Part shown: positions 1 through 64,000 of the stretch, piece after piece | How the letters are laid out: each line of letters opens with the position of its first letter | Position numbering within the stretch: the stretch's first letter is position 1 | Assembly: GCA_023231475.1 (NCBI GenBank) | Contig: JALJEE010000635.1 | Coordinates: 1-64,000, forward strand | DNA: 64,000 nucleotides | Reading direction: 5' to 3' | Source: Seison nebaliae | Lineage: Eukaryota | Program-made: the position numbers and the translations under genes | The notes under the pieces: generated by a model | What the model was told of the DNA's origin: nothing | Seen by the model: the letters and a program-made list of their open reading frames with translations, nothing else | The model's database searches: none

Positions 1-325
1 AAAAATAAACCTAAAGAGATGTGTAAATTTTTTTATCCTTAGTCGAAGTATTACAGCCGGTTTTTGGCCTTTTTTACTCTATATGTAGATGTAGATATGT
101 ATTTTTTATATACAATTCTATATATATTTAATAATTTTTTATACAGAATTGTATATAGAAAATACATACCTACATCTACATACGGAATAGAAAAACGCCA
201 AAATTCTGGTGTAATACTTCGACTAAGGATAAAAAAATTTACACATATCTTTAGGTTTATTTTTCCTATCTCCATGATTTTTTTGGAGTCTAACGGCGGA
301 TGCGAACGCGTACCATTCCCTTGTA
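1..325. mobile_element. Long imperfect palindrome (foldback/MITE or Helentron-associated-like non-autonomous element), probably truncated by the window edge
   Basis: 1-55 is the reverse complement of 210-264 with one mismatch, and pairing continues imperfectly to a centre near 132; followed by a GC-richer tail ending ...GTACCATTCCCTTGT (~324). The short ORFs on both strands here are mirror images caused by the palindrome. Confidence 0.55.
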
Positions 326-700
326 AGTTTAAGTAAAATATTCGGTTTCAGTATAAAAAAGTGATACAGAATATAATTTTTTTTTTTAAATGTCCAATAA
401 TTACGTAATTATTCAGCATTGTTCAAAAAGAGTATTTTTGCATTATCTAAGAAATTTTATTTGATTGAAAAATTTAAATTACTCCATCTTCTTCAGTATC
501 ATCGATAACCCAAAAATACATATTTTTATTAAAATTGGTAACAGAAAACTATATTTTTTTTGCACCTTTTGTCCAAATAATTAAGCTCTTATATTTTTCA
601 CTGACTTTTCTAACTGTCTAATTCTTTTCAAATTTAAAGGAAAAAAATTGTTCCTTGTTCGAGTTAAATTAAAACACAGATTATTTGAACATTAAGACAT

Positions 701-874
701 AATTAAAACTAGTAACTAATTGTGAGAATTAATTGAGAGGGGAATTGAGAGGAAACATTGAAAAAAAAAGAAGAATCCAGTTAAATAATTGAGAGGAAAG
801 GAGAAGGTATCTCGATCGAAGAAGAAGGAATAACAAATTAAAACTAGTAACTAATTTTGAGAATTAATAGAGAG
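701..874. repeat. ~39 bp direct repeat pair (701-739, 836-874)
   Basis: AATTAAAACTAGTAACTAATT(G/T)TGAGAATTAAT(T/A)GAGAG occurs twice. Confidence 0.8.
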
Positions 875-912
875 TGAAAATGAATTGGATATAAATTCTT
901 CGAATAGAAAAT

Positions 913-969
913 CTGCACGAAACATGCAAGACTGCACAAGAACTGCACGAAAAGTGCACGAAAATTACA
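913..969. repeat. Degenerate ~10 bp tandem repeat (CTGCACGAAA-like, ~5 copies)
   Basis: ctgcacgaaa catgcaaga ctgcacaaga actgcacgaa aagtgcacga read directly. Confidence 0.65.
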
Positions 970-1150
970 TATTATGGAAAACGGCTTTTCTCCTTCTCCA
1001 CTTCATCTTCATGGGAAAAATTAGATGATATTTTGATTAAAACTGCGCTCATTTGACAATAAGAGAAAGAAATGAGTCTATTAGAAATAAACAATATTCG
1101 AATTGAAATGAATAATTTATAAAAAAAGGAAACTGAAAAATCTTTCGAAA

Positions 1151-4100
1151 ATGTCGAGACAACCGTATGTGAAGGAACCGCCGTCTCAGTTTGGGAAACC
1201 GACGAAGAATATGTTCAATCTGATTTATGAGGAGGGTTCGATGTTCTCCAATAAATTCGTTAGACAAATTGTTTAAAAACCAAAAAAAAATGAGTGTAAT
1301 TGTTAGAGACGAGAAAATATTCAACGAACTGGTCGAGAATGGATTCTGAAGAAGAAGGAACAGATGATCGATGAGAAGATAGTACATCGTCGGAAGATAT
1401 TTAATGTCGTTAACATTCTCTTCCTATTCAAATGATTAATGAATCGTCAGCATACCAGTCATTGGGAATTGACGGAACAAGATGAAATTGAAAAGTTTGT
1501 TGATCATATCAAGGTAGAACATGAAATGTTCTCGATGGATGACACGCAGAAAGAGTCATGTTATCATAGTGAGAACTTCCATTTCCGTAAAACGGGAACA
1601 GTGAAACAGAGAGAATTCAGTAATTATTTTGATGAGGAGCACGAACGATTAGAGAAATGGAAAACGGAAAATATGGCGCTCATACGACGACAAGAGAGAG
1701 CGAAAAAATTCTATAATAACGCCAGAATGGAGGAATTAGATAGACGACATCTTCAGATTTGTAGTGGAGTCATTCTGGAAATTATTGAATTTGCTTTGAC
1801 TATTTGTCTCCTCCGAACTGATAATCGACGTACTCTCATTCCAATTAAACAATGGCGGAAATTAATCGGAAAGTTTATTCAGGGCAAATTCGAGAAACGA
1901 GAGGAGAGAATTCCTGAACGTATTGAGAACGCGGAGGAGATTACGAGAACGAAAGACAGTCATTTCTGTTATCAGGAACCGGATTGTGAGACGTTAAATG
2001 AGATGCAACTCGAATATTATTTGACGGAATCAGATGAATGGAATTTCTCTCACATTCTTCGACCACATCGATTACAGTCACATATCTTCAACAACATTCA
2101 ACGCATTGTCGATAGTTCGAATCGATCCATATTGATGGTTTTTTTTTCTCCTTCTCATTCTTCAAATCCTCTCAATTACTCCTCGTTTAGAGTCAATTAT
2201 TCCGCAATACTTATTCAAATATATCGACATCGGTGAAACCGTTTCATTTGATATTCATCGGGAAGAGAAATACGAAAATTGCACAAATCGTCAAAATGAT
2301 CGATGGGAAACATATTCCCAATTTATTCATTATCGATTTCGGACAACTCGTAACGAAATGTATTAAAGCTTTTCACGAATATCAATCGTCGAAAGTTTTG
2401 GGAAATTTAAATTTGAATTTTTCAAATCATTTTTCTAGAAAAACAATCAACGTTCCAAAAGTACGGTGGCGAAACAACAGAAAGTTGAAGATAAGAGAAA
2501 GAAAAAAAATAAAAAGAAAAGTTTCTTCTTTCTCTAATCCACTTTCCTTCCTATCTACAATTATCATAGAAGGAGGAAAAAATAAACAAGGTAGTGAACA
2601 TCGAGTTTCTCGCACATCTCCCGTCGCCATCGATATACCGGCTAAAGACGGATTAAATTTAGATGTGGAATTCGGAAAAAGAATTAGCTCGACGAAAACA
2701 CGTAATAAAAAGGTACCGGATGAAGTACTTACGGAATTACTAATTTATCATATCAAGTTAAAATAATAAAATTTAAATTTTAAATTAAAATTTAACGAAT
2801 TTTCCAGTTCATTGCCAAAGGAGAGTAGTTGGATTCTTTTGGACTTTCCCAAAACGTATCGTCAAATGAAATTGCTCGATGCGAGTTTATGGAATATGAA
2901 ATTGGATAATTATTTGATGGACGATCTCACTTTCGTCAATCAACAATTCATCACACAAATCAAAGAGCAATTCGATGTGAGTGAAAGAGGCTCAGCCACT
3001 TCGAATAAAATTTACAAGAAATTTTTTTACAATGCTGAGAATAAATTGATGGAACATATTCCGAGTTGGGAGTTGACGAGAGATCTCCCGCCCTCCACCA
3101 AATGGTACTATTTCGAGAAGTTGCTCCAGGAGAAAATCGAGAAAATGAAGAACGACATTTTCCGTCATCGATCGTTTATTGACGGTGTGTTCCATTTCCG
3201 TTCGAATAATCAGCAAATTGCGTTGAGCATTTTAAAAAATCAACTCACTTCGAAAAGACCTTCCATCAGTTGGAAGGAGATTCAAGAGGAATTAATCAAC
3301 TTCCAGAAGAATTGGCCAAAAATGAAGAAATATTTCCAGAAATATTCAAAACTTTATGAAATAAACATCAACATCGAATCGGACGAAGCACTTTTTGAAC
3401 AAATTCTCTCGCTCATTTATATCGATGAGAACGAGGCTCGAATTGATGAATTTCCATCCGATTCTATCAAAGTCGAAGTGACGAGTCAATCGATAGAAGA
3501 GAATGAGAATTTCGACCAATTTTCAATTTCCGATGACGATTATATCGTCCCACATATCATGGAAAAGAATGATCGAGTCTTTTTAACTTCACCAAATGAA
3601 AGTGTCTTCAATTTGAGACGATATATTTACAAATGGAAAATGTTGACAGATATGCGAATTTATCAGTTATTGGATGTGATGGAAATTATGCGATATAATC
3701 GAGCGAAATATTATCACGATATAATGAATAATAAAATGGATTTTCTACTCTCCATCGAATCGTGGGAGGAAATTCAAAATTTAGTCGATTTGAGATTGAA
3801 ATGTTTCGGGAAACATGAGGGAATGAAAGAGAGTTCCGATATCGATAATTGGCCAACCACCATCGACGTGTTGCACGAAGAATTGTGGAGTAAAATCATC
3901 GAGTTTAAGGAACGTGGCGAGATTTATTTGATAAAATTGAAAGAAGTTTCTTATGTTGAGAAATTCATTCCTCTCATTAATGTCTATTCGATTCTCATGC
4001 AAATTGAATTATGTGCTTATCAACGGAAAATATTCATCATTCAAACCATCTTCAATAAAATGGAAGAATTTGAAAAAGAAATTATTTGTGCACCATGTCC

Positions 4101-6387
4101 CGCTTTGCCTTTCATTAAGAAAACGGCAAAATCAGAAAATGACGGAAAAACGGTGGAAATTGACGATCTCAATATATGGAAACAAGGTTATGAAGCGCTC
4201 ATTGAAATGTTCATAAAATCGCCTCGATCTGAAGACGATTGGCAGACGTTCTTCCATCAGAACGATCTCTTCAACATGGAGTGTGAGGAGGAACAAATTC
4301 TCTGGAATCAATTCACCGTTGCCATGGCAACGACTTGTTTGGACGATACGGACTATCCAATTCACAAATTCGACAAAAGTACTACCGAATCGTTTCTGGA
4401 GGTGATGGAGGAGACGAAAGCGAGTAAAACAATTCCATCACATGACGCCTCCCAATATAATTCGAATGAATCGAATAACGTGAAAATGGAAGAGGAAGTG
4501 GTGCCAACGAGTGAATTTCGAATATCTGATGATATTGACGATATGGACGAGACATTAGTAATGACGGAGAAAGAAATAACTCTCGAATCTGAAGAGAAAA
4601 TTACGATCAGTTTATTGAAACCACATGTGCTCGATATGATTTATTATCAATATAATTTAATTGTTCGTCGGTTGGTCCGAATCTTCTTTCACGGAATTAC
4701 CATCATGAGAGATTTGAAGAAGAAACGAGAGGAATCGTTCGTGTTGATGAGATCGTTTCTCGGTTCGGCCTTCTATTTCCAAAAGACTCAAATTGACGAA
4801 TTAATCAACAATTGTAAAAATCAACTATTGACCAAACAACATATTCTAAATATGCCGATATTGGCACCATCAATTTATCGTCATACCACATTCACTCCAT
4901 TCCACCGATTAATAGTTGGCCGAGAAGATTTTCTGCTCATGGAACATTCGACTCTTCTCGATAAAAGATTAACTTTGTCGTTAACTGAGGCGATGAATTT
5001 CATTCAAATATTCGGTAAACAACTTCCGTGGCGAACTCCAAGTGAAAGCTTGAAAAAAACACAATCGATTACATTGAGTTCTCTATCGACACATATGATA
5101 ACTCTCACCGAATCAACGAGTGATTGTGGAGCTTTAGTGGAGCGGGATAATATGGTAAAAGTGGAAGAATTTGCTCGTCTCCTTTTTCAGGAAATTCAAG
5201 GAATGATAGATAATGATAAATTGAATAAACATTGGAAGAAATTCAAATTCACTCAAATTCTCCAAATGGTCAAACTCTTCACCAACAACACCGATGTCAT
5301 CGATTGGAAGTTGTGGCTATTGACGATGATTCAACCGTTTCCCATTCCGACAACGAGACAACTCGTCAAATATCATGGCTCACTCAGTCAAGCCGATAAC
5401 TACATGAGAGGATATATCGACAAAAGGAAATTCATTCAAATTCCTTTCTGGTTCGCCAAAGTCAATTATTCAAAAATCCCAATAACTGATGAGTCGACTC
5501 GTTTACAATACGTCGATTCGGAAGAAAACGATTATACAACTTTCAAACATTTCCTTTGTACTCTCTATCATATCGACAATAATACCTTCTTCCCCAACGA
5601 CGTGACGATGAATGAGAAAGTAAGAAAAACGACATTTATCGATTATGAATTATTAGTTCATATTGATTATCAATTTGATTAATCAAAACCATTTTCTCTT
5701 CATTCATTTCTCAGTGTCAACATTTAGCATTGACTCCTAGTGTCTCATTGAGCACACTACGACAATTGGCGTTAGATGTCGACGATTATTTGTATATCGA
5801 TGAATCAGTCAGTTCACGACGGACCACCTCCACCAACATTTGGGAGTTTTTCATTTCCGTTTTTTTTAATTTTTTACCATTTTTCTTTCAGTGATTCCTG
5901 GAAATGGACTTATGACAGACTGGACACGTTATGGAACGCAAGTTCCGTTACTCGTCGTACTCCGACCGTTTCGATTTATCCCCAAAAATTAATTGACGTT
6001 AATTAATTGAAAATAATTCAAATTTCTAATTCCATTTTTATGGTTTTTCTATCAAACAGTTACTGGGTGATGAGAATGATATGATGGAATCCGAACGACT
6101 CAAAGAATTGAATGAACCAACTTTTCACAAAAACCAATTAACAGCAAAATTGCCCACAATAGTTTCCATTTGATTTCTCTCACACTCAATTCACTTTCTC
6201 ATTTTAGTACTCGATCATGGAAATGTTGAATGAAGTGGGAGAGCAAATGACGAGAGATTCGGGAGGGAAAATTCATAACGTGTTTACGGATCCGGTGCCA
6301 TTCCATTATCTCGCCTCGTCGTCATTATTCAAAGACATCCTAATCAAATATTCCACCAATAACGTCCCGATAACTTTCAAAAAATGA
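1151..6387 (+). CDS. SPEF2: Sperm flagellar protein 2 (SPEF2/KPL2)-like central-pair protein, multi-exon; 5' end uncertain
   Basis: ORFs 1439, 2233, 2812 and 5776 join in frame through short introns (donors 2138, 2395, 2521, 2757, 5656, 5846, 5998, 6162); stop TGA 6385-6387. Recognised SPEF2-like segments: adenylate-kinase-like 'KVPDEVLTELLI...WILLDFPKTYRQMKLL' and EF-hand region 'IDWKLWLLTMIQPFPIP...FIQIPFWF'. Confidence 0.7.
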
Positions 6388-6477
6388 ATTTATTTGAAAT
6401 TTTTCAATTCTTCAATTTTCTTCAAGAGAGAAATGAGAAGTTATACAAAATAAAAATATTCGTATTTATTTGGCAAT

Positions 6478-7917
6478 TTAAGTTTTGATGAATTCATGAA
6501 ATGCGATTAATTTCTTCTTACACACTTTACACAATTCGGTGTTGTTGATAGTTCGATGAATGATAGGAAAGATTAAGCCCAAACCGATACGGTCGTGCGG
6601 TCGACAAATGACGTGACTCCAAGGAATGATCTTCACCGCCTCCGTGTCATATGATTGAATTGGTAGTTTCATAGTGGGATAACTAGCTTCATATTTCTTT
6701 ATGACTATCATCTGTTCGGGTAGGAGTGGAGATGAAATCATTTCTGTGATGGGCGGAATTGGAATGGCGATCTGGTTCGTTATGCAGTCGAAACAGAACA
6801 TATGAGCACACGGGTTCGCAATGAGGTGTGGCAATTGTCTGAATTTGATCTGACATAAACCACATTTTCTATTATCGGCATCAACCAGATAATCGAAATG
6901 TGGAAGAGAATTGTGGAGGAAAGTTGACAAAGTGCGATGAAGACCCATATCTTTATCAACTCTACTCAACTGAATCTGAGTTGTCATTTTGTCCCAATTT
7001 GTGTCATTTAAATAGTTCTGTTCCGTCTGCCCCGAAAATATGTTCACTGCTTGATTGGTTGAAAAATTATGTGCTCGATTTTTAGTTCGATCATTTGTTA
7101 ATTGTTTATAGAGTCCCACTGATAACAACGATGGTACATCGCCTTCATTGTCACTCAATTCAAATAATTTACCCTTACCACATGTCTCAGTGCCTTTAGT
7201 TACTTTTAATGGATGCATCATCAAATTATCTCCGATATCATCCGAATTCAAATTCGGTACATTGAAGCCTGAAATTTTTCCTTTACGATTAGGAGTGGAG
7301 AGAATGGTGAACATGGAAGAATCACTTGTTTTCTTCGCCAATTTAAAATCGTTTTCCGATTTCCTTTCCATCATTTTTACCGGTCCGATGAGAGTTAGCG
7401 ATTCGTCCAAAGAGTCTTGACTGATCGAAGTTCTTGACGTTTCATTCAAGACACTTGTATGACAGTTCGCTAAAGTGCCTAAATTCGAATGCTTCATTTC
7501 AATGTCTGCCGTTTTCGGGAAGTTCAAATTGCTCTTCATGTTCACCAATTCATCCGACATCGTACTCGGTATGAAATGTCGATGTTTCTTCGGCTGAGGA
7601 ATATCCGATGTAACGTCGGCTATGAACGTCTCCTCCACTTTCTCTTGTTCATCTTCACTACTATGTCGGAATGCGACAAAACATCTCAGGAAACTTAACA
7701 TCAAAATTACCGTCATCAGAATGATAGAGAAGATGGTGAAAATGACAATAGATTTTATCGACGCCCCAATAATAAATGTTTCCGCGCAGTGCTTCATCAA
7801 ATCTAACCGATTGAAAAACATCCGTTCATACCAACTGAAATAACAATACTCTTTTATCGATACGATCTCGTAATAGAATATGAAGTAGAATAATTTCCGA
7901 AGTAACACGACCACCAT
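6478..7917 (-). CDS. Membrane-anchored C3HC4 RING-finger protein
   Basis: 479 aa ORF; hydrophobic TM segment 'IVIFTIFSIILMTVILMLSFL'; C-terminal CGLC..CAHMFCFDC..CKVC. Confidence 0.6.
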   Translation of the reverse strand: MVVVLLRKLFYFIFYYEIVSIKEYCYFSWYERMFFNRLDLMKHCAETFIIGASIKSIVIFTIFSIILMTVILMLSFLRCFVAFRHSSEDEQEKVEETFIADVTSDIPQPKKHRHFIPSTMSDELVNMKSNLNFPKTADIEMKHSNLGTLANCHTSVLNETSRTSISQDSLDESLTLIGPVKMMERKSENDFKLAKKTSDSSMFTILSTPNRKGKISGFNVPNLNSDDIGDNLMMHPLKVTKGTETCGKGKLFELSDNEGDVPSLLSVGLYKQLTNDRTKNRAHNFSTNQAVNIFSGQTEQNYLNDTNWDKMTTQIQLSRVDKDMGLHRTLSTFLHNSLPHFDYLVDADNRKCGLCQIKFRQLPHLIANPCAHMFCFDCITNQIAIPIPPITEMISSPLLPEQMIVIKKYEASYPTMKLPIQSYDTEAVKIIPWSHVICRPHDRIGLGLIFPIIHRTINNTELCKVCKKKLIAFHEFIKT

Positions 7918-10369
7918 CCGGTAAACAGAATTTTATAGGCAAATTACTTCTTTCGCTACTGAGATTATTTTTGTTTAGTAGTTTTCCTCCTCAACCAACA
8001 ATTGAATAATAAAAAAAGCAAAATGAAAAATATTTAACCAAATTCTATTTTTCTTTCTATTTTGTATTGAAAATCTTTTCATGTAAACTCAAATTTTCCA
8101 TTTTAAAACAATCACTAAAGAGAATATCTTTAACATTTTTTCCATTATTCAATTTTAGTCAAAAATAAACAATATCGATTAATAAAATTCAATTTTAAAA
8201 AATTTTTCCTAAATGTTTAATGTCTAGTACTTATTTTCCGGATTTTTTATTGAATTATTTATCCACTTAATTAATCTTATTCAAATCTTTTCAATATTTT
8301 CAATAATTTGATAGGAAAATATTTTTTTAAATAAATTCAGTCTTAAAACTTGAACAAATGGTTTTTTTATGATGAAGAAAATTTTGGTGTTTTTTTTAAT
8401 GGAAATGGTTAATTTTATATGAACTGAGATTGTTTTATTTTTCTTTTTTTAGAAATGAAGAAGAAAAAAAATAGGTGAAATATTTGAAGATAAATTTAAC
8501 ATTAACATCAGTGCGGTCGTTTATGTGTTTTATGGTTGTCGGTGTCATCTTTGAAAATTGTGGAAATTTGTGTGTGTTCGCCTTCGGGCAGTTCCAATGT
8601 TGTGTGTGTTTTATTTCGCATATTAATTAGGAGATTGATTATTCGGAAGACGAGAGAACGTGGCAAACTCATGAAATTAATGTGTCGCTAAAACATCAGA
8701 TCGGATGGGGAGAAGAATGATCAAATATTTCACATTCTTCATCGGGATTAGAAGGAATATTTAGCATGTTCCATTCCATTAAAATTTCTTTTTGGTTGTT
8801 TATGTATTCGGAGTTTATTTGACGTTTCATTGTTACCGAAATTGAATAAATAAAATGTTTATTTACTCCTTTCTTCCCTAACAATTGAGGGAGAGTTGAA
8901 GGATGGTCAAGTTGTTTCGTTTCCTATTAATCTTCCGGTTGATGCATGAATGGAGTCGATGGCTCGATTGTCTACTTGAATCCAATTCGAGTATTTTTGC
9001 CACATATTTCGAAGAGAAGAAAGACAATCGTTTCCTCCGCTATCTATCTCCTGAATAAATATAGATAGATGAGATTTCCGATGGAACGAGATTAGATTCA
9101 TTTCCATAATGTTCTTGAGTGATGATAAATGTGAAACGTCAGAGTCTAATCGACTCAATGTCATTTTGACAAGTATTCATCTCTTCCGCTTCATTATCAG
9201 ATTAATTCCATTGAGAAATGTCAACTAATTCCCGAAATGTCATTGATAGTCAAACAGTTATAATTATGCCGATCATATTCTCATTATCGTTCGGTGACCT
9301 TATCAAACGATCGTTTCATAAATTCACCAACTGTCTTATTTCGAAATAAACCGTTTACATGATCTTGTCAATTCAAAGGGAGAAACGGAAAGAATTAATC
9401 GAATAGAACTCGTTTAATTCATTAAACGGTTATTTAATGGAATTACTTTAGAATTAGTTGTTTGTTGAAAATTAATAATTTATAATTTTATAATTTATAA
9501 TTTATATTTTATTTATTTATATTTTATAGAGAATAAAAGTAATTAATAATGGCATTTCCGCTCTCATTCCATCAACAGCTGCTCCTCCAGGGATCTAGAT
9601 AAAGTCGAGACAGATATGTCTCTCACCATCATCATTAATTCCTAGTTGTCCATTGGCAACGATCACGTTCAATTAATATTTCATTCCAATGAACATTGAC
9701 CTTCTCCTCCGAAATGTGCGTGTTTATTCCCAAGTGAGTGGTGGGCGCAAATGGGCAAATGTGTGAGATGTGGGTGCGAGCAGTTCCCTCTTCATGGACC
9801 AATTGGTCGACCATATGCTTCGTGATCATTCGTCTTTTTATTCATCTATTTCAATGAACTCAATCGCCCTTTTATCGAATGTTGAATGGAATTGGGGAAT
9901 CGAATAAAAATCGATTCACCGCCGATCTCGAAAATGAGAAGATGGAATTCGAATTTTCCATCTACTTCTCTTCCCCCATTAATCAAATCGATAAAATAAT
10001 TTCATTAAAATCACTCATAGAGACAACTCACATTATCATGTGCGATGGAATTGGAGAGAATGTGGACAATTGTCCTACATCTCATTCGCAAGTAGGTGTC
10101 ATATAGAAATTTCATTAATTGTCCACTTTTTATGAATAGTAATAAAAGAATTAGTGTGGACAGGTCTGTCTCAATTTCTTCCTCTCATTCTAATCTCTTC
10201 ACAATTCTAATTGTGTTCTCTATTCATCAATATTCGCTGAGCAATTAGCAACTTCACAACGACAATTTCTCTCATTTATAATCTCTCTATCTTCTCTCCA
10301 ATCGATCGAATAATCTCTCCTTTTCTTTTTCATTTATCTCAGAAATTCTTCTTTTTCATTTCTCTTGAA

Positions 10370-11251
10370 ATGAATCCATCATCCATCGCATCAAAACTAA
10401 CCGTTAGTGCATCACGTCCATTTCGTACGAACATATTCGCCAATCTCTCCTCCTCAATTCAACGTCATCAACAACGAATGAAGAATAATGAAGAAATTCC
10501 GATCGATAATTCCGATATTCGAAGTCCAATCTTTCCACGAAGAAATATCAATTCAAATCTCGAAAATTGCACACCAAACAGATCTCTCTTCAGTCCTTCC
10601 ATCATTCGACAACACCATCTTCATTTCCAATCAAACATCCAAGGCAGCCCATCTTTCCATCTTCAATCGAATTCCAATCGATTTAATTCAAAGCGGAAAT
10701 TATTTATCGATTCAGGAATCGAATCAACCACCGAATCAACCACAAATTCCATCGACGAATTATATAACAATTTAATGGATCGACATCAGAAAAATAAAGA
10801 GAAACGATGGAATTTCGATTTCCATAATAATCTCCCCAAAAACCAGTCAACACCGTTCGACCGATTGAAATGGAAAGAATTTAAAAATCCACCAAACTTC
10901 TTTAATTCCAATCAAAACGATGACGGAAATAAAATCCAATCTTCTCAAGTCAAAGAAGAGAATGTGAGAAAAACCAGAAAAAAACCATCATCGAAAAAGA
11001 CGAAGTCGGAAAAAGATCAGAAAGTTCCAGATGAAAGTGCGTCGAAACAGTTGAAAATTACCGAATTATTCCCAATTAGGAAGAAGAAACGAAATTCTAT
11101 TCAAATGACAATCGAGTCTGCTCAATCGTTCCTGGAAACACCGAAAAAAACAAAGAAAGCACAAAAATCCACCAACCGCCCCCTAACTCGACTACAAAAA
11201 CGAAAACAACAAAAAGATTTATTCGATTGTGGAATAACAATGAAATTGTAA
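10370..11251 (+). CDS. Cip/Kip-family cyclin-dependent kinase inhibitor (p21/p27/Dacapo-like)
   Basis: Cy motif 'KRKLF', CDI core 'KRWNFDFHNNLP...LKW', C-terminal PIP-box-like 'QLKITELFPIRKKK'; single exon. Confidence 0.8.
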   Translation: MNPSSIASKLTVSASRPFRTNIFANLSSSIQRHQQRMKNNEEIPIDNSDIRSPIFPRRNINSNLENCTPNRSLFSPSIIRQHHLHFQSNIQGSPSFHLQSNSNRFNSKRKLFIDSGIESTTESTTNSIDELYNNLMDRHQKNKEKRWNFDFHNNLPKNQSTPFDRLKWKEFKNPPNFFNSNQNDDGNKIQSSQVKEENVRKTRKKPSSKKTKSEKDQKVPDESASKQLKITELFPIRKKKRNSIQMTIESAQSFLETPKKTKKAQKSTNRPLTRLQKRKQQKDLFDCGITMKL

Positions 11252-11442
11252 AGTTTTAACGAAATAAATAAAGTTTATCATATTTTTTCTCTTCTCTTTC
11301 TTCACACCCTCAACGATATCGTTCTGATTCTGATCATATTGTGATTAACCGAAAATTTCGTCACTTTTTTTTGAAAATTTTTCAAAAAAGTGAAAAACTT
11401 TAAATCAAGGACAAAATTTAATTTACTACTCATGACACCTTC

Positions 11443-12483
11443 ATGAGAATAAGTTTATTACATTTGTTAAAAAATTTGAGTCAGGGAAAAATGAGCAAAT
11501 CAGCCAAATCTTTACCACTCGCCACACTTGATGATTTGGATTTGAATAAATTCGAATATATCAATTTATTTTTGGATTATGATGGAACATTGACGCCAAT
11601 AGTCGATAATCCATCAGATGCTTTATTGACGTCATCGATGTTTGACGTGCTTACCAAATTATCGAAATTACAAGGCGATCATGAAAAATTCAAATTTTCC
11701 GTTTTCATTATCAGCGGACGTGATTATGAGGACATTTCGGAGAAGGTTGGTATTAAAGAGATAGTGATCGGTGGTTGTCATGGATTCGATATTCGTACCT
11801 ATTCTACCCAATCGAACCAAATGGAACAATTGCCGAGTATTGGCGAGAAATTCCGGAAAGATTTAGAAATCGTCAATCAGGAAATAAAGGACGAATTGGA
11901 TAAATTCACGATTGATTCGGAAAATTTGAAATCGTTAATTTGGGTGGAGTTCAAACGATATTCGATCGCCGTTCATATGAGAGAATTGAATAAGATGCTT
12001 GGTGAAATGAAGAATGTGAAGGAACGTTACGATAAACAAATTTTCAACATGTTGTCCAATGTCCTTTCGAGAGATCGAAATCATTTGACAGTGAATCGTG
12101 GAAAAGAAATTTTTGAAATTGTTCCGAACGTCGAATGGCATAAAGGGAAGGCAGCGGAATGGTTAACGGAATTTGTTCATTCGGATAACCATCGAAGTTT
12201 TGGAATGAATGACGTGACGAAGGAATTCGATGAGAAGAAATGGTCGAAGACTTTAACATTCTTCCTGGGTGATGATACGACGGACGAAACGGCATTTAAG
12301 GACTTGAAGGAGATCTATCAACGAATTGGTTTAGAAGAGTATTTTCGATCGATCGTCGTGTGTGAAATGGAGGGAGCAGCGAAGAAAGAAACGTTTGCTA
12401 AATATCGTCTCAATTCAACAGACAAAGTCGAAAGTTTATTAAAGAGTCTCGCTCATTTGATTGAATGTGAAAAAAAAGATTAA
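11443..12483 (+). CDS. Stand-alone trehalose-6-phosphate phosphatase (HAD IIB, OtsB-like); start may be the ATG at 11491
   Basis: 'FLDYDGTLTPIV', 'ISGR', 'GCHGFDI', 'WHKGKA', 'GDDTTDETAF' motifs; intronless. Confidence 0.88.
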   Translation: MRISLLHLLKNLSQGKMSKSAKSLPLATLDDLDLNKFEYINLFLDYDGTLTPIVDNPSDALLTSSMFDVLTKLSKLQGDHEKFKFSVFIISGRDYEDISEKVGIKEIVIGGCHGFDIRTYSTQSNQMEQLPSIGEKFRKDLEIVNQEIKDELDKFTIDSENLKSLIWVEFKRYSIAVHMRELNKMLGEMKNVKERYDKQIFNMLSNVLSRDRNHLTVNRGKEIFEIVPNVEWHKGKAAEWLTEFVHSDNHRSFGMNDVTKEFDEKKWSKTLTFFLGDDTTDETAFKDLKEIYQRIGLEEYFRSIVVCEMEGAAKKETFAKYRLNSTDKVESLLKSLAHLIECEKKD

Positions 12484-12536
12484 TTTGAATCTGAAAATTT
12501 TAAATTTTTATTAATTTTATTATTTTAAATTAAATT

Positions 12537-13724
12537 TTAAGTAATTTTCCTAATTTGTTCATTTAACCATTTGATGTAATATTTCGTTCGAGTATACACA
12601 CCAACTCCTTGACATGGTGTACCGCCATAACTGACCACTCCTACAATCATCGCTTTCTCTCCGTCGTAGTCGATCAATGGACCACCACTATCACCCTGGA
12701 GATTAAGCGAAGTGAAAATGAGATTGAAGGAAAATAAACTTCACACGCATCCTTCTCATTCTCGATATCACCCGCACATATCTGTTGGGAGAGATGGAAA
12801 GGATTTCGAAAATTCTCTTTACACACTCCTTCGGAAAGAACTTGGAGTTTCGTTTCTTTCAGAGTTATCGGATGTGTTTCCTCGTCTAACAGAATTATTT
12901 GAACGTTGTCGAAGAATTTTAAGAATAAACCTGCAACTCCCCAACCCGTCACCGTCAATTCATCGTTCAACGAATGGGCGAGAGTGGGCACACAGATGGG
13001 TTCGATTTCATCGAACTCCAAACTAAACGGCGAATTAACTACTATGAGTGCAATATCATTTTTTAGTGTGTTTTTATCATAATCTTCGTGCTTGAAATAG
13101 AGTGGGCGTCTAATGTGATTTGAGTGTAAATTAAAAATATTAACTATTATCATCGATGTCATCTTTCGGAAATGAGTGAAGACATTCATCTTATTAGTGC
13201 CGCTCAATACATTGATTTGATCATCCGTTCTAATTTGTACAGGAGAATTAAATTTTAAATAATCGCAATGGAACTGGAGACAATGTGCGGCGGTCAGAAC
13301 CACGGTTGGTGTAATGATGGCACCACCACATCGAAATCGATTCTCACCTCTTCTTATATCCATATAGACCATCCATGGATACTTGATTCCAGCGACATCG
13401 ACACCGCCGATTATTCGCAATTGTTCCATTGGAGGTATTGTACCACATTCCACCTGATCTACACAATATTTCGTGAAAACGGTGTTTGAAAGAAGAAAAA
13501 ATGTGAAACGTTCAAATTCTTCTAAATTTGGCTTTTTTACCTTTTCTTCAGTTCCACAACATGAATAAAATGTAATAATTTTATGGAATAAATTAATTTT
13601 AACTTTCTCTTAGAACGATAAGCGGTACGGCTATGATCACTACCAGCACAATGACGATGAGAAGAGTGATAAGAATAATGAAAATTTTCTTATTCTCCCC
13701 AAAAGTTTTTTTAATATTTTTCAT
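12537..13724 (-). CDS. Type II transmembrane trypsin-like serine protease (S1A), at least 4 introns
   Basis: N-terminal TM 'IFIILITLLIVIVLVVIIAVPLIVL', activation site 'RIIGG', triad TAAHC / NDIAL / GDSGGP (last motif joined by splicing 'KDACE|GDSGGP'); Asp in S1 pocket (DAC). Confidence 0.88.
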
Positions 13725-15553
13725 TTTGAATTCCCTTCCTAACTACCGCCAACCATCATGTGAATAATTATTCGTGTAATTGGCAAATTGGAGATGAAGA
13801 GCAATTTGAGTTTTTAAGATTAATTTCTTAATAATCTATCGTTGTGTATATTAACGAGAATGTGTTCGATTCCTCTTAAAAAGTATGAAATGAAATTATT
13901 TTCAATTCTTCTTCTCTTCTCCTTCGAAATGTCTAATTAACTTCCATTGGGAGACGAGAAGTAAATTAAAATTATTGTTATTCATTAGAATGATTAGTGG
14001 AACTATTGATGTTCCTGTCCATAAGTAATTATTAATTTCGAAGGTAAAACGAATCAAACAAAAATATTATTGTCGTTGTTATATTCAATACGGAATATTC
14101 TCCCCCACTATGTGCTCGCTAAGAAACGGTAATGGAAGGACAAGTGGTCGAATGGAATCGGGGAGGAAAAATTGTCAATTATCAAAAAAAAAATTCGCTT
14201 TATTTTCATGTTATTGTTTTTGAACGATCCTCATAATAATAATAATAATAATGGTAGTATTGGTAGTGGTGATAATTAATAATCTATTAATAAAGTTTTT
14301 TTTTTTTGATTAATTGCCGAAATGACAGAAGAAAGTTAAGAACGAATGGTTATATGGCATTAAAATTAGAGAATGAGAAGAAACGATGAAAACTAGGAGA
14401 AAGCAAGTGAGAGAAAAGTGTAGAGATTGTGGTAAGAATTTAGGTGTCGTAGAGAAAGAGAGATTTGGAAGAATTCTTATTATTGTTATTAATTAATATT
14501 ATTGTCGTTGCCGTGGTAAATAATGGTAATGATGATGGATTATGATGATATAAAATAAGTGAGAGATTAATAGAAGAATTAGAGATAGAAACTAATGTTC
14601 CTTTGAATGAAATTAGAACGGAAATGCAATACGAGTTATGAGTATTATCGAATCGGATTTATTAATAAACACAGTTATTTTTTCATCCTTCTGATGATGG
14701 TGGTGGTGGTGGTTTTGGTGATTATGATCATGGTGGTGGTGGTCAACCGCCCTGTTGGTGGGTTAGTCGGTCGATGAAGCCGCAGTAGAAAATGTTGGTA
14801 GAAGATATGTAAAAAGTATAAAAAGAAACTAAACACAATCGTAAAATGTAAAAAAAAAAAAGAGAGAAAGAAAAGAGTCGTTAATTCATAAAAAAATAGA
14901 AGTTATGGAGAATAGATGTTTTTTACGGTTTTTTTTCGGTCAGTTTTACAAGATATACTCTTGAAAGAATTCGATCACATTGGTGTTAAGTAGATGTTTG
15001 TAATGATTAATGAGATTCGCTATACACATCGAACGGTTTAATAGATCGAGATTATGATTATTGTTGTTATTATTATTCTTTTTCAATGAACACATAAGGC
15101 ATACTCTATTGGTGTGCACAGTGCGTGCAGAGTGTGTGCACATGCGTGTATGGTGAGAGTGAATATTCTATACATTATTATGATTATTTTTGTTATTTGG
15201 TATCGGCTCTTTAGGCAATTGGCTGTTATGAGAAGGGACAAATAATAATGAATATTATCACTAGAAAGTAGTAGTAGTAGTGGTAGTAGTAGTAGTAGTA
15301 GGTGGTGGTAATGGTAGTGGTAGTGGTGGTAATTTTGATGAATAATAAGAAGAACAATAACAACAAAGAGAATGGTGGTTATGGAAGAAATGAATCACAA
15401 CATGGTTCTAGAGAAGGAAAGAAAAGTAAATTAATTCAAAAAAAATCGAATAGGATTAATCAAACCGGAAAGTGATTAGTGATTAGAGTAATGGAAATTA
15501 TTAACGTTTAACAAATTTTTAAAAATATGTCAACTAACTATTTACCTCAAGCA

Positions 15554-17122
15554 TTATCTGTAGGGATGTACTCGAGTTTGACTGGCCTGCATTTTTTGAA
15601 ATGGTCGCAAAGCTCCACCATCTGTCAATTGAAAGAGGAATGAAGAAAGAAAAATGGGAAAGAAAAAGAGAAACTGTTTGTGGGCGGAGTGTTACCAGGA
15701 GGTATATTACTAGTGAGACTTTGTGTCACATTATTCAGAGTATTTGTATTATTATCATCTGTTGACGTATTTCGAATTGGCCTGGCCAATTCTTTATTTA
15801 ATAATTAAATAAATTAAATTTAAATGCAAATTAACCGTTGTTAGACATGGACGCTAAATTATTGGCATTCGATAAGAGATTCGTATTAGCTGATGATGTT
15901 AATCCATTTCCAGTGTCGATTCCACTCGCTGGTGCCAACGATGAGAAGATGTTGCTGAGAACGGGATTGTGGAGTAAATTTGAATTTAAGAGATTTAGCA
16001 TGTTCGTCGTCTGATTGGAAGAAGCGACGGGAAGTGATTGTTGTGGTTGTCCATGTTGTCCATTCATCAAAATTGCCGGTTGTCCCAAAATACTGTTCAA
16101 TAACGATGTGGTTCTCTGGTCGGCATTCTGTACATGACTTTGTTGTTGTTTCGCTATATCCAACAAATTGATATTTCCTCGTACATTATTATTATTATTA
16201 TGATTATTGTTGTTGTTGTTGGTATTTGAAATTAATTGGAGTAATTGATCACAATTCATTCCAGTGATTCCTGGAACGGAATTGAGTCGTGTTCCAGTCA
16301 GATTGTTTGGAAGTGACGGTGATGGATTGAGACTTTCTAATTTGATTGATGGTATCGATTGTTGTGGTGGTGCTCCATTCGGAGTTATGAGAGGTGAATT
16401 ATTTAATTGATTATTATTAATTAATGATGATGTTAATGTTTGATGATTTCGATCACGATAAGTTCCGTTTAAAATTGCTAATTCTATTAATTGTCTTCGT
16501 TTCAATTCATCATCTCCCTCACTCTATTCAAATGATTATTAATTTTGAGAAAAAGATGGAAATTAAACGGTTGGAATTAATAATTTTTCTATTTCTTTTC
16601 TTGCATTTTCCAATTTGACTTTATTTCGATTCGACGTGTCTTCCGACGAAATGAGAATATGAAGATCTTCTTTCAAATGTTCCCAATTCGGTTTTCCAAT
16701 CATCGATTCCTCTTTCCTTCGATCTCTAATACTTCCACGACCTCTCACCATAATCTTACATTGAGTATCGTTCTCCAGTTTTTTCGCCGTCATTCCTCTC
16801 GGACCCAAAATCCTTCCGACGAAATTAAAATCAGGATATTCCTTCACCGGAACGAGAACTTTCTGTGTCTCAACTACTAATTCTCCGTCAGCTTCCGGTA
16901 ACTCTGGTAACCTTTTCGGCGTTTCATCAAACAACAATTCGCGAACTCGACGAATTTCTTTAAAAGAAGAAAATGGTGAAAAACGATGAAAAAAACGGAA
17001 TTGAAACCGTCTTCTAATAATCGGCCGACATGTACAAAGAAAGCGGGTAGAGCAGTGACTTGATTCCGATCGCGAATCAACTCGCCCAAATATTCAGCGT
17101 TCGCTTCTTTCGTTTGATTCAT
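15554..17122 (-). CDS. QKI: Quaking/How STAR-family KH RNA-binding protein, 5 exons
   Basis: QUA1 '[20 protein letters not shown]', KH '[31 protein letters not shown]', QUA2 '[22 protein letters not shown]'; last exon ends 'RVHPYR*'. Confidence 0.92.
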
Positions 17123-18033
17123 GACGTTTTTTTAGGTGGGAAGATGATTATGAGAAAAATTTTATCTGATAAAAATAATTGTTATTTTTGTTTGTTTCTC
17201 CTTCTCTGTCGATAACGAGTAGAACAGATAATCATTCAATTGAGACGGATACACATCATAAACGCTTCGGCTAACTACTTGAATCGTCTAAACGGTGGAC
17301 AAACCCACATCTATCCTTTCAACTACTTCTCCCTGCCCTCCACCACCACCACTTGTACCTAGCACTACCTCTCTCCCAGACGTCGCTCTACGACCTTATA
17401 CGTCTCCGGAATTAACGAGCGCTCGCAAACAAAGAACTTTATTGTTTTCTGTATACAACTTCCATCTATCCTTCCATCTTTCTTTCCATCCCTCTATCCA
17501 TTCAGTCACGTACAGAAGACGAATGTGTGAATGGTGGTAAACGCGTCAGTTGAAAATGAATGAATAAATAAATAATTTCTAAAAAGAAGAAAGGGAACTA
17601 TTTCTTTAATGAATCTATAAAATATTGGAACGAACTATGAATTAACATTGGGAAATGTGAAAAATACACTTTTTCCATTGCTAGATCTTTCAACCAAATA
17701 TGTCTTACCGCTTCTTTTTTCCATTAACTTTATCGAAACCTCTTCTCGACTCCTTCAACAACAATTCTAACAGTTCTCTCCTTCTCACTCCTCCTAACCG
17801 ACATGCAAAGAATACGCATTTTCTCTCACGAGAGAGCAAATTTTGTGAGAATATAATTTTGAACAATTTAAATTGATTTTTTAACAATTACCAATTTTAA
17901 TTTCTAATAATTTCCAATTATTCTCAACGAACATAAATACAACTAAATTGAGGGCTAATTTTCGTTGAATCGTACTAGAAACGAATACAACATCACAATC
18001 TGCTACTTCTTCAGGGAATTAACTCGAAATAAA

Positions 18034-18464
18034 ATGGGAGATGAAGTTCCGAATTAAATTTCTTTAATGAATTTTATTCTCTATTAAACTCTTTAGGCAC
18101 TCTTCATCATCGAAGACATTAATGCGATAGTTAAGGATGTTAGTCTAGCAATAATCTTCTTCCACTTTCTTCTAACTGCCAATTTATAAAGTCGATCGAA
18201 AGTGTAATACGTAACGCTCAATATAATGCGGGGAAAGTGGATGAATGGACGAACGACATCATCGAACAATGTCTCTTAAGTCTCCTGCATTTGAATCGAC
18301 CCTTTAAATATATCGTCACTTGTACGATCTTACAAAAGACTGGTGCTGGTTACCATATGGTCTGCAGCTATTATTGGGATCAAACATCCGACGGTGTCAC
18401 CACCATCAGATGGGAAAGTAGAACTTTATATGTCATCGTTAGTGTATTCGGATTAGCTATTTGA
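18034..18464 (+). CDS. Dynein light chain Tctex-type (DYNLT1/3 family), 3 exons
   Basis: Spliced MGDE|ALFIIEDINAIVKD|SIESVIRNAQYNAGKVDEWT...FKYIVTCTILQK...YWDQTSDG; introns 18046-18096 and 18139-18191. Confidence 0.9.
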
Positions 18465-18759
18465 ATTCAACCAAATTCAAATTACTAGAAAACAATAATA
18501 ATTTTGAATTCCTCTCCCACAAACCTGAAATTTAAGTAGATTAGAAATTTTTTTCATTAAACTTAATTCATCTGGAGCAATTAAATGAGATGTGATGCCA
18601 GAAACAATTCTGGTGAAAGTGTCAGGAGAATGTTGAAGGAATTTAGTTATGTTTATTCAGTTCTCGAGTCGAATGTTAAAATATAAATATGAAATTTTTT
18701 CTATTTTCTAAAATGTAAATTTTTAGTTTATTAGAAAACAATTTATTTTTTAAGTGAAA

Positions 18760-19197
18760 ATGATAAGAAACGGATTGAGTAAATTGATGGTGAGGAAACA
18801 TGTGCAACCGAAATCTTATTATCATGAGAAAGTTCTCGATCATTATGAGAAACCGAGAAATGTTGGTTCGTTAGATAAGAAATCGACGAATGTCGGTACG
18901 GGAGTTGTAGGCGCACCAGCATGTGGCGACGTCATGAAATTACAGATCGAAGTAAAAGATGGACGAATTGTTGATGCTAAATTCAAAACTTTTGGATGTG
19001 GCTCCGCCATCGCTTCCAGTTCTTTAGTGACCGAATGGATTAAAGGCAAATCAGTGAATGATGCTTCGAAGATAAAGAACAAGGAGATCGCTGAAGAATT
19101 ATGTCTCCCTCCCATTAAACTTCATTGTTCCGTTCTCGCCGAAGAAGCGATTAAAGCGGCAGTTAATGATTATGAGAAGAAGAAAGAGAAAAAATAA
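18760..19197 (+). CDS. ISCU: Mitochondrial Fe-S cluster scaffold IscU
   Basis: 'YHEKVLDHYEKPRNVGS', 'GAPACGDVMKLQI', 'FGCGSAIASSS', 'LPPIKLHCS'; basic N-terminal presequence; ATG at 18760. Confidence 0.96.
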   Translation: MIRNGLSKLMVRKHVQPKSYYHEKVLDHYEKPRNVGSLDKKSTNVGTGVVGAPACGDVMKLQIEVKDGRIVDAKFKTFGCGSAIASSSLVTEWIKGKSVNDASKIKNKEIAEELCLPPIKLHCSVLAEEAIKAAVNDYEKKKEKK

Positions 19198-19594
19198 TGA
19201 TATAAAAAATAAAATATTTCTTCCGTCTCTTTTTCATTGGAATATATATCATTTATCGACGAAAATTCGTGAAAAAAATTTTCTATTTTTTAACAAACAT
19301 TTTTTAAATTTAATTATTCCCCAAAATTTTGAATTTAATTTAAAAAAAAAAATTTAATATAAAACATAAAAAAAATATTTTTAATTTCTCTCAATTTTTA
19401 GCAGGAGTGAAATGTAAACTAATTTTTTTCACATTTATCTGATTATCGTTTATTAGTTTCGATTTGAGAAGATGTTTTGATGTAGTTTTGAGAAAAGAGA
19501 ATGGATCGTTAAAGATATGTTTATTAAAGAAAAAAAAAAGTGAAAAAGAGTGGGGTTAAATTAAAATTATTCAGGTTTGACCTGATTCGTTAAA

Positions 19595-21610
19595 TTAAAT
19601 GAAATGATGTTTCTCTGTTCGATTGGGATTGTTGGCATCTTCAACAATCTGCAAATTATTCTCATGTTGAACGTCCTTATCCAAGACGTTGTTGTTGCTT
19701 CGATATCGTCTAATGATTTTGGGAGATGCGAATAATCGATTGAAACTTTTACTCTTACTCATATCGGACGTTGGTGACTGATGTGGTGGATTTGGCTGAT
19801 GTTCTGTGTGTGAAGTATCATTCGATTTGAATGTGTCCTCCAAACAATCATCATAATAATCATCGAAAGTGTTACAAGTGTTGTTGTTGTTGTTGTTGTT
19901 GTTGTTGTGACGGAGATTGTTGGAAGATGATTGAATTGGAGAGTCGGCCAGTTTCGAATTTAAATTTTCTATAGTGAATCGATCGAATACGGTTCGGAAG
20001 GACATGGAATTCATTGAAGAGAATGAAGATGGTGAAGTAGGAATGGATGTGGTTCCGTTAGAATCGGACGAGAAAGCTAACGGATTCTCACGAATTGTAC
20101 ACAACGTCTCCGAATTATTCTTTCCCGTACTATTCATATCGATATCGTTCAATTCATTTTCTACAGATGGACAACTAACAATTGTTGTCGATGTTAACGG
20201 TTTCTCAACAAATGGAGATATTATCGCTTGTTGTTGTTGTTGTTGTTGGTTTAAAGAGTTTTTATCACTTGATTGATTTAATAATTTTTCCATTTTCATT
20301 CGATGATTCATCGACGATAAACTTGAAATGTTACTCTCGATTGTGGTATTACTGGTGTAGGCAGTGGTGTTGGATTCAGTCGCCTGAATATTGGGCACAC
20401 GATGACGATCGTGATTGTTATAATAGAAATGATATCGCTTCGGTTCGGGTATTGATTGAGATTGTTGTTTTTGTTGATTCTCTTCTTGTTCGATAATTTC
20501 CGATTTTTTCGGTTGATGTGATGATGATGGTTGTCGATTGGATTGAGATCGATGTCGATGGAAATGGAAAAATTGTGGAAGTTTAGAGAATCGTTCCGTT
20601 TTCACTTTGGTAGACAAGTCGTTCATTTGGTTATTTGTGGATGTTTGCCTATAATGTTTCTGTTCACAATCGTCGACTGATGCGACTGACGAAGATTTGG
20701 AAGATGAAGTGAGAGACGAATTGCAAAAGTATGTCGAATGATGGTAGATTTCCTGTGGAATAATTTTGGAAGCCGTATAATTATCGAAAGATGTTTGATG
20801 GTTATTGATGAGTTGAAATCGGTTCGTCGAATAGTTCTCTTTCTTTGTGAATTGATTCAATCGTTTCAAGTTTTCCTTTCGTCTCCGATCCTTCCTCCAC
20901 AAACAAATGAATATGATACTAATCATCAATGAAACGATGAGAAGAACGATTCCACTTATGAGGAATGAGAAGAATAATTTCGAATCTGTTCCAAATAAAA
21001 TAAATGTGAAATAAAATAAAGAAATTTTAAACTTATCTCCACGTTATCCTTCTCTTCGATGAGACGTGTTTTTGTTGTCATACTTTCCGATGTATGTGAT
21101 GGTGGTGGAATATGATTCCTTCTCATTGATTGACTAGATGAAATGAATTGATTCGATCGATTATGTTGATTGGCAATCAACTTTCTCAACTCCTCCTCAA
21201 CAATACAATAGTTGCAACAACTGTATTTCTTCTCAATCTGATACGAGCACTTCCTCTCATTCTCACACTCAACAATCCAACAATTGCCCATCACACAATC
21301 ACATTCGGCACATTTATCCACTGATTTCTGTTTGAACGTTGACGTCAAATTACCACATAATCTCTTCTCATTCTCAATTCGCAATTTCTTCCGTTTTCGT
21401 CGTTTCGGACAACATGACAATTCCGGTTTGATACCACAAATCCGATTTGAATAATTCTCGTCACAGAGTAACGTCATCGACGATTGTTCTCGTGAATTGT
21501 AACGATCGATACACGTACATCTATTACAGTCGTTAATATAGAACACTTGATCAGGAACGAAATATTTACAGATGTTCAATTGATCATATTCATTCTTTAT
21601 CGACGGTGTC

Positions 21611-21662
<52 letters not shown>

Positions 21663-23508
21663 GTGGTGACGGTATTGTCGTCACTTGTCGATTGTTCTCT
21701 TCTCGATTAAGAGGAATGGTAATCGAACAATATTCTTGATTATTGCGACAATAACATGATTTGGGTGATTTGGATCGATCAATTATCGGTTCAATATCCA
21801 TCCAAATCTCACCATCAATACGGTTTGTGATTTCTCTTGATATGGATCGAATTATATTATCTTTCATTCTCACAGTATGATATGCTAATTGACAATTATT
21901 ATTCTGATGAGAATTCTTTCGCATCGTCGATAATGAGATTATAGACTGATATTGACCAGAGTGAATGAAAATTAACGATTGACAAGTACAAATGGGACAG
22001 AGTCGATCATTCATCTGATAACCATAAACGCACTTCTTCTCGCAAATTGGCGAATGGGCAGCGAAGTGAGCGGAGGAGATAATGGGACATAATCGACATG
22101 AACAAATCGGACACAAATCACCATCAAACCGGTAACCGTAAAGACATGTGATGTGGCAACTTTTCCGGAATTCGTGGAATGGCAAACAAGCTTTTCTGCA
22201 TTTGCAAATGAATTCGCCCGATTCGGGTCGAACTTGAAATCCGAGCGGACATTGTAAACTTTTCGAACATTCGTCAAAAATCTTCACCATTACATCGATG
22301 GATTGATAGATGGGTGATTGATCGGAGTCGACGATGGATTGATTTTGGAGAGTCTTCTCTTCGATCGTCTGATCATTCTTCGATTGGAAAATCAAATGAG
22401 AAATATCTAGTTTGGCCGAGGAATTTCCCGACGATTGACTTGGACATAAAGGACAACAAAATCGGGAATCGATAATCGGATCATCACATTGTTCGTGACA
22501 ATATTCCGCTTGACAATGAAGTTGATTGTCGATACATTGACAGAGCGTACATTTGTCCTCTTTCCAAGCTTGACCGTTCGAATAAACGATTTCCGTCTTG
22601 AGCGATCGACAACCATCAATACATCGACCACAACAATCATTCTCTGTATCGTAAATGATGTTCCCACAATTTAACATGGGACGACATCGTTTCGTTTCGC
22701 ATTGAATTAGACCGTTGGAGCAACTACATTTTGTACAGGCGTTGGGGAACCAACTACTCCCGTTTAAATAAATATCTGAATATTTTCCAAATTTTGAATT
22801 TTGAATTGACGAGTTCTGATGAATGATGGATTCAATTGTCTTCGAATTCGACGGATCAGATGAGAAACAAATTGATTCATCTCGTTCGCAAACATATGAC
22901 GGACAACATGTCGATAATTTAGTTCCTGGTCGATCGTCCACCAAATGAATTTCATTCGTTTTCTCTTTATTATTATTATTATTGTTGTTGTTGTTGTCGT
23001 TATTGAGAAGAATGAAAGGAAGAAATCCTGAAGGACATTTCATTCGTTCGCCACAATTCAACTCATCCATCGGTCGACAATCACATTCGAGGTAAGTGAT
23101 AATAGACTGGAAAGATATTGAGATTTTATCGTCATTCTTCTCAATCAACTTCTTCAGATCATCCGCCGACAATGAAATGGTTTTTAGTGACAACGACGAA
23201 TGATACGTGCGAACTGATAACGTCTTGTACGATCGCAGTTTAGCACAACACTCCACAATCTTTAATGTCAATCGCTCGAGAATTGACGAGGTAATCAATT
23301 GATCCGCTTTTTTTATGTTGACTCGTAAAACTATTTTTTGTTGTTGTTCGTTCGAGCAGTTGGTGAAGTCAACAGGTTGCGGACAAAAGATGTTTGTGCA
23401 ATCGTTCATTCGATTACTCTTCTTCCTCTTTAAATATTCTTCGAAATGCCGTTGAATATCTTGGTCGAATGTCGATGCCAATTTCCGTCGATAATCGTCC
23501 TCCATCAA
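19595..23508 (-). CDS. CRIM1-like cysteine-rich single-pass membrane BMP regulator (vWC and antistasin repeats); 5' end unresolved
   Basis: vWC repeats (W..D.CT.C.C...CC..C), antistasin-like 'C..GY..D...C.IC.C' units; one intron (~20986-21032) joins the ectodomain to a TM segment and long cytoplasmic tail. Confidence 0.78.
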
Positions 23509-23555
23509 TAATTATTTTTCAGTCGTTGTTGTTGTTGTTGTTGTTGATGATGATT

Positions 23556-23588
<33 letters not shown>

Positions 23589-26500
23589 TTGAGAGGAAGG
23601 GGAGAGATGGGATGATTTGGATGAATGTCGTTTATTTGTTCCGCTACTGTCGCCTATGAGAAATGAATATTCGTCTCCCAAAATAATCGAATTAAAATTA
23701 GTTTCATCATGTTCAATTCACATTCTTCTCATCTCGTATCGTTTCTCAATACTAGTCTACAATGGAAAGGACATGAAATTTATTTAAATGAAGAGATAAA
23801 AGAAAAGAAATGAATCAATAATCGACGAAACAATAAATTAGATGAATAGCGAAAAAAATTTAATGAATTTCAATACATTCCTTTCTCAAAATCATTAGTG
23901 AATGACGTCATTCCGTTATAGAACTATTCAATTCTTCTTCTTCTTCTTCCTTTCTTCCTTCCTTCCTTCCTTCTCTCATTCGATTTATCCCTTACACTTC
24001 TCTCCTCTCGAAGGACACTACTACAAATATGATCGATACGATTTACTTTCTGATTAATATGATCATTTACAACATAGTCAATTACATAATTGATGAAATG
24101 AGATTGGACTAATTACGAAGAATTACTATTAATTCTTCTTATTGATTTATTCAACTCTTCCCCCCACCACCACCACTACCATCATCACCATCACACCGAT
24201 GACGTGACGAGAAAATCATCGAAAACTCAATTCAAATATTTCACATGCAAAACGGACATTCTTCGCTGACATTCGACGTCTCTGGACGTCCTTCCATCAA
24301 CATACTCACACTTCCATTTTTACTCTCTCATTCGATTAATTCTATGGACGATGGGGAAACAATTGATGAGAACGCGAAGGATTTCTTCGAAGGAGAAATT
24401 TCTTTCACAATATGACACCAGAATATTGTCCTTGTTGTTGTTGTTCGTTCATTCGTTCGTTCGTTCGTTGTTGTTTGATTTCGGATATTCGAGATAACGT
24501 TCCTGATAATGACGTCGTGACGATTATTGTTGAGAGGATGATCTGTGAGGGAGGGAGGGAAAGTAGAAAGTATCTCTCGCCCACATCTCTCCAATATCAG
24601 AAGAATGTGTGAAGGAGGAGAAAACGTTTGTTTCTTTCCGATTTGAAAGAAGAGTAATTTTCCGCCCTTTAACATTCCAATTCGTCGACCTTGGAATGGG
24701 TAACATTGAAGAGAATTTGAATAAAAAATATGGAGAAATTTATCAGAATAATGAAGAACAAATGAATGAATAGATGAATGATTCAATGATTCCGCTTGAA
24801 CAGAGATAAAAGGGACAAGATGAAATTGATTTTTAATTGAAGAAGAACTTCTTTCAAGATCCTCCTCTTCCTGACTCACACTCTCGTCGGTAAGAGGGGG
24901 TAGGGGAAGAAACATTGAAATTCATTCAATTTTCTTCTTACTTGAATTATCCATAAAATTTATTCTTCCCTGCCGATCTCTCAATCATTCCATCTTACCA
25001 TTCCGTTTGGTCGTCTCATGTCCGACAGTTTCTCATAAATGGACGGACAACCATCATTCCTCCCGTTCACTTCGACATGAATGAATTCCATTCCTTTTAA
25101 TCATTTCAAATTCATTCAGTCGTTAATTGAGAATATCTATCCTGGGTAAAGATGGGTTAGATGAGATATTTCTAATAATTATATGTTCCTTTCTCATAAA
25201 TCATTTCCGAATCGAATTCCTATTTATACATATCTGACAATTCGCTAAGCAGATCTATCCGGTCAGGATAAGCAAACTGAGAAATCGAGTGAGAATTTTT
25301 GAAAGATATTGAAAGTCCAACTACGCTTTCCTATCTCCTAATCACCGTACTCCCATCATCAATTTTTAGATGGAAATGAGAGTAGTCGAAACAAAGACTC
25401 GTTTTTACATCATTTCCACCTAAACTCAGTTAATCGTCGACTTTCCCATGTCTTCCATCAATTCTCCCATGTCTTCCATCAACTCTCCCAATGAATACTC
25501 TTCATGAACACTCCATTCAATTATATTAATTAGAGAACTGTTCCGATTTATATCCGATTTCTAATTCTATCTATTTTATTATTCTCATGAGATCGTTTTA
25601 CTTAAAGAAAATAAATCATCATTATCATCATCTCCCCTCTCAATGCCATTGTTTGGTTGTTCGACAACTGATCTATTTAAGTGGTTGGTAAAGTGAGTGG
25701 AAATCGAATTCGGCACACAAGCCGTTCCAATCAACTCCTCTAAACAATTCACATTATCCAGTAAATTCTGGTATGCCCTCCTCCCCAATACCATGAGAAC
25801 GGAAAGAAGGGATAATTGTTTAGATCGTTCTCTCACAAGTAATTTCATTCACAGACCGATGAGGAAGAAGAGGAAGATCGATAATAACAACCGGGAACAA
25901 CGATGAAGAACTATCACGATCTTTCGTGGAGAGAATAGGTCAATATTATTAGAGTTTGATAGCCATGCAATTCGTTGATTGCGATGAGAGAGGCACATAA
26001 TAATCAAAGAGAAGACGAGTATGAGAAGGAAGATCGAATGAAAACAATGAGAATTTGTTTTGGAATAAGAAAGAACGATTTCTTCCTTTCTTTTCTTCCT
26101 TCCGTACACAACATCTCTGGAGAGTGGCGGTGGGTGAAGAAGGAGAAGGAGGCGAACTCAATTTATTATACAAATGAATTTTATGTGTTTTTTTACTGAT
26201 TTAATTCAATAAACAATAAACCATCGCTATATTCTCCACAATATTAATATTTTCATCTTCCATCCCCATCATCATACGGGACTGATATGGCTGTATGTTT
26301 TCTAATCAATTAAATAAGTGGAACTATTCCCGACTCAAAACAATAATAATAGAAGGAGAAAATGTTATTGTTGATAATTAATGGAATGGGCCAAATGAAC
26401 GAAATGATGGAGAAGACGTTGATGTTCAGGAATTTTTGGGTGTTGGAGAATTGTTGGAAGCATTCGCACCAGATGTGGCCAATATTCGCATTATGATCGG

Positions 26501-26659
26501 TCAATTGAGTCGAATTAACTCCCGTCAAAATATTCAAATTATTTCGCTACTCCGATCGATGATGATGATGTGATGGTGTGATGGTAACAAATTAATTTTA
26601 TTTCATTCGCAATTCTCTTTGATGAAAAAAGAAAAAAAAAGGAAAATTAAAACTGGAAA

Positions 26660-29542
26660 TTATTTTCGCTGAAATGCGGTGGAATACGGGCGATTGGGAC
26701 GTCGGACACGACGACAAAGTATTCGGTGAAAAGCAAGACGAAAATCAGGCGAAAAGATTGTGTAGATAATGGGGTTGAGTGTGGAGTTGACGTAACCAAG
26801 CCAGAGGAAAAATGAGTAGAGAATTGGAGGAAATTTTAACGTCTCATTCTTGTCGAACGGTGTTATCAGTTCGTGAATGAAAAATGGCAGCCAACAAATA
26901 ACAAAAGCACCAATGATAATTCCTAAAGTTTTTGAAGCTTTTCGCTCCCGCTTCATGTCGATACGTTCTCGACGTTTTCTCATCATCGAGAGACTTCTCA
27001 TCACCAGATTAGATGTGCCATTAGCTAAATCTTCGACTTTGTTCGGTTTCTCGTCAACGATTAATGTGGACGCTGTCGTCAATAAACACGTATCGATCAT
27101 AATGGCTGAGATTCCTCCGGCCGCATTCTTCTTTCCCAACATTTCTTCTTTCGATACATCTTTCTTCTTTTCCGTTAATTTATTTGACATATCGTCATTC
27201 GTGTTATTTATCACCCTTTTATTATTCGTCATTTCATCATCGTCCATTTTGGTGAGGGTGGTATTCGAACCATTCTCTACCAATGTCTTATTATCATTAA
27301 TCGTTAACGAGTCGTGCATTCTAGATGCATCGTCTGATAAGTCGTTTTCAAAACTTTTATTCTCTTTCTCCAATATCAGATCGAGACTATGTGGTAAAAT
27401 GGAAGATTTCCGTGAGGAATCTTCTCTCTTGATTGATGGTGGATTGGGTTGGAGTTCGCACGAATTGCTTTGACTTCGTTTCTCGTTCCAAGTTAAAATC
27501 GTTTGACATTTGATGCTTCGACAATGTTTATTATTTGAATCGGTCAATTTCCCATTTTTGGTTGATGGACGTGGGGAGATGGTTGAGAGGGAGAGACACG
27601 GTTTATTGGTAATGATCTCACTGGTGGGTATGGTGGAATATGGGGAGGAAGGATAAATCTCATCAGACAACAAATAAATTGGTTGTGTGTCTGTCGTTCG
27701 TTGGATGTGAGTACGTGAATTGCGATGTGAATAAACTTTACTCCTCTTTATCTGATGAATGGTAATCGTATCGATTTTACTCGTATTCTTCTTCTTCCAC
27801 AAATTGTAACGATATTGATTCGTCAGTTCTGGTGACGTGACGAGAATACTACACGACTCGTTACTGGAAATTTGTTTGTCTTTCATTTTTTTGATTTGGC
27901 GCCGATATTCTCGTCGTTCCGACGATCGACTATTCGTATGTGTCGATTGGTTCGTCGTCAATTTAACCAGGTTGGGCGACATATCACCAAATGATGGTGT
28001 CGGTACGATCGATTGTCTTCTCATCGTCGACGGTGATGATGTGGTGGAGGAAGTTAAAACATTCGTCGTCACTTCACAATCGTCATGTGGATGAGAACAT
28101 AAAATATTGGACGTACCGGAAAATCTTGATTTATCCAAATTTAATAATTTTGTTGTTGTTGTGGTGGTGGTGGTAGTGGCGACGGTTGCCATGACAACAT
28201 TAGATCGTAAATTATCATATAAACTCAAATCTTTCGGCATGGTCATATTGTCGGTGGTGGTGTTGGTGGTGATGGTGGTTGTTGGAGGTAATGTCTTGTC
28301 ATCTTCTCCCAATTCTCCCTCCTCTTCCACCAATTTTGTATTAAGGGCAATATTTTCGGTGACGGTTTCTCCCGTTTGTGGAATTGATTGTTTCGTTTGA
28401 GTATTTGATATTTCGCTACTGATTTCACGTCGAAGACAACCTTCTTTCACTCTCCCTATGGAAAAACAACTGAGACGTTTCGGCTCTTTCGCATTGGTCG
28501 AGAGTCGTTGACTGACGATTTTACTACGATGAATTCTGAATTTGGCCGCTTGAAAAATCTTCCAATATATGAAACACATCACAAATAGTGGAATGTAGAA
28601 GGCGACGAGAACCGACGTTAAGCGGTACCATTGCGGACCGACAATTCCGCACGTTTCGAACGTTTCATATTCATCGTGATATCTTTGTCGTTTGTTCAAT
28701 ATGGTGCTCGTTATAAGTTGATTGTTGATGGTCGTTTGATTTTCTCTCGGAATTTTGTTGATGGCACCAACCGAACTCTCTCGACGGAACACAAATTTGG
28801 GTATGATAGAGATGATGGCGGAGAGGAACCAGACGAAAAAGATCATGAAATAAATCCTGTTCGCTGTCCGTTTTGCTGCGTAATCGATTTTGGTGATAGC
28901 CCAAAATCGGTCGAGAGCGATCGCCACCAAATGGAGAATGGACGCAGTGCAACATAACATGTCCAATGAGATCCACATGTCACAAATGATGGGACCCAAA
29001 TTCTCTTGTGGGATGAGTTCGTTGATTAAACTGAGTGGCATTACAATCGTGCCCACCATCAAATCGGCGACCGCCAACGATAAACTTAAATAATAGGCGA
29101 CAGTCGATCGTAATTGTCTATCGATTAAAACGGCAGTGATGACGAGAACGTTACCGATGAGTGTTAGAACGATGAGAAAGACGAGAATGATGATAAGAAT
29201 ATATTGTCCGGGAGAGAACTGCAGATTTTGGTGGTGAACGTTCGTGGGAGAAAGTAGCGAATTACCATTCTCATTCCGATTAGATGTGCCATTATTACTT
29301 GTTCCATTTCTCTCGTTTCGATTATTGGAATTTGTGCTCCTAGCACCCCCTAAGCGCCCACTCCCACCGGTGTTGGTGTGAGACGAAGAAGAATGCGACG
29401 AATGTGTCTGCGCTTCCAGATTAAGTGCCACATTTAACAATGAGTTGTCGTTCGTCAATTTATCACCCAGACCATAATGATGGAGGGGATAGAACGGTTG
29501 GTTGTCCACGAATAACAAAGGAAGATCGTACATGTTATTCAT
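26660..29542 (-). CDS. Aminergic class A GPCR, 5-HT1-like serotonin receptor
   Basis: TM3 'CDMWISLDMLCCTASILHLVAIALDRFWAIT', 'ERKASKTLGII', 'CWLPFF', 'WLGYVNSTLNPIIYTIFSPDFR'; single exon with very long third intracellular loop. Confidence 0.9.
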   Translation of the reverse strand: MNNMYDLPLLFVDNQPFYPLHHYGLGDKLTNDNSLLNVALNLEAQTHSSHSSSSHTNTGGSGRLGGARSTNSNNRNERNGTSNNGTSNRNENGNSLLSPTNVHHQNLQFSPGQYILIIILVFLIVLTLIGNVLVITAVLIDRQLRSTVAYYLSLSLAVADLMVGTIVMPLSLINELIPQENLGPIICDMWISLDMLCCTASILHLVAIALDRFWAITKIDYAAKRTANRIYFMIFFVWFLSAIISIIPKFVFRRESSVGAINKIPRENQTTINNQLITSTILNKRQRYHDEYETFETCGIVGPQWYRLTSVLVAFYIPLFVMCFIYWKIFQAAKFRIHRSKIVSQRLSTNAKEPKRLSCFSIGRVKEGCLRREISSEISNTQTKQSIPQTGETVTENIALNTKLVEEEGELGEDDKTLPPTTTITTNTTTDNMTMPKDLSLYDNLRSNVVMATVATTTTTTTTTKLLNLDKSRFSGTSNILCSHPHDDCEVTTNVLTSSTTSSPSTMRRQSIVPTPSFGDMSPNLVKLTTNQSTHTNSRSSERREYRRQIKKMKDKQISSNESCSILVTSPELTNQYRYNLWKKKNTSKIDTITIHQIKRSKVYSHRNSRTHIQRTTDTQPIYLLSDEIYPSSPYSTIPTSEIITNKPCLSLSTISPRPSTKNGKLTDSNNKHCRSIKCQTILTWNEKRSQSNSCELQPNPPSIKREDSSRKSSILPHSLDLILEKENKSFENDLSDDASRMHDSLTINDNKTLVENGSNTTLTKMDDDEMTNNKRVINNTNDDMSNKLTEKKKDVSKEEMLGKKNAAGGISAIMIDTCLLTTASTLIVDEKPNKVEDLANGTSNLVMRSLSMMRKRRERIDMKRERKASKTLGIIIGAFVICWLPFFIHELITPFDKNETLKFPPILYSFFLWLGYVNSTLNPIIYTIFSPDFRLAFHRILCRRVRRPNRPYSTAFQRK

Positions 29543-31590
29543 TTCTTATTTCCTTCTCACAAGCGAATCGGTGGACAGTCATATCATCATTTGACACACG
29601 TAAATTTGTTGTTGAATGAAAAGTTGAATGCAAAGTTGAATGATTGTGGAATTTTCTCAATTGATCATTGATCATATTCAAACATCCCTCCTTCTCTTCT
29701 CACATGATCGTTAAGACTTTTATCATCATCAGTATCGTCATTGATTCTGTTGATATGGGAAGAAGAAAAAAATGAGTTGAATAAATTTTAAAAAAAAATT
29801 ATTTGAAAAAAGAAAAAAAGTTTTGACCACAACGAAACGAGAAGTAGTGAAAGAGAATTTTAGAAGAGAATTGGAAAGGAAAGAAAAGTTTCGAATTAAC
29901 CTATTCGAAATGTGTTGGTGAACGGGAGATGACTCGGAGAAGGAGGAGGATTGGGCGTCACTCGTTACGGGAGATAAGGAATGAGATAATGGGAAGGAGA
30001 TGAGATAATGGTAAGGTCTCCAAACTGCTGGTAAATAGGACAGTTCCGTACGACTATTATGTTCATTAATTCGACTAATGGAAAGAATGACATTATGATT
30101 CCAATAGAAAATTATTTGAAGGACGTTGGTGGATGGGAGAAGCAGAAAATAGATGGGGAATAAAAGAAGAAGGCAAAGGAATGAACAAACGACTTTTCTT
30201 TCCATTTTTTTCTCGTCGGCAACTAGATGAGAAATAAAGCAAATCAGAAGGTAAATGATGTTGGAACAATACGACCTAAATTCGAACGAACCAAAATAAA
30301 ATAAAGAAATCGAGCAACAACAAAACAATAACAAGAACAACATCATCATATTTTATTCTTTCGTTATTCTGTTTGAGTTGAATGCAATAGGAGATTAGCT
30401 CGTTCCATCTAATATATTTGAGCAACATCCTTTCTATTGCTTTGGTGCTCCCCCTTCCCATTCATAGCTCAGTAAAAAACGGTCGCATTTTCCCATTAAA
30501 ATTGTTGGAATGCTTCCTGTAACGAGAACGATCATTCATTTCCGTGTTTACTCACTCGCTCTCGCCTTTTCTCCGTTTCTTTCTTTTTTCAAACTTTTCC
30601 TTCAACGACGTTCACCCAGATACTCTCAACTCCGATTTCCCTTCACATATCTCCCACACGTTCACTCTTCTTCGTCTTCTTCTTCATTGTCCGTTCAAAT
30701 GAAGGGAATAGTTATGCAATAATGGCGATAAGATAATAACTCAACATTTCCTACATACACTAGTCAATGTTATAATATGCTGGTTCAATCCAAACATTTA
30801 ACTGATACATTACTAGACATGAGCGGTACCGATTAACTATTGGTACTCTCTGTCGAATGACTGACGACATAATGTGATCGGGAGTAAAAGAGCAATTTGG
30901 CGAGTGTGGCCAAGTCAATCTTCTCATCATACGCACCAGACGAATAAGTGAGATGGAAAGAATGAGACGGGAGACGAAGGAAGGCGATGGGTGAACGGGA
31001 GCGAGTGGGGAGTCGATACAACTAGAGCATACGGAAGAAATGTTCGTGCAATCCTTTCATGAAATTTTCAAATAAAATCATCACTGCTTTGGCATTAATG
31101 GAAAGCAATTATTAATAGTAAATAAATTAAGTATGACATATCTAATCAATCAATGTCCGATCTCCTAGACACTAAGAACTAACGTGACCGACAATGTTCC
31201 ATTACATGCGCACAGTCATTCCTCTCCCTTCTCTTCTTTGTTCGGTCATGTCTCCTTCTTATGACATTAAGGGATGTTCCATACATTGGCAATGAAAGAA
31301 AGGATGGGGACCGTACTTGAATGTATTAATCCGTCGACTAGGCCGCGAAGATGATACGTACGTCGTCATGATCAGGATACATTAGTAAGTGGACAGATTG
31401 TTAATGTACTGAATTATCGTAACAATCAAATCATCTTAACTTTTCTCCCCTCCCCAACGAAAGTAGACAAGGCAAGAAAGGAGTGAGGGAATGTCATTTT
31501 ATTGAATTAACACGGAAATTGGGAAATGCTTCCCTCCAAAATATTCTCATGTCGTTTAGACGAAGGGGAAACATATTAGATAATCATCAT

Positions 31591-31591
<1 letters not shown>

Positions 31592-31638
<47 letters not shown>

Positions 31639-31640
31639 GT
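31592..31640. repeat. (CAT)n microsatellite, non-coding
   Basis: Uninterrupted run of tcatcatca... read directly; similar trinucleotide runs encode poly-Ser at ~21611-21660 and ~52806-52858. Confidence 0.9.
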
Positions 31641-34600
31641 CATCATGATCCATATCAGTCCCAACAACTAATTGTTATTTAATTAATAATGAAAATTAAT
31701 TAAGAAATTAATCAATTAATTAATTAATTAATAATTATCACATTCTTTGATAAGGGATCGAGGAGGGAGGGAGGGAGTTAGGTAGAGAAAGAGGAAACAT
31801 TAATTGATAATTGATCATTCCAAAACACTACTACTCACCTAGTGAAAGTGTTGGAGCCGAACTGGAACGGATGTGAATTGTAAAAGAATTAGAATGAAAT
31901 TCAAATGTTTGAAATTTGCCACTTCTGTCCAATGGGGACGAGCAAAAATGGAAGTGGCGAAACTGGGAGGACATAATGAAAAGAAGAAATATTATTAGGA
32001 ATTGTTCCAATTCAGCAAGGGGAATCACATTATACAATCGTTATACAATTTAAGAATATCATGTTGACTGCTTTATTCGACATATAAAAGAAATAAACAA
32101 AAGAGAAATAGGAAAGAATAAATTCTTTTAAATGAAAAGATAATAACAAAAAAATTGATAAGTAGAAAATAATAAGATATTTCCTCATATTCCTTCCAAC
32201 TCGTCATTGATCATTATCATTATCATCAGCATTATGATTACTAGTGCCTATCACCCTCCCCCCTCCCGTCTCTCATAATCACATATTGAAAAGATAATTT
32301 TTGACATCGCTAGCTCACACATCCATTATAGTCTTATCTTTCGATTAGGCAGGGGCAGTCGTGAGTTCGATGAAGAAGTTGTCGAAGAGCAATGATTACC
32401 ATCGCTCATGTTTCTTGTTTTCTTTGATGATTCATCATATTTATTCATGAATTGGCTAAACTGATACATCGGCAATATTCTCTCCTCCATTCTTTACTTC
32501 CTCTCACCAATTCCTTACACGCTCTCTCGCATTCCTACAAGCAGCAAATTCGCTAAGGAATCGAGTCCAATTGATAAATTGGGAACAGTCCACTATCTAT
32601 GAAAAGGAAGACGATAACGTCGAACGACAACAACCATTCAAATTCGCAACTTTCATACGCAATTTCCCTGCAGTTCCCAACTTCTTCCAGCCGATGCACC
32701 ACCATTCGAAGAAGAACTTGTAACACGAGAGCTTGATCAATTTTCGTTTTGTGCCTTTACGTCTTCTCATTATAATCGAACTGTCTTTTGATGAGTAGAT
32801 CACGTGCAACCCATTCCTTTTCTGAAAAACGAACAATTTATGAGACTATTACGTTCCTTCAACAATACTCCTCTCCCTCCTCCTCCTCCTCCTCTACTCT
32901 CAACAATGACGACTATGATAACGACGATGACGAATGAACTAGTCAACGGCTGAATAGATCGGGAGCGAAACAAACATTTCCCATCACCAAATTAAATGAG
33001 GAAGATAAGGGAGAGAAGGTCGAATTCCTTCACAGTTTGACGAATATACGAACCGATTGTTTCCATTTTCCTAGTTCTTTCCTTCCTTTACCCTTCTACC
33101 AACTACCAAACTGAATAAGGTGCACCTACAGGAAATTGCTTCTTCACACCTTTCTCATTTATCACTCAAACATGTCCGTTGGACGATTCGTATTCCGAAC
33201 ATCTTCTCATCTCGGACGTCCCTCCAATCCCTCCGAGCCGAACAATTAATCTTTCATGTCCTCGTCGCACAATCTACTTATCATCTTCTCCTTTCCATGA
33301 ATTATTTGTCCTTCTGATATTTTGTCCTTTTTACCTTCGCTTCGCCAGTTCTTCACGCCGATCACGACAAGAACATATAACAGTGTCTTCATCAACGAAC
33401 TTTCCAATTAGCATCTTAATTCTTCATTCATCTCATGAATATTTATCATTACCAATAGAAATACACTTTAAAATAATACCTTGTATATACTTCCATGTCT
33501 ACCATTTGTTTTCATCATAATAATGCTGTTTACTCATCTAGTCCGTTATACGTAAAATAACTCTCCCTCTCCCTCTCTCCTTCTCCCATCCCATCAAATC
33601 TGGAACTTGATTCTTTTAGACTCAATTATTGAAAAGTATTTTCAACTATAAATCCACAAACTTTAAATACCAAATAAATCATTCGGATATTGAGAGATCA
33701 CTGATTTGGCGTGGCAAACTTCAACTTTTTCAACTAATCTCCGAAGAATCTTCACATTAATCGGAGCCCATCGCAATATCTGTCAATTCTCACAATTCAC
33801 CTCCAATTTACCTCCGATTTCTTCGGTTACGTAATTGGGACTTGTTTCCCCTCTAATCAAACATTCTCCCATCTCCAAATTCTCACATATTTCTTATTTG
33901 TGATTTGGAAGAAGGAATTCTCTCATCTAAAAAAATCGTTAGGGGAAAGTACGATATGCTAAGTCATTAAATCAACAATCAAATCGAATAAGATCATATC
34001 ATTTTTTGGAGAAGAGAATTCTCTGATCAACCATATGTCGGTCGAATAAATCTGCATGTCCATTCGTGAGCAAATAAAAGATTTCCTTAAGGAGAATTTG
34101 CGGAGACCATTCCCAATGTTTCCTACTTTTAACTCTTTCGATTACTTTTTACTGTAAATTAGAGAATTCGACAATATGTTTGGAAGAAAGTTGAGTTCGT
34201 TCAAAAGTTTAAGAGTAGCGATTCGGGAATATTTCCTTTTCAATCGAAGAAGAAAGTGCAGCGAATACGAACGAAATTCATATTTAGTACGATGTTCGTC
34301 TAATTTGAATAGATTCATTAAAATCCATCTGTCCATCACTAAGCGATTTCATTTTCTATTCATGCATTTAACCTTCCTCTCGCCCTAACAAATTGGAGAG
34401 AAAAAGGGAAAATTTATTTAAAATATCAACAACATTAGGCGATAGTAAATAAAATCAACAAACAATCTACTTCTTTCCTTAAACTGACAAGGAAGAAATA
34501 AAGGAAAACTGAAATCACCTAACCTCCATCTAATCTAAATATGTTTATTACATTTATTAGGAGAACATCTCCGAACCAAATGATTATTTGAGATCAGTCT

Positions 34601-35370
34601 GCACACAACCTGCCAACATATATTGTGAAATTGTTCCTCGGAAAATAATCCAAAGAAAATTCGGTTAAAATTTAGGGAATTTTTGTCTTTTTGAAATTGA
34701 TTTAACATTATCGATTAATAATTGAAAAGAATGAAGGACTCGTCACTTATCTGACAATTACAGTGGAATTAGAATTCATCGACTGACATTGTCATGTGAT
34801 GATTCGTGTGGAAAAGATTTGGTGGAAGAAAAAGAAAGTGAAATTCGATGACTACTTAAGTTATTTGTCACTTTTAATTATTGTGTAAATCTCTCGATAT
34901 AATTCAAATATCGAATAAGACAAATATCGTCATCAATTTATCGATTGGAAAAATTGAGTGTAAATTAGGAGTCCTAATTTAGGAGAATAATAAATGTAAG
35001 AAATAATGTGGTTGGGCACTGAGATAAAAGTGTGGTGAATTGTCATGAAATGGAGTGGCGAAGAGGTAATCGAATTATTTGAATAATTAAAAAGTTGGGG
35101 AGTTCAAATGAATGGAGAAGGAGAGGAAAGTTATGATATCTCGAGGGAAGATTTGAGCGTCCGTTGTATGAGAGGGGGGATGGGAAGACGTTAATTGTTT
35201 GCGATCTTCCCTAATCATCAAGTGAGAGGGGAAAGATGAAGAGAATTTTGCGAATGATTGTGTAAGATAAAACGGAATGGTATTTGAGGAATTAAGCAAT
35301 AAAAGTTTCAATTAGGTGAATTAGGTAGACACATATCATGAAAGTAATGATTAAGGAGGGAGAGAAAAAA

Positions 35371-35405
<35 letters not shown>

Positions 35406-36454
35406 AATGACTTCCAATTAAAAGATAAAGAATTCACTGATAAATTTAACAGTCTCAAAATAGTTGAGGAGAGGTGGTGGTGGTGTTGGCGGCGGTGAGA
35501 GTTTGAGTTGGGAAAGAAAGCAATTGAAAACATAAAAGTTAATTGTAAATGAGTTGGTGTATGGAGGGTTGGGGAGTGAAGACATATTGAATGAGGGTGA
35601 ATGAGTGACTGATGATGGAATTCTTATCATTCTCATCTTCGAATTTGGTTTCTGTGTAACATTTTGATTTTAAGTTGAATGAACATTATCTAACTTCTGT
35701 TTCGATTGCACTAATGTTTATGTTTGGGAAGCATATACCTTTGCGGCAGATTAACTTTTATATGTCTCTATACATGTCCTGTGTATGTGTGGCTTGGTAC
35801 ATGGGACGTATGTCTCCTCGCCATGTCGATGGGAGAGCGGTGAATGTGCGCTTTATTTACTACTGGCTGTATGATGATTGCCCTATCGTTCCTCTTTAAC
35901 AACTAAACAGGAAAGCTGAAAAGGAAAGGAAAGAACCTTCCAATTTCAAAGGAGAAAGGAATCATTAATCAATTTCTAATAACTAAAACTTATTTATGAA
36001 TTTCTCCAAGAAATCCATTATTCTTCTCGTTGTGTCAACTATAATCTGCTCCCCCTCCTCATTCTCCCTTCCTTATTCTACAGTCAACGAACGCAATTGT
36101 TTTGGGAGTTAGCAAGAGCTAATCGTTAAATAATTTTATTCGTTTCCCTCATCCTCATCTAATCGCAAATTATTCAACTCTACTTAATCCCAATGCATCC
36201 CCTCCCATCACCTCCACTCGTTCATTTACGTACGAAAAATACAATTTAAAATTCTTTCTTTCCTTTCCAATCAATATAATGATGAACATGTTCCTATTAA
36301 TTTTTGATTTATCTGACAAGTTTGAATATTGACTCGTTGTGAGTTTGAAGATGAAAAACAGTATTGAATTGAACTTTAATTTAAGAAAGAATGAATGATT
36401 TTGTTGGAATTTTGGAAAATTTAAAAAAAAAAATTTCTTCCCCGAAAACAAATG

Positions 36455-39085
36455 TCATTTGGATTGAGATAATTCAAAATTCTCTATCGGCACTTCAATG
36501 GAATGATGAGTTAATGGAAATCGCATTAATTCCAATTGATCGATTGAATCGATCAACCATCCCAATGACACGACTGGAACGGGATTCAAAGTGAACGATT
36601 TTTTCAAATTTATCAAACGATCCAATTCTCCTCTTTCCATATCGATCATTTGAGAATCGAGATTCCCAACGAATTGTTCGTATTGTTCACTCATGACCAT
36701 CGTGTCTGGTAATCGCCATTCACCATATTCAACCTCTAAATCTGGTGTGATGACTATCGGTGATGGTATTAACAAATCTTCGATATCTTCTCCATTTCGT
36801 TCGAGTAAATGAATTTTCTCCACATTCGAATGCCAGAATGGATGATAATCAGTTAATGGATTCTCTCTCAAGAATTTCCCACCACCCTCCACTATCAATA
36901 GGATGATATCGGTCAGATCGACGGGATATGAACCGGTTTCGATAAAAAAAGTCAAACCATCGAACAAGTTCGAATAAGCCACATATTCTCCACATTCATT
37001 CAAATTGTGTTCGTCGCAATTGAGAAGTTCGACTTTCTCCTCGAAATTCTCTCGAGCTAATCGACTTCGTTTCGGCGTTTCTGAATCGGGAAATTTAACA
37101 CTGCCCTTCAACTCATAAGGAGCTGGAGACAACCATTGATTTTGTTCAGCACTTTCAATCAGCCATCTCGTCGACACGATCCAATTGCCGCGAAGTATCG
37201 AACGGAAATAATTGATTGTTCGAGTTGCTAAATCACTTTTCTGTCCCGAACAAATCACATGAGTTGCATCGAACACATCCGTTTGTAATGATAATTCACC
37301 GTTCAAGAATGCATGTTTTGGTAATAATGTTGAATGACGAATGGCGATATTTAATCCACGACGGTCAACACTCGACAATCCTGTCAACAGAATATTTGGC
37401 ATATCTGTCAATTGAGATTCATAAAATTCTTCATCTGTCATTTCATCTATTTCCTCTTCAATTTTCTTCTTTTTTTTTTTTCGTCCTCGTTTCTTTTTAG
37501 GAGGAGGAGGAGGAGGAGGAGGAGAAGAAGAAGAAGTAACGGGAATTCCACCATCAATTTCCTCCATTTGAAGATCATCATTTGAATTTTTTTCTGATTC
37601 TTTTTTCAATTTATCCTCTTTCAATTTCTTTTTTTTCAATTTTTTCAATTTCTTCTTCTCTCTCTTTTTCTTCCTTTTTCTCTTTTTTCTCTTCTTCAAC
37701 TTCTTTTCCATTTTCCTCTCCTTTTTCTTCTTCTTCTTCTCTTCTTCTTTCTCTATATCATCTTCCAATTCCAATACTCTTTCTTCATGTTCTTCTTCAC
37801 GTTCTTCTTCATGTTCTTCAGTTTCCTCCGTCTCAATTTTCAAATCTTCAATTTTCTCTTTACTACTTCGACTACTACTTCGACTATTACATTTGGAAGT
37901 TATGGCAATAATCGGAGTGGCAACATCTTTTGTTATTGTTGTTGCTGCTATTGGTATTGTTGTTGTTGTTGTTGTTGTTGTTGTTACTTCTTCAATGATA
38001 TCCGAAACGACATCGGATGAACTTCGAGTGATTTTATCATTTTCTGATGATTTCCGTTTGGATCTGGTATTTGTAATTTTTTCTGGTTCCGATTCGATTT
38101 TCTTTTTTTCGGTTAATGTCATTTTCTTCGTTTTCGTCGTCGTCTTCTTCTGAGCGACGGATTTCTTCCTCTTTCTCGTTTTCGGACCATCATTTTGATC
38201 AACCTCATTTTTGACAACCGTTTCTGATTCCACTTCCACCGGCGTTTCTTCTACCAATTTCTTTGGTTTCCGTCCAACTTTCTTTTTCACTTTCTCCACT
38301 TTTATCGGAGTGACGATGATTTTCTTCTTATTTGTCACTTTTCTTTTATCTTTCTTACCTTTCATTTTCTTCGTACTCGTTCCAACTTTGGAAGAAACAG
38401 AAGTAGCCGACGAAATTCGGGAGGATGTCACCGAATTTTCCGATTCACTTTCCGATGTGGAGACGATTCGTTTATTCGATCGTTTTGCCACTTTCGGTTG
38501 AGTTGGAGAAGTTATTCTTCTTTCCGTTCGTTTCCGTTTTCTGGTTTCTTTCACTTCCACTTTAATCGGTTCATCATCCAAAAAATCGTTATTGAATGGA
38601 CGATATGGTTCGTCTAATCTCTTACAATCGATGGCGAATGTTTTAGTTTTCTCATCACTTGTATAATCTAACGGTGTCATACCATCACTATCTTGACAAT
38701 GTAAATTCGCTCCATATTCAATTAACATTTCGATTATTTGATAATCTCCAAATTGCATCGCTTCATGTAACGGTGTTACTCGATTACCACCACCTTCCAC
38801 TTGTTCACCACTTGTCACTGCACTATATTCTAATAACAATCGACACAGAGGAACATTACAATTGGAAGCGGCTTCATGTAACGGTGTCCAACCGGCATAA
38901 TCTCTCGTATTCGCCGAATAACCTTCTTCCAATAACGTCTTCGTCTTATCGAAATCATCTTTTACTACGGCAATGTGCAACTTCGTCTCACCTTTCATAT
39001 TCTTCCGTTTACGGAAATCCTCTTTGAGAGTAGTGGCATCGGCCTTCTGAGCGGCAATCGCCTTCGTTCGACGACTAGCCCGCAT
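36455..39085 (-). CDS. Ankyrin + tandem BRCT protein, BARD1-like, without a RING domain
   Basis: 'KNMKGETKLHIA..NTRDYAGWTPLHEAA' ankyrins; BRCT 'THVI..RTINYFRSILRGNWIVSTRWL', linker 'PKRSRLARE..LFDGLTFFI', second BRCT 'SLGWLIDSI'; long Lys/Glu-rich linker. Confidence 0.72.
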   Translation of the reverse strand: MRASRRTKAIAAQKADATTLKEDFRKRKNMKGETKLHIAVVKDDFDKTKTLLEEGYSANTRDYAGWTPLHEAASNCNVPLCRLLLEYSAVTSGEQVEGGGNRVTPLHEAMQFGDYQIIEMLIEYGANLHCQDSDGMTPLDYTSDEKTKTFAIDCKRLDEPYRPFNNDFLDDEPIKVEVKETRKRKRTERRITSPTQPKVAKRSNKRIVSTSESESENSVTSSRISSATSVSSKVGTSTKKMKGKKDKRKVTNKKKIIVTPIKVEKVKKKVGRKPKKLVEETPVEVESETVVKNEVDQNDGPKTRKRKKSVAQKKTTTKTKKMTLTEKKKIESEPEKITNTRSKRKSSENDKITRSSSDVVSDIIEEVTTTTTTTTTIPIAATTITKDVATPIIAITSKCNSRSSSRSSKEKIEDLKIETEETEEHEEEREEEHEERVLELEDDIEKEEEKKKKKKERKMEKKLKKRKKRKRKKKREKKKLKKLKKKKLKEDKLKKESEKNSNDDLQMEEIDGGIPVTSSSSPPPPPPPPKKKRGRKKKKKKIEEEIDEMTDEEFYESQLTDMPNILLTGLSSVDRRGLNIAIRHSTLLPKHAFLNGELSLQTDVFDATHVICSGQKSDLATRTINYFRSILRGNWIVSTRWLIESAEQNQWLSPAPYELKGSVKFPDSETPKRSRLARENFEEKVELLNCDEHNLNECGEYVAYSNLFDGLTFFIETGSYPVDLTDIILLIVEGGGKFLRENPLTDYHPFWHSNVEKIHLLERNGEDIEDLLIPSPIVITPDLEVEYGEWRLPDTMVMSEQYEQFVGNLDSQMIDMERGELDRLINLKKSFTLNPVPVVSLGWLIDSIDQLELMRFPLTHHSIEVPIENFELSQSK

Positions 39086-39472
39086 TATTCCAATAACGAA
39101 TTTTCCAATAAATTAACGAACTAAGAAAAATTCATTAAATTTTTGTTTGTAAGCCAAAAATTTGAATTAAACATCATCTAATAATTCTCTAAATTCCATT
39201 CGAAAATATTCCATTAAGCTGTCGTCTATTAGACATTCTAAAAGGTAACTTTTATAAAATTAATATCAGTTTATAAACGGTTTTCAAACGGTTTTCAAAC
39301 GTCAGCCATAATGACTCTTTTTAATTTGAATTTTAAATCTATTTATTTCGCTTGAATGAAGTGGGGAAAGAAGTGGAAGGAAGTGAAATATTAAATTTAA
39401 TAGTGGAATGATGACGATGATGGAAATGAGAAATATAATTCAAATAAAAATTTGGGAGAATTTAAGTAAAAA

Positions 39473-41299
39473 TTAAATTTCTGTTATTCGAACTGTTTCT
39501 CTTTCTTCAGGCGCTTTCTTTATCGATTCTCGTCGATATGCTTCGATGGCGACTATGTTCGATAATTTTTCCATTTTACTCGTATATAAATAATCGTCGA
39601 CGATGTAAGTGGTCAATGCTTCGACTTCCTTCTCCGAATTACCTATCGACGTCAATACAGAAATGGCGACTAACGCCGCTGTGACAACGATGAGAACGGG
39701 CGACCAAGCCAATACCATCATTCGCAATCCACTCACTTTCGGCACTTCTCGATCGACCACTTCGCTTTGACTCGTATAGACTCGTAGCTGAATGGAAGAA
39801 ATAGTTGAAAATTAGAAAAAAGAAATTTTAATACGAACAATATTATAGTCGTTTGAAATGTGTAGAATCTCATCGCGGTTCAAAATTTCAGTCGAATAAT
39901 TTTCCGACGAAATCGAAGTATCTACCACTAATGATGACAAGTAGACTTTGTCGATCAATTGACGATTCTCATTGAGGAATTTCATCGTTCCAAAATTTTC
40001 ATTAATTTCATCTAAATCCTCATCGATTTGTATTCCTTGAACTGACATCAAAACTGACATCTAAATATGAGAATAAATTACAAATGAAAACTTTCTTCTT
40101 CGTATCGAACATTTATTTTCTCCAACTGAATCGTTTGATCTATTTTGAATTTGGCATTTCTATTACTCAACGATTTCGTCCAATGAACACTGAAAATGGA
40201 GAATTCGCATTTCACTTCCGTTTTCTTCGGTTTCGTCGAATTAACGGGAAAATAAGCAATGGGATTATATAACAATCCAATTTTTCTTAGAAACATTGGA
40301 CGTAGCGTATACTAAATTTGAATGAATGAATTAAAGTATAATTTGAATGAATAATTAAAAATTGAACCATGTCGAGTTGGAGAAAAGGGAAATATGGAGC
40401 GGAATCTTCAGAGAATTTTTCGTCTTCCACAATCATGAATTCGTGTGGACCGTTAGCGTATAAATAGAATTTTTGATAAAATCGTTCGTAGCAACTGAGT
40501 GGATACGAACCACAATGCAAATAGAAGAAACAACTAAAATATAATTTCTCTAATAAATTCTCATGAATTTTGACGATTGTCTTTCGTAAACGATTCTGTT
40601 GTTCCTTAGTCACGTCATACGTCGCCTAAATGAATGAGAGAGAATGAAATTGAATGTGAAAATGATGAAATTTACACTTTACTCTCATTCAAATTCATTC
40701 GCCATCTCTTCTGATAATGGTCTTTACTTCGATATTGGAAATTTGGAATAATCGGATGGAAAAATGAATTGTCCAATGATAATTGGAATTCATTATCTTT
40801 TTCAAATATTCTTTCAATTAAAATCAATTCATTCAAATACACTAACCAGTAATGGTGAACCAGATGAATTCGAATATTTGAGTAATTTTATTACCATCAT
40901 CCAAAATGGCACGATAAACGCCTAAATGATGTAATTGAAATGGATCCACTTCTAATCTATCTAATTTTTATTTATTAAATAATTGGGACGAATGTGAAAT
41001 GAACCATATCGTTCACAATTCACATCAGGAAATTGATCAGAGTCGAAACGATTTACAATTTTTTCATTCGGATATCGATATGCACAAATTCGTGCAGACG
41101 GTTCTTTGAACCATTCTAACGTGTAGCCCTCTTTCAACGTCATTCGACTACTCAAGAACATACTCTTGACATTGCCGAACTGATAAATCTTCACTTCATT
41201 CACTTCACTATAATAGAAAGTGTTTTTGTCGACATCGACAATTTTGAACGATCTCGACAAATGAACGAAGAGAATCAATTGAAAAATAATTCGAATCAT
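39473..41299 (-). CDS. Multi-exon hypothetical type I membrane protein (signal peptide, possible Ig-like N-terminus, C-terminal TM)
   Basis: Chain of same-strand ORF fragments separated by short AT-rich intron-like gaps; N-terminal hydrophobic 'MIRIIFQLILFVHLSRS'; TM 'LAWSPVLIVVTAALVAISVLT'. Internal exon structure not fully resolved. Confidence 0.45.
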
Positions 41300-42074
41300 T
41301 TCTCAATTGTTTCAATAATTCCAAATTTTCACTAGTTAACATATTTTGAGTTTTTATTCAAATAGAAAAAAATAAAATAGAAGAAGGAGTTGACTAATTA
41401 AATTTTAATATGTTTCTTTTTTTTGTGTTAAGAAAATAGAATAAATATTGAGAGAAAAAAACAATAAACGATATTCTCACCATAATCTTCTAATATGAAT
41501 GGTGATATGAAAAGTACGTGAAGACGAATTTGCACAATTATCAAACCCGGTTGTTCTTTGTGTGTCTTCCCGAATTCTTTCGTCTTTTCTTCACCACACC
41601 CACCACATTCATCCACTTGCCTGCCCACCCGATTGTTCATTTGAATTGGATCGATTCTCCTTTCGACGTTTTCCTCTCTCCCATTCATCGAAAGAGAACA
41701 TTCAATTTTTACATGCCAATGATTGTGAGAATAATCAATTTTAGAAATTAATAAATAATCATCAAAACGATACCATGAAAAGTGGATGAAAGATGATGGA
41801 ATCGATTATACCGATTGGAAAATGTGAGAACGAAATATGAATACGAAGAGAGAGAGAGATAGAGAGAGTGGATGAAAGAAAATGATATATCATAGAAACA
41901 CATTGGAAATGGACAGAAATGTGCTCAAGTGACTGACAAGTGCGATGGAATTGAAGCAAACGTCAACAGATTGATTGGTATATAATGTGTGTGCATAAAA
42001 TGTGTATTTTTGTGTATTTGTGTGTAATTGTGTGTGTAAATAGAGAATATTAATCGTCTGTGTCTCTATATCTC

Positions 42075-45000
42075 TCATAGACCTTGTGGTTTCTCGGATG
42101 TTGTGTCATACATTCGAATAACGTCGCCTGGTTTCACTGGACCGTCATCGACTTGTGAGAAGGCGTAACCTCGATACGTCGTCCCGTCGTCGTTCTGACC
42201 GATATTGGACGTCTGATCCGACCGTTGGACACTCTTCTTGAACATGTTATGGAATTTGGTCAACTTCCTGAAAAGTGGTGCTCGTTCCATATCTCCCGAT
42301 TGCATTTGAGCGAGTTCACTCTCTTGCACTTCTTGAGCCAAGGTCTTGAATAAGGATCGTTGAATTACGGATGCGACGAAATCGACCAATAATGTCGCAC
42401 ACGGGATCAAAAGAAGTCCCGCCCAAAATTGTGTTGACATATAAATATGGTTTCCAATTCGTGCCATATCCGCTCCCAGAAATGTGAGAGATGGCCAAAT
42501 CATACTGTAGATGATGAGGAAAAGAAACCAGGAAACGATAGAGAAAGCGAATGCTAAAAGATTCGGCCATGTCCAACTATTGGTGACCAGTCCCGCTTTC
42601 ACACAAACCACCACAACGGTATAAGTGTAAATATAATTTCCAAAATATAACAATCCACCAGCTGTCCCGTCATGTTCCATATCGTGTAACAAAAAGAAAT
42701 ATGTCAAATAAAATAACATGAGTGAATGGAGAAGACTTTGAATGATCCATTGCCAGAAGACTTTATAATTGAAATCCGTATGATTCTGAGACATTCGATA
42801 TAATTGTGGGAAACGGAGCATTGTCTTATCACTACAAATCCGATCAAGTAGACCCAACGTCAATGGGAGAGTAGCAGTGAACACCACATTATAAATAGCG
42901 ATCGACCACCGATCGAACACAATCTGCCCACTGAATGCTGAATGAATAGCGAACCATAATTCGATGACATATAATGTTACATTTTTGTAGAATGAATAAA
43001 GTATCACTTTTGCCAATCGCCAATAACTCCATGCTCCATGTACGAATAATAATCGTTCGAGAAATCGAAATTGTGCTATCGTATAATCAGATGCACACGC
43101 TGCTTGCATTCCCTCATTCCCCGTGATGCCCACTCCCACATTTGCCGCTTGAATCATTCCCACATCATTCGCCCCATCTCCAATTGCCAATGTGATGGCT
43201 TCTGTATTCTTCTTAACCAGTTCAACCATTTCCGCTTTCTGCATAGGTGACACACGACAACAAATAACTGTGGCACAATCGATGACTAAATTCAAAAAAT
43301 CTTGACGACATTGTGTGGACAAACAATATTTCAATGTCGACCCATCAACAATTAAAGCTTGCTTTATCACATTTAAATTCTCATTATTTGGCGATTCTAT
43401 CGACGACATTTGATTCCGTCTTTTATTGTTCATTTCCAGAATTTGTTGAAGACAATCATCTTTACTTGTTGATTGTAAAGAAAGTAAATGCATGGACGGT
43501 TGAAGTAATTGTGTAGAATAACCGATATTAATAGCCGTTTCACGTTTATCACCTGTCAATACCCACAAATTAATTTCTGCTTCTAATAAATTTGAAATAC
43601 ATTTTCCCACTCCATCTTGTAAACGATCTTCAATTCCCGTTCCACCTAACAATTCCAAATTCCTTTCAATTTCATCTGCACATTTCTCAATATGTTCCTC
43701 TCGATTATCTAATCTTACCGCTGCTTCCATATATTTTGAATTCCATTTCTCATAAATCTCTTCTGATAATTCTTTATAAGCACAACATAAAGTCCTCAAA
43801 CCAAATTTGGCGAATTGTTCCAAATGTTCTTTCGTATCTTCCAAATATTTCGATTTAGATGATAATCGTTCAAAAATGATGGAATCGGCACCTTTACAAA
43901 ATAAAAGAATTCGATTTCCTCCAAAATTCTCTCTCAAAATCACCGTCATTCTTTTACGATCTGATGTAAATTCGACGATATTTAACAATTCATATCGACG
44001 TTTCTCTTGAAGGAAATCCAATAATAATGATGTGGCATTCCGTTCACGAAATACAAATCCACTCATTCTCATCGCATCAACAATCGCTTCCTCATCAGGT
44101 GATGATGCCTGATAATTAATATCACCACCAATATCTTTATTATCGAAATATGCTTTCTTTTCCGGTATGATGGTATGACAACTGATGAGGAGAGTGATGA
44201 AAAGATCCGTCATCTCACTCATCTCATTATTGAGTTTTAGAGCTTTGCGTAATTCATATGAACTAAATTCACTATCACCAGTTCCATAAATTAAACCGGC
44301 GACGGTACATTGACGGAATTTCATCACATTCTCCGTTAGAGTTCCCGTTTTATCTGAGAAAATATATTTGACTTGTCCCAATTCCTCATTCAAATTCGAC
44401 GTTCGAGCATTAGCTGATATGACATTTTGTTCATTAGGTTGATGATCATTAAAACCGGTAGGAGATGATCCAAGATGGTTTTGTATCATATGTTTCATTT
44501 CCGTATCACTATTGATATATTGAGCTTGGAAATATTTGACGACTTCCAATGTCACTTGAAGTGAAATTGGAATGAGATTATTATAGAGAATAATGAAAGT
44601 GAGAATGTTTAAAAAGACACTCGTTTTCGTCGAATTACTCAATGCCAAATACCAATGTTCGTGAGTTTTAAGAGCGAAATTAACGGTAGCTGAAATGACG
44701 GACATAAGAAGTAAAATGAAGAATAAAAAAATAATTAATTTATTCGTCATCTTTTCCATATTTGATCGTTTGGATGGAACACGACGAGAATTCATCATTA
44801 ATTTCGATTCATGTCCAGTGTATAAAACGATGGCATAAATCCATGAAGTATTCTTCAATTGAGAACCACGTAACAAAATTTGATTTGGACCCAATGGACT
44901 CACTTCCTCTTCGTGCAATGATTGTTTGAGATAGATCGTTCCACAGAATTCATACAAATGTCGATTTGGTGCTTCACATTCGATTCGACCTTGTAATTGT

Positions 45001-45659
45001 TTGAGAGTGGAAATAGTGAGACATTTCGATGTACAATCGACTGCTTGACGAATTTTCAAATTTGTCTCACCATCCAAATTAGCCGTTTGTACATAACAAA
45101 CACCATTGGGCTCACTTGATGAAATGAGGAGGAGATCCGCAGGAAATAAATGACCATCTTGACATTTGACGAAATCGCCAACTTCGATATCTTTCCATTT
45201 GAAATAATCCCAAATACCGTTACGATAAACGAGAATTTTCGAATTATTTATCTTCCCATCTTGAATATGACGTTTCCAATCCTCCATTATCTCCTTACAA
45301 GCCGATACAATCAATATGAGAACTAGTGGGACGAGAGTGGTGAATCGACCAGTAGGTGACACATCATTCAATTGTTGAAGGAATACGATGAAGGCGAAGA
45401 AGATATTTGAATATTTTCGGAATTGTTCAAAGAGAAATTTCGGTAAGAATAAAAGGAACGTATATTTACTCGTACTAATCTCGTTCGATGAGAATCGATC
45501 ACTTTGTGGCTCATTCAAATTAATAATACGAGTCAGTTCTCCACTATTATCCTCCAAATCATCATTCGAATATTTCTCATGTTTCTGTCTCGTACGACAA
45601 CGGAATGCTTGTCTCAATCGTCCCCGTCTCTTCCAGAATTGGAGATCTTCCAATTTCAT
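42075..45659 (-). CDS. P4-type ATPase phospholipid flippase, ATP8A subfamily
   Basis: DGETN, 'PISL', DKTGTLT phosphorylation site, GDGAND, TM1 'LQQ' and C-terminal 'GYAFS' motif typical of ATP8A/Drs2; single 3585 bp ORF. Confidence 0.96.
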   Translation of the reverse strand: MKLEDLQFWKRRGRLRQAFRCRTRQKHEKYSNDDLEDNSGELTRIINLNEPQSDRFSSNEISTSKYTFLLFLPKFLFEQFRKYSNIFFAFIVFLQQLNDVSPTGRFTTLVPLVLILIVSACKEIMEDWKRHIQDGKINNSKILVYRNGIWDYFKWKDIEVGDFVKCQDGHLFPADLLLISSSEPNGVCYVQTANLDGETNLKIRQAVDCTSKCLTISTLKQLQGRIECEAPNRHLYEFCGTIYLKQSLHEEEVSPLGPNQILLRGSQLKNTSWIYAIVLYTGHESKLMMNSRRVPSKRSNMEKMTNKLIIFLFFILLLMSVISATVNFALKTHEHWYLALSNSTKTSVFLNILTFIILYNNLIPISLQVTLEVVKYFQAQYINSDTEMKHMIQNHLGSSPTGFNDHQPNEQNVISANARTSNLNEELGQVKYIFSDKTGTLTENVMKFRQCTVAGLIYGTGDSEFSSYELRKALKLNNEMSEMTDLFITLLISCHTIIPEKKAYFDNKDIGGDINYQASSPDEEAIVDAMRMSGFVFRERNATSLLLDFLQEKRRYELLNIVEFTSDRKRMTVILRENFGGNRILLFCKGADSIIFERLSSKSKYLEDTKEHLEQFAKFGLRTLCCAYKELSEEIYEKWNSKYMEAAVRLDNREEHIEKCADEIERNLELLGGTGIEDRLQDGVGKCISNLLEAEINLWVLTGDKRETAINIGYSTQLLQPSMHLLSLQSTSKDDCLQQILEMNNKRRNQMSSIESPNNENLNVIKQALIVDGSTLKYCLSTQCRQDFLNLVIDCATVICCRVSPMQKAEMVELVKKNTEAITLAIGDGANDVGMIQAANVGVGITGNEGMQAACASDYTIAQFRFLERLLFVHGAWSYWRLAKVILYSFYKNVTLYVIELWFAIHSAFSGQIVFDRWSIAIYNVVFTATLPLTLGLLDRICSDKTMLRFPQLYRMSQNHTDFNYKVFWQWIIQSLLHSLMLFYLTYFFLLHDMEHDGTAGGLLYFGNYIYTYTVVVVCVKAGLVTNSWTWPNLLAFAFSIVSWFLFLIIYSMIWPSLTFLGADMARIGNHIYMSTQFWAGLLLIPCATLLVDFVASVIQRSLFKTLAQEVQESELAQMQSGDMERAPLFRKLTKFHNMFKKSVQRSDQTSNIGQNDDGTTYRGYAFSQVDDGPVKPGDVIRMYDTTSEKPQGL

Positions 45660-47823
45660 TTTATTTAAACTCTTATTATAATAATTAATTAATTAATTAA
45701 TAATGGAAATTTTTTGAAAATTATTTCTAATTTCTCTTCTCGTTTAATAGTGGTTTGTGTTATCGAATTCGAAAGATTTTCTCGATTCTCCAACTCATCA
45801 TTGAATTGATCTATCGAATATGAATTAAATTTGATATATGAAAAAATAGTGTTTCGTCAAAAAAAAAAAAACATAAATTTCTCTCTCTCTCTCTCTCTTT
45901 TCAAACAATTTTCATGTATCTATCAAATACATTTGTAATTTCTCTTTCTTCTCTCCCATTGACAGTGATAATTCACTTATCAAACAACATATGAAACGAG
46001 GAGTAATGTACAGAGAGAAAATGGAGTGACATAGAAGAAAAGAACATACCAATCATTTGATTGTATAAATTCATGTCCGCATAGATATGTATTCACACGT
46101 CCTTCACATCCAAAAGTCGATTGAAACGTACATGAAAAAGTCATTTACATATTCCTGATACTCATCAATTGGAGAGAATTGGGGAGAATTATGAAAATAG
46201 TTTTTAAAGAAATTTCATTGTGAACATTCTTCCTCCATCCAATCGAATGGAAACATGAAACAATGTGTGATGATGGAGCCTGAAATTTTGTTTGGAAGAA
46301 AATGAATTCTTCAAGAAATGTTTGAGGAAGCGAATAAGGTGAAATGTCATCAACTTATTAGTTTGCTCTCTTTTTTCCGCAGATGATTCATATTATTTAA
46401 CGAATGATTAATTAATTTTTGAAAATTTCCAGTTCATCATCTTGTTCAATATTTATGTAAGTTGACCAAATTCGATAACTAAATTATTCGGCCTAACCAG
46501 TTTGCTTAACTTTCTCTTTCATTTGTTTATCTCACTTCCAATTTAACTTTTCATTCCACTCGACATCGTCCCCCCTTAATCATCACTATCAGTAAGAGAT
46601 TCTCTTCATTTTCCAAGGTTTCCTTTATTTACATAACGAATTGTTGAAAGTTGGATTGTCATCTTGGAAACTTCTTTCAATTTCAATGTCTCCATTATAA
46701 TTAGTTCATCCAATTTCACTCACAACAACAACAACAACAACAACATGTTCAAATGGAAATTGTTATTATTTGAAATTGTTTCATGACATATCTCAATTCA
46801 ATTCAATCAATTCCTTTCCAGAAAGATTTCTTCTTTCCAAATGACGTATAATAATTATTACATAATTCCAATTAAGAATCTAGTCGTCTTCCGAGACGAT
46901 TTATCATTTTCATTCGGAAATGAATAAATGATAATTTACTCTCGTCGTGATAAGAGTCGAGTGTAGAAAGATTGATTACAGACAAAAATTATCTATAAAC
47001 ATATGGATATGGTGAATATGAAATTTCAAATTAAACAAATTTAATTTACTTTAAAAATTTTAAGTTTCCAAAAACAGTTCACTTATTTTCATGGAGAACA
47101 CAAAAATTTCACATTTCTTCACAAATTCTTGTGTGACTCGTTTTTCATGAGTGTTCAATAACACTTTGACAAAATTGGAGGAGAAGAATAACTGATAATT
47201 CTCTTGAATTTTTTTTAATTATTCTCATTCTCTTTATTATTCGCTTTTTATAAGAGTCGAATATGAATCTCAATTGACGGATAAAGTAAATTAAAAATGG
47301 TTGATAATGTTTATTATTATATTGCATTTAGTGTGCGAATATTATTGTGAATAATACGTACTATATATATATATATATATATATGTATTATCTCCTTTCT
47401 GATATAAGCGGATATTATATTTTAATTAGATCGTCAGTTAACAGGAAATTGCCTAAGCGTATCCCAATCTACTTTGTTGTTGTTGCAGTTGTTGTTATAA
47501 ATTCCTTTCAATTTTATAAGCTTGTTATTTCAAAAAAAAATATTAAATTAAATTCTTGATGATGGTGATGATGATGAATTAAAGAAATTTAATAGAATTA
47601 AATAAATCTTCTAAAGAATTTGAAGGAGTACGAAAGGAATATATTAACGTCTTCAAATACTTCGAAAAAGGACGTCATCAGTTTAAGCTTAAATTCTGAA
47701 TGGAACCGAGAAATATGATGGACAGACGAAATGGGAATGAGTGAGAAAAATTTGACACGTATATCTAGGAAGGAAGAAACAGAAAATTCATTATTTCATT
47801 TTTGCGCTTTTAATTCAGCTCGA

Positions 47824-48138
47824 TTGTAGTTGAGAAACTACAAAAAAAATTTTGGTAGAATAGTCTTCCTGGGGTGCCTCCTAAAGAGGCATGTCGATTC
47901 TAAAACTAGGAAGAAGCGACAAACCCAGGAAGACTATTAACCTCAAGGAAGGATTGATGTCACAATCCACTGGTCATCATTCAGTGGGAGAGAATGAGAC
48001 ATTGGTGAAGGAGAAATATGGAACAATTTCCTGCTGAAGATATGGAACTCCCACTGATCCTAATTGATGGAAGAAAACTAAAAGAAGTTCTTCATTGGAC
48101 ATCATTAAGAGGAATATGTGGAGACATTATGCTCCTCT
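47824..48138 (+). ncRNA. Unassigned structured RNA candidate (five stem modules, Sm-like site)
   Basis: Stems at 47824-47843 (GAGA loop), 47859-47873/47924-47938 (15 bp, closing two inner hairpins), 47951-47968, 47981-47990/48048-48057, 48108-48138; AATTTTGG at 47848-47855. Confidence 0.45.
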
Positions 48139-48441
48139 ACTCAAAATACTTCCAGTTCAATTCAACAACAACAACAAATACTACTCAATTCAAAAGACGA
48201 GAAAAGCGAAAAATGGAATTAATTTCAATTAATTGTTTTTTTAAATAAAATATTTTTTTTAAAAATCTTCTTCAACTTTCTTTCAACAATTTTCTTTTAT
48301 TCTCTTAATTTTATTAATCTATTAAATATCTGGAAATTGAAAGGAATTTCAATATATTTTCTTCATTTTGAGAGAAAGATAATTAATAATTTATAATATC
48401 ATAAAATAATTTCACGTTTTTTCAACGATTTGATGATGGAT

Positions 48442-49634
48442 CTATTCGATGTCGTTATTATGTTCCCACAAATATTTCTTTAAACTTTGACATTGCTGAT
48501 ATCGGAGCATTTCCTTGATAGCGTTCGTTCGTCGTGAAGGATATTGTTTATCATTCTGTAGAATTCTCTTCATCGTTTTCACTTCCTTCAACGTCAACAA
48601 ACAATTAAGAATAGATTTGTGAGGTAGACCATCAGATGGATTATTGAACGATTCCATCAACTCATTCGAATAGTAGAAGAGAATGTACATGATAACTAAA
48701 AGGAACGATAAGATCATTGTAACAATCATAATCGTTCCCCATCTTAATACACGTGCACCAGTTATATATTGGAGTGTTTTACGTACAGCGTTGACGATAA
48801 TACCGAAAACGAGACGGAAAACTGAAAAGGAAGAATGAAATGGAATTAAACGGAAAAAGGAAAACTGTTATAAACGAAAGTTTTATGTTTAGCGAAAGTG
48901 AGTGCACGTCCACGAAAATGATCAGAACGTCGAATTAGAGGAACGGCGATAAAATCGGATGCTCGATAACTCCGTAACGCCTCATTGACACTAGGTTTCT
49001 TTTGGCTTTTTTCTTTAATGGAAATTGGAATTTTCAAATTAGCCATCATTTTCGTCTTATTGAATGCGGTGGCAAAATTGTAAATTGTTGGCGGTTCAAC
49101 AAAATAATAAACCATGAGAAAATGATCTACAACTTTTTTCACTCGAGGTGCTAATTGAATGATTATGTGAGCCGTACTTTTTGGTTGAATGACACCCTGA
49201 TATGGTCTAATCGCATAATATGGTTGATTAACTAACACTTTGAAAAGGAGAGCGTCTCGATTCACATTCTTTAATTTCATCACAATTTGCTCACATTCTC
49301 CCGACGGTTTCCCTATCACCAATTTAGCTGGTAAAGCGACCAGATCATATGGTGGCAATTCAATATGAAATTGATTCTTTTTCGAAAAATTCGATACTTT
49401 ACTTATGAAACTCTGATTACTATTGACTGATGTTTGACTAACGGACGTTAGAGATGTGGATAATTTTAGTTTCTTTATCGGAGTATCGATTTCCGATTCG
49501 GCTGTATGGAAATTAGCAATCGATTCCGCTTGATACTGATAACTTTTTCCAGTCACATAATAATAGGAATTGGTGATATCAGAAAAAGGAACGTCATCAG
49601 ATTCGATAGTCGATACACCATCTTCTGATTCCAT
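48442..49634 (-). CDS. MSP-domain (VAP/MOSPD-like) membrane protein, 2 exons
   Basis: 'MKLKNVNRDALLFKVLVNQPYYAIRPYQGVIQPKST' MSP-like; intron GTTTTC...TTCAG (~48822-48865) joins to an exon with TM 'IMIVTMILSFLLVIMYILFYY'. Confidence 0.65.
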
Positions 49635-50256
49635 ATTTTTTAAAAAAAAATTAAAATTAAAATTAATCTTTCAAAATTTCTTTCTTGAAATAATTTTCTC
49701 TAAAAATTTCTTTCTTTCAAATAATTTATCTCAAATTCTCTTATTCGACACAAAAAACAACTCTCAGCACAAATGTGAATTAATTTCCATTTTGAACAAT
49801 TTTCGAATGGAATTAGATTGAAATGAAGGAAATTGATTTGGATAATTCGAATCGACTTTTCATTAGGCAGATGAGAAAACGAAGTTTTTATTTGTTGTTT
49901 GACTAATTCCTCCTCTAAATAATCAATCTCAAGATGTGGAGATAGAGAGAGAGAGAGAGAGAGTGAGAGAGAGCGAGTTTGGAAGAAGTGAATAATATTA
50001 ATAATAATAATAATAATTAAAAGTTCGCTAATGTTGAGAGAATGAAAATGTTATGGAATAAAGTGTAGTCCGATGGAATAGAAGAAAGAAAGTTTGTAAT
50101 TTTAACACGAACATAATAACTGGATATGACATTAATTATGAAATAAAATAAAACGATTCGAAGTGTTCACAGACCATTTGAGTGGAAAAGAAACATTATC
50201 TCATAATCAACCATCACATTCTCTGAGTATTATATGGTCGAGTTTTGTTACGCACA

Positions 50257-52823
50257 TCAATATTCACCTGTCGATTCGGAATCGTCATCAACTCCTTTCC
50301 CTTCCTGACTGAATTCCATCGAACTCGATCCAACTTCATTATAGAAATGATAGTTCTCGTCCGTCATGTCGATGGCCCATTTAAATTTGTCTCGTTGTGT
50401 CTTGCTATAAAGTTTAGTTATTGGAATATTGAACTTTTTACTCCTACACAATCAATGAACATGATCAATTCAAATCATTAAAATCAACTAACCAAGCAAC
50501 TGTGATACGAGGATCTAAATAATTCAATTTGGATGTACCTAAGGCGATCGACTTATTTTCTTTTTTATCTGTCGTCTGCATTTCCAACTTATCTTTCCTC
50601 TGACTTAATCGATCCACATCTTTTTCTTTTTTCTCCACATTTCTAAATTTTTTAAATGAAAAATACAAATAAAAATATTTGACAATTAAAAAAAAAAAAA
50701 TTTGACAATTTAAAAAAAAAAAATTTGACAATTTGAAAAAAAACTTTGAAAATTAAAAAAAAAACTTTGAAAATTAAAAAAATATATTTGAAAATTTAAA
50801 AAGAAGAATAATAGAATAAAAGACAAAAGAAAATAAACTTTTTTGCTGTTAATGATCGATCGGATTTAGCAGAGAGACGAGCTTCTTTCAATGACTTCCT
50901 TGCAATTTTCAACTGATCAGTCACGTCACTTAATTTAGTCTCTAAATTTTCGATGGATTTATCGAAGGTTTTGGGCGGTGCACGACGATGGTTGCATAGA
51001 ATGGCTACTTCTCGATTTGCTCGATTGTATGCGAGAATTTTTTGTTCACTTGTTGCGGCGGCTAATGAAAATGAATGTTAAATGAAAATTAATAGAAAAA
51101 TGAACGATTTGTTTGGATGTCCAATTGTTCCTGTAGAGTTCTGGAAGCGTTATACGTTCGGAAAACTTTAGCGGTCAATCCGGTCATGAGTTCTTGAAGA
51201 TATTTGTTTAAATAAGAAGTCTAATAAAAAATTGAATGAAAGAAATGGAAGAAATAAATAAATTTAACTGTAAGCCAATCAAAGAGATCTTCGCTCGGTT
51301 TCTTATTGTTAAGGAAGAGTAATAGACGCTCATAAACTTCTGGAATGACTTTGACTTTGTTTTCATATCGAATTGAATCTTTTCCGAGGAAATCGAATTC
51401 TACATAATAATCTTTTTCTTCTTCTACTAAATTGACATGCTCACATCTTAATGAACAACAACCGACTGTATCAGCTTCATCTTCATCTTTCTCGTTACCA
51501 GCTCTCAATGCGAGAACATCGATGAAATAGAGAGCGACGGCTCTTTGTGCAATTTTCCGATCTTTCGATTTCATATCAGCCATATAATTTGCACGGACGT
51601 TATTAATAATGTTATGGAGACGTCGAGCCTTTTCAAATTTCTCAAGATCTCGTTCACCTTTCATTTTTGAATTAGCATTTAACATTACATATTTGATTTG
51701 ACCTTGCACATTCTCCGTCCATGTTGCTAACCAGGAAACTTTATTATCATGAATTATCTGTTTCCAACGATGGTTATTAGGCGCTGATGGAACTGGACAA
51801 CATTTGGACATATTTAACGTGATATCTTCTGGTTGGACACGTCGTTTCACTTTACCTCGTTTCGGATGTTCGCCACGTCCACGAAAAAGACCGGGTGGTT
51901 CTAATTTCCAATTACCCACCAATTGTTTATGACCATCAATGAGACAAACACCATAATTGAGTTTGAGAAGATTTTCAGCTTCTTTTGCTGCTTTTTTCTC
52001 TTCTTTTGATCGCGCCTTTTTCTCCTCAGATAAATGCTCGTAATATGCATGAACTTCTCGGAAATTACATTTAGATAAATCTTTAATAATTTCACGTTCA
52101 CTTTTCAACATGCCATCACGCCAATCATTAAAGAAATTTGTATTAAACACTTCTTGTTTAGTATAATCATGATTTAACATTTTTGCATAAAATCCCATAA
52201 TCTCTTCCGTTAATAACGATAATTTCATTGGAACTTTATCATAATAAAAATTTATGTTTTTTGGAAGTGACTCATATTCTGGTGCTAACATAACACCTTT
52301 ATGATGCAATGTCGTCCATTTTCGACCATCTTCATATCCTTTCTCTTTCCACCATTCCCATACATCTTCCGTCACTGCTGATAATGATGCTGATGATTCT
52401 TTTTTTTCTTTTTTAATTTCACTTTTCGTTTCTGTCATTGATTTCCTTTTTGGAGCTTTTCTTCCAACTGACATCGTCGATATCGATGATGATGATTCTT
52501 TTTTGATCTGATGTGTCGGATCTGATAAACGTTTACCGTTCGTCAACCGTTTATTTTCACTGTTAATTCGAGTTGCACTAAATGATACTTTGTCAATTGG
52601 CTCCTTTTTCACCTTTTCCTCTTCCTCCTCTTTTATTCGCACTTTCTTCACCGAATTTATATTACCATGATTATTCACTTTTTGATGGTTTCTAACCGTC
52701 ATCGATATCGGTGTACTTTTCCCATTATTAGTTTTCTGTTTCATTTCAATTTTTCTTTTTAATAATATTTTTCTTCGTCTTCGTCTTCTTTCCGATTCTT
52801 CGTCTGATGATGAAGATGACGAC

Positions 52824-52859
<36 letters not shown>

Positions 52860-53104
52860 GATCCGGACGACGACGAAGAATCGGAAGATGACGAAGAGGA
52901 TGAGGAAGATGGAGAACGACGTCGTCGTATTCTCTTTTGGAGATTCTTCTTTTTCAACACGGAAATCTTCCCATTCGACGTGTAATTTAATGGTTGATGA
53001 TTTGCTTGAAATGCTCGATCAGCTTTGCCATTTGCCATCAAATCGTCATCGTCGGAACTCAAAATAATTTTGGAGAAACCATTAGTTGTAGCGCGATGTA
53101 CCAT
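50257..53104 (-). CDS. TOP1: DNA topoisomerase IB, 5 exons
   Basis: '[14 protein letters not shown]', 'LRAGNEKD', 'FDFLGKDSI', spliced 'KVFRTYNAS', 'AILCNH', active-site 'SKLNYLDPR'. Confidence 0.97.
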
Positions 53105-54185
53105 TGCGTTTGAAGGAAAGAACTATTTTGGTTGGGGGCGGGTGGACTGAGAGAAGCAAATTAATTTTCTTTCTTCTTCTTCCTCCCGTACACACTAACA
53201 ATATTTATGTTTCTCCCAGATACAATCTTTATTTATTTATTTTATATAAAAAATAAAATAAATATTAAGAAATTAATTGAGATGAATCAATTCGCTCCAT
53301 TCTCTTCCCATTTCCACTTCCACTCATATTCTCCAATATTTTTCTTATTCAAAACTTTAGCTTCAAACAACAACTTTGATCACTTTATAATTTTCCTTCT
53401 CTTTTGTTTGTTATTTGTACATTTCCGTCGAGTTTCCCAACTAAACTTATTTTGTCCATTATTACAATCCGCTACTATTATTCGAGTGTAAATGCGTACG
53501 AGTCTAATCGTCTTCTCCTCTCACTTGAACGAGGAAATGAAACTGAATTTTATTACACTCGACAACCAACAACAACATCACTGCGACGACTTTCTTTCAA
53601 ATAATGTTGGAATAATTTCAAAATTTACACACTTAAAACTACTTACTTAAAAATTAACTATTGGACAAAGTTGAATTAATTAAAATAATTTTATGAATGA
53701 ATTTTTTCAAAATTTCCTCTCCACTCCAAATTTGAATTAAAGATAAATGAATTAAAATTTAATAGAATTTAATATTTGATCTCAGATTCGTTTGAATATT
53801 TTCGTTTGTAATTATTCACTTTCACTACGAGAGTGGAGAGATAATATAATTGAATTTTGAGGATCGGAAGAGATCAGAAGAATGATTTGATTAATTATTA
53901 TGAAAATATGGATTGATGGAGGGGGGAAATTTAGTCGTTTGGACTGGTAAGTTGCCTATTGTTCATTCAACCATCACAAAAATGGAGAAATATGTGATAC
54001 GGTCATTGAATCGTCATTCGGTCATGCTTCTTATGTCCATTCATTCACTTCTCAAATACTCTCATTAATATCCGTCTTTTTCTCTGTCTGTTATATCTCT
54101 CCCCAACAATTGATGATAATCGTTTTGAACGATTGCATAATAATCCATAATTCTCATTAGAAATTGAGTTGAAATATATATTCAA

Positions 54186-57025
54186 ATGATGTTCCCAGCA
54201 CAACCTGCTCTATCGATGACTGAATTGGCATCGCAATCAGGAATGCCATCTTATCTCTTCCAGAATTCGACCATTATTAATGATCCGAAAATACAATCCA
54301 ATTCCGCCATCTCTTCCAGTCATGTTCAGACGATTAATCGCAATAAATCCGATTATTATTATCCCCTTCCATCCGCCCGACCACAATCTCAACAACTCGT
54401 TAACAAATCGAAACAACTCGCTCAAAATTTGCGAAGTTTGGCCGCCGAAAATATGACAGGTCGAGTAGTTTGTAGTGACCCCACCGAATTCCGTAAAGCA
54501 CATCCCAGTCTAATGAATGAGGGACCACACGCCAATAATTGTTTAGCGCCGAGTGAGATTTATTTGTATAGGAAACTCAATCGTCAAGATCATCATACGG
54601 AAGAATATCAATTTAATCGTCTCATTATCAGACGAGGTGATAAATTTCGAATAGGAATCGTATTGAATAAAGATTTCGATGGTGAGAAAGATTATCTCCT
54701 CATACAATTTGCTACTGGTAGTCGACCACTTTCATCTCAATCGACTCTTATTCGGTTACCGGTCAAATCGACAGAAGTCGAAGAACAAGGATGGAAATTA
54801 TCAACTTTCTCTTATGAGAAAGATTCGAAATTACTCCAACTCGATATTACTCCCTCTGTCAAATGTAACATTGGGAAATATCAGTTGTATGTGGAAACAC
54901 AATCGTTACCAGATAAAGATTCGAAGAATTTGAACGATATTCGATCTCATCGTTTCCGTTATGCGGAAGACATTTACATTCTCTTTAATTGTTTCAATGA
55001 GAACGAGGAGACATATTTACCCGTCTCTGAAGCACGAGAAGAGTATTTGAAAAAGACGTTCGGTCACATTTTCATTGGTCATCAATCGGCACCACAAAAA
55101 CGATTTTGGTATTTCGATCAATTCGCTTTCGGAGTTCTCGATACAGCGCTCAATCTTCTCGATCAGAGTGGTCATCAATCACATTCACGATGGAAATGTG
55201 ACACGGTAATTAATACGATCAATTCTCAAATTGTCGCCACTCACCAAAACCATCAGGGTATGATTCTGGGAAAATGGCATCAACATCATCAGACACATCC
55301 CAATTCCACTTCATCCGATCCCTTCCAAGTGAATTGTGCGGCGGAGATAATTAAGAATTTCTTCAGAATTGGAAAACCGTTTCGATATGGAAATTCCGTT
55401 ACTTTCGCTGCCGTTCAAGCCACTCTCTTACGAGCTTTGGGTGTTCCTTGTCGAATTGTCACAGGATTCAATGTGGCACTTGATGTACTAGAAACGAATC
55501 ATGCGAGTAATATTCATTGGAATCGAAACGGAAAATTATTGAGAGCTCTCAATGTCGATACGATTGCTATGTATCATTGTTGGAATGAGATTTATTTGAA
55601 TGGGGATTGGAAGGCGGTAGATCCGATGCCACATCTCGGTTGTAATCAATCCAAACCTATCGATGTTAATGAGAGGAATGGAGAGAAATTCCAACGAATG
55701 TTAAACGGAACTGAAGCGAATTGGCTAGTGGAAAATAATGGTAATGTCAATCTCATAAGTTATTAATTAAAAATTCTTAAATTTTATTTTATTTATAAAA
55801 TATTAATTAAATTAATTTTTATTTAAAAAATATTAATTAAATTAATTTATATTTTATTAATAATCAATCATTAAATTAATTCATTTTTTCATGATTTAAA
55901 GATGTGAATAAGGAAGCGTTAGGTAGCAAAATTATAACATCGTCAATCGATGACGAAGTAGATCCAATCGATTTGACGGATGAATATAAATCGAATGAAA
56001 CATCATTTGATGATAATCGATCGTTATTACGACGATTGAGACAGAACGTTAATGACGACGACTCTGACGATGATAATGACGATGAAATAAATCAATCTCA
56101 AATTTCAGCAACTGCAACTCTCCCATTAGCGCCTCATGTCAATGGTGAGAATATCAAAGTTTACAGGATTTTATTTTTCCGTTTTTTTTTTCAATTTTTT
56201 TCCGTTTTTTATCAATAGATCGAATGTGAAATTAAAAATGAGAGCGACGAGAATAAGACTGTGAAAGTATTCTGTCAACCAGTCATCTGTTTTCCGACTG
56301 GTGTCCCATTTCTTCATTTGAAGCCTAATCAAGAAACCGTCGAAATCGAATCAAATGGTTAATATTTCCATCAAATCTGATCTATTGTCATAATATCTAT
56401 ATTGTGTGTATAGAGGAAGAGAAGAGAACATTCATCACTTCACTCTCACAATATGGGGAGAACACGATGTTCTTGAATCGACAAGAATGGTTGATCAGAT
56501 ATATAATTCTTTTCCATAATCCGGAACATGATGAATTTCTTTCACACACTCTATCCACCACTTTCATTTATCCATCGAAGAATTTGTTAAGAGTTCGCCA
56601 TCCCAATTTTTCTCTTAAATTTCATTCAAATTCCTCATTTATTCCACCATTAGACGGTAATGGATCGAAATAAACATTCGAAGGAAAACGGTGGACGATT
56701 AAAAGTCATCGTTTACAATTCATTCAAAGATCGTTTGCCGTTGACGAATGTGAAAATTAGTTTGTTGGGACTGAAAGAAAGAGGCGATAATAAAAACCGT
56801 TCAATGGCTTTAGGGTTCATTTTCCTCTCATCATTTTCATAGAATTTCATTTAATTCTTTTTTAGACGTCCATTGGATCATGGTCAGAAAGCGGAAATAT
56901 TCCTACCATTACCTCCAAAAGAATCGGACGAACAAACGAAATTGTTGTTGACGATGAATTGCGATCAGATTGGAACGTATTCCAAATATATATATTTATC
57001 AAAAATGAGTGAGAAAATCGATTAG
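54186..57025 (+). CDS. Transglutaminase/annulin-like protein, catalytic Cys replaced by Ser; 6 exons
   Basis: N-terminal 'LIIRRGDKF', core 'YGNSVTFAAVQATLLRALGVPCRIVTGF', 'YHCWNE', 'WKAVDPMP'; introns at donors 55759, 56159, 56358, 56593, 56815; stop 57023-57025. Confidence 0.85.
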
Positions 57026-57647
57026 ACGGAAGACGAATCATCATCTTTCTTCTAAAAAGAATAGATTAGTTTCTATTTCCATAATACTTCTCTCGAACAA
57101 TCTCTCTTCAAAACAAAATTTCTCTTCTTTACTCTCATTTTTCTTGTTCGTCTGAAGAAGTTTTTCTTTTTTAAATTAAACAAAAATAAAAATGATAAAA
57201 TTATCAAATAATCACATTCCATCATAAATAATTTATTTTTATTGATGATTGATGAGAATTGATTATTATTATTATTTAATGAAATTTCCGTCGTGATAAA
57301 TTAGAAGATAAATTTAAAAATTTTAATTCTTCATCAATGTTGATGAAAGTGGTGGAAACTCCGTAAGAGATTTCCGATCGATTCTCAAAAATCAATGTGA
57401 GAGTCAGAGTCGTAAGAGAAAATTGAAATTGTTAAGGAGAATACGATGTAGTAGATCATAATAATAACGAGTTTATCACATTCTCTCCGTACAAATTTCA
57501 TATTGTCAAATTAACGACATTTGTAATTTTGACGGTTATAAAAATGAGAAGGAAATGGAAATGATTCGAAAAAATTATTTTTTATTTATTTTAATTCGAA
57601 CAATTTATTATTTTCATTTTCGTCCACTTCAACTCTACTATTGGATT

Positions 57648-58148
57648 ATGGTGCTAAGAACAAGATCGAAACATCGAAACAACGACAGTCAAGAAGAGAC
57701 AGATAAAGAATCGTCTGACGATAATACGGAGACAATTTGTGAGAATCAAGATGAGAAAGTGGAATCGAAGAATTTTATTTCTATCAATCCCAACGATTTA
57801 TGTAAACGTCCCGCTAACTACACATTTCCACCACCCTATGATAATATAGTGCGGACTTCATTATCAAATTTCGACGAGTTGGAAATTTATCGATCTTTAG
57901 GAAATTTGACAGCAATTACGGAGAATGAGAAAAGTAAATTAATATGGACGCCACCGCCAGAAGAGAGTAAAAGATCGATGGAAACTTCTTGTTGTTCTTT
58001 CACTACTGACACATCTCAATCGACGAATCGTATAAAGGAATGTGAACGACACGATAGGAAAATGATGGAAGAATTATTGAAGAATTTAAATATTCCACAT
58101 TCAACTCCAGCTAAACGTATGAGTTTAATTAATCATTTATTTAAATAG
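57648..58148 (+). CDS. Hypothetical protein
   Basis: Open frame with protein-like composition (MVLRTRSKHR...), GC higher than flanks; no family recognised. Confidence 0.45.
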   Translation: MVLRTRSKHRNNDSQEETDKESSDDNTETICENQDEKVESKNFISINPNDLCKRPANYTFPPPYDNIVRTSLSNFDELEIYRSLGNLTAITENEKSKLIWTPPPEESKRSMETSCCSFTTDTSQSTNRIKECERHDRKMMEELLKNLNIPHSTPAKRMSLINHLFK

Positions 58149-58213
58149 AATTGATTTCTCGTCAAAAGAAAATAATTTCGTTCGTTCTCAAATAAATTCG
58201 TGGGAAAATATAA

Positions 58214-59787
58214 TTAATGTAGAATTAATCCGACCTGAATTCAAATCAAAATTAAATTGAACTTAATAAAATTTTCGAACTTTCTCTTTGGGAATTGGTG
58301 CACATCGCCAATTGTACAAATAGTATTGAAGTGCTCCATCACCACGACCGAATTTGAGTTCTTGTAATAAAGTCTCATTAAATTCGCCATGATCCAACAC
58401 GTTGAAAACATCCACTCCATCCTAAAACATTCAAATAATTTTTGAATTACGAAAAAAATTTGAAAAAATTTGAAAAAATATCGAATGAATTTTCAAACGT
58501 TTTTAGCGAATGTCAATACGTCTTGTAACAATTCTTTCATTGTCAACGTGTTCGCCACTTGTTGGAATGAGTAGGCGGCGATGATACTGTCATGTTTCTG
58601 ATTATCGACACAAGTTGATGGTAAGAAATAATATGAAGCGAAATCCGTTATTTTTCCATCATTATCCTTAATTCATTATATAATTAATTAAAATAAATTA
58701 ATAAAAATATATACTTTGAGAACATAAGAATGAATGACATCTTTGATGGGGAGGAACCAATGTTCGATTTCTTCCTCCGTATAAATGGCGGCAAGATTCA
58801 TTTCTTTTAATTTCTGAAAAGAAAAATGGGAATTGTAAATAATAATGTGTATAAGAAAAGAAATAGTTTGTGGAAACGTTGTTCATCAATATCTTTACTT
58901 CTTCCACTTCTTTCTTCTCGAATTTGGACCAATTGTGTTTCGGTTCCTATTCCGACGATTGAAATTTCGAATAAATATAATGAGAACTTCGGGCAATTTA
59001 TGGAGACGAATGTGTTGACTCATCGATAGATTAGGACGAACGAACGAAAATTTCACCTCGATCAATTTCTTCGGATTAATACTTCGATGCCAATAACTAG
59101 AAATGGTGACGATGATGGAAATGATAAATGAAGAATGTGAAATGAACGTGCATTTACTGACTGGCGTCGGGAGGACAACTCCAGCAGTGTAGACACTATG
59201 GAAGATACCGGCGATATTTAATCGTCTAGTAATCTCTCGAATTAGAACTGGAACAAGTCGCATTTTCCTTAGTGCTTTGTGCACACAAAGATAATTAATT
59301 TCGCTGCTATGCAATTCGTCATTATATACTCGAATTTTCGCCGGAATTCCCGTTATGACACCCACCAATTTATCACCTTCTTTACGACGAACGGCCAAAT
59401 GCCATTTCTTACTCCATCCTGGTGGTGTTAATGACCATCGAAGGAAATTTTTCGAATATCGAAATCGGAATAATGATTCATGATCTTCCACATAATGATC
59501 CGCCAACAATTCGTAGAGATCATTCATCTCCTTCTCATTATACACGTCCAATTCAGCCCATTGGTAAGTGGGCGGGAGGGGGAGTGGAGTGGAGCGCACA
59601 TCTTTCTCCCCCTCAATACTTTCACCTTCGATCTTCACATTTTTCAATTCATCGCTGGTCTGCGGAACAGGTTGTGTCGACCAGAAGCGCCAATCATTTG
59701 TCCTGCAAAACGACAAGAGAGAATCTCTCCAGTAATTCCTTCAAATGAACAGAGAGAAGAATGTGGTAACGATTTATCATTCGACAT
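58214..59787 (-). CDS. NMT: Glycylpeptide N-myristoyltransferase, 8 exons
   Basis: Spliced [19 protein letters not shown], 'HYVED', '[12 protein letters not shown]', '[11 protein letters not shown]', 'DVFNVLD', '[16 protein letters not shown]', C-terminal 'VGLILH*'. Confidence 0.95.
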
Positions 59788-60703
59788 ATCTCGATCGATC
59801 TGTGGCTAATCGTTGTTAGTGAAATGTTCAGAAAAGCATCAAATTTTGTGAAAGCAAGCCAAATTATTGATTGAGAACTAAATTGAAATTTTTCTTCGTT
59901 CACTTCTTTTATGGTCGAATGCTGTTGTCATTGAAGCAGAACATGATCGGCCCAACTCCTTCAAAATCTCGTCTTTCCTCTACCATTTTATGACTTTGTA
60001 GAATTTATTTCATTTCCTCACCAAAACTCTCCCTCCTACAACCGTTAAATACATTCCTTATCATTATTAATATATTCCATTTTAATACCATTAATACTGA
60101 CAATTAATCATCGTCAAATTACTGGTCATTTATTCATTTAATTAAAATTGACGATAATTGATACGGATGATGATAATCAAAGTAATAAATATTAATATAA
60201 ATTAAAAAATACAAAAAATTCGTTATTTTAGACAATTAGTAAATTTTCAATCTGTTAAGTTCCTATTTTCCATCCATCACTTTACAATACGGAACGTTTG
60301 TGAAAAACTAAAAAAAAAAACAATTTCGATATCATAAATTAGAATTAACTAAAAGAAATTCGATATTTTAATATCTCAATTTTTCTCTTAAGACTTTAGG
60401 GAGAATATTTGGATGGAAATTCTTATTTTCTTCTTTTTCATTAAGTCGATAATTTGATGGAACTAAAAAAATTGAGAATTAAATTTAAACTGATGAAAAT
60501 AGAATGAATTATAAATTTGAAAATTCGATTAATATTTAATTATAGTGGAATATTATAATTAATGTCATAATATTATTATATAAAAAGGATTATGCGAACG
60601 TTTCTTCGAATGGAAAAGGATATGAATCGAATGAATTTATTTTAGTTTCAATTTCCTATTTAAATTCAAAATGGCAACGCGAACCACTATATTATGGTAG
60701 ATT

Positions 60704-62043
60704 ATGATAAGAAGAATCATGTGGTATTATCGATTAGGAGATAAGCCTAACAACGCCATTGTCCATCTATTCGTCATAATTTTATTACTGCTCATAATGT
60801 TTTTGTGTTATTTGGAGGATGTACAATTGACCGAATCCTCTCAATTCCACTTGAACAGTCCAATGGTCTTCCCTTACTATTATCAAGCGGAAACTATAAA
60901 TAGAATGAAAGCAGAGAACATGAAGAAATGGAAGGACGTTCGGGAGACATTGAAATATTTGATTCCTTCAATGAACGATTTTTGCTCATCTGAAAACATC
61001 ACTAATCCAAAGACCACCATCGAGAAATTGTGGATGGATTTGGTGAGAAATAAAACATTTCGTTTCTTATCGAAACACGAATGGGAAACGATTTTCCTAA
61101 AAATTGCTGAACATGAAATTTATCCAACCAACGTCTTCTTAAGAGAAGGTTTCTTATTAAATTTGAAAAGTGAATTGAGAATGGGAGACCGGAAATTTAG
61201 AAGGATTTATTTCTGGTTAGACAATTTAATTTTTGAAAAACACATGTCAATCAAATGTACCTTCATATGGTTAATACGACTCAATTACTTGTCTTTTATC
61301 GCACCAAATGAATTCTCCGTCAAAATCATAGTTCATTTTCGTAATTTTTTCACTTCCTCTATATCTGATAACAGATTCCGGTTTTTTCGAAAACGAACGT
61401 TCTCAATAATTATTTCATACTTCATCGATACGAAACGTCGAAAGAAATTGGACGATTTACTGAGAAGAAATTGAGGATTAATTCGTTGAAGAGGCCGAAA
61501 GTTTTCTTGGTGAATCTCCGACAAAATTTCACGTCGTCACTCCCGAAAGATTTTGGATATCCAATTTTTTATTTGGAAAAATATTTCAATGAGAATGAAC
61601 GAAAATTAAATTTCGCTACCAAAATCATTTTGTTCCTCAACAAAATCGTTCATACTTACGATCTCGTTCTCTTCACCAATACAATAAATGTCACTAAACC
61701 ATTTTACGAGAGAGACGGAACGATGAAGGACATGTTCAGTGGAATTTATTTCGTTTATGGGAACAGAAACGTGGGAAATTTTGATGTGGAAATGGCGAAA
61801 TGTTTACCACAATTCTCCTATTTATTCAAAACCTATCGATACTCTTATCATGAAATCCATCATATATTCATGAAAGACAATTTGCTACTTCGACTAATTA
61901 TGAGAATAACAGCGTCCTTTCTATTCAGTAGTCCATGTGGCACAGTCGGTAAATTATGCAATGAGAAGAAGGTGTGTCTACCATTCGAATTGATGACTTT
62001 GGATGTTGTTACTCAATTCTTCAAATTTAATAATTTAAATTAA
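60704..62043 (+). CDS. Hypothetical type II membrane protein, 2 exons
   Basis: N-terminal TM 'AIVHLFVIILLLLIMFLCYL'; a GTTCAT...AACAG intron (61331-61374) joins ORF 60704 in frame to ORF 61471. Confidence 0.55.
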
Positions 62044-62419
62044 AATTAATAAATTAAATTATTTAATAATAAATAATAATATTAATTAAATTAAATAATT
62101 TAAATTCATTTTCTTCCATTCCCACATTATTTTTCTTTCATTACTTCTATCTCACTTCCATTATTTACGCATAAGTCAATTTCCATCAAAATATCATTGA
62201 ATGTCGTTGAATGAAACAATATTGAAAAGTTATTTGAAAAGATGTCATGAGAATCGTTTATCGTTTATTTTTAACAAATAAATGATGATGATTTATGTCT
62301 CATCCAGTTTATGTGAGAAAAAGATTGAAAAGATGATATGTGTGATGGTTTTCAGAGAAGTCAGAATACTAATATCGGTGTTTATAAAACCATTAATTTT
62401 CGAGACGATATTGGCAAGA

Positions 62420-63306
62420 ATGATAAAGATAAAGCATTTATTTTTCCATTTTATTTTTTTGGTATTAGTTTCTAATTCCGTTTTTGATTATGATCTACTT
62501 ATAATTAGTGGGAGAGGAACGGAAATGTGTTTAATGCTTCAATGTGCCAAACCGAATGTAGAAAGAGTACTTTTCTGTCAACAGCAATAGTGAAATTTAT
62601 TATTTTTTCGTGAAAAATCTTCTACAACCTCTTTCCATTCAGTGGTCCAACTATTCATTATTGTGCCGAACAGGAAGTTCCACATTATTTTATTGAAATA
62701 TTTTTACGTTTATAAGTAGATTATCGATATGTTTTCACCGACTCATTATACCATAAACTGCGATTTGCGTTCAAATAATTCGGAGACTCCAATTCAAGTT
62801 GTCAGATATAAATATGCTCAATGTTCGTTTTCTTTTGTTATCAATAAACATCAACGAATCGACAGCGGTCAGAGGTGTGATTTCCAGTTTGGAACATGCA
62901 CAAAATTATGACACGATTTGTTTATTAGTGCTCTTTATTGTTGGACCGCATGTGTATTATATGAACGGCGAAGACGATTATTATTTCTTTCCAAAAAATG
63001 TTAAATATTTCTCCGGAGATTTTAGATATTTGAAATTTTTCTCTTAGACATCGGTTGATTTAGGTTATAACATGGCCGATTTCAAGGTAACGACTACTAC
63101 CACCAGTACAACAACAACTACCACAACAACGACAACAACGATAACTACAACTACGACTACTACGACAACAACGACAACTACAACTACGACTACTACTACA
63201 ACTACAACGACGACAGCACCGACAATTCCCGTAACAACCACTTATTCTACCGCAATTCCCAAGTTCGTTTTTAATTTACATTTTTTTTTGGTTTAGACAA
63301 ACATGA
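62420..63306 (+). CDS. Putative multi-exon secreted protein with poly-Thr (mucin-like) tail
   Basis: Hydrophobic start, Cys-containing fragments between short intron-like gaps, and a ~40-residue Thr run encoded by mixed ACN codons (~63090-63215). Boundaries approximate. Confidence 0.35.
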
Positions 63307-64000
63307 CAAATTTGTTTTTATCATTGTCCTTATGATTGTTACGGTATGTACATTACAATTGGAATCGATTAATGTCCGTTGTATCATGAGAACTATCATA
63401 AAATTCTGATCTGAATATTTTCATTAACATATCCTGATAAGTTTTCTGCTTTATTTTAAAGACTTGAATATAATACATTAAGAGGAAAACTTTCCATTTT
63501 GTGGAAACATTCCGTACAGGCTCATGTTCTTTCATAATCTTTATCTTTTTAATATTAATGTTTTAATATTCAAATTGTAAATTCATTTTCGATATTATTA
63601 TTAACAATAATATTTCCAACATTCTAATGCATCTCTTGTTGGAGATTCTTGAAATTCTTGAAATTGTTTTATTCTTCCTCAATATTATTAAACAGTTCTC
63701 CACCGGTCTTCAAAACCGTGTGGTCGTTATAAAATTTTCGTATGAATATTCTCCAAATATTTCTCACTGCTTATAATTCGCGTATAGCTAAAATTATTAA
63801 TTGTTTCATCCTGTGTATGGAATAAAAATTTAGTTTTCGGTTGAAAATAATAGGTTCAACTTTTTTATCCATCAATACGATTTCCGAAAATTTCTCTTAC
63901 GTATGTAGTAAGTGAGAATGAAAAGTATATTTCATGAATATCACCAAACGACACAAAGAGCCCTATAAGAAATGACCTCCTATAATAATGGCTAATCATA

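Follow-up and report, generated by a model that had tools for sequence, protein, structure and literature searches.

In the stretch of Seison nebaliae DNA studied here, introns placed by protein matching begin almost without exception with GTT, and sequence comparison supports a real, lineage-level shift of the 5' splice-site (donor) code in this animal. The animal donor consensus has a purine at +3. The typical animal donor is agGTaagt, and GTa is found in myxozoans and Dicyema (available text of PMC13644364, 2026). Within the window, i.e., the 64,000-nucleotide stretch of contig JALJEE010000635.1 analyzed here, the claim of an earlier note that almost all introns start with GTT was borne out: 25 of the 26 introns placed firmly, by database models and by an aligner blind to +3, have GTT donors. 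Composition is insufficient to explain this, bdelloids use A at +3, and rival GTA donors fit worse. Hence, the Seison lineage appears to have a shifted donor consensus, and the earlier proposal of a rewired donor-recognition system is supported in part, for the consensus itself. As nearly all of these introns are GTT whereas bdelloid introns are mostly GTA or GTG, the Seison splicing machinery has likely changed its reading of intron starts.

The genome of Seison, which lives epizoically and belongs to Rotifera-Acanthocephala, spans ~46 Mb, and its genes are compact (PMC8351084, the available text of which is silent on donor sequences). A search with the NMT exons led to the S. nebaliae protein P0121 (SNEBB_010326) at 93% identity, with the next best match at ~50%. 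The sole match of SPEF2 was the S. nebaliae protein P0241 (SNEBB_010309, 100%), and the TGase gene encodes P0245 (100% identical). No Seison protein was among the matches listed for TOP1, and the trypsin gene had no match to solved structures at E 1e-15. One 78,463-nt contig carries P0121 and P0241 together with two single-exon proteins of the window.

The database models map onto the window letter for letter. Cutting at GT..AG yields a spliced translation that equals P0121, P0241, P0242 and P0245 exactly, and GTT is found in 21 of the 22 donors (NMT 6/7, SPEF2 10/10, TGase 5/5). In NMT and SPEF2, the protein fixes intron length, and a single GT..AG cut fits each of the 17 junctions. SPEF2 had been credited with eight introns; the exact map of P0241 contains ten on the plus strand, the extra ones starting at 1259 and 1409, and all ten are GTT (the exon base at −1 is given in lower case): cGTTAGA (1259–1306, 48 nt), cGTTAAC (1409–1450, 42 nt), gGTTTTT (2138–2190, 53 nt), aGTTTTG (2395–2438, 44 nt), aGTTTCT (2521–2572, 52 nt), aGTTAAA (2757–2807, 51 nt), aGTTCAT (5656–5714, 59 nt), aGTTTTT (5846–5891, 46 nt), cGTTAAT (5998–6059, 62 nt) and aGTTTCC (6162–6207, 46 nt). 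For the intron at 2521–2572, a second acceptor at 2569, 3 nt upstream of the main one, corresponds to isoform P0242. The P0245 map places five TGase introns on the plus strand, namely aGTTATT (55759–55901, 143 nt), where an in-frame gGTAATG 18 nt upstream is skipped, aGTTTAC (56159–56218, 60 nt), gGTTAAT (56358–56413, 56 nt), aGTTCGC (56593–56653, 61 nt) and gGTTCAT (56815–56865, 51 nt). On the minus strand, the P0121 map gives NMT introns 1 to 7: cGTTACC (59703–59770, 68 nt; homology margin only 1.3 bits), cGTTCAT (59097–59147, 51 nt, in frame without a stop), aGTTCTC (58947–58987, 41 nt), cGTTTCC (58814–58877, 64 nt), aGTATAT (58667–58714, 48 nt), cGTTTGA (58422–58498, 77 nt) and aGTTCGA (58235–58280, 46 nt). 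Intron 5 is the one firm exception; its GTATAT donor, already named as the sole departure in NMT, lies at 58714, and a GTT 9 nt upstream of it scores 10.7 bits lower. The donors previously quoted as examples were all recovered in place with their sequence (7/7).

As circularity was to be avoided, we wrote a spliced aligner without any +3 term and built its profiles from proteins of other species, i.e., non-Seison homologues only (39 of 120 matches for TOP1, 40 of 120 for NMT and 35 of 150 for TGase). The aligner recovers the six internal NMT introns (2 to 7), two TGase introns and four TOP1 introns, with GTT in 11 of 12 donors. The TOP1 introns, on the minus strand, are all GTT: gGTTAGT (50444–50492, 49 nt), aGTTTAT (50643–50838, 196 nt), cGTTCAT (51062–51105, 44 nt) and aGTTAAA (51221–51268, 48 nt). 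A further blind call in TOP1, a GTA at 52665 with an intron of 300 nt, was dropped as spurious because it lies in an open low-complexity frame; the count is 11 of 13 if it is kept. The union of exact maps and blind alignment (25/26) exceeds the T content of intron bodies (0.51, p = 7e-7) and the frequency of T after T (0.59, p = 2e-5). Moreover, we scored all GT/GC..AG alternatives that kept the frame and lay no more than 40 nt from the junctions. The chosen junction came first by HMM score in all 16 introns, with a margin below 4 bits in two and no rival donor in two. An in-frame GTA rival was present in three of the 16 introns and was 12–21 bits worse in all three.

Thirteen further introns were placed by motif or frame and, as a set, not blind; all are GTT, which raises the count to 38 of 39. 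The trypsin gene (minus strand) contains aGTTTAT (12696–12739, 44 nt), whose removal joins DACE to GDSGG, with Pfam Trypsin segments 74–177 and 177–220 on either side. Two more, gGTTTAT (12886–12930, 45 nt) and aGTTAAT (13091–13144, 54 nt), were placed by motif, not blind, and are in frame without a stop. Its two N-terminal introns are cGTTTCA (13459–13509, 51 nt, in frame without a stop), based on frame and composition only, and aGTTAAA (13546–13603, 58 nt), based on frame only. In QKI (minus strand), intron 1 (gGTTTCA, 16958–17007, 50 nt) restores RLLEDEIRRVR as in GLD-1/QKI, intron 2 (cGTTTAA, 16524–16568, 45 nt) lies on a blind frame path where the match to solved QKI stops, and intron 3 (gGTTAAT, 15792–15835, 44 nt) was placed by frame. 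QKI intron 4 (aGTTTCT, 15622–15674, 53 nt) is uncertain and the weakest of the 13: it was placed by what we take to be the C-terminal motif, while a path built on frame alone favors a GTA at 15710, and Pfam gave no confirmation of the last QKI exon. Blind frame paths place Tctex introns 1 (aGTTCCG, 18046–18096, 51 nt) and 2 (tGTTAGT, 18139–18191, 53 nt) on the plus strand. Frame only supports the minus-strand introns of a CRIM1-like gene (aGTTTAA, 20986–21032, 47 nt) and of an MSP-domain gene (aGTTTTC, 48822–48865, 44 nt). Beyond the 38 of 39, the best blind frame path of the gene at 60704 adds one more GTT donor (aGTTCAT, 61331–61374, 44 nt, plus strand), its end being read from the sequence.

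Longest-frame paths without homology were run on NMT, for which the answer is known, and returned four of seven true donors plus two false non-GTT calls. Since such paths are unreliable there, we used them solely to look for exceptions. In three genes without homologues, they gave GTT in 6 of 11 donors, with possible GTG donors at 40677 and 62590; the worst case, which includes these calls, is GTT in 45 of 51 donors (88%). We also scanned for GT sites ab initio, adding a composition step, but rejected the outcome as too noisy (T in 48 of the 100 top sites, against 47 for CT and 54 for AT controls). Sequencing runs X1–X5 cover the introns without spliced joints and are DNA-like, and X6 and X7 yielded no matching reads, so that the runs have no bearing on excision either way. 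A search of X1, X3, X4 and X5 with NMT at 80% likeness, for donors of a second diverged lineage, returned exon fragments only.

The Seison donor consensus is approximately (A)(A)(not T)GTT-H-R-N-A. Over the 39 donors, −3 is A in 24, and −1 is A in 21 (p = 0.03), C in 10, G in 7 (background level) and T, which is avoided, in 1. Positions +4 to +6 had been described as nearly random. This holds for +4 (T 18, A 13, C 8) and +6 (purine in 12/39), which are at background, but not for +5 (A 19, C 8, G 6, T 6), where T is strongly depleted (6/39 vs. 52%, p = 3e-6), purines are enriched (25/39, p = 6e-5), and both A (p = 0.007) and G (6/39 vs. 4.5%, p = 0.008) exceed background. The excess of A at +7 (18/39, p = 0.02) is weak because several position tests were run uncorrected. 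Introns are 41–77 nt long in 37 of 39 cases (median 51 nt) and contain 5% G. Their bodies are 51% T, T follows T in 59%, positions +4 to +13 hold 46% T, and an internal GT is followed by T in 14 of 30 instances. Near the 3' end, TCAT occurs in 19 of 39 introns against 8.7 expected, a pattern chosen after looking, and a branch-site scan found YTRAY 14 times against 14.2 in shuffled sequence. No strict branch site appears to compensate for the weak donor.

Seison introns share GT..AG ends with U2-type introns, and their removal restores the conserved frame. Their donors are not GTRAGT-like, as a purine occupies +3 in only 1 of 26 and a normal U1 matches 3.8 of 9 positions vs. 5.9 in bdelloids. 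U12-type introns were rejected, since none of the 39 donors fits the U12-type donor RTATCCT. The U12-type donor is given as ATATCC in the available text of PMC3033335.

Bdelloid TOP1 served as the comparison. A metagenome scan with Adineta TOP1 yielded 13 loci (L001–L013) whose best match is Rotaria TOP1; as L004, L006, L007 and L008 are copies of the L005 genotype, 9 of the 13 were counted. In bdelloid TOP1, the +3 base is A in 34, T in 7 and G in 1 of 42 donors, from 10 intron positions in one gene and one outgroup clade. Counted by distinct position, the majority base is A at 8 of 10 and T at 2 of 10, vs. T in 25 of 26 Seison donors (Fisher p = 1e-5). All seven bdelloid GTT donors are GTTTGT and occupy only two positions. 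Two TOP1 introns share position and phase between the groups. After LFD(R/W)L(T/S), bdelloids have GTA in 6 of 6 loci and Seison has GTT (51221–51268); inside the W of PRI(S/T)VAW, bdelloids have GTA in 5 of 5 and Seison again has GTT (50444–50492). Thus, the switch affects old introns. Bdelloid introns are equally short and AT-rich (42% T) yet use A, so such introns alone do not yield GTT. The two groups also resemble each other in an intron length of ~50 nt, a purine at +5 (A in 22/42 bdelloid donors, in the normal register), A at +7 and an excess of TCAT near the 3' end, but differ in that bdelloids prefer A at +4 (33/42) and G at −1 (24/42), whereas Seison lacks both preferences.

What reads the new base? 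Our leading explanation, which we hold tentatively and at slightly less than an even chance, is that Seison U1 carries A opposite +3 (a predicted ACUAAC-like arm) and reads that base in the normal register. U1 position 6 would have changed from U to A, and the +3 switch would have arisen after the split from bdelloids. Intron ends would be found mainly by definition across a G-poor intron of ~50 nt, and +1 to +3 would be the sole firm signal in the donor; such reliance on intron definition is suggested because pairing would stay weak even with a changed U1. An unchanged U1 would pair better with A than with U at +3, so that a sweep to T would seem to need a changed reader. U1 is the favored candidate because GTA is nearly excluded and because Entamoeba, a published +3U lineage, has such a change: Roy and Bowser describe Entamoeba GUUUGU donors with a U1 ACAAAC arm, and Mastigamoeba with ACGUAC (available text of bioRxiv 10.1101/2022.06.08.495308). 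Beyond +1 to +3, what signal is left lies in the normal U1 register, as seen in the purine at +5 and the A at +7: matches are weakly in excess there (p = 0.03), less so in the shifted register (p = 0.07), and at background in the bulged (p = 0.43) and U6 (p = 0.46) registers. The pairing energies count against a changed U1: the mean duplex with normal U1 is −1.4 kcal/mol in Seison and −5.4 kcal/mol in bdelloids, and A opposite +3 lifts the Seison mean to only −2.1 kcal/mol, a small gain. Also against it, the available text of the same preprint reports no changed U1 in Thecamonas, five Mamiellales and 69 yeasts with atypical, mostly +4-changed donors (bioRxiv 10.1101/2022.06.08.495308). An Rfam search of the 64-kb window returned no snRNA match.

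The weak pairing with normal U1 (3.8 of 9 matches vs. 5.9 in bdelloids) would suit a different reader, in which U1 is unchanged and of little weight and U at +3 is chosen later, either through a G-U wobble between it and G44 in the ACAGA box of U6 or through a diverged U1C, LUC7 or PRP8, the rest being left to intron definition. We consider this rather unlikely, although it is the most serious competitor. Position +3 faces U6 G44, where A or G interact weakly (available text of PMC11732430); a gain in U6 pairing was proposed for GUUUGU in Entamoeba, and atypical-donor lineages with an unchanged U1 are reported (both in the available text of bioRxiv 10.1101/2022.06.08.495308). The bdelloid GTT donors, all GTTTGT, are the U6 complement, albeit in seven donors at two positions only. 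In Seison, however, the rest of the U6 register (T at +4, G at +5, T at +6) is at background (1.10 matches vs. 1.08 expected), and myxozoans and Dicyema keep GTa with even more reduced donors (available text of PMC13644364), so T at +3 is not explained by decay alone. An unchanged U1 might instead pair in a shifted or bulged register, offset by one base, with A7 reading U at +3 and C9 reading G at +1. Such registers occur at human sites (available text of PMC4856993), and a shifted one would cover T at +3 and the loss of G at −1 together, with A at −1 (21/39) and at +5 (19/39) fitting as well. But G at +6 (2/39) and T at +7 (13/39, below background) are scarce, purines at +4 are at background, A at +5 is also the bdelloid state in the normal register, and the overall scores rank both registers behind the normal one. 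The displaced consensus (+4R, +5A, +6G, +7U, −1A) is thus not seen as a whole, and we rejected the shifted register as the main model and regard it as improbable.

Two further explanations were considered. Donors might be misplaced, the window unrepresentative or the database models biased by their predictor, given that the junctions rest on protein matching and frame, not RNA, and that 5 of 11 frame-only donors in the three genes without homologues are not GTT. Against this, the blind alignment to homologues arrives at the same donors, the chosen junction is the best in every intron scored, and the frame-only method itself went wrong on NMT with two spurious non-GTT donors, which makes this reading very unlikely. 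Least probable of all is that T-rich intron composition or a biased mutation process fills +3 under relaxed selection. The 51% T of intron bodies and 59% T after T speak for it, but both fall well short of the observed frequency at the p values given above, T is no more frequent than 46% at +4 to +13 and 14 of 30 after internal GT, and bdelloid introns with 42% T use A. Composition was therefore rejected as the cause.

Taken further, and as a possibility we rate somewhat below the changed U1 itself, Seison could be the first animal with a genome-wide GTT donor code and a co-evolved U1 snRNA, its introns retained and orthologous introns converted from GTA to GTT since the bdelloid split. In the literature searched, which consists of main texts from largely open-access sources, we found neither an animal with a majority of GTT donors nor a description of Seison donors. 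The main text of a 263-species intron survey (PMC11347168) mentions neither Seison nor GTT, and the available portions of PMC10125929, PMC10158995, PMC10599564 and PMC3033335 contain no animal GTT case. A lineage-wide +3 switch would provide a natural test of whether U1, U6 or a protein reads +3, and of the way in which a reader and its thousands of sites can shift jointly while most introns are kept. In practice, donors in the Seison clade may be misplaced by gene predictors whose training used other animals.

Among known systems, human sites read by shifted or bulged U1 registers resemble Seison donors in a pyrimidine at +3 and the loss of G at −1, but are rare and marked by G at +6 and U at +7, neither of which is enriched in Seison (available text of PMC4856993, citing Roca and Krainer 2009). 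Myxozoans and Dicyema japonicum are likewise host-associated animals with short introns and a three-letter donor, but theirs is GTa with introns of 22–27 nt, as opposed to GTt and a median of 51 nt in Seison; the most reduced animal donors described thus still keep A at +3 (available text of PMC13644364). U at +3 as a rule is already known from Entamoeba, and what appears to be new is the animal case, of which the literature searched held no other example. Like Seison (25/26), Entamoeba has U at +3 in nearly all donors, GT-AG ends, short AT-rich introns and a host-associated life, but this amoeba has few introns, and its donor is a strict one of six to seven bases, GUUUGU in 88–90% (available text of bioRxiv 10.1101/2022.06.08.495308). 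That strict GUUUGN consensus is not seen in Seison, where GTTTG occurs in 1 of 39 donors and T at +4 and +6 is at background. In the animal Seison, in contrast, genes of the window carry as many as 10 introns each, and only +1 to +3 of the donor are fixed (G at +5 in 6/39).

Introns are distributed highly unevenly in the window, where long intronless genes adjoin genes with 7-10 introns. The long intronless genes include an amine-receptor-like GPCR gene (26663-29545), an ankyrin-BRCT protein gene (36458-39112) and a gene that encodes a P4-type ATPase according to its translation (42078-45692). A stand-alone trehalose-phosphatase gene (11491-12480, +; PF02358) is also intronless. Donors other than GTT might occur in two unnamed genes. 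The first (39476-41299, -) has approximately six introns and encodes a protein of ~510 aa with a signal peptide and a C-terminal membrane segment, for which a Pfam search returned no match. One of its donors is limited to GTG (40677) or GTA, as judged by reading frame only. In the second (62282-63290, +), whose product carries a Thr-rich mucin-like tail, the first intron may start with GTG at 62590.

SPEF2 contains a tandem acceptor (TAG/AAG) with a spacing of 3 nt at positions 2569 and 2572 (+), which produces two database isoforms that are one residue apart. Furthermore, the introns at 12886-12930, 13091-13144, 13459-13509 and 59097-59147 have a length that is a multiple of three and lack a stop codon. 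Thus, transcripts that keep them would evade decay, and these introns are read through by ORF finders.

The transglutaminase-like gene (54189-57036, +) shares ~30% identity with its closest relatives. Its translated catalytic motif region reads RYGNSVTFAA, has no Cys and looks diverged, and the protein is possibly inactive.

Short contigs of low depth from the sequencing runs X1, X2 and X3 align to exons at 45132-45276, 54436-54595 and 59394-59639 with ~82-92% identity, and hence these runs evidently contain a second, diverged lineage. Two lineages of Seison nebaliae are described in PMC8351084. A contig from a further run, X5, spans NMT exon 5 (58713-58815) at ~82% identity and a depth of 2.4. 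The alignment of this single low-depth contig ends directly after the GT of the sole GTA donor, which hints at a different +3 base in the diverged lineage, albeit from one shallow contig that may err.

In the TOP1 loci of bdelloid rotifers (L001-L013), +5A is present in 22 of 42 donors. A minority class of these donors reads GTTTGT, the complement of U6 ACAGA, and is kept at one intron position in six of seven loci.

Follow-up and report, generated by a model that had tools for sequence, protein, structure and literature searches.

A stably folded, single-copy non-coding element in the genome of Seison nebaliae and its possible kinship with Sm-class small nuclear RNAs

What occupies the intergenic gap at 47824-48138 of a 64,000-nt stretch of the Seison nebaliae genome (assembly GCA_023231475.1, contig JALJEE010000635.1, positions 1-64,000; hereafter the window)? 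The window is compact, AT-rich animal genome sequence, and a first-pass annotation made from its letters placed here an unassigned, multi-stem structured RNA of ~315 nt with an Sm-like site, for which a divergent snRNA, an SL RNA, an RNase P/MRP-type RNA or a novel RNA was considered. Every motif listed in that annotation was found at its position, and the central claim, that the structured non-coding element is real and single-copy, is upheld, given that the folding beats shuffled controls and dispersed near-identical copies are absent. The non-coding, single-copy island at this locus contains a genuine fold of 125 nt with unusual stability, which is perhaps part of a unit of 300-350 nt. We place the core at ~47800-47948; that it extends to ~48155 is a weakly supported possibility.

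The annotated GC-richer island is borne out by composition, with 39% GC in 47824-48138 compared to 29% upstream and 21% downstream. In 50-nt bins, GC content is 36-46% throughout 47850-48150; most of the bins on either side have 14-30%, and a single one, at 47700, has 40%. About 290 nt separate the element from the stop of a minus-strand frame (48442-48867), and an MSP-domain gene adjoins. The element is non-coding: its longest open reading frame (48018-48245), which is without a match in Pfam and in a homologue search, scored -0.007 in a codon model derived from the window, where real coding sequence scores 0.19 +/- 0.09 (n = 122 pieces) and non-coding sequence -0.07 (n = 336 pieces).

Folding energy distinguishes the element from shuffled sequences, as the first-pass annotation had proposed to check: 47800-48160 has a z-score of -5.4 on the plus strand, where none of 100 shuffles folded as well, and an equal one of -5.6 on the minus strand. 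The signal is uneven and concentrated in the first 125 nt (47824-47948), with z about -8. Thus, 47845-47945 yielded z-scores of -7.0 and -8.4, compared to -1.7 and -1.3 for 47945-48155. For 47945-48160, an independent run returned a z-score of -1.35 and 23 shuffles out of 200 that folded equally well, so the folding signal sits in 47845-47945, and the remainder folds as shuffled sequence does. The 120-nt segment at 47821 has the lowest minimum free energy (MFE) among 1065 such segments and, at z -8.1, is second among the 162 that were scored, after a palindrome at the start of the window. Perfect stems of at least 10 bp with at least four G/C number 38 in the 64-kb window, four of them reaching 15 bp, and the longest stem in shuffled sequences reached 13 bp in 1 of 300 and 15 bp in none of 300; a 10-bp stem alone is therefore ordinary here, and a 15-bp stem is not. 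At 1-264, we also observed a long AT-rich inverted repeat with 74-nt arms that are 92% complementary, the strongest fold in the window (z -12.6), which may be a MITE or a foldback element.

Table 1. Predicted structural features of the element, by position in the window
Feature	Positions	Strand	Basis or remark
Weak hairpin	47802-47822	+	in MFE and centroid structures
Perfect 8-bp hairpin with GAGA (GNRA) loop	47824-47843	+	pair probability 0.85 on +, 0.03 on -
AA and eight U, candidate Sm-like site or Pol III terminator	47842-47851	-	rival reading of the same run
Sm-like site AAUUUUGG, preceded by a run of A	47848-47855	+	motif census; pair probabilities
End-to-end helix, ~11 bp with one bulge, closing 299 nt	47849-47859/48136-48147	both	probability 0.96 on -, 0.03 on +
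Three-way junction, whole	47859-47938	+	arms and stem pair probability 0.98-0.99; z -7 to -8
Perfect 15-bp stem closing the three-way junction	47859-47873/47924-47938	+	pair probability 0.98-0.99
Junction arm 1, 6-7 bp	47874-47892 (as a motif, 47875-47891)	+	pair probability 0.98-0.99
Junction arm 2, 4-5 bp with inner helix	47892-47921	+	pair probability 0.98-0.99
Second domain, GC-richer, weakly folded	47947-48153	+	36-44% GC in 50-nt bins; z -1.35
6-bp stem	47951-47968	+	pair probability 0.22
Perfect 10-bp stem	47981-47990/48048-48057	+	pair probability 0.98
AGAGAA (47989), UGGAA (48043)	inner ends of the 10-bp stem	+	RNase P CR-II/CR-III-like
Terminal hairpin with GGAG loop	48108-48138	+	pair probability 0.95 on +

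Two domains can be told apart, which may or may not form one RNA (Table 1). In the first (about 47800-47948), the AAUUUU of the Sm-like motif (47848-47858) is predicted to be unpaired (0.74-0.99) and the adjoining GGU to be paired, so that the site annotated as single-stranded is predicted to be so only in its first part. The motif RAU4-6GR is found in 237 of 2000 shuffles (12%, or 22% over both strands) and has 63 occurrences in the window; by itself it is therefore weak evidence. Two GU dinucleotides, at 47826 and 47829, lie in the GAGA hairpin, 23 and 20 nt 5' of the site, and the helix list includes an alternative 7-bp pairing of 47814-47820 with 47828-47834. The inner TTCTA/TAGGA register assigned to the junction has a pair probability of only 0.02 on the plus strand, and the annotated 6-bp hairpin at 47951-47968 is likewise poorly predicted (Table 1).

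In the second domain, the annotated 10-bp stem and both of its flanking motifs are present, the closing GGAAG/CUUCC helix has a pair probability of 0.69 on the plus strand, and a 7-bp helix (47955-47961/48098-48104) one of 0.63. Only 2 of 2000 shuffles had AGAGAA and UGGAA together within a long, perfect stem, and a helix joining the two ends with equal stability arose in 18 of 1000 shuffles on the plus strand and 31 of 1000 on the minus strand; both the CR-II/CR-III-like stem pattern and the helix ends were chosen post hoc, so these frequencies are suggestive only. The second domain may belong to the same RNA as the first, given the continuous GC island, the pairing of the island's edges and the rare AGAGAA/UGGAA stem. 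Two alternative pairings are open to four related GGAAG/CUUCC segments (47859-47869, 47928-47938, 47947-47955 and 48145-48153), and would make a conformational switch between the two domains possible.

Which strand would be transcribed is a separate question, and folding energy does not discriminate between the two. The first-pass annotation had favoured the plus strand for its GNRA loop and a U.G wobble; the wobble argument fails because the G.U counts (1 and 1 in the core, 8 and 8 overall) and the folding are equal on both strands, and the loop argument stands. On the plus strand, the element folds with GAGA and GGAG tetraloops and its unpaired bases are mostly A (65 of 118), compared to U on the minus strand (51 of 110). 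Structured RNAs typically have loops rich in A. On the minus strand, the ends close with a probability of 0.96 and are followed by eight U, and four U4 runs are internal. Based on the A-rich unpaired bases and the GNRA loop, the plus strand is probably the relevant one.

The element is single-copy, although older, diverged copies are possible. Of seven sequencing runs listed, five, from two studies, contain this stretch. In each of two runs from two studies (X1 and X2), a single contig covers 47396-49930 without a break and at the depth of the flanks; the depth over 47838-48004 equals the contig's own (8.1 and 16.2, respectively), and no other contig adds depth, with the limit that copy number was taken from read contigs and that the window may itself derive from X1 or X2. 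Contigs of this kind would be interrupted if near-identical copies were dispersed in the genome, so a MITE family, for which the annotation had suggested looking for many dispersed copies, is unlikely; these were not found, and the flanks carry no target-site duplication. Searches with parts of the element yielded no relatives: a 19-nt arm pattern had a single match among viral contigs, with unrelated flanks; the AGAGAA/TGGAA stem pattern matched at least 118 metagenomic loci and the hairpin pattern five loci in prokaryote genomes, none of the listed loci resembling the element beyond the pattern; the best nhmmer E-value against the element among the listed viral, metagenome and prokaryote pattern matches was 0.81; and blastn of the element against phages gave no match.

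Several observations concern the neighbourhood. Low-depth contigs ~82-90% identical to the window cover 48446-48579, 46317-46399, 48963-49018 and 50292-50409, and in a divergent contig at 48478-48538 many changes fall in steps of three. These contigs point to a second divergent lineage or a paralogue in the DNA runs; the second lineage, present at low depth in one DNA sample, covers 48446-48579 and not the element. A 69-codon protein-like frame on the minus strand (46145-46354), which overlaps the divergent contig at 46317-46399 and has no match in Pfam or the protein atlas, may represent one exon of a small gene that lacks annotation. Farther upstream, an intronless gene of 1194 codons (42078-45659, minus strand) encodes a P4-type phospholipid flippase (P4-ATPase), with bdelloid rotifers among its best named matches (48-53% identity) and only ~53% identity to its nearest relatives. 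In a FastTree phylogeny of 49 of the 120 listed rows, the only tree method used, it groups with bdelloids and three other sequences (support 100), on a branch long enough (0.84) to make the placement of the host with bdelloids unsure. Six imperfect A-rich tandem units of 21-23 nt each lie at 50657-50806, and a 48-nt direct repeat with 90% identity occupies 701-748 and 836-883, 135 nt apart.

We then compared the element with known RNA families, and it matches no catalogued one. Rfam searches gave no match at the gathering score across the 64 kb and, as suggested in the first-pass annotation, relaxed thresholds (E up to 10, 47790-48170) returned five chance-level matches only (E 1.6-8.1), all at least 19 bits below the cut-off. 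The defining motifs of the spliceosomal RNAs are the ACUUACC 5' end of U1, the GUGUAGUA-type branch-point region of U2, the GCCUUUUAC loop of U5 and the ACAGAGA box of U6, and that of SRP RNA is the helix 8 CAGG-tetraloop-AGCA. None of the four spliceosomal motifs occurs on either strand of 47780-48180, in agreement with the annotation as to U1, U2 and U5, and the helix 8 motif has no match in the window. U4, U11, U12, U4atac and U6atac were rejected for want of a covariance-model match in Rfam. RNase MRP RNA is described with a GAAAGUC-type CR-I, then P5 and a GARAR P8 loop (PMC13184271); no CR-I motif is present on either strand, and the position of the GARAR loop was judged by eye. SECIS, U3, C/D and H/ACA snoRNAs, the hammerhead and the histone stem-loop were dropped after comparison by eye with their consensus, with no Rfam match. 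A tRNA scan found nothing, and a sigma-70 promoter scan, irrelevant to this host, stayed at chance level. Thus, among the candidates of the first-pass annotation, the U1/U2/U5/U6 types and RNase P/MRP lack their defining motifs, and the SL RNA passes a loose layout test. A literature search found no description of snRNA, SL, 7SK or telomerase RNA genes for seisonids.

The annotation had also linked a divergent snRNA to GTT splice donors. One such donor is verified: removal of a 53-nt intron (18139-18191, donor GTTAGT) restores a continuous frame in what we take, from reading its protein, to be a dynein light-chain gene. GTTCGT is over-represented in the window (55 observed vs 32 expected), and an MSP-gene intron with a guessed acceptor gave no open frame. 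The complements of five donor hexamers were sought in the element; one is present, inside the junction at 47919, and none is exposed at the 5' end, so the element is not evidently an adapted U1 and the proposed link finds no support.

Our preferred reading, which we hold tentatively, is that the element may be the gene of an Sm-class small nuclear RNA on the plus strand, SL- or SmY-like, its family unproven. The plus strand would be transcribed by RNA polymerase II, and the transcript would be capped and then undergo Sm-core assembly and cap hypermethylation as in U snRNAs, with the Sm ring loading on the U-rich single-stranded run that separates the GAGA hairpin from the three-way junction; the junction could act as a protein platform. 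Such a particle would serve trans- or cis-splicing, as a leader donor or SmY-like helper, and in an SL-type RNA the hairpin at 47802-47822 would hold a leader of 23-25 nt. A T5 run lies upstream at 47799, and the next downstream run of at least five T only at 48236. In SL RNAs, the donor GU lies on the 3' side of the first stem; the alternative helix 47814-47820/47828-47834 would put the GU at 47829 on the 3' side of a first stem. In the Sm layout, the Sm ring assembles on a single-stranded U-rich site between a hairpin and a stem (PMC5131775), and the predicted fold has the same order, hairpin, single-stranded AAUUUU, stem. The default SL-RNA layout of SLIDR has a GT donor followed, after 20-60 nt, by AT{4,6}G, with stems on the flanks; the same source lists rotifers among trans-splicing groups and gives SL RNA genes as often multi-copy, 2 to 110 (PMC7986045). 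Both GT dinucleotides, at 47826 and 47829, fit this layout in what is a loose test.

The element shares with SL RNAs a GU 20-23 nt 5' of an AU4G site with flanking stem-loops, and would be ~145 nt long if it ended at 47948; unlike them, it is single-copy, both of its candidate donors are buried in the perfect 8-bp hairpin without a preceding AG, and its 3' part is an 80-nt three-way junction instead of a short hairpin. Nematode SmY and orphan Sm-class RNAs consist of a hairpin, an Sm site and a stem, with no splice-site-pairing motif. The element, with its Sm-like site, has a similar predicted order and likewise no splice-site-pairing motif, and differs from SmY in its longer, branched 3' domain, the lack of an Rfam match and the phylum. 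Like U2 and U12, which have an Sm site in the 5' half, it has an Sm-like site there, with two hairpins before it and a large 3' domain after it; however, it lacks a branch-point sequence (by the tested U2 pattern), its GUAGUU look-alike lies within a stem, and there is no Rfam match. On these likenesses, the element appears to resemble SL or SmY RNAs most, and we do not class it as a member of either. The chance frequency of the Sm motif in shuffles and the predicted pairing of the GG of the site count against the Sm-class reading, which leaves the second domain and the end-to-end helix unexplained.

Alternatively, there could be no independent RNA gene at this locus, which instead would be a DNA inverted repeat, a solitary mobile-element relic or a folded UTR cis-element of a neighbour gene. 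We regard this as possible, if rather doubtful: the long stems are perfect Watson-Crick helices with almost no G.U, as in DNA inverted repeats, both strands fold equally, the core folded as DNA reaches z -10.6, the 11-bp repeat that pairs the two ends might be the terminal inverted repeat, a short one, of such a relic, and the element has neither family motif nor homologue; yet the unbroken contigs of X1 and X2 speak against near-identical copies, the flanks show no target-site duplication, and the branched junction, the tetraloops and the GC island exceed a simple palindrome. The minus strand offers a different solution, which we consider unlikely, namely a Pol III RNA of ~310 nt that would start at G 48153, be closed by the end-to-end helix and end in U8 (47849-47842). 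In its favour, the closure probability on that strand is high, and U8 follows directly. A further 5' helix is possible, in which GGAAG pairs with CUUCC (47951-47947); with the terminal stem and U tail that come after it, this resembles the 7SK M1/M8 layout (PMC10083321 and PMC8406779). Such an RNA could be a 7SK-like protein scaffold without the HEXIM motif. 7SK, however, requires a repeated, paired GAUC (PMC10083321), compared to the single GAUC here (48056-48059); furthermore, U4 runs at 47902, 48074, 48080 and 48143, of a kind that often stops Pol III, are internal, the loops would be U-rich, the terminal stem is 80 nt and branched, and Rfam gives no match. A telomerase RNA on the same strand, in which the junction would serve as CR4/5 with the long arm preceding the short hairpin, is highly improbable. 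The order is P5 - P6 - P6.1-like and the short loop begins with UU, whereas protostome telomerase RNAs have no canonical three-way CR4/5, and animal ones end in H/ACA (PMC8480181 and PMC11892584). In the helix lists and the motif census, no H/ACA end and no convincing pseudoknot is evident, and the 48 template-like repeats listed are too numerous to be specific; a literature search found no paper on rotifer telomerase RNA.

Two further readings, both improbable in our estimate, take up particular parts of the plus strand. A highly divergent nuclear RNase P RNA, with its specificity domain at 47951-48061 and the terminal hairpin as P19, would suit the AGAGAA and UGGAA inside the 10-bp stem (as CR-II/CR-III in P10/11; the first-pass annotation had compared this stem's flanks with those of P12), with the chance frequency given above, and also the helix order (like P8, P10/11, P12, P15 and P19), the ACUCAA after the last hairpin and the size of ~300 nt. 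The conserved core of RNase P is P4 (PMC4919922), and here that part of the proposal breaks down: GGAARNUC and GAAAGUC are absent on both strands, leaving no CR-I/CR-V pseudoknot core, and the best P4-like strand is locked in the 15-bp stem, so that forcing the pairing 47928-47938/48145-48153, which lacks the bulged U, costs 20 kcal/mol (-92.5 vs -112.4) because it opens that stem. The RF00009 model found no match at E 10, although it matches 11 of 14 prokaryote controls, none over the cut-off. A microRNA precursor would instead use arms at 47850-47873 and 47924-47948 around a long, branched loop of 50 nt. Long-loop precursors are reported for a seisonid rotifer (loops 62 +/- 30 nt; PMC12553114), with precursor hairpins of 75-175 nt (PMC12256650), and the GGAAGAC of the 3' arm is shared with Mir-7 matures in the table of the former. 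The likeness to Mir-7, however, is on the wrong arm and ends after 11 nt, the stem is ~22 bp at best compared to about 33 bp for a precursor, there is no lower stem, none of five element motifs occurs among the 29 Seison rows consulted, and Rfam mir models have no match inside the element. Most speculatively, and with very little probability, both domains could form one plus-strand RNA of 330-350 nt in which the Sm site is combined with a CR-II/CR-III module of RNase P type and the catalytic P4 core is missing; it would be a new class of snRNP that recognises tRNA-shaped RNA without cutting it, the module gripping the tRNA elbow.

Genomes of the rotifer clade evolve fast, and housekeeping RNAs there escape Rfam. 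If the element is an Sm-class RNA, as we tentatively propose, it would open trans-splicing, or else an orphan snRNP, to experimental test in the seisonid lineage.
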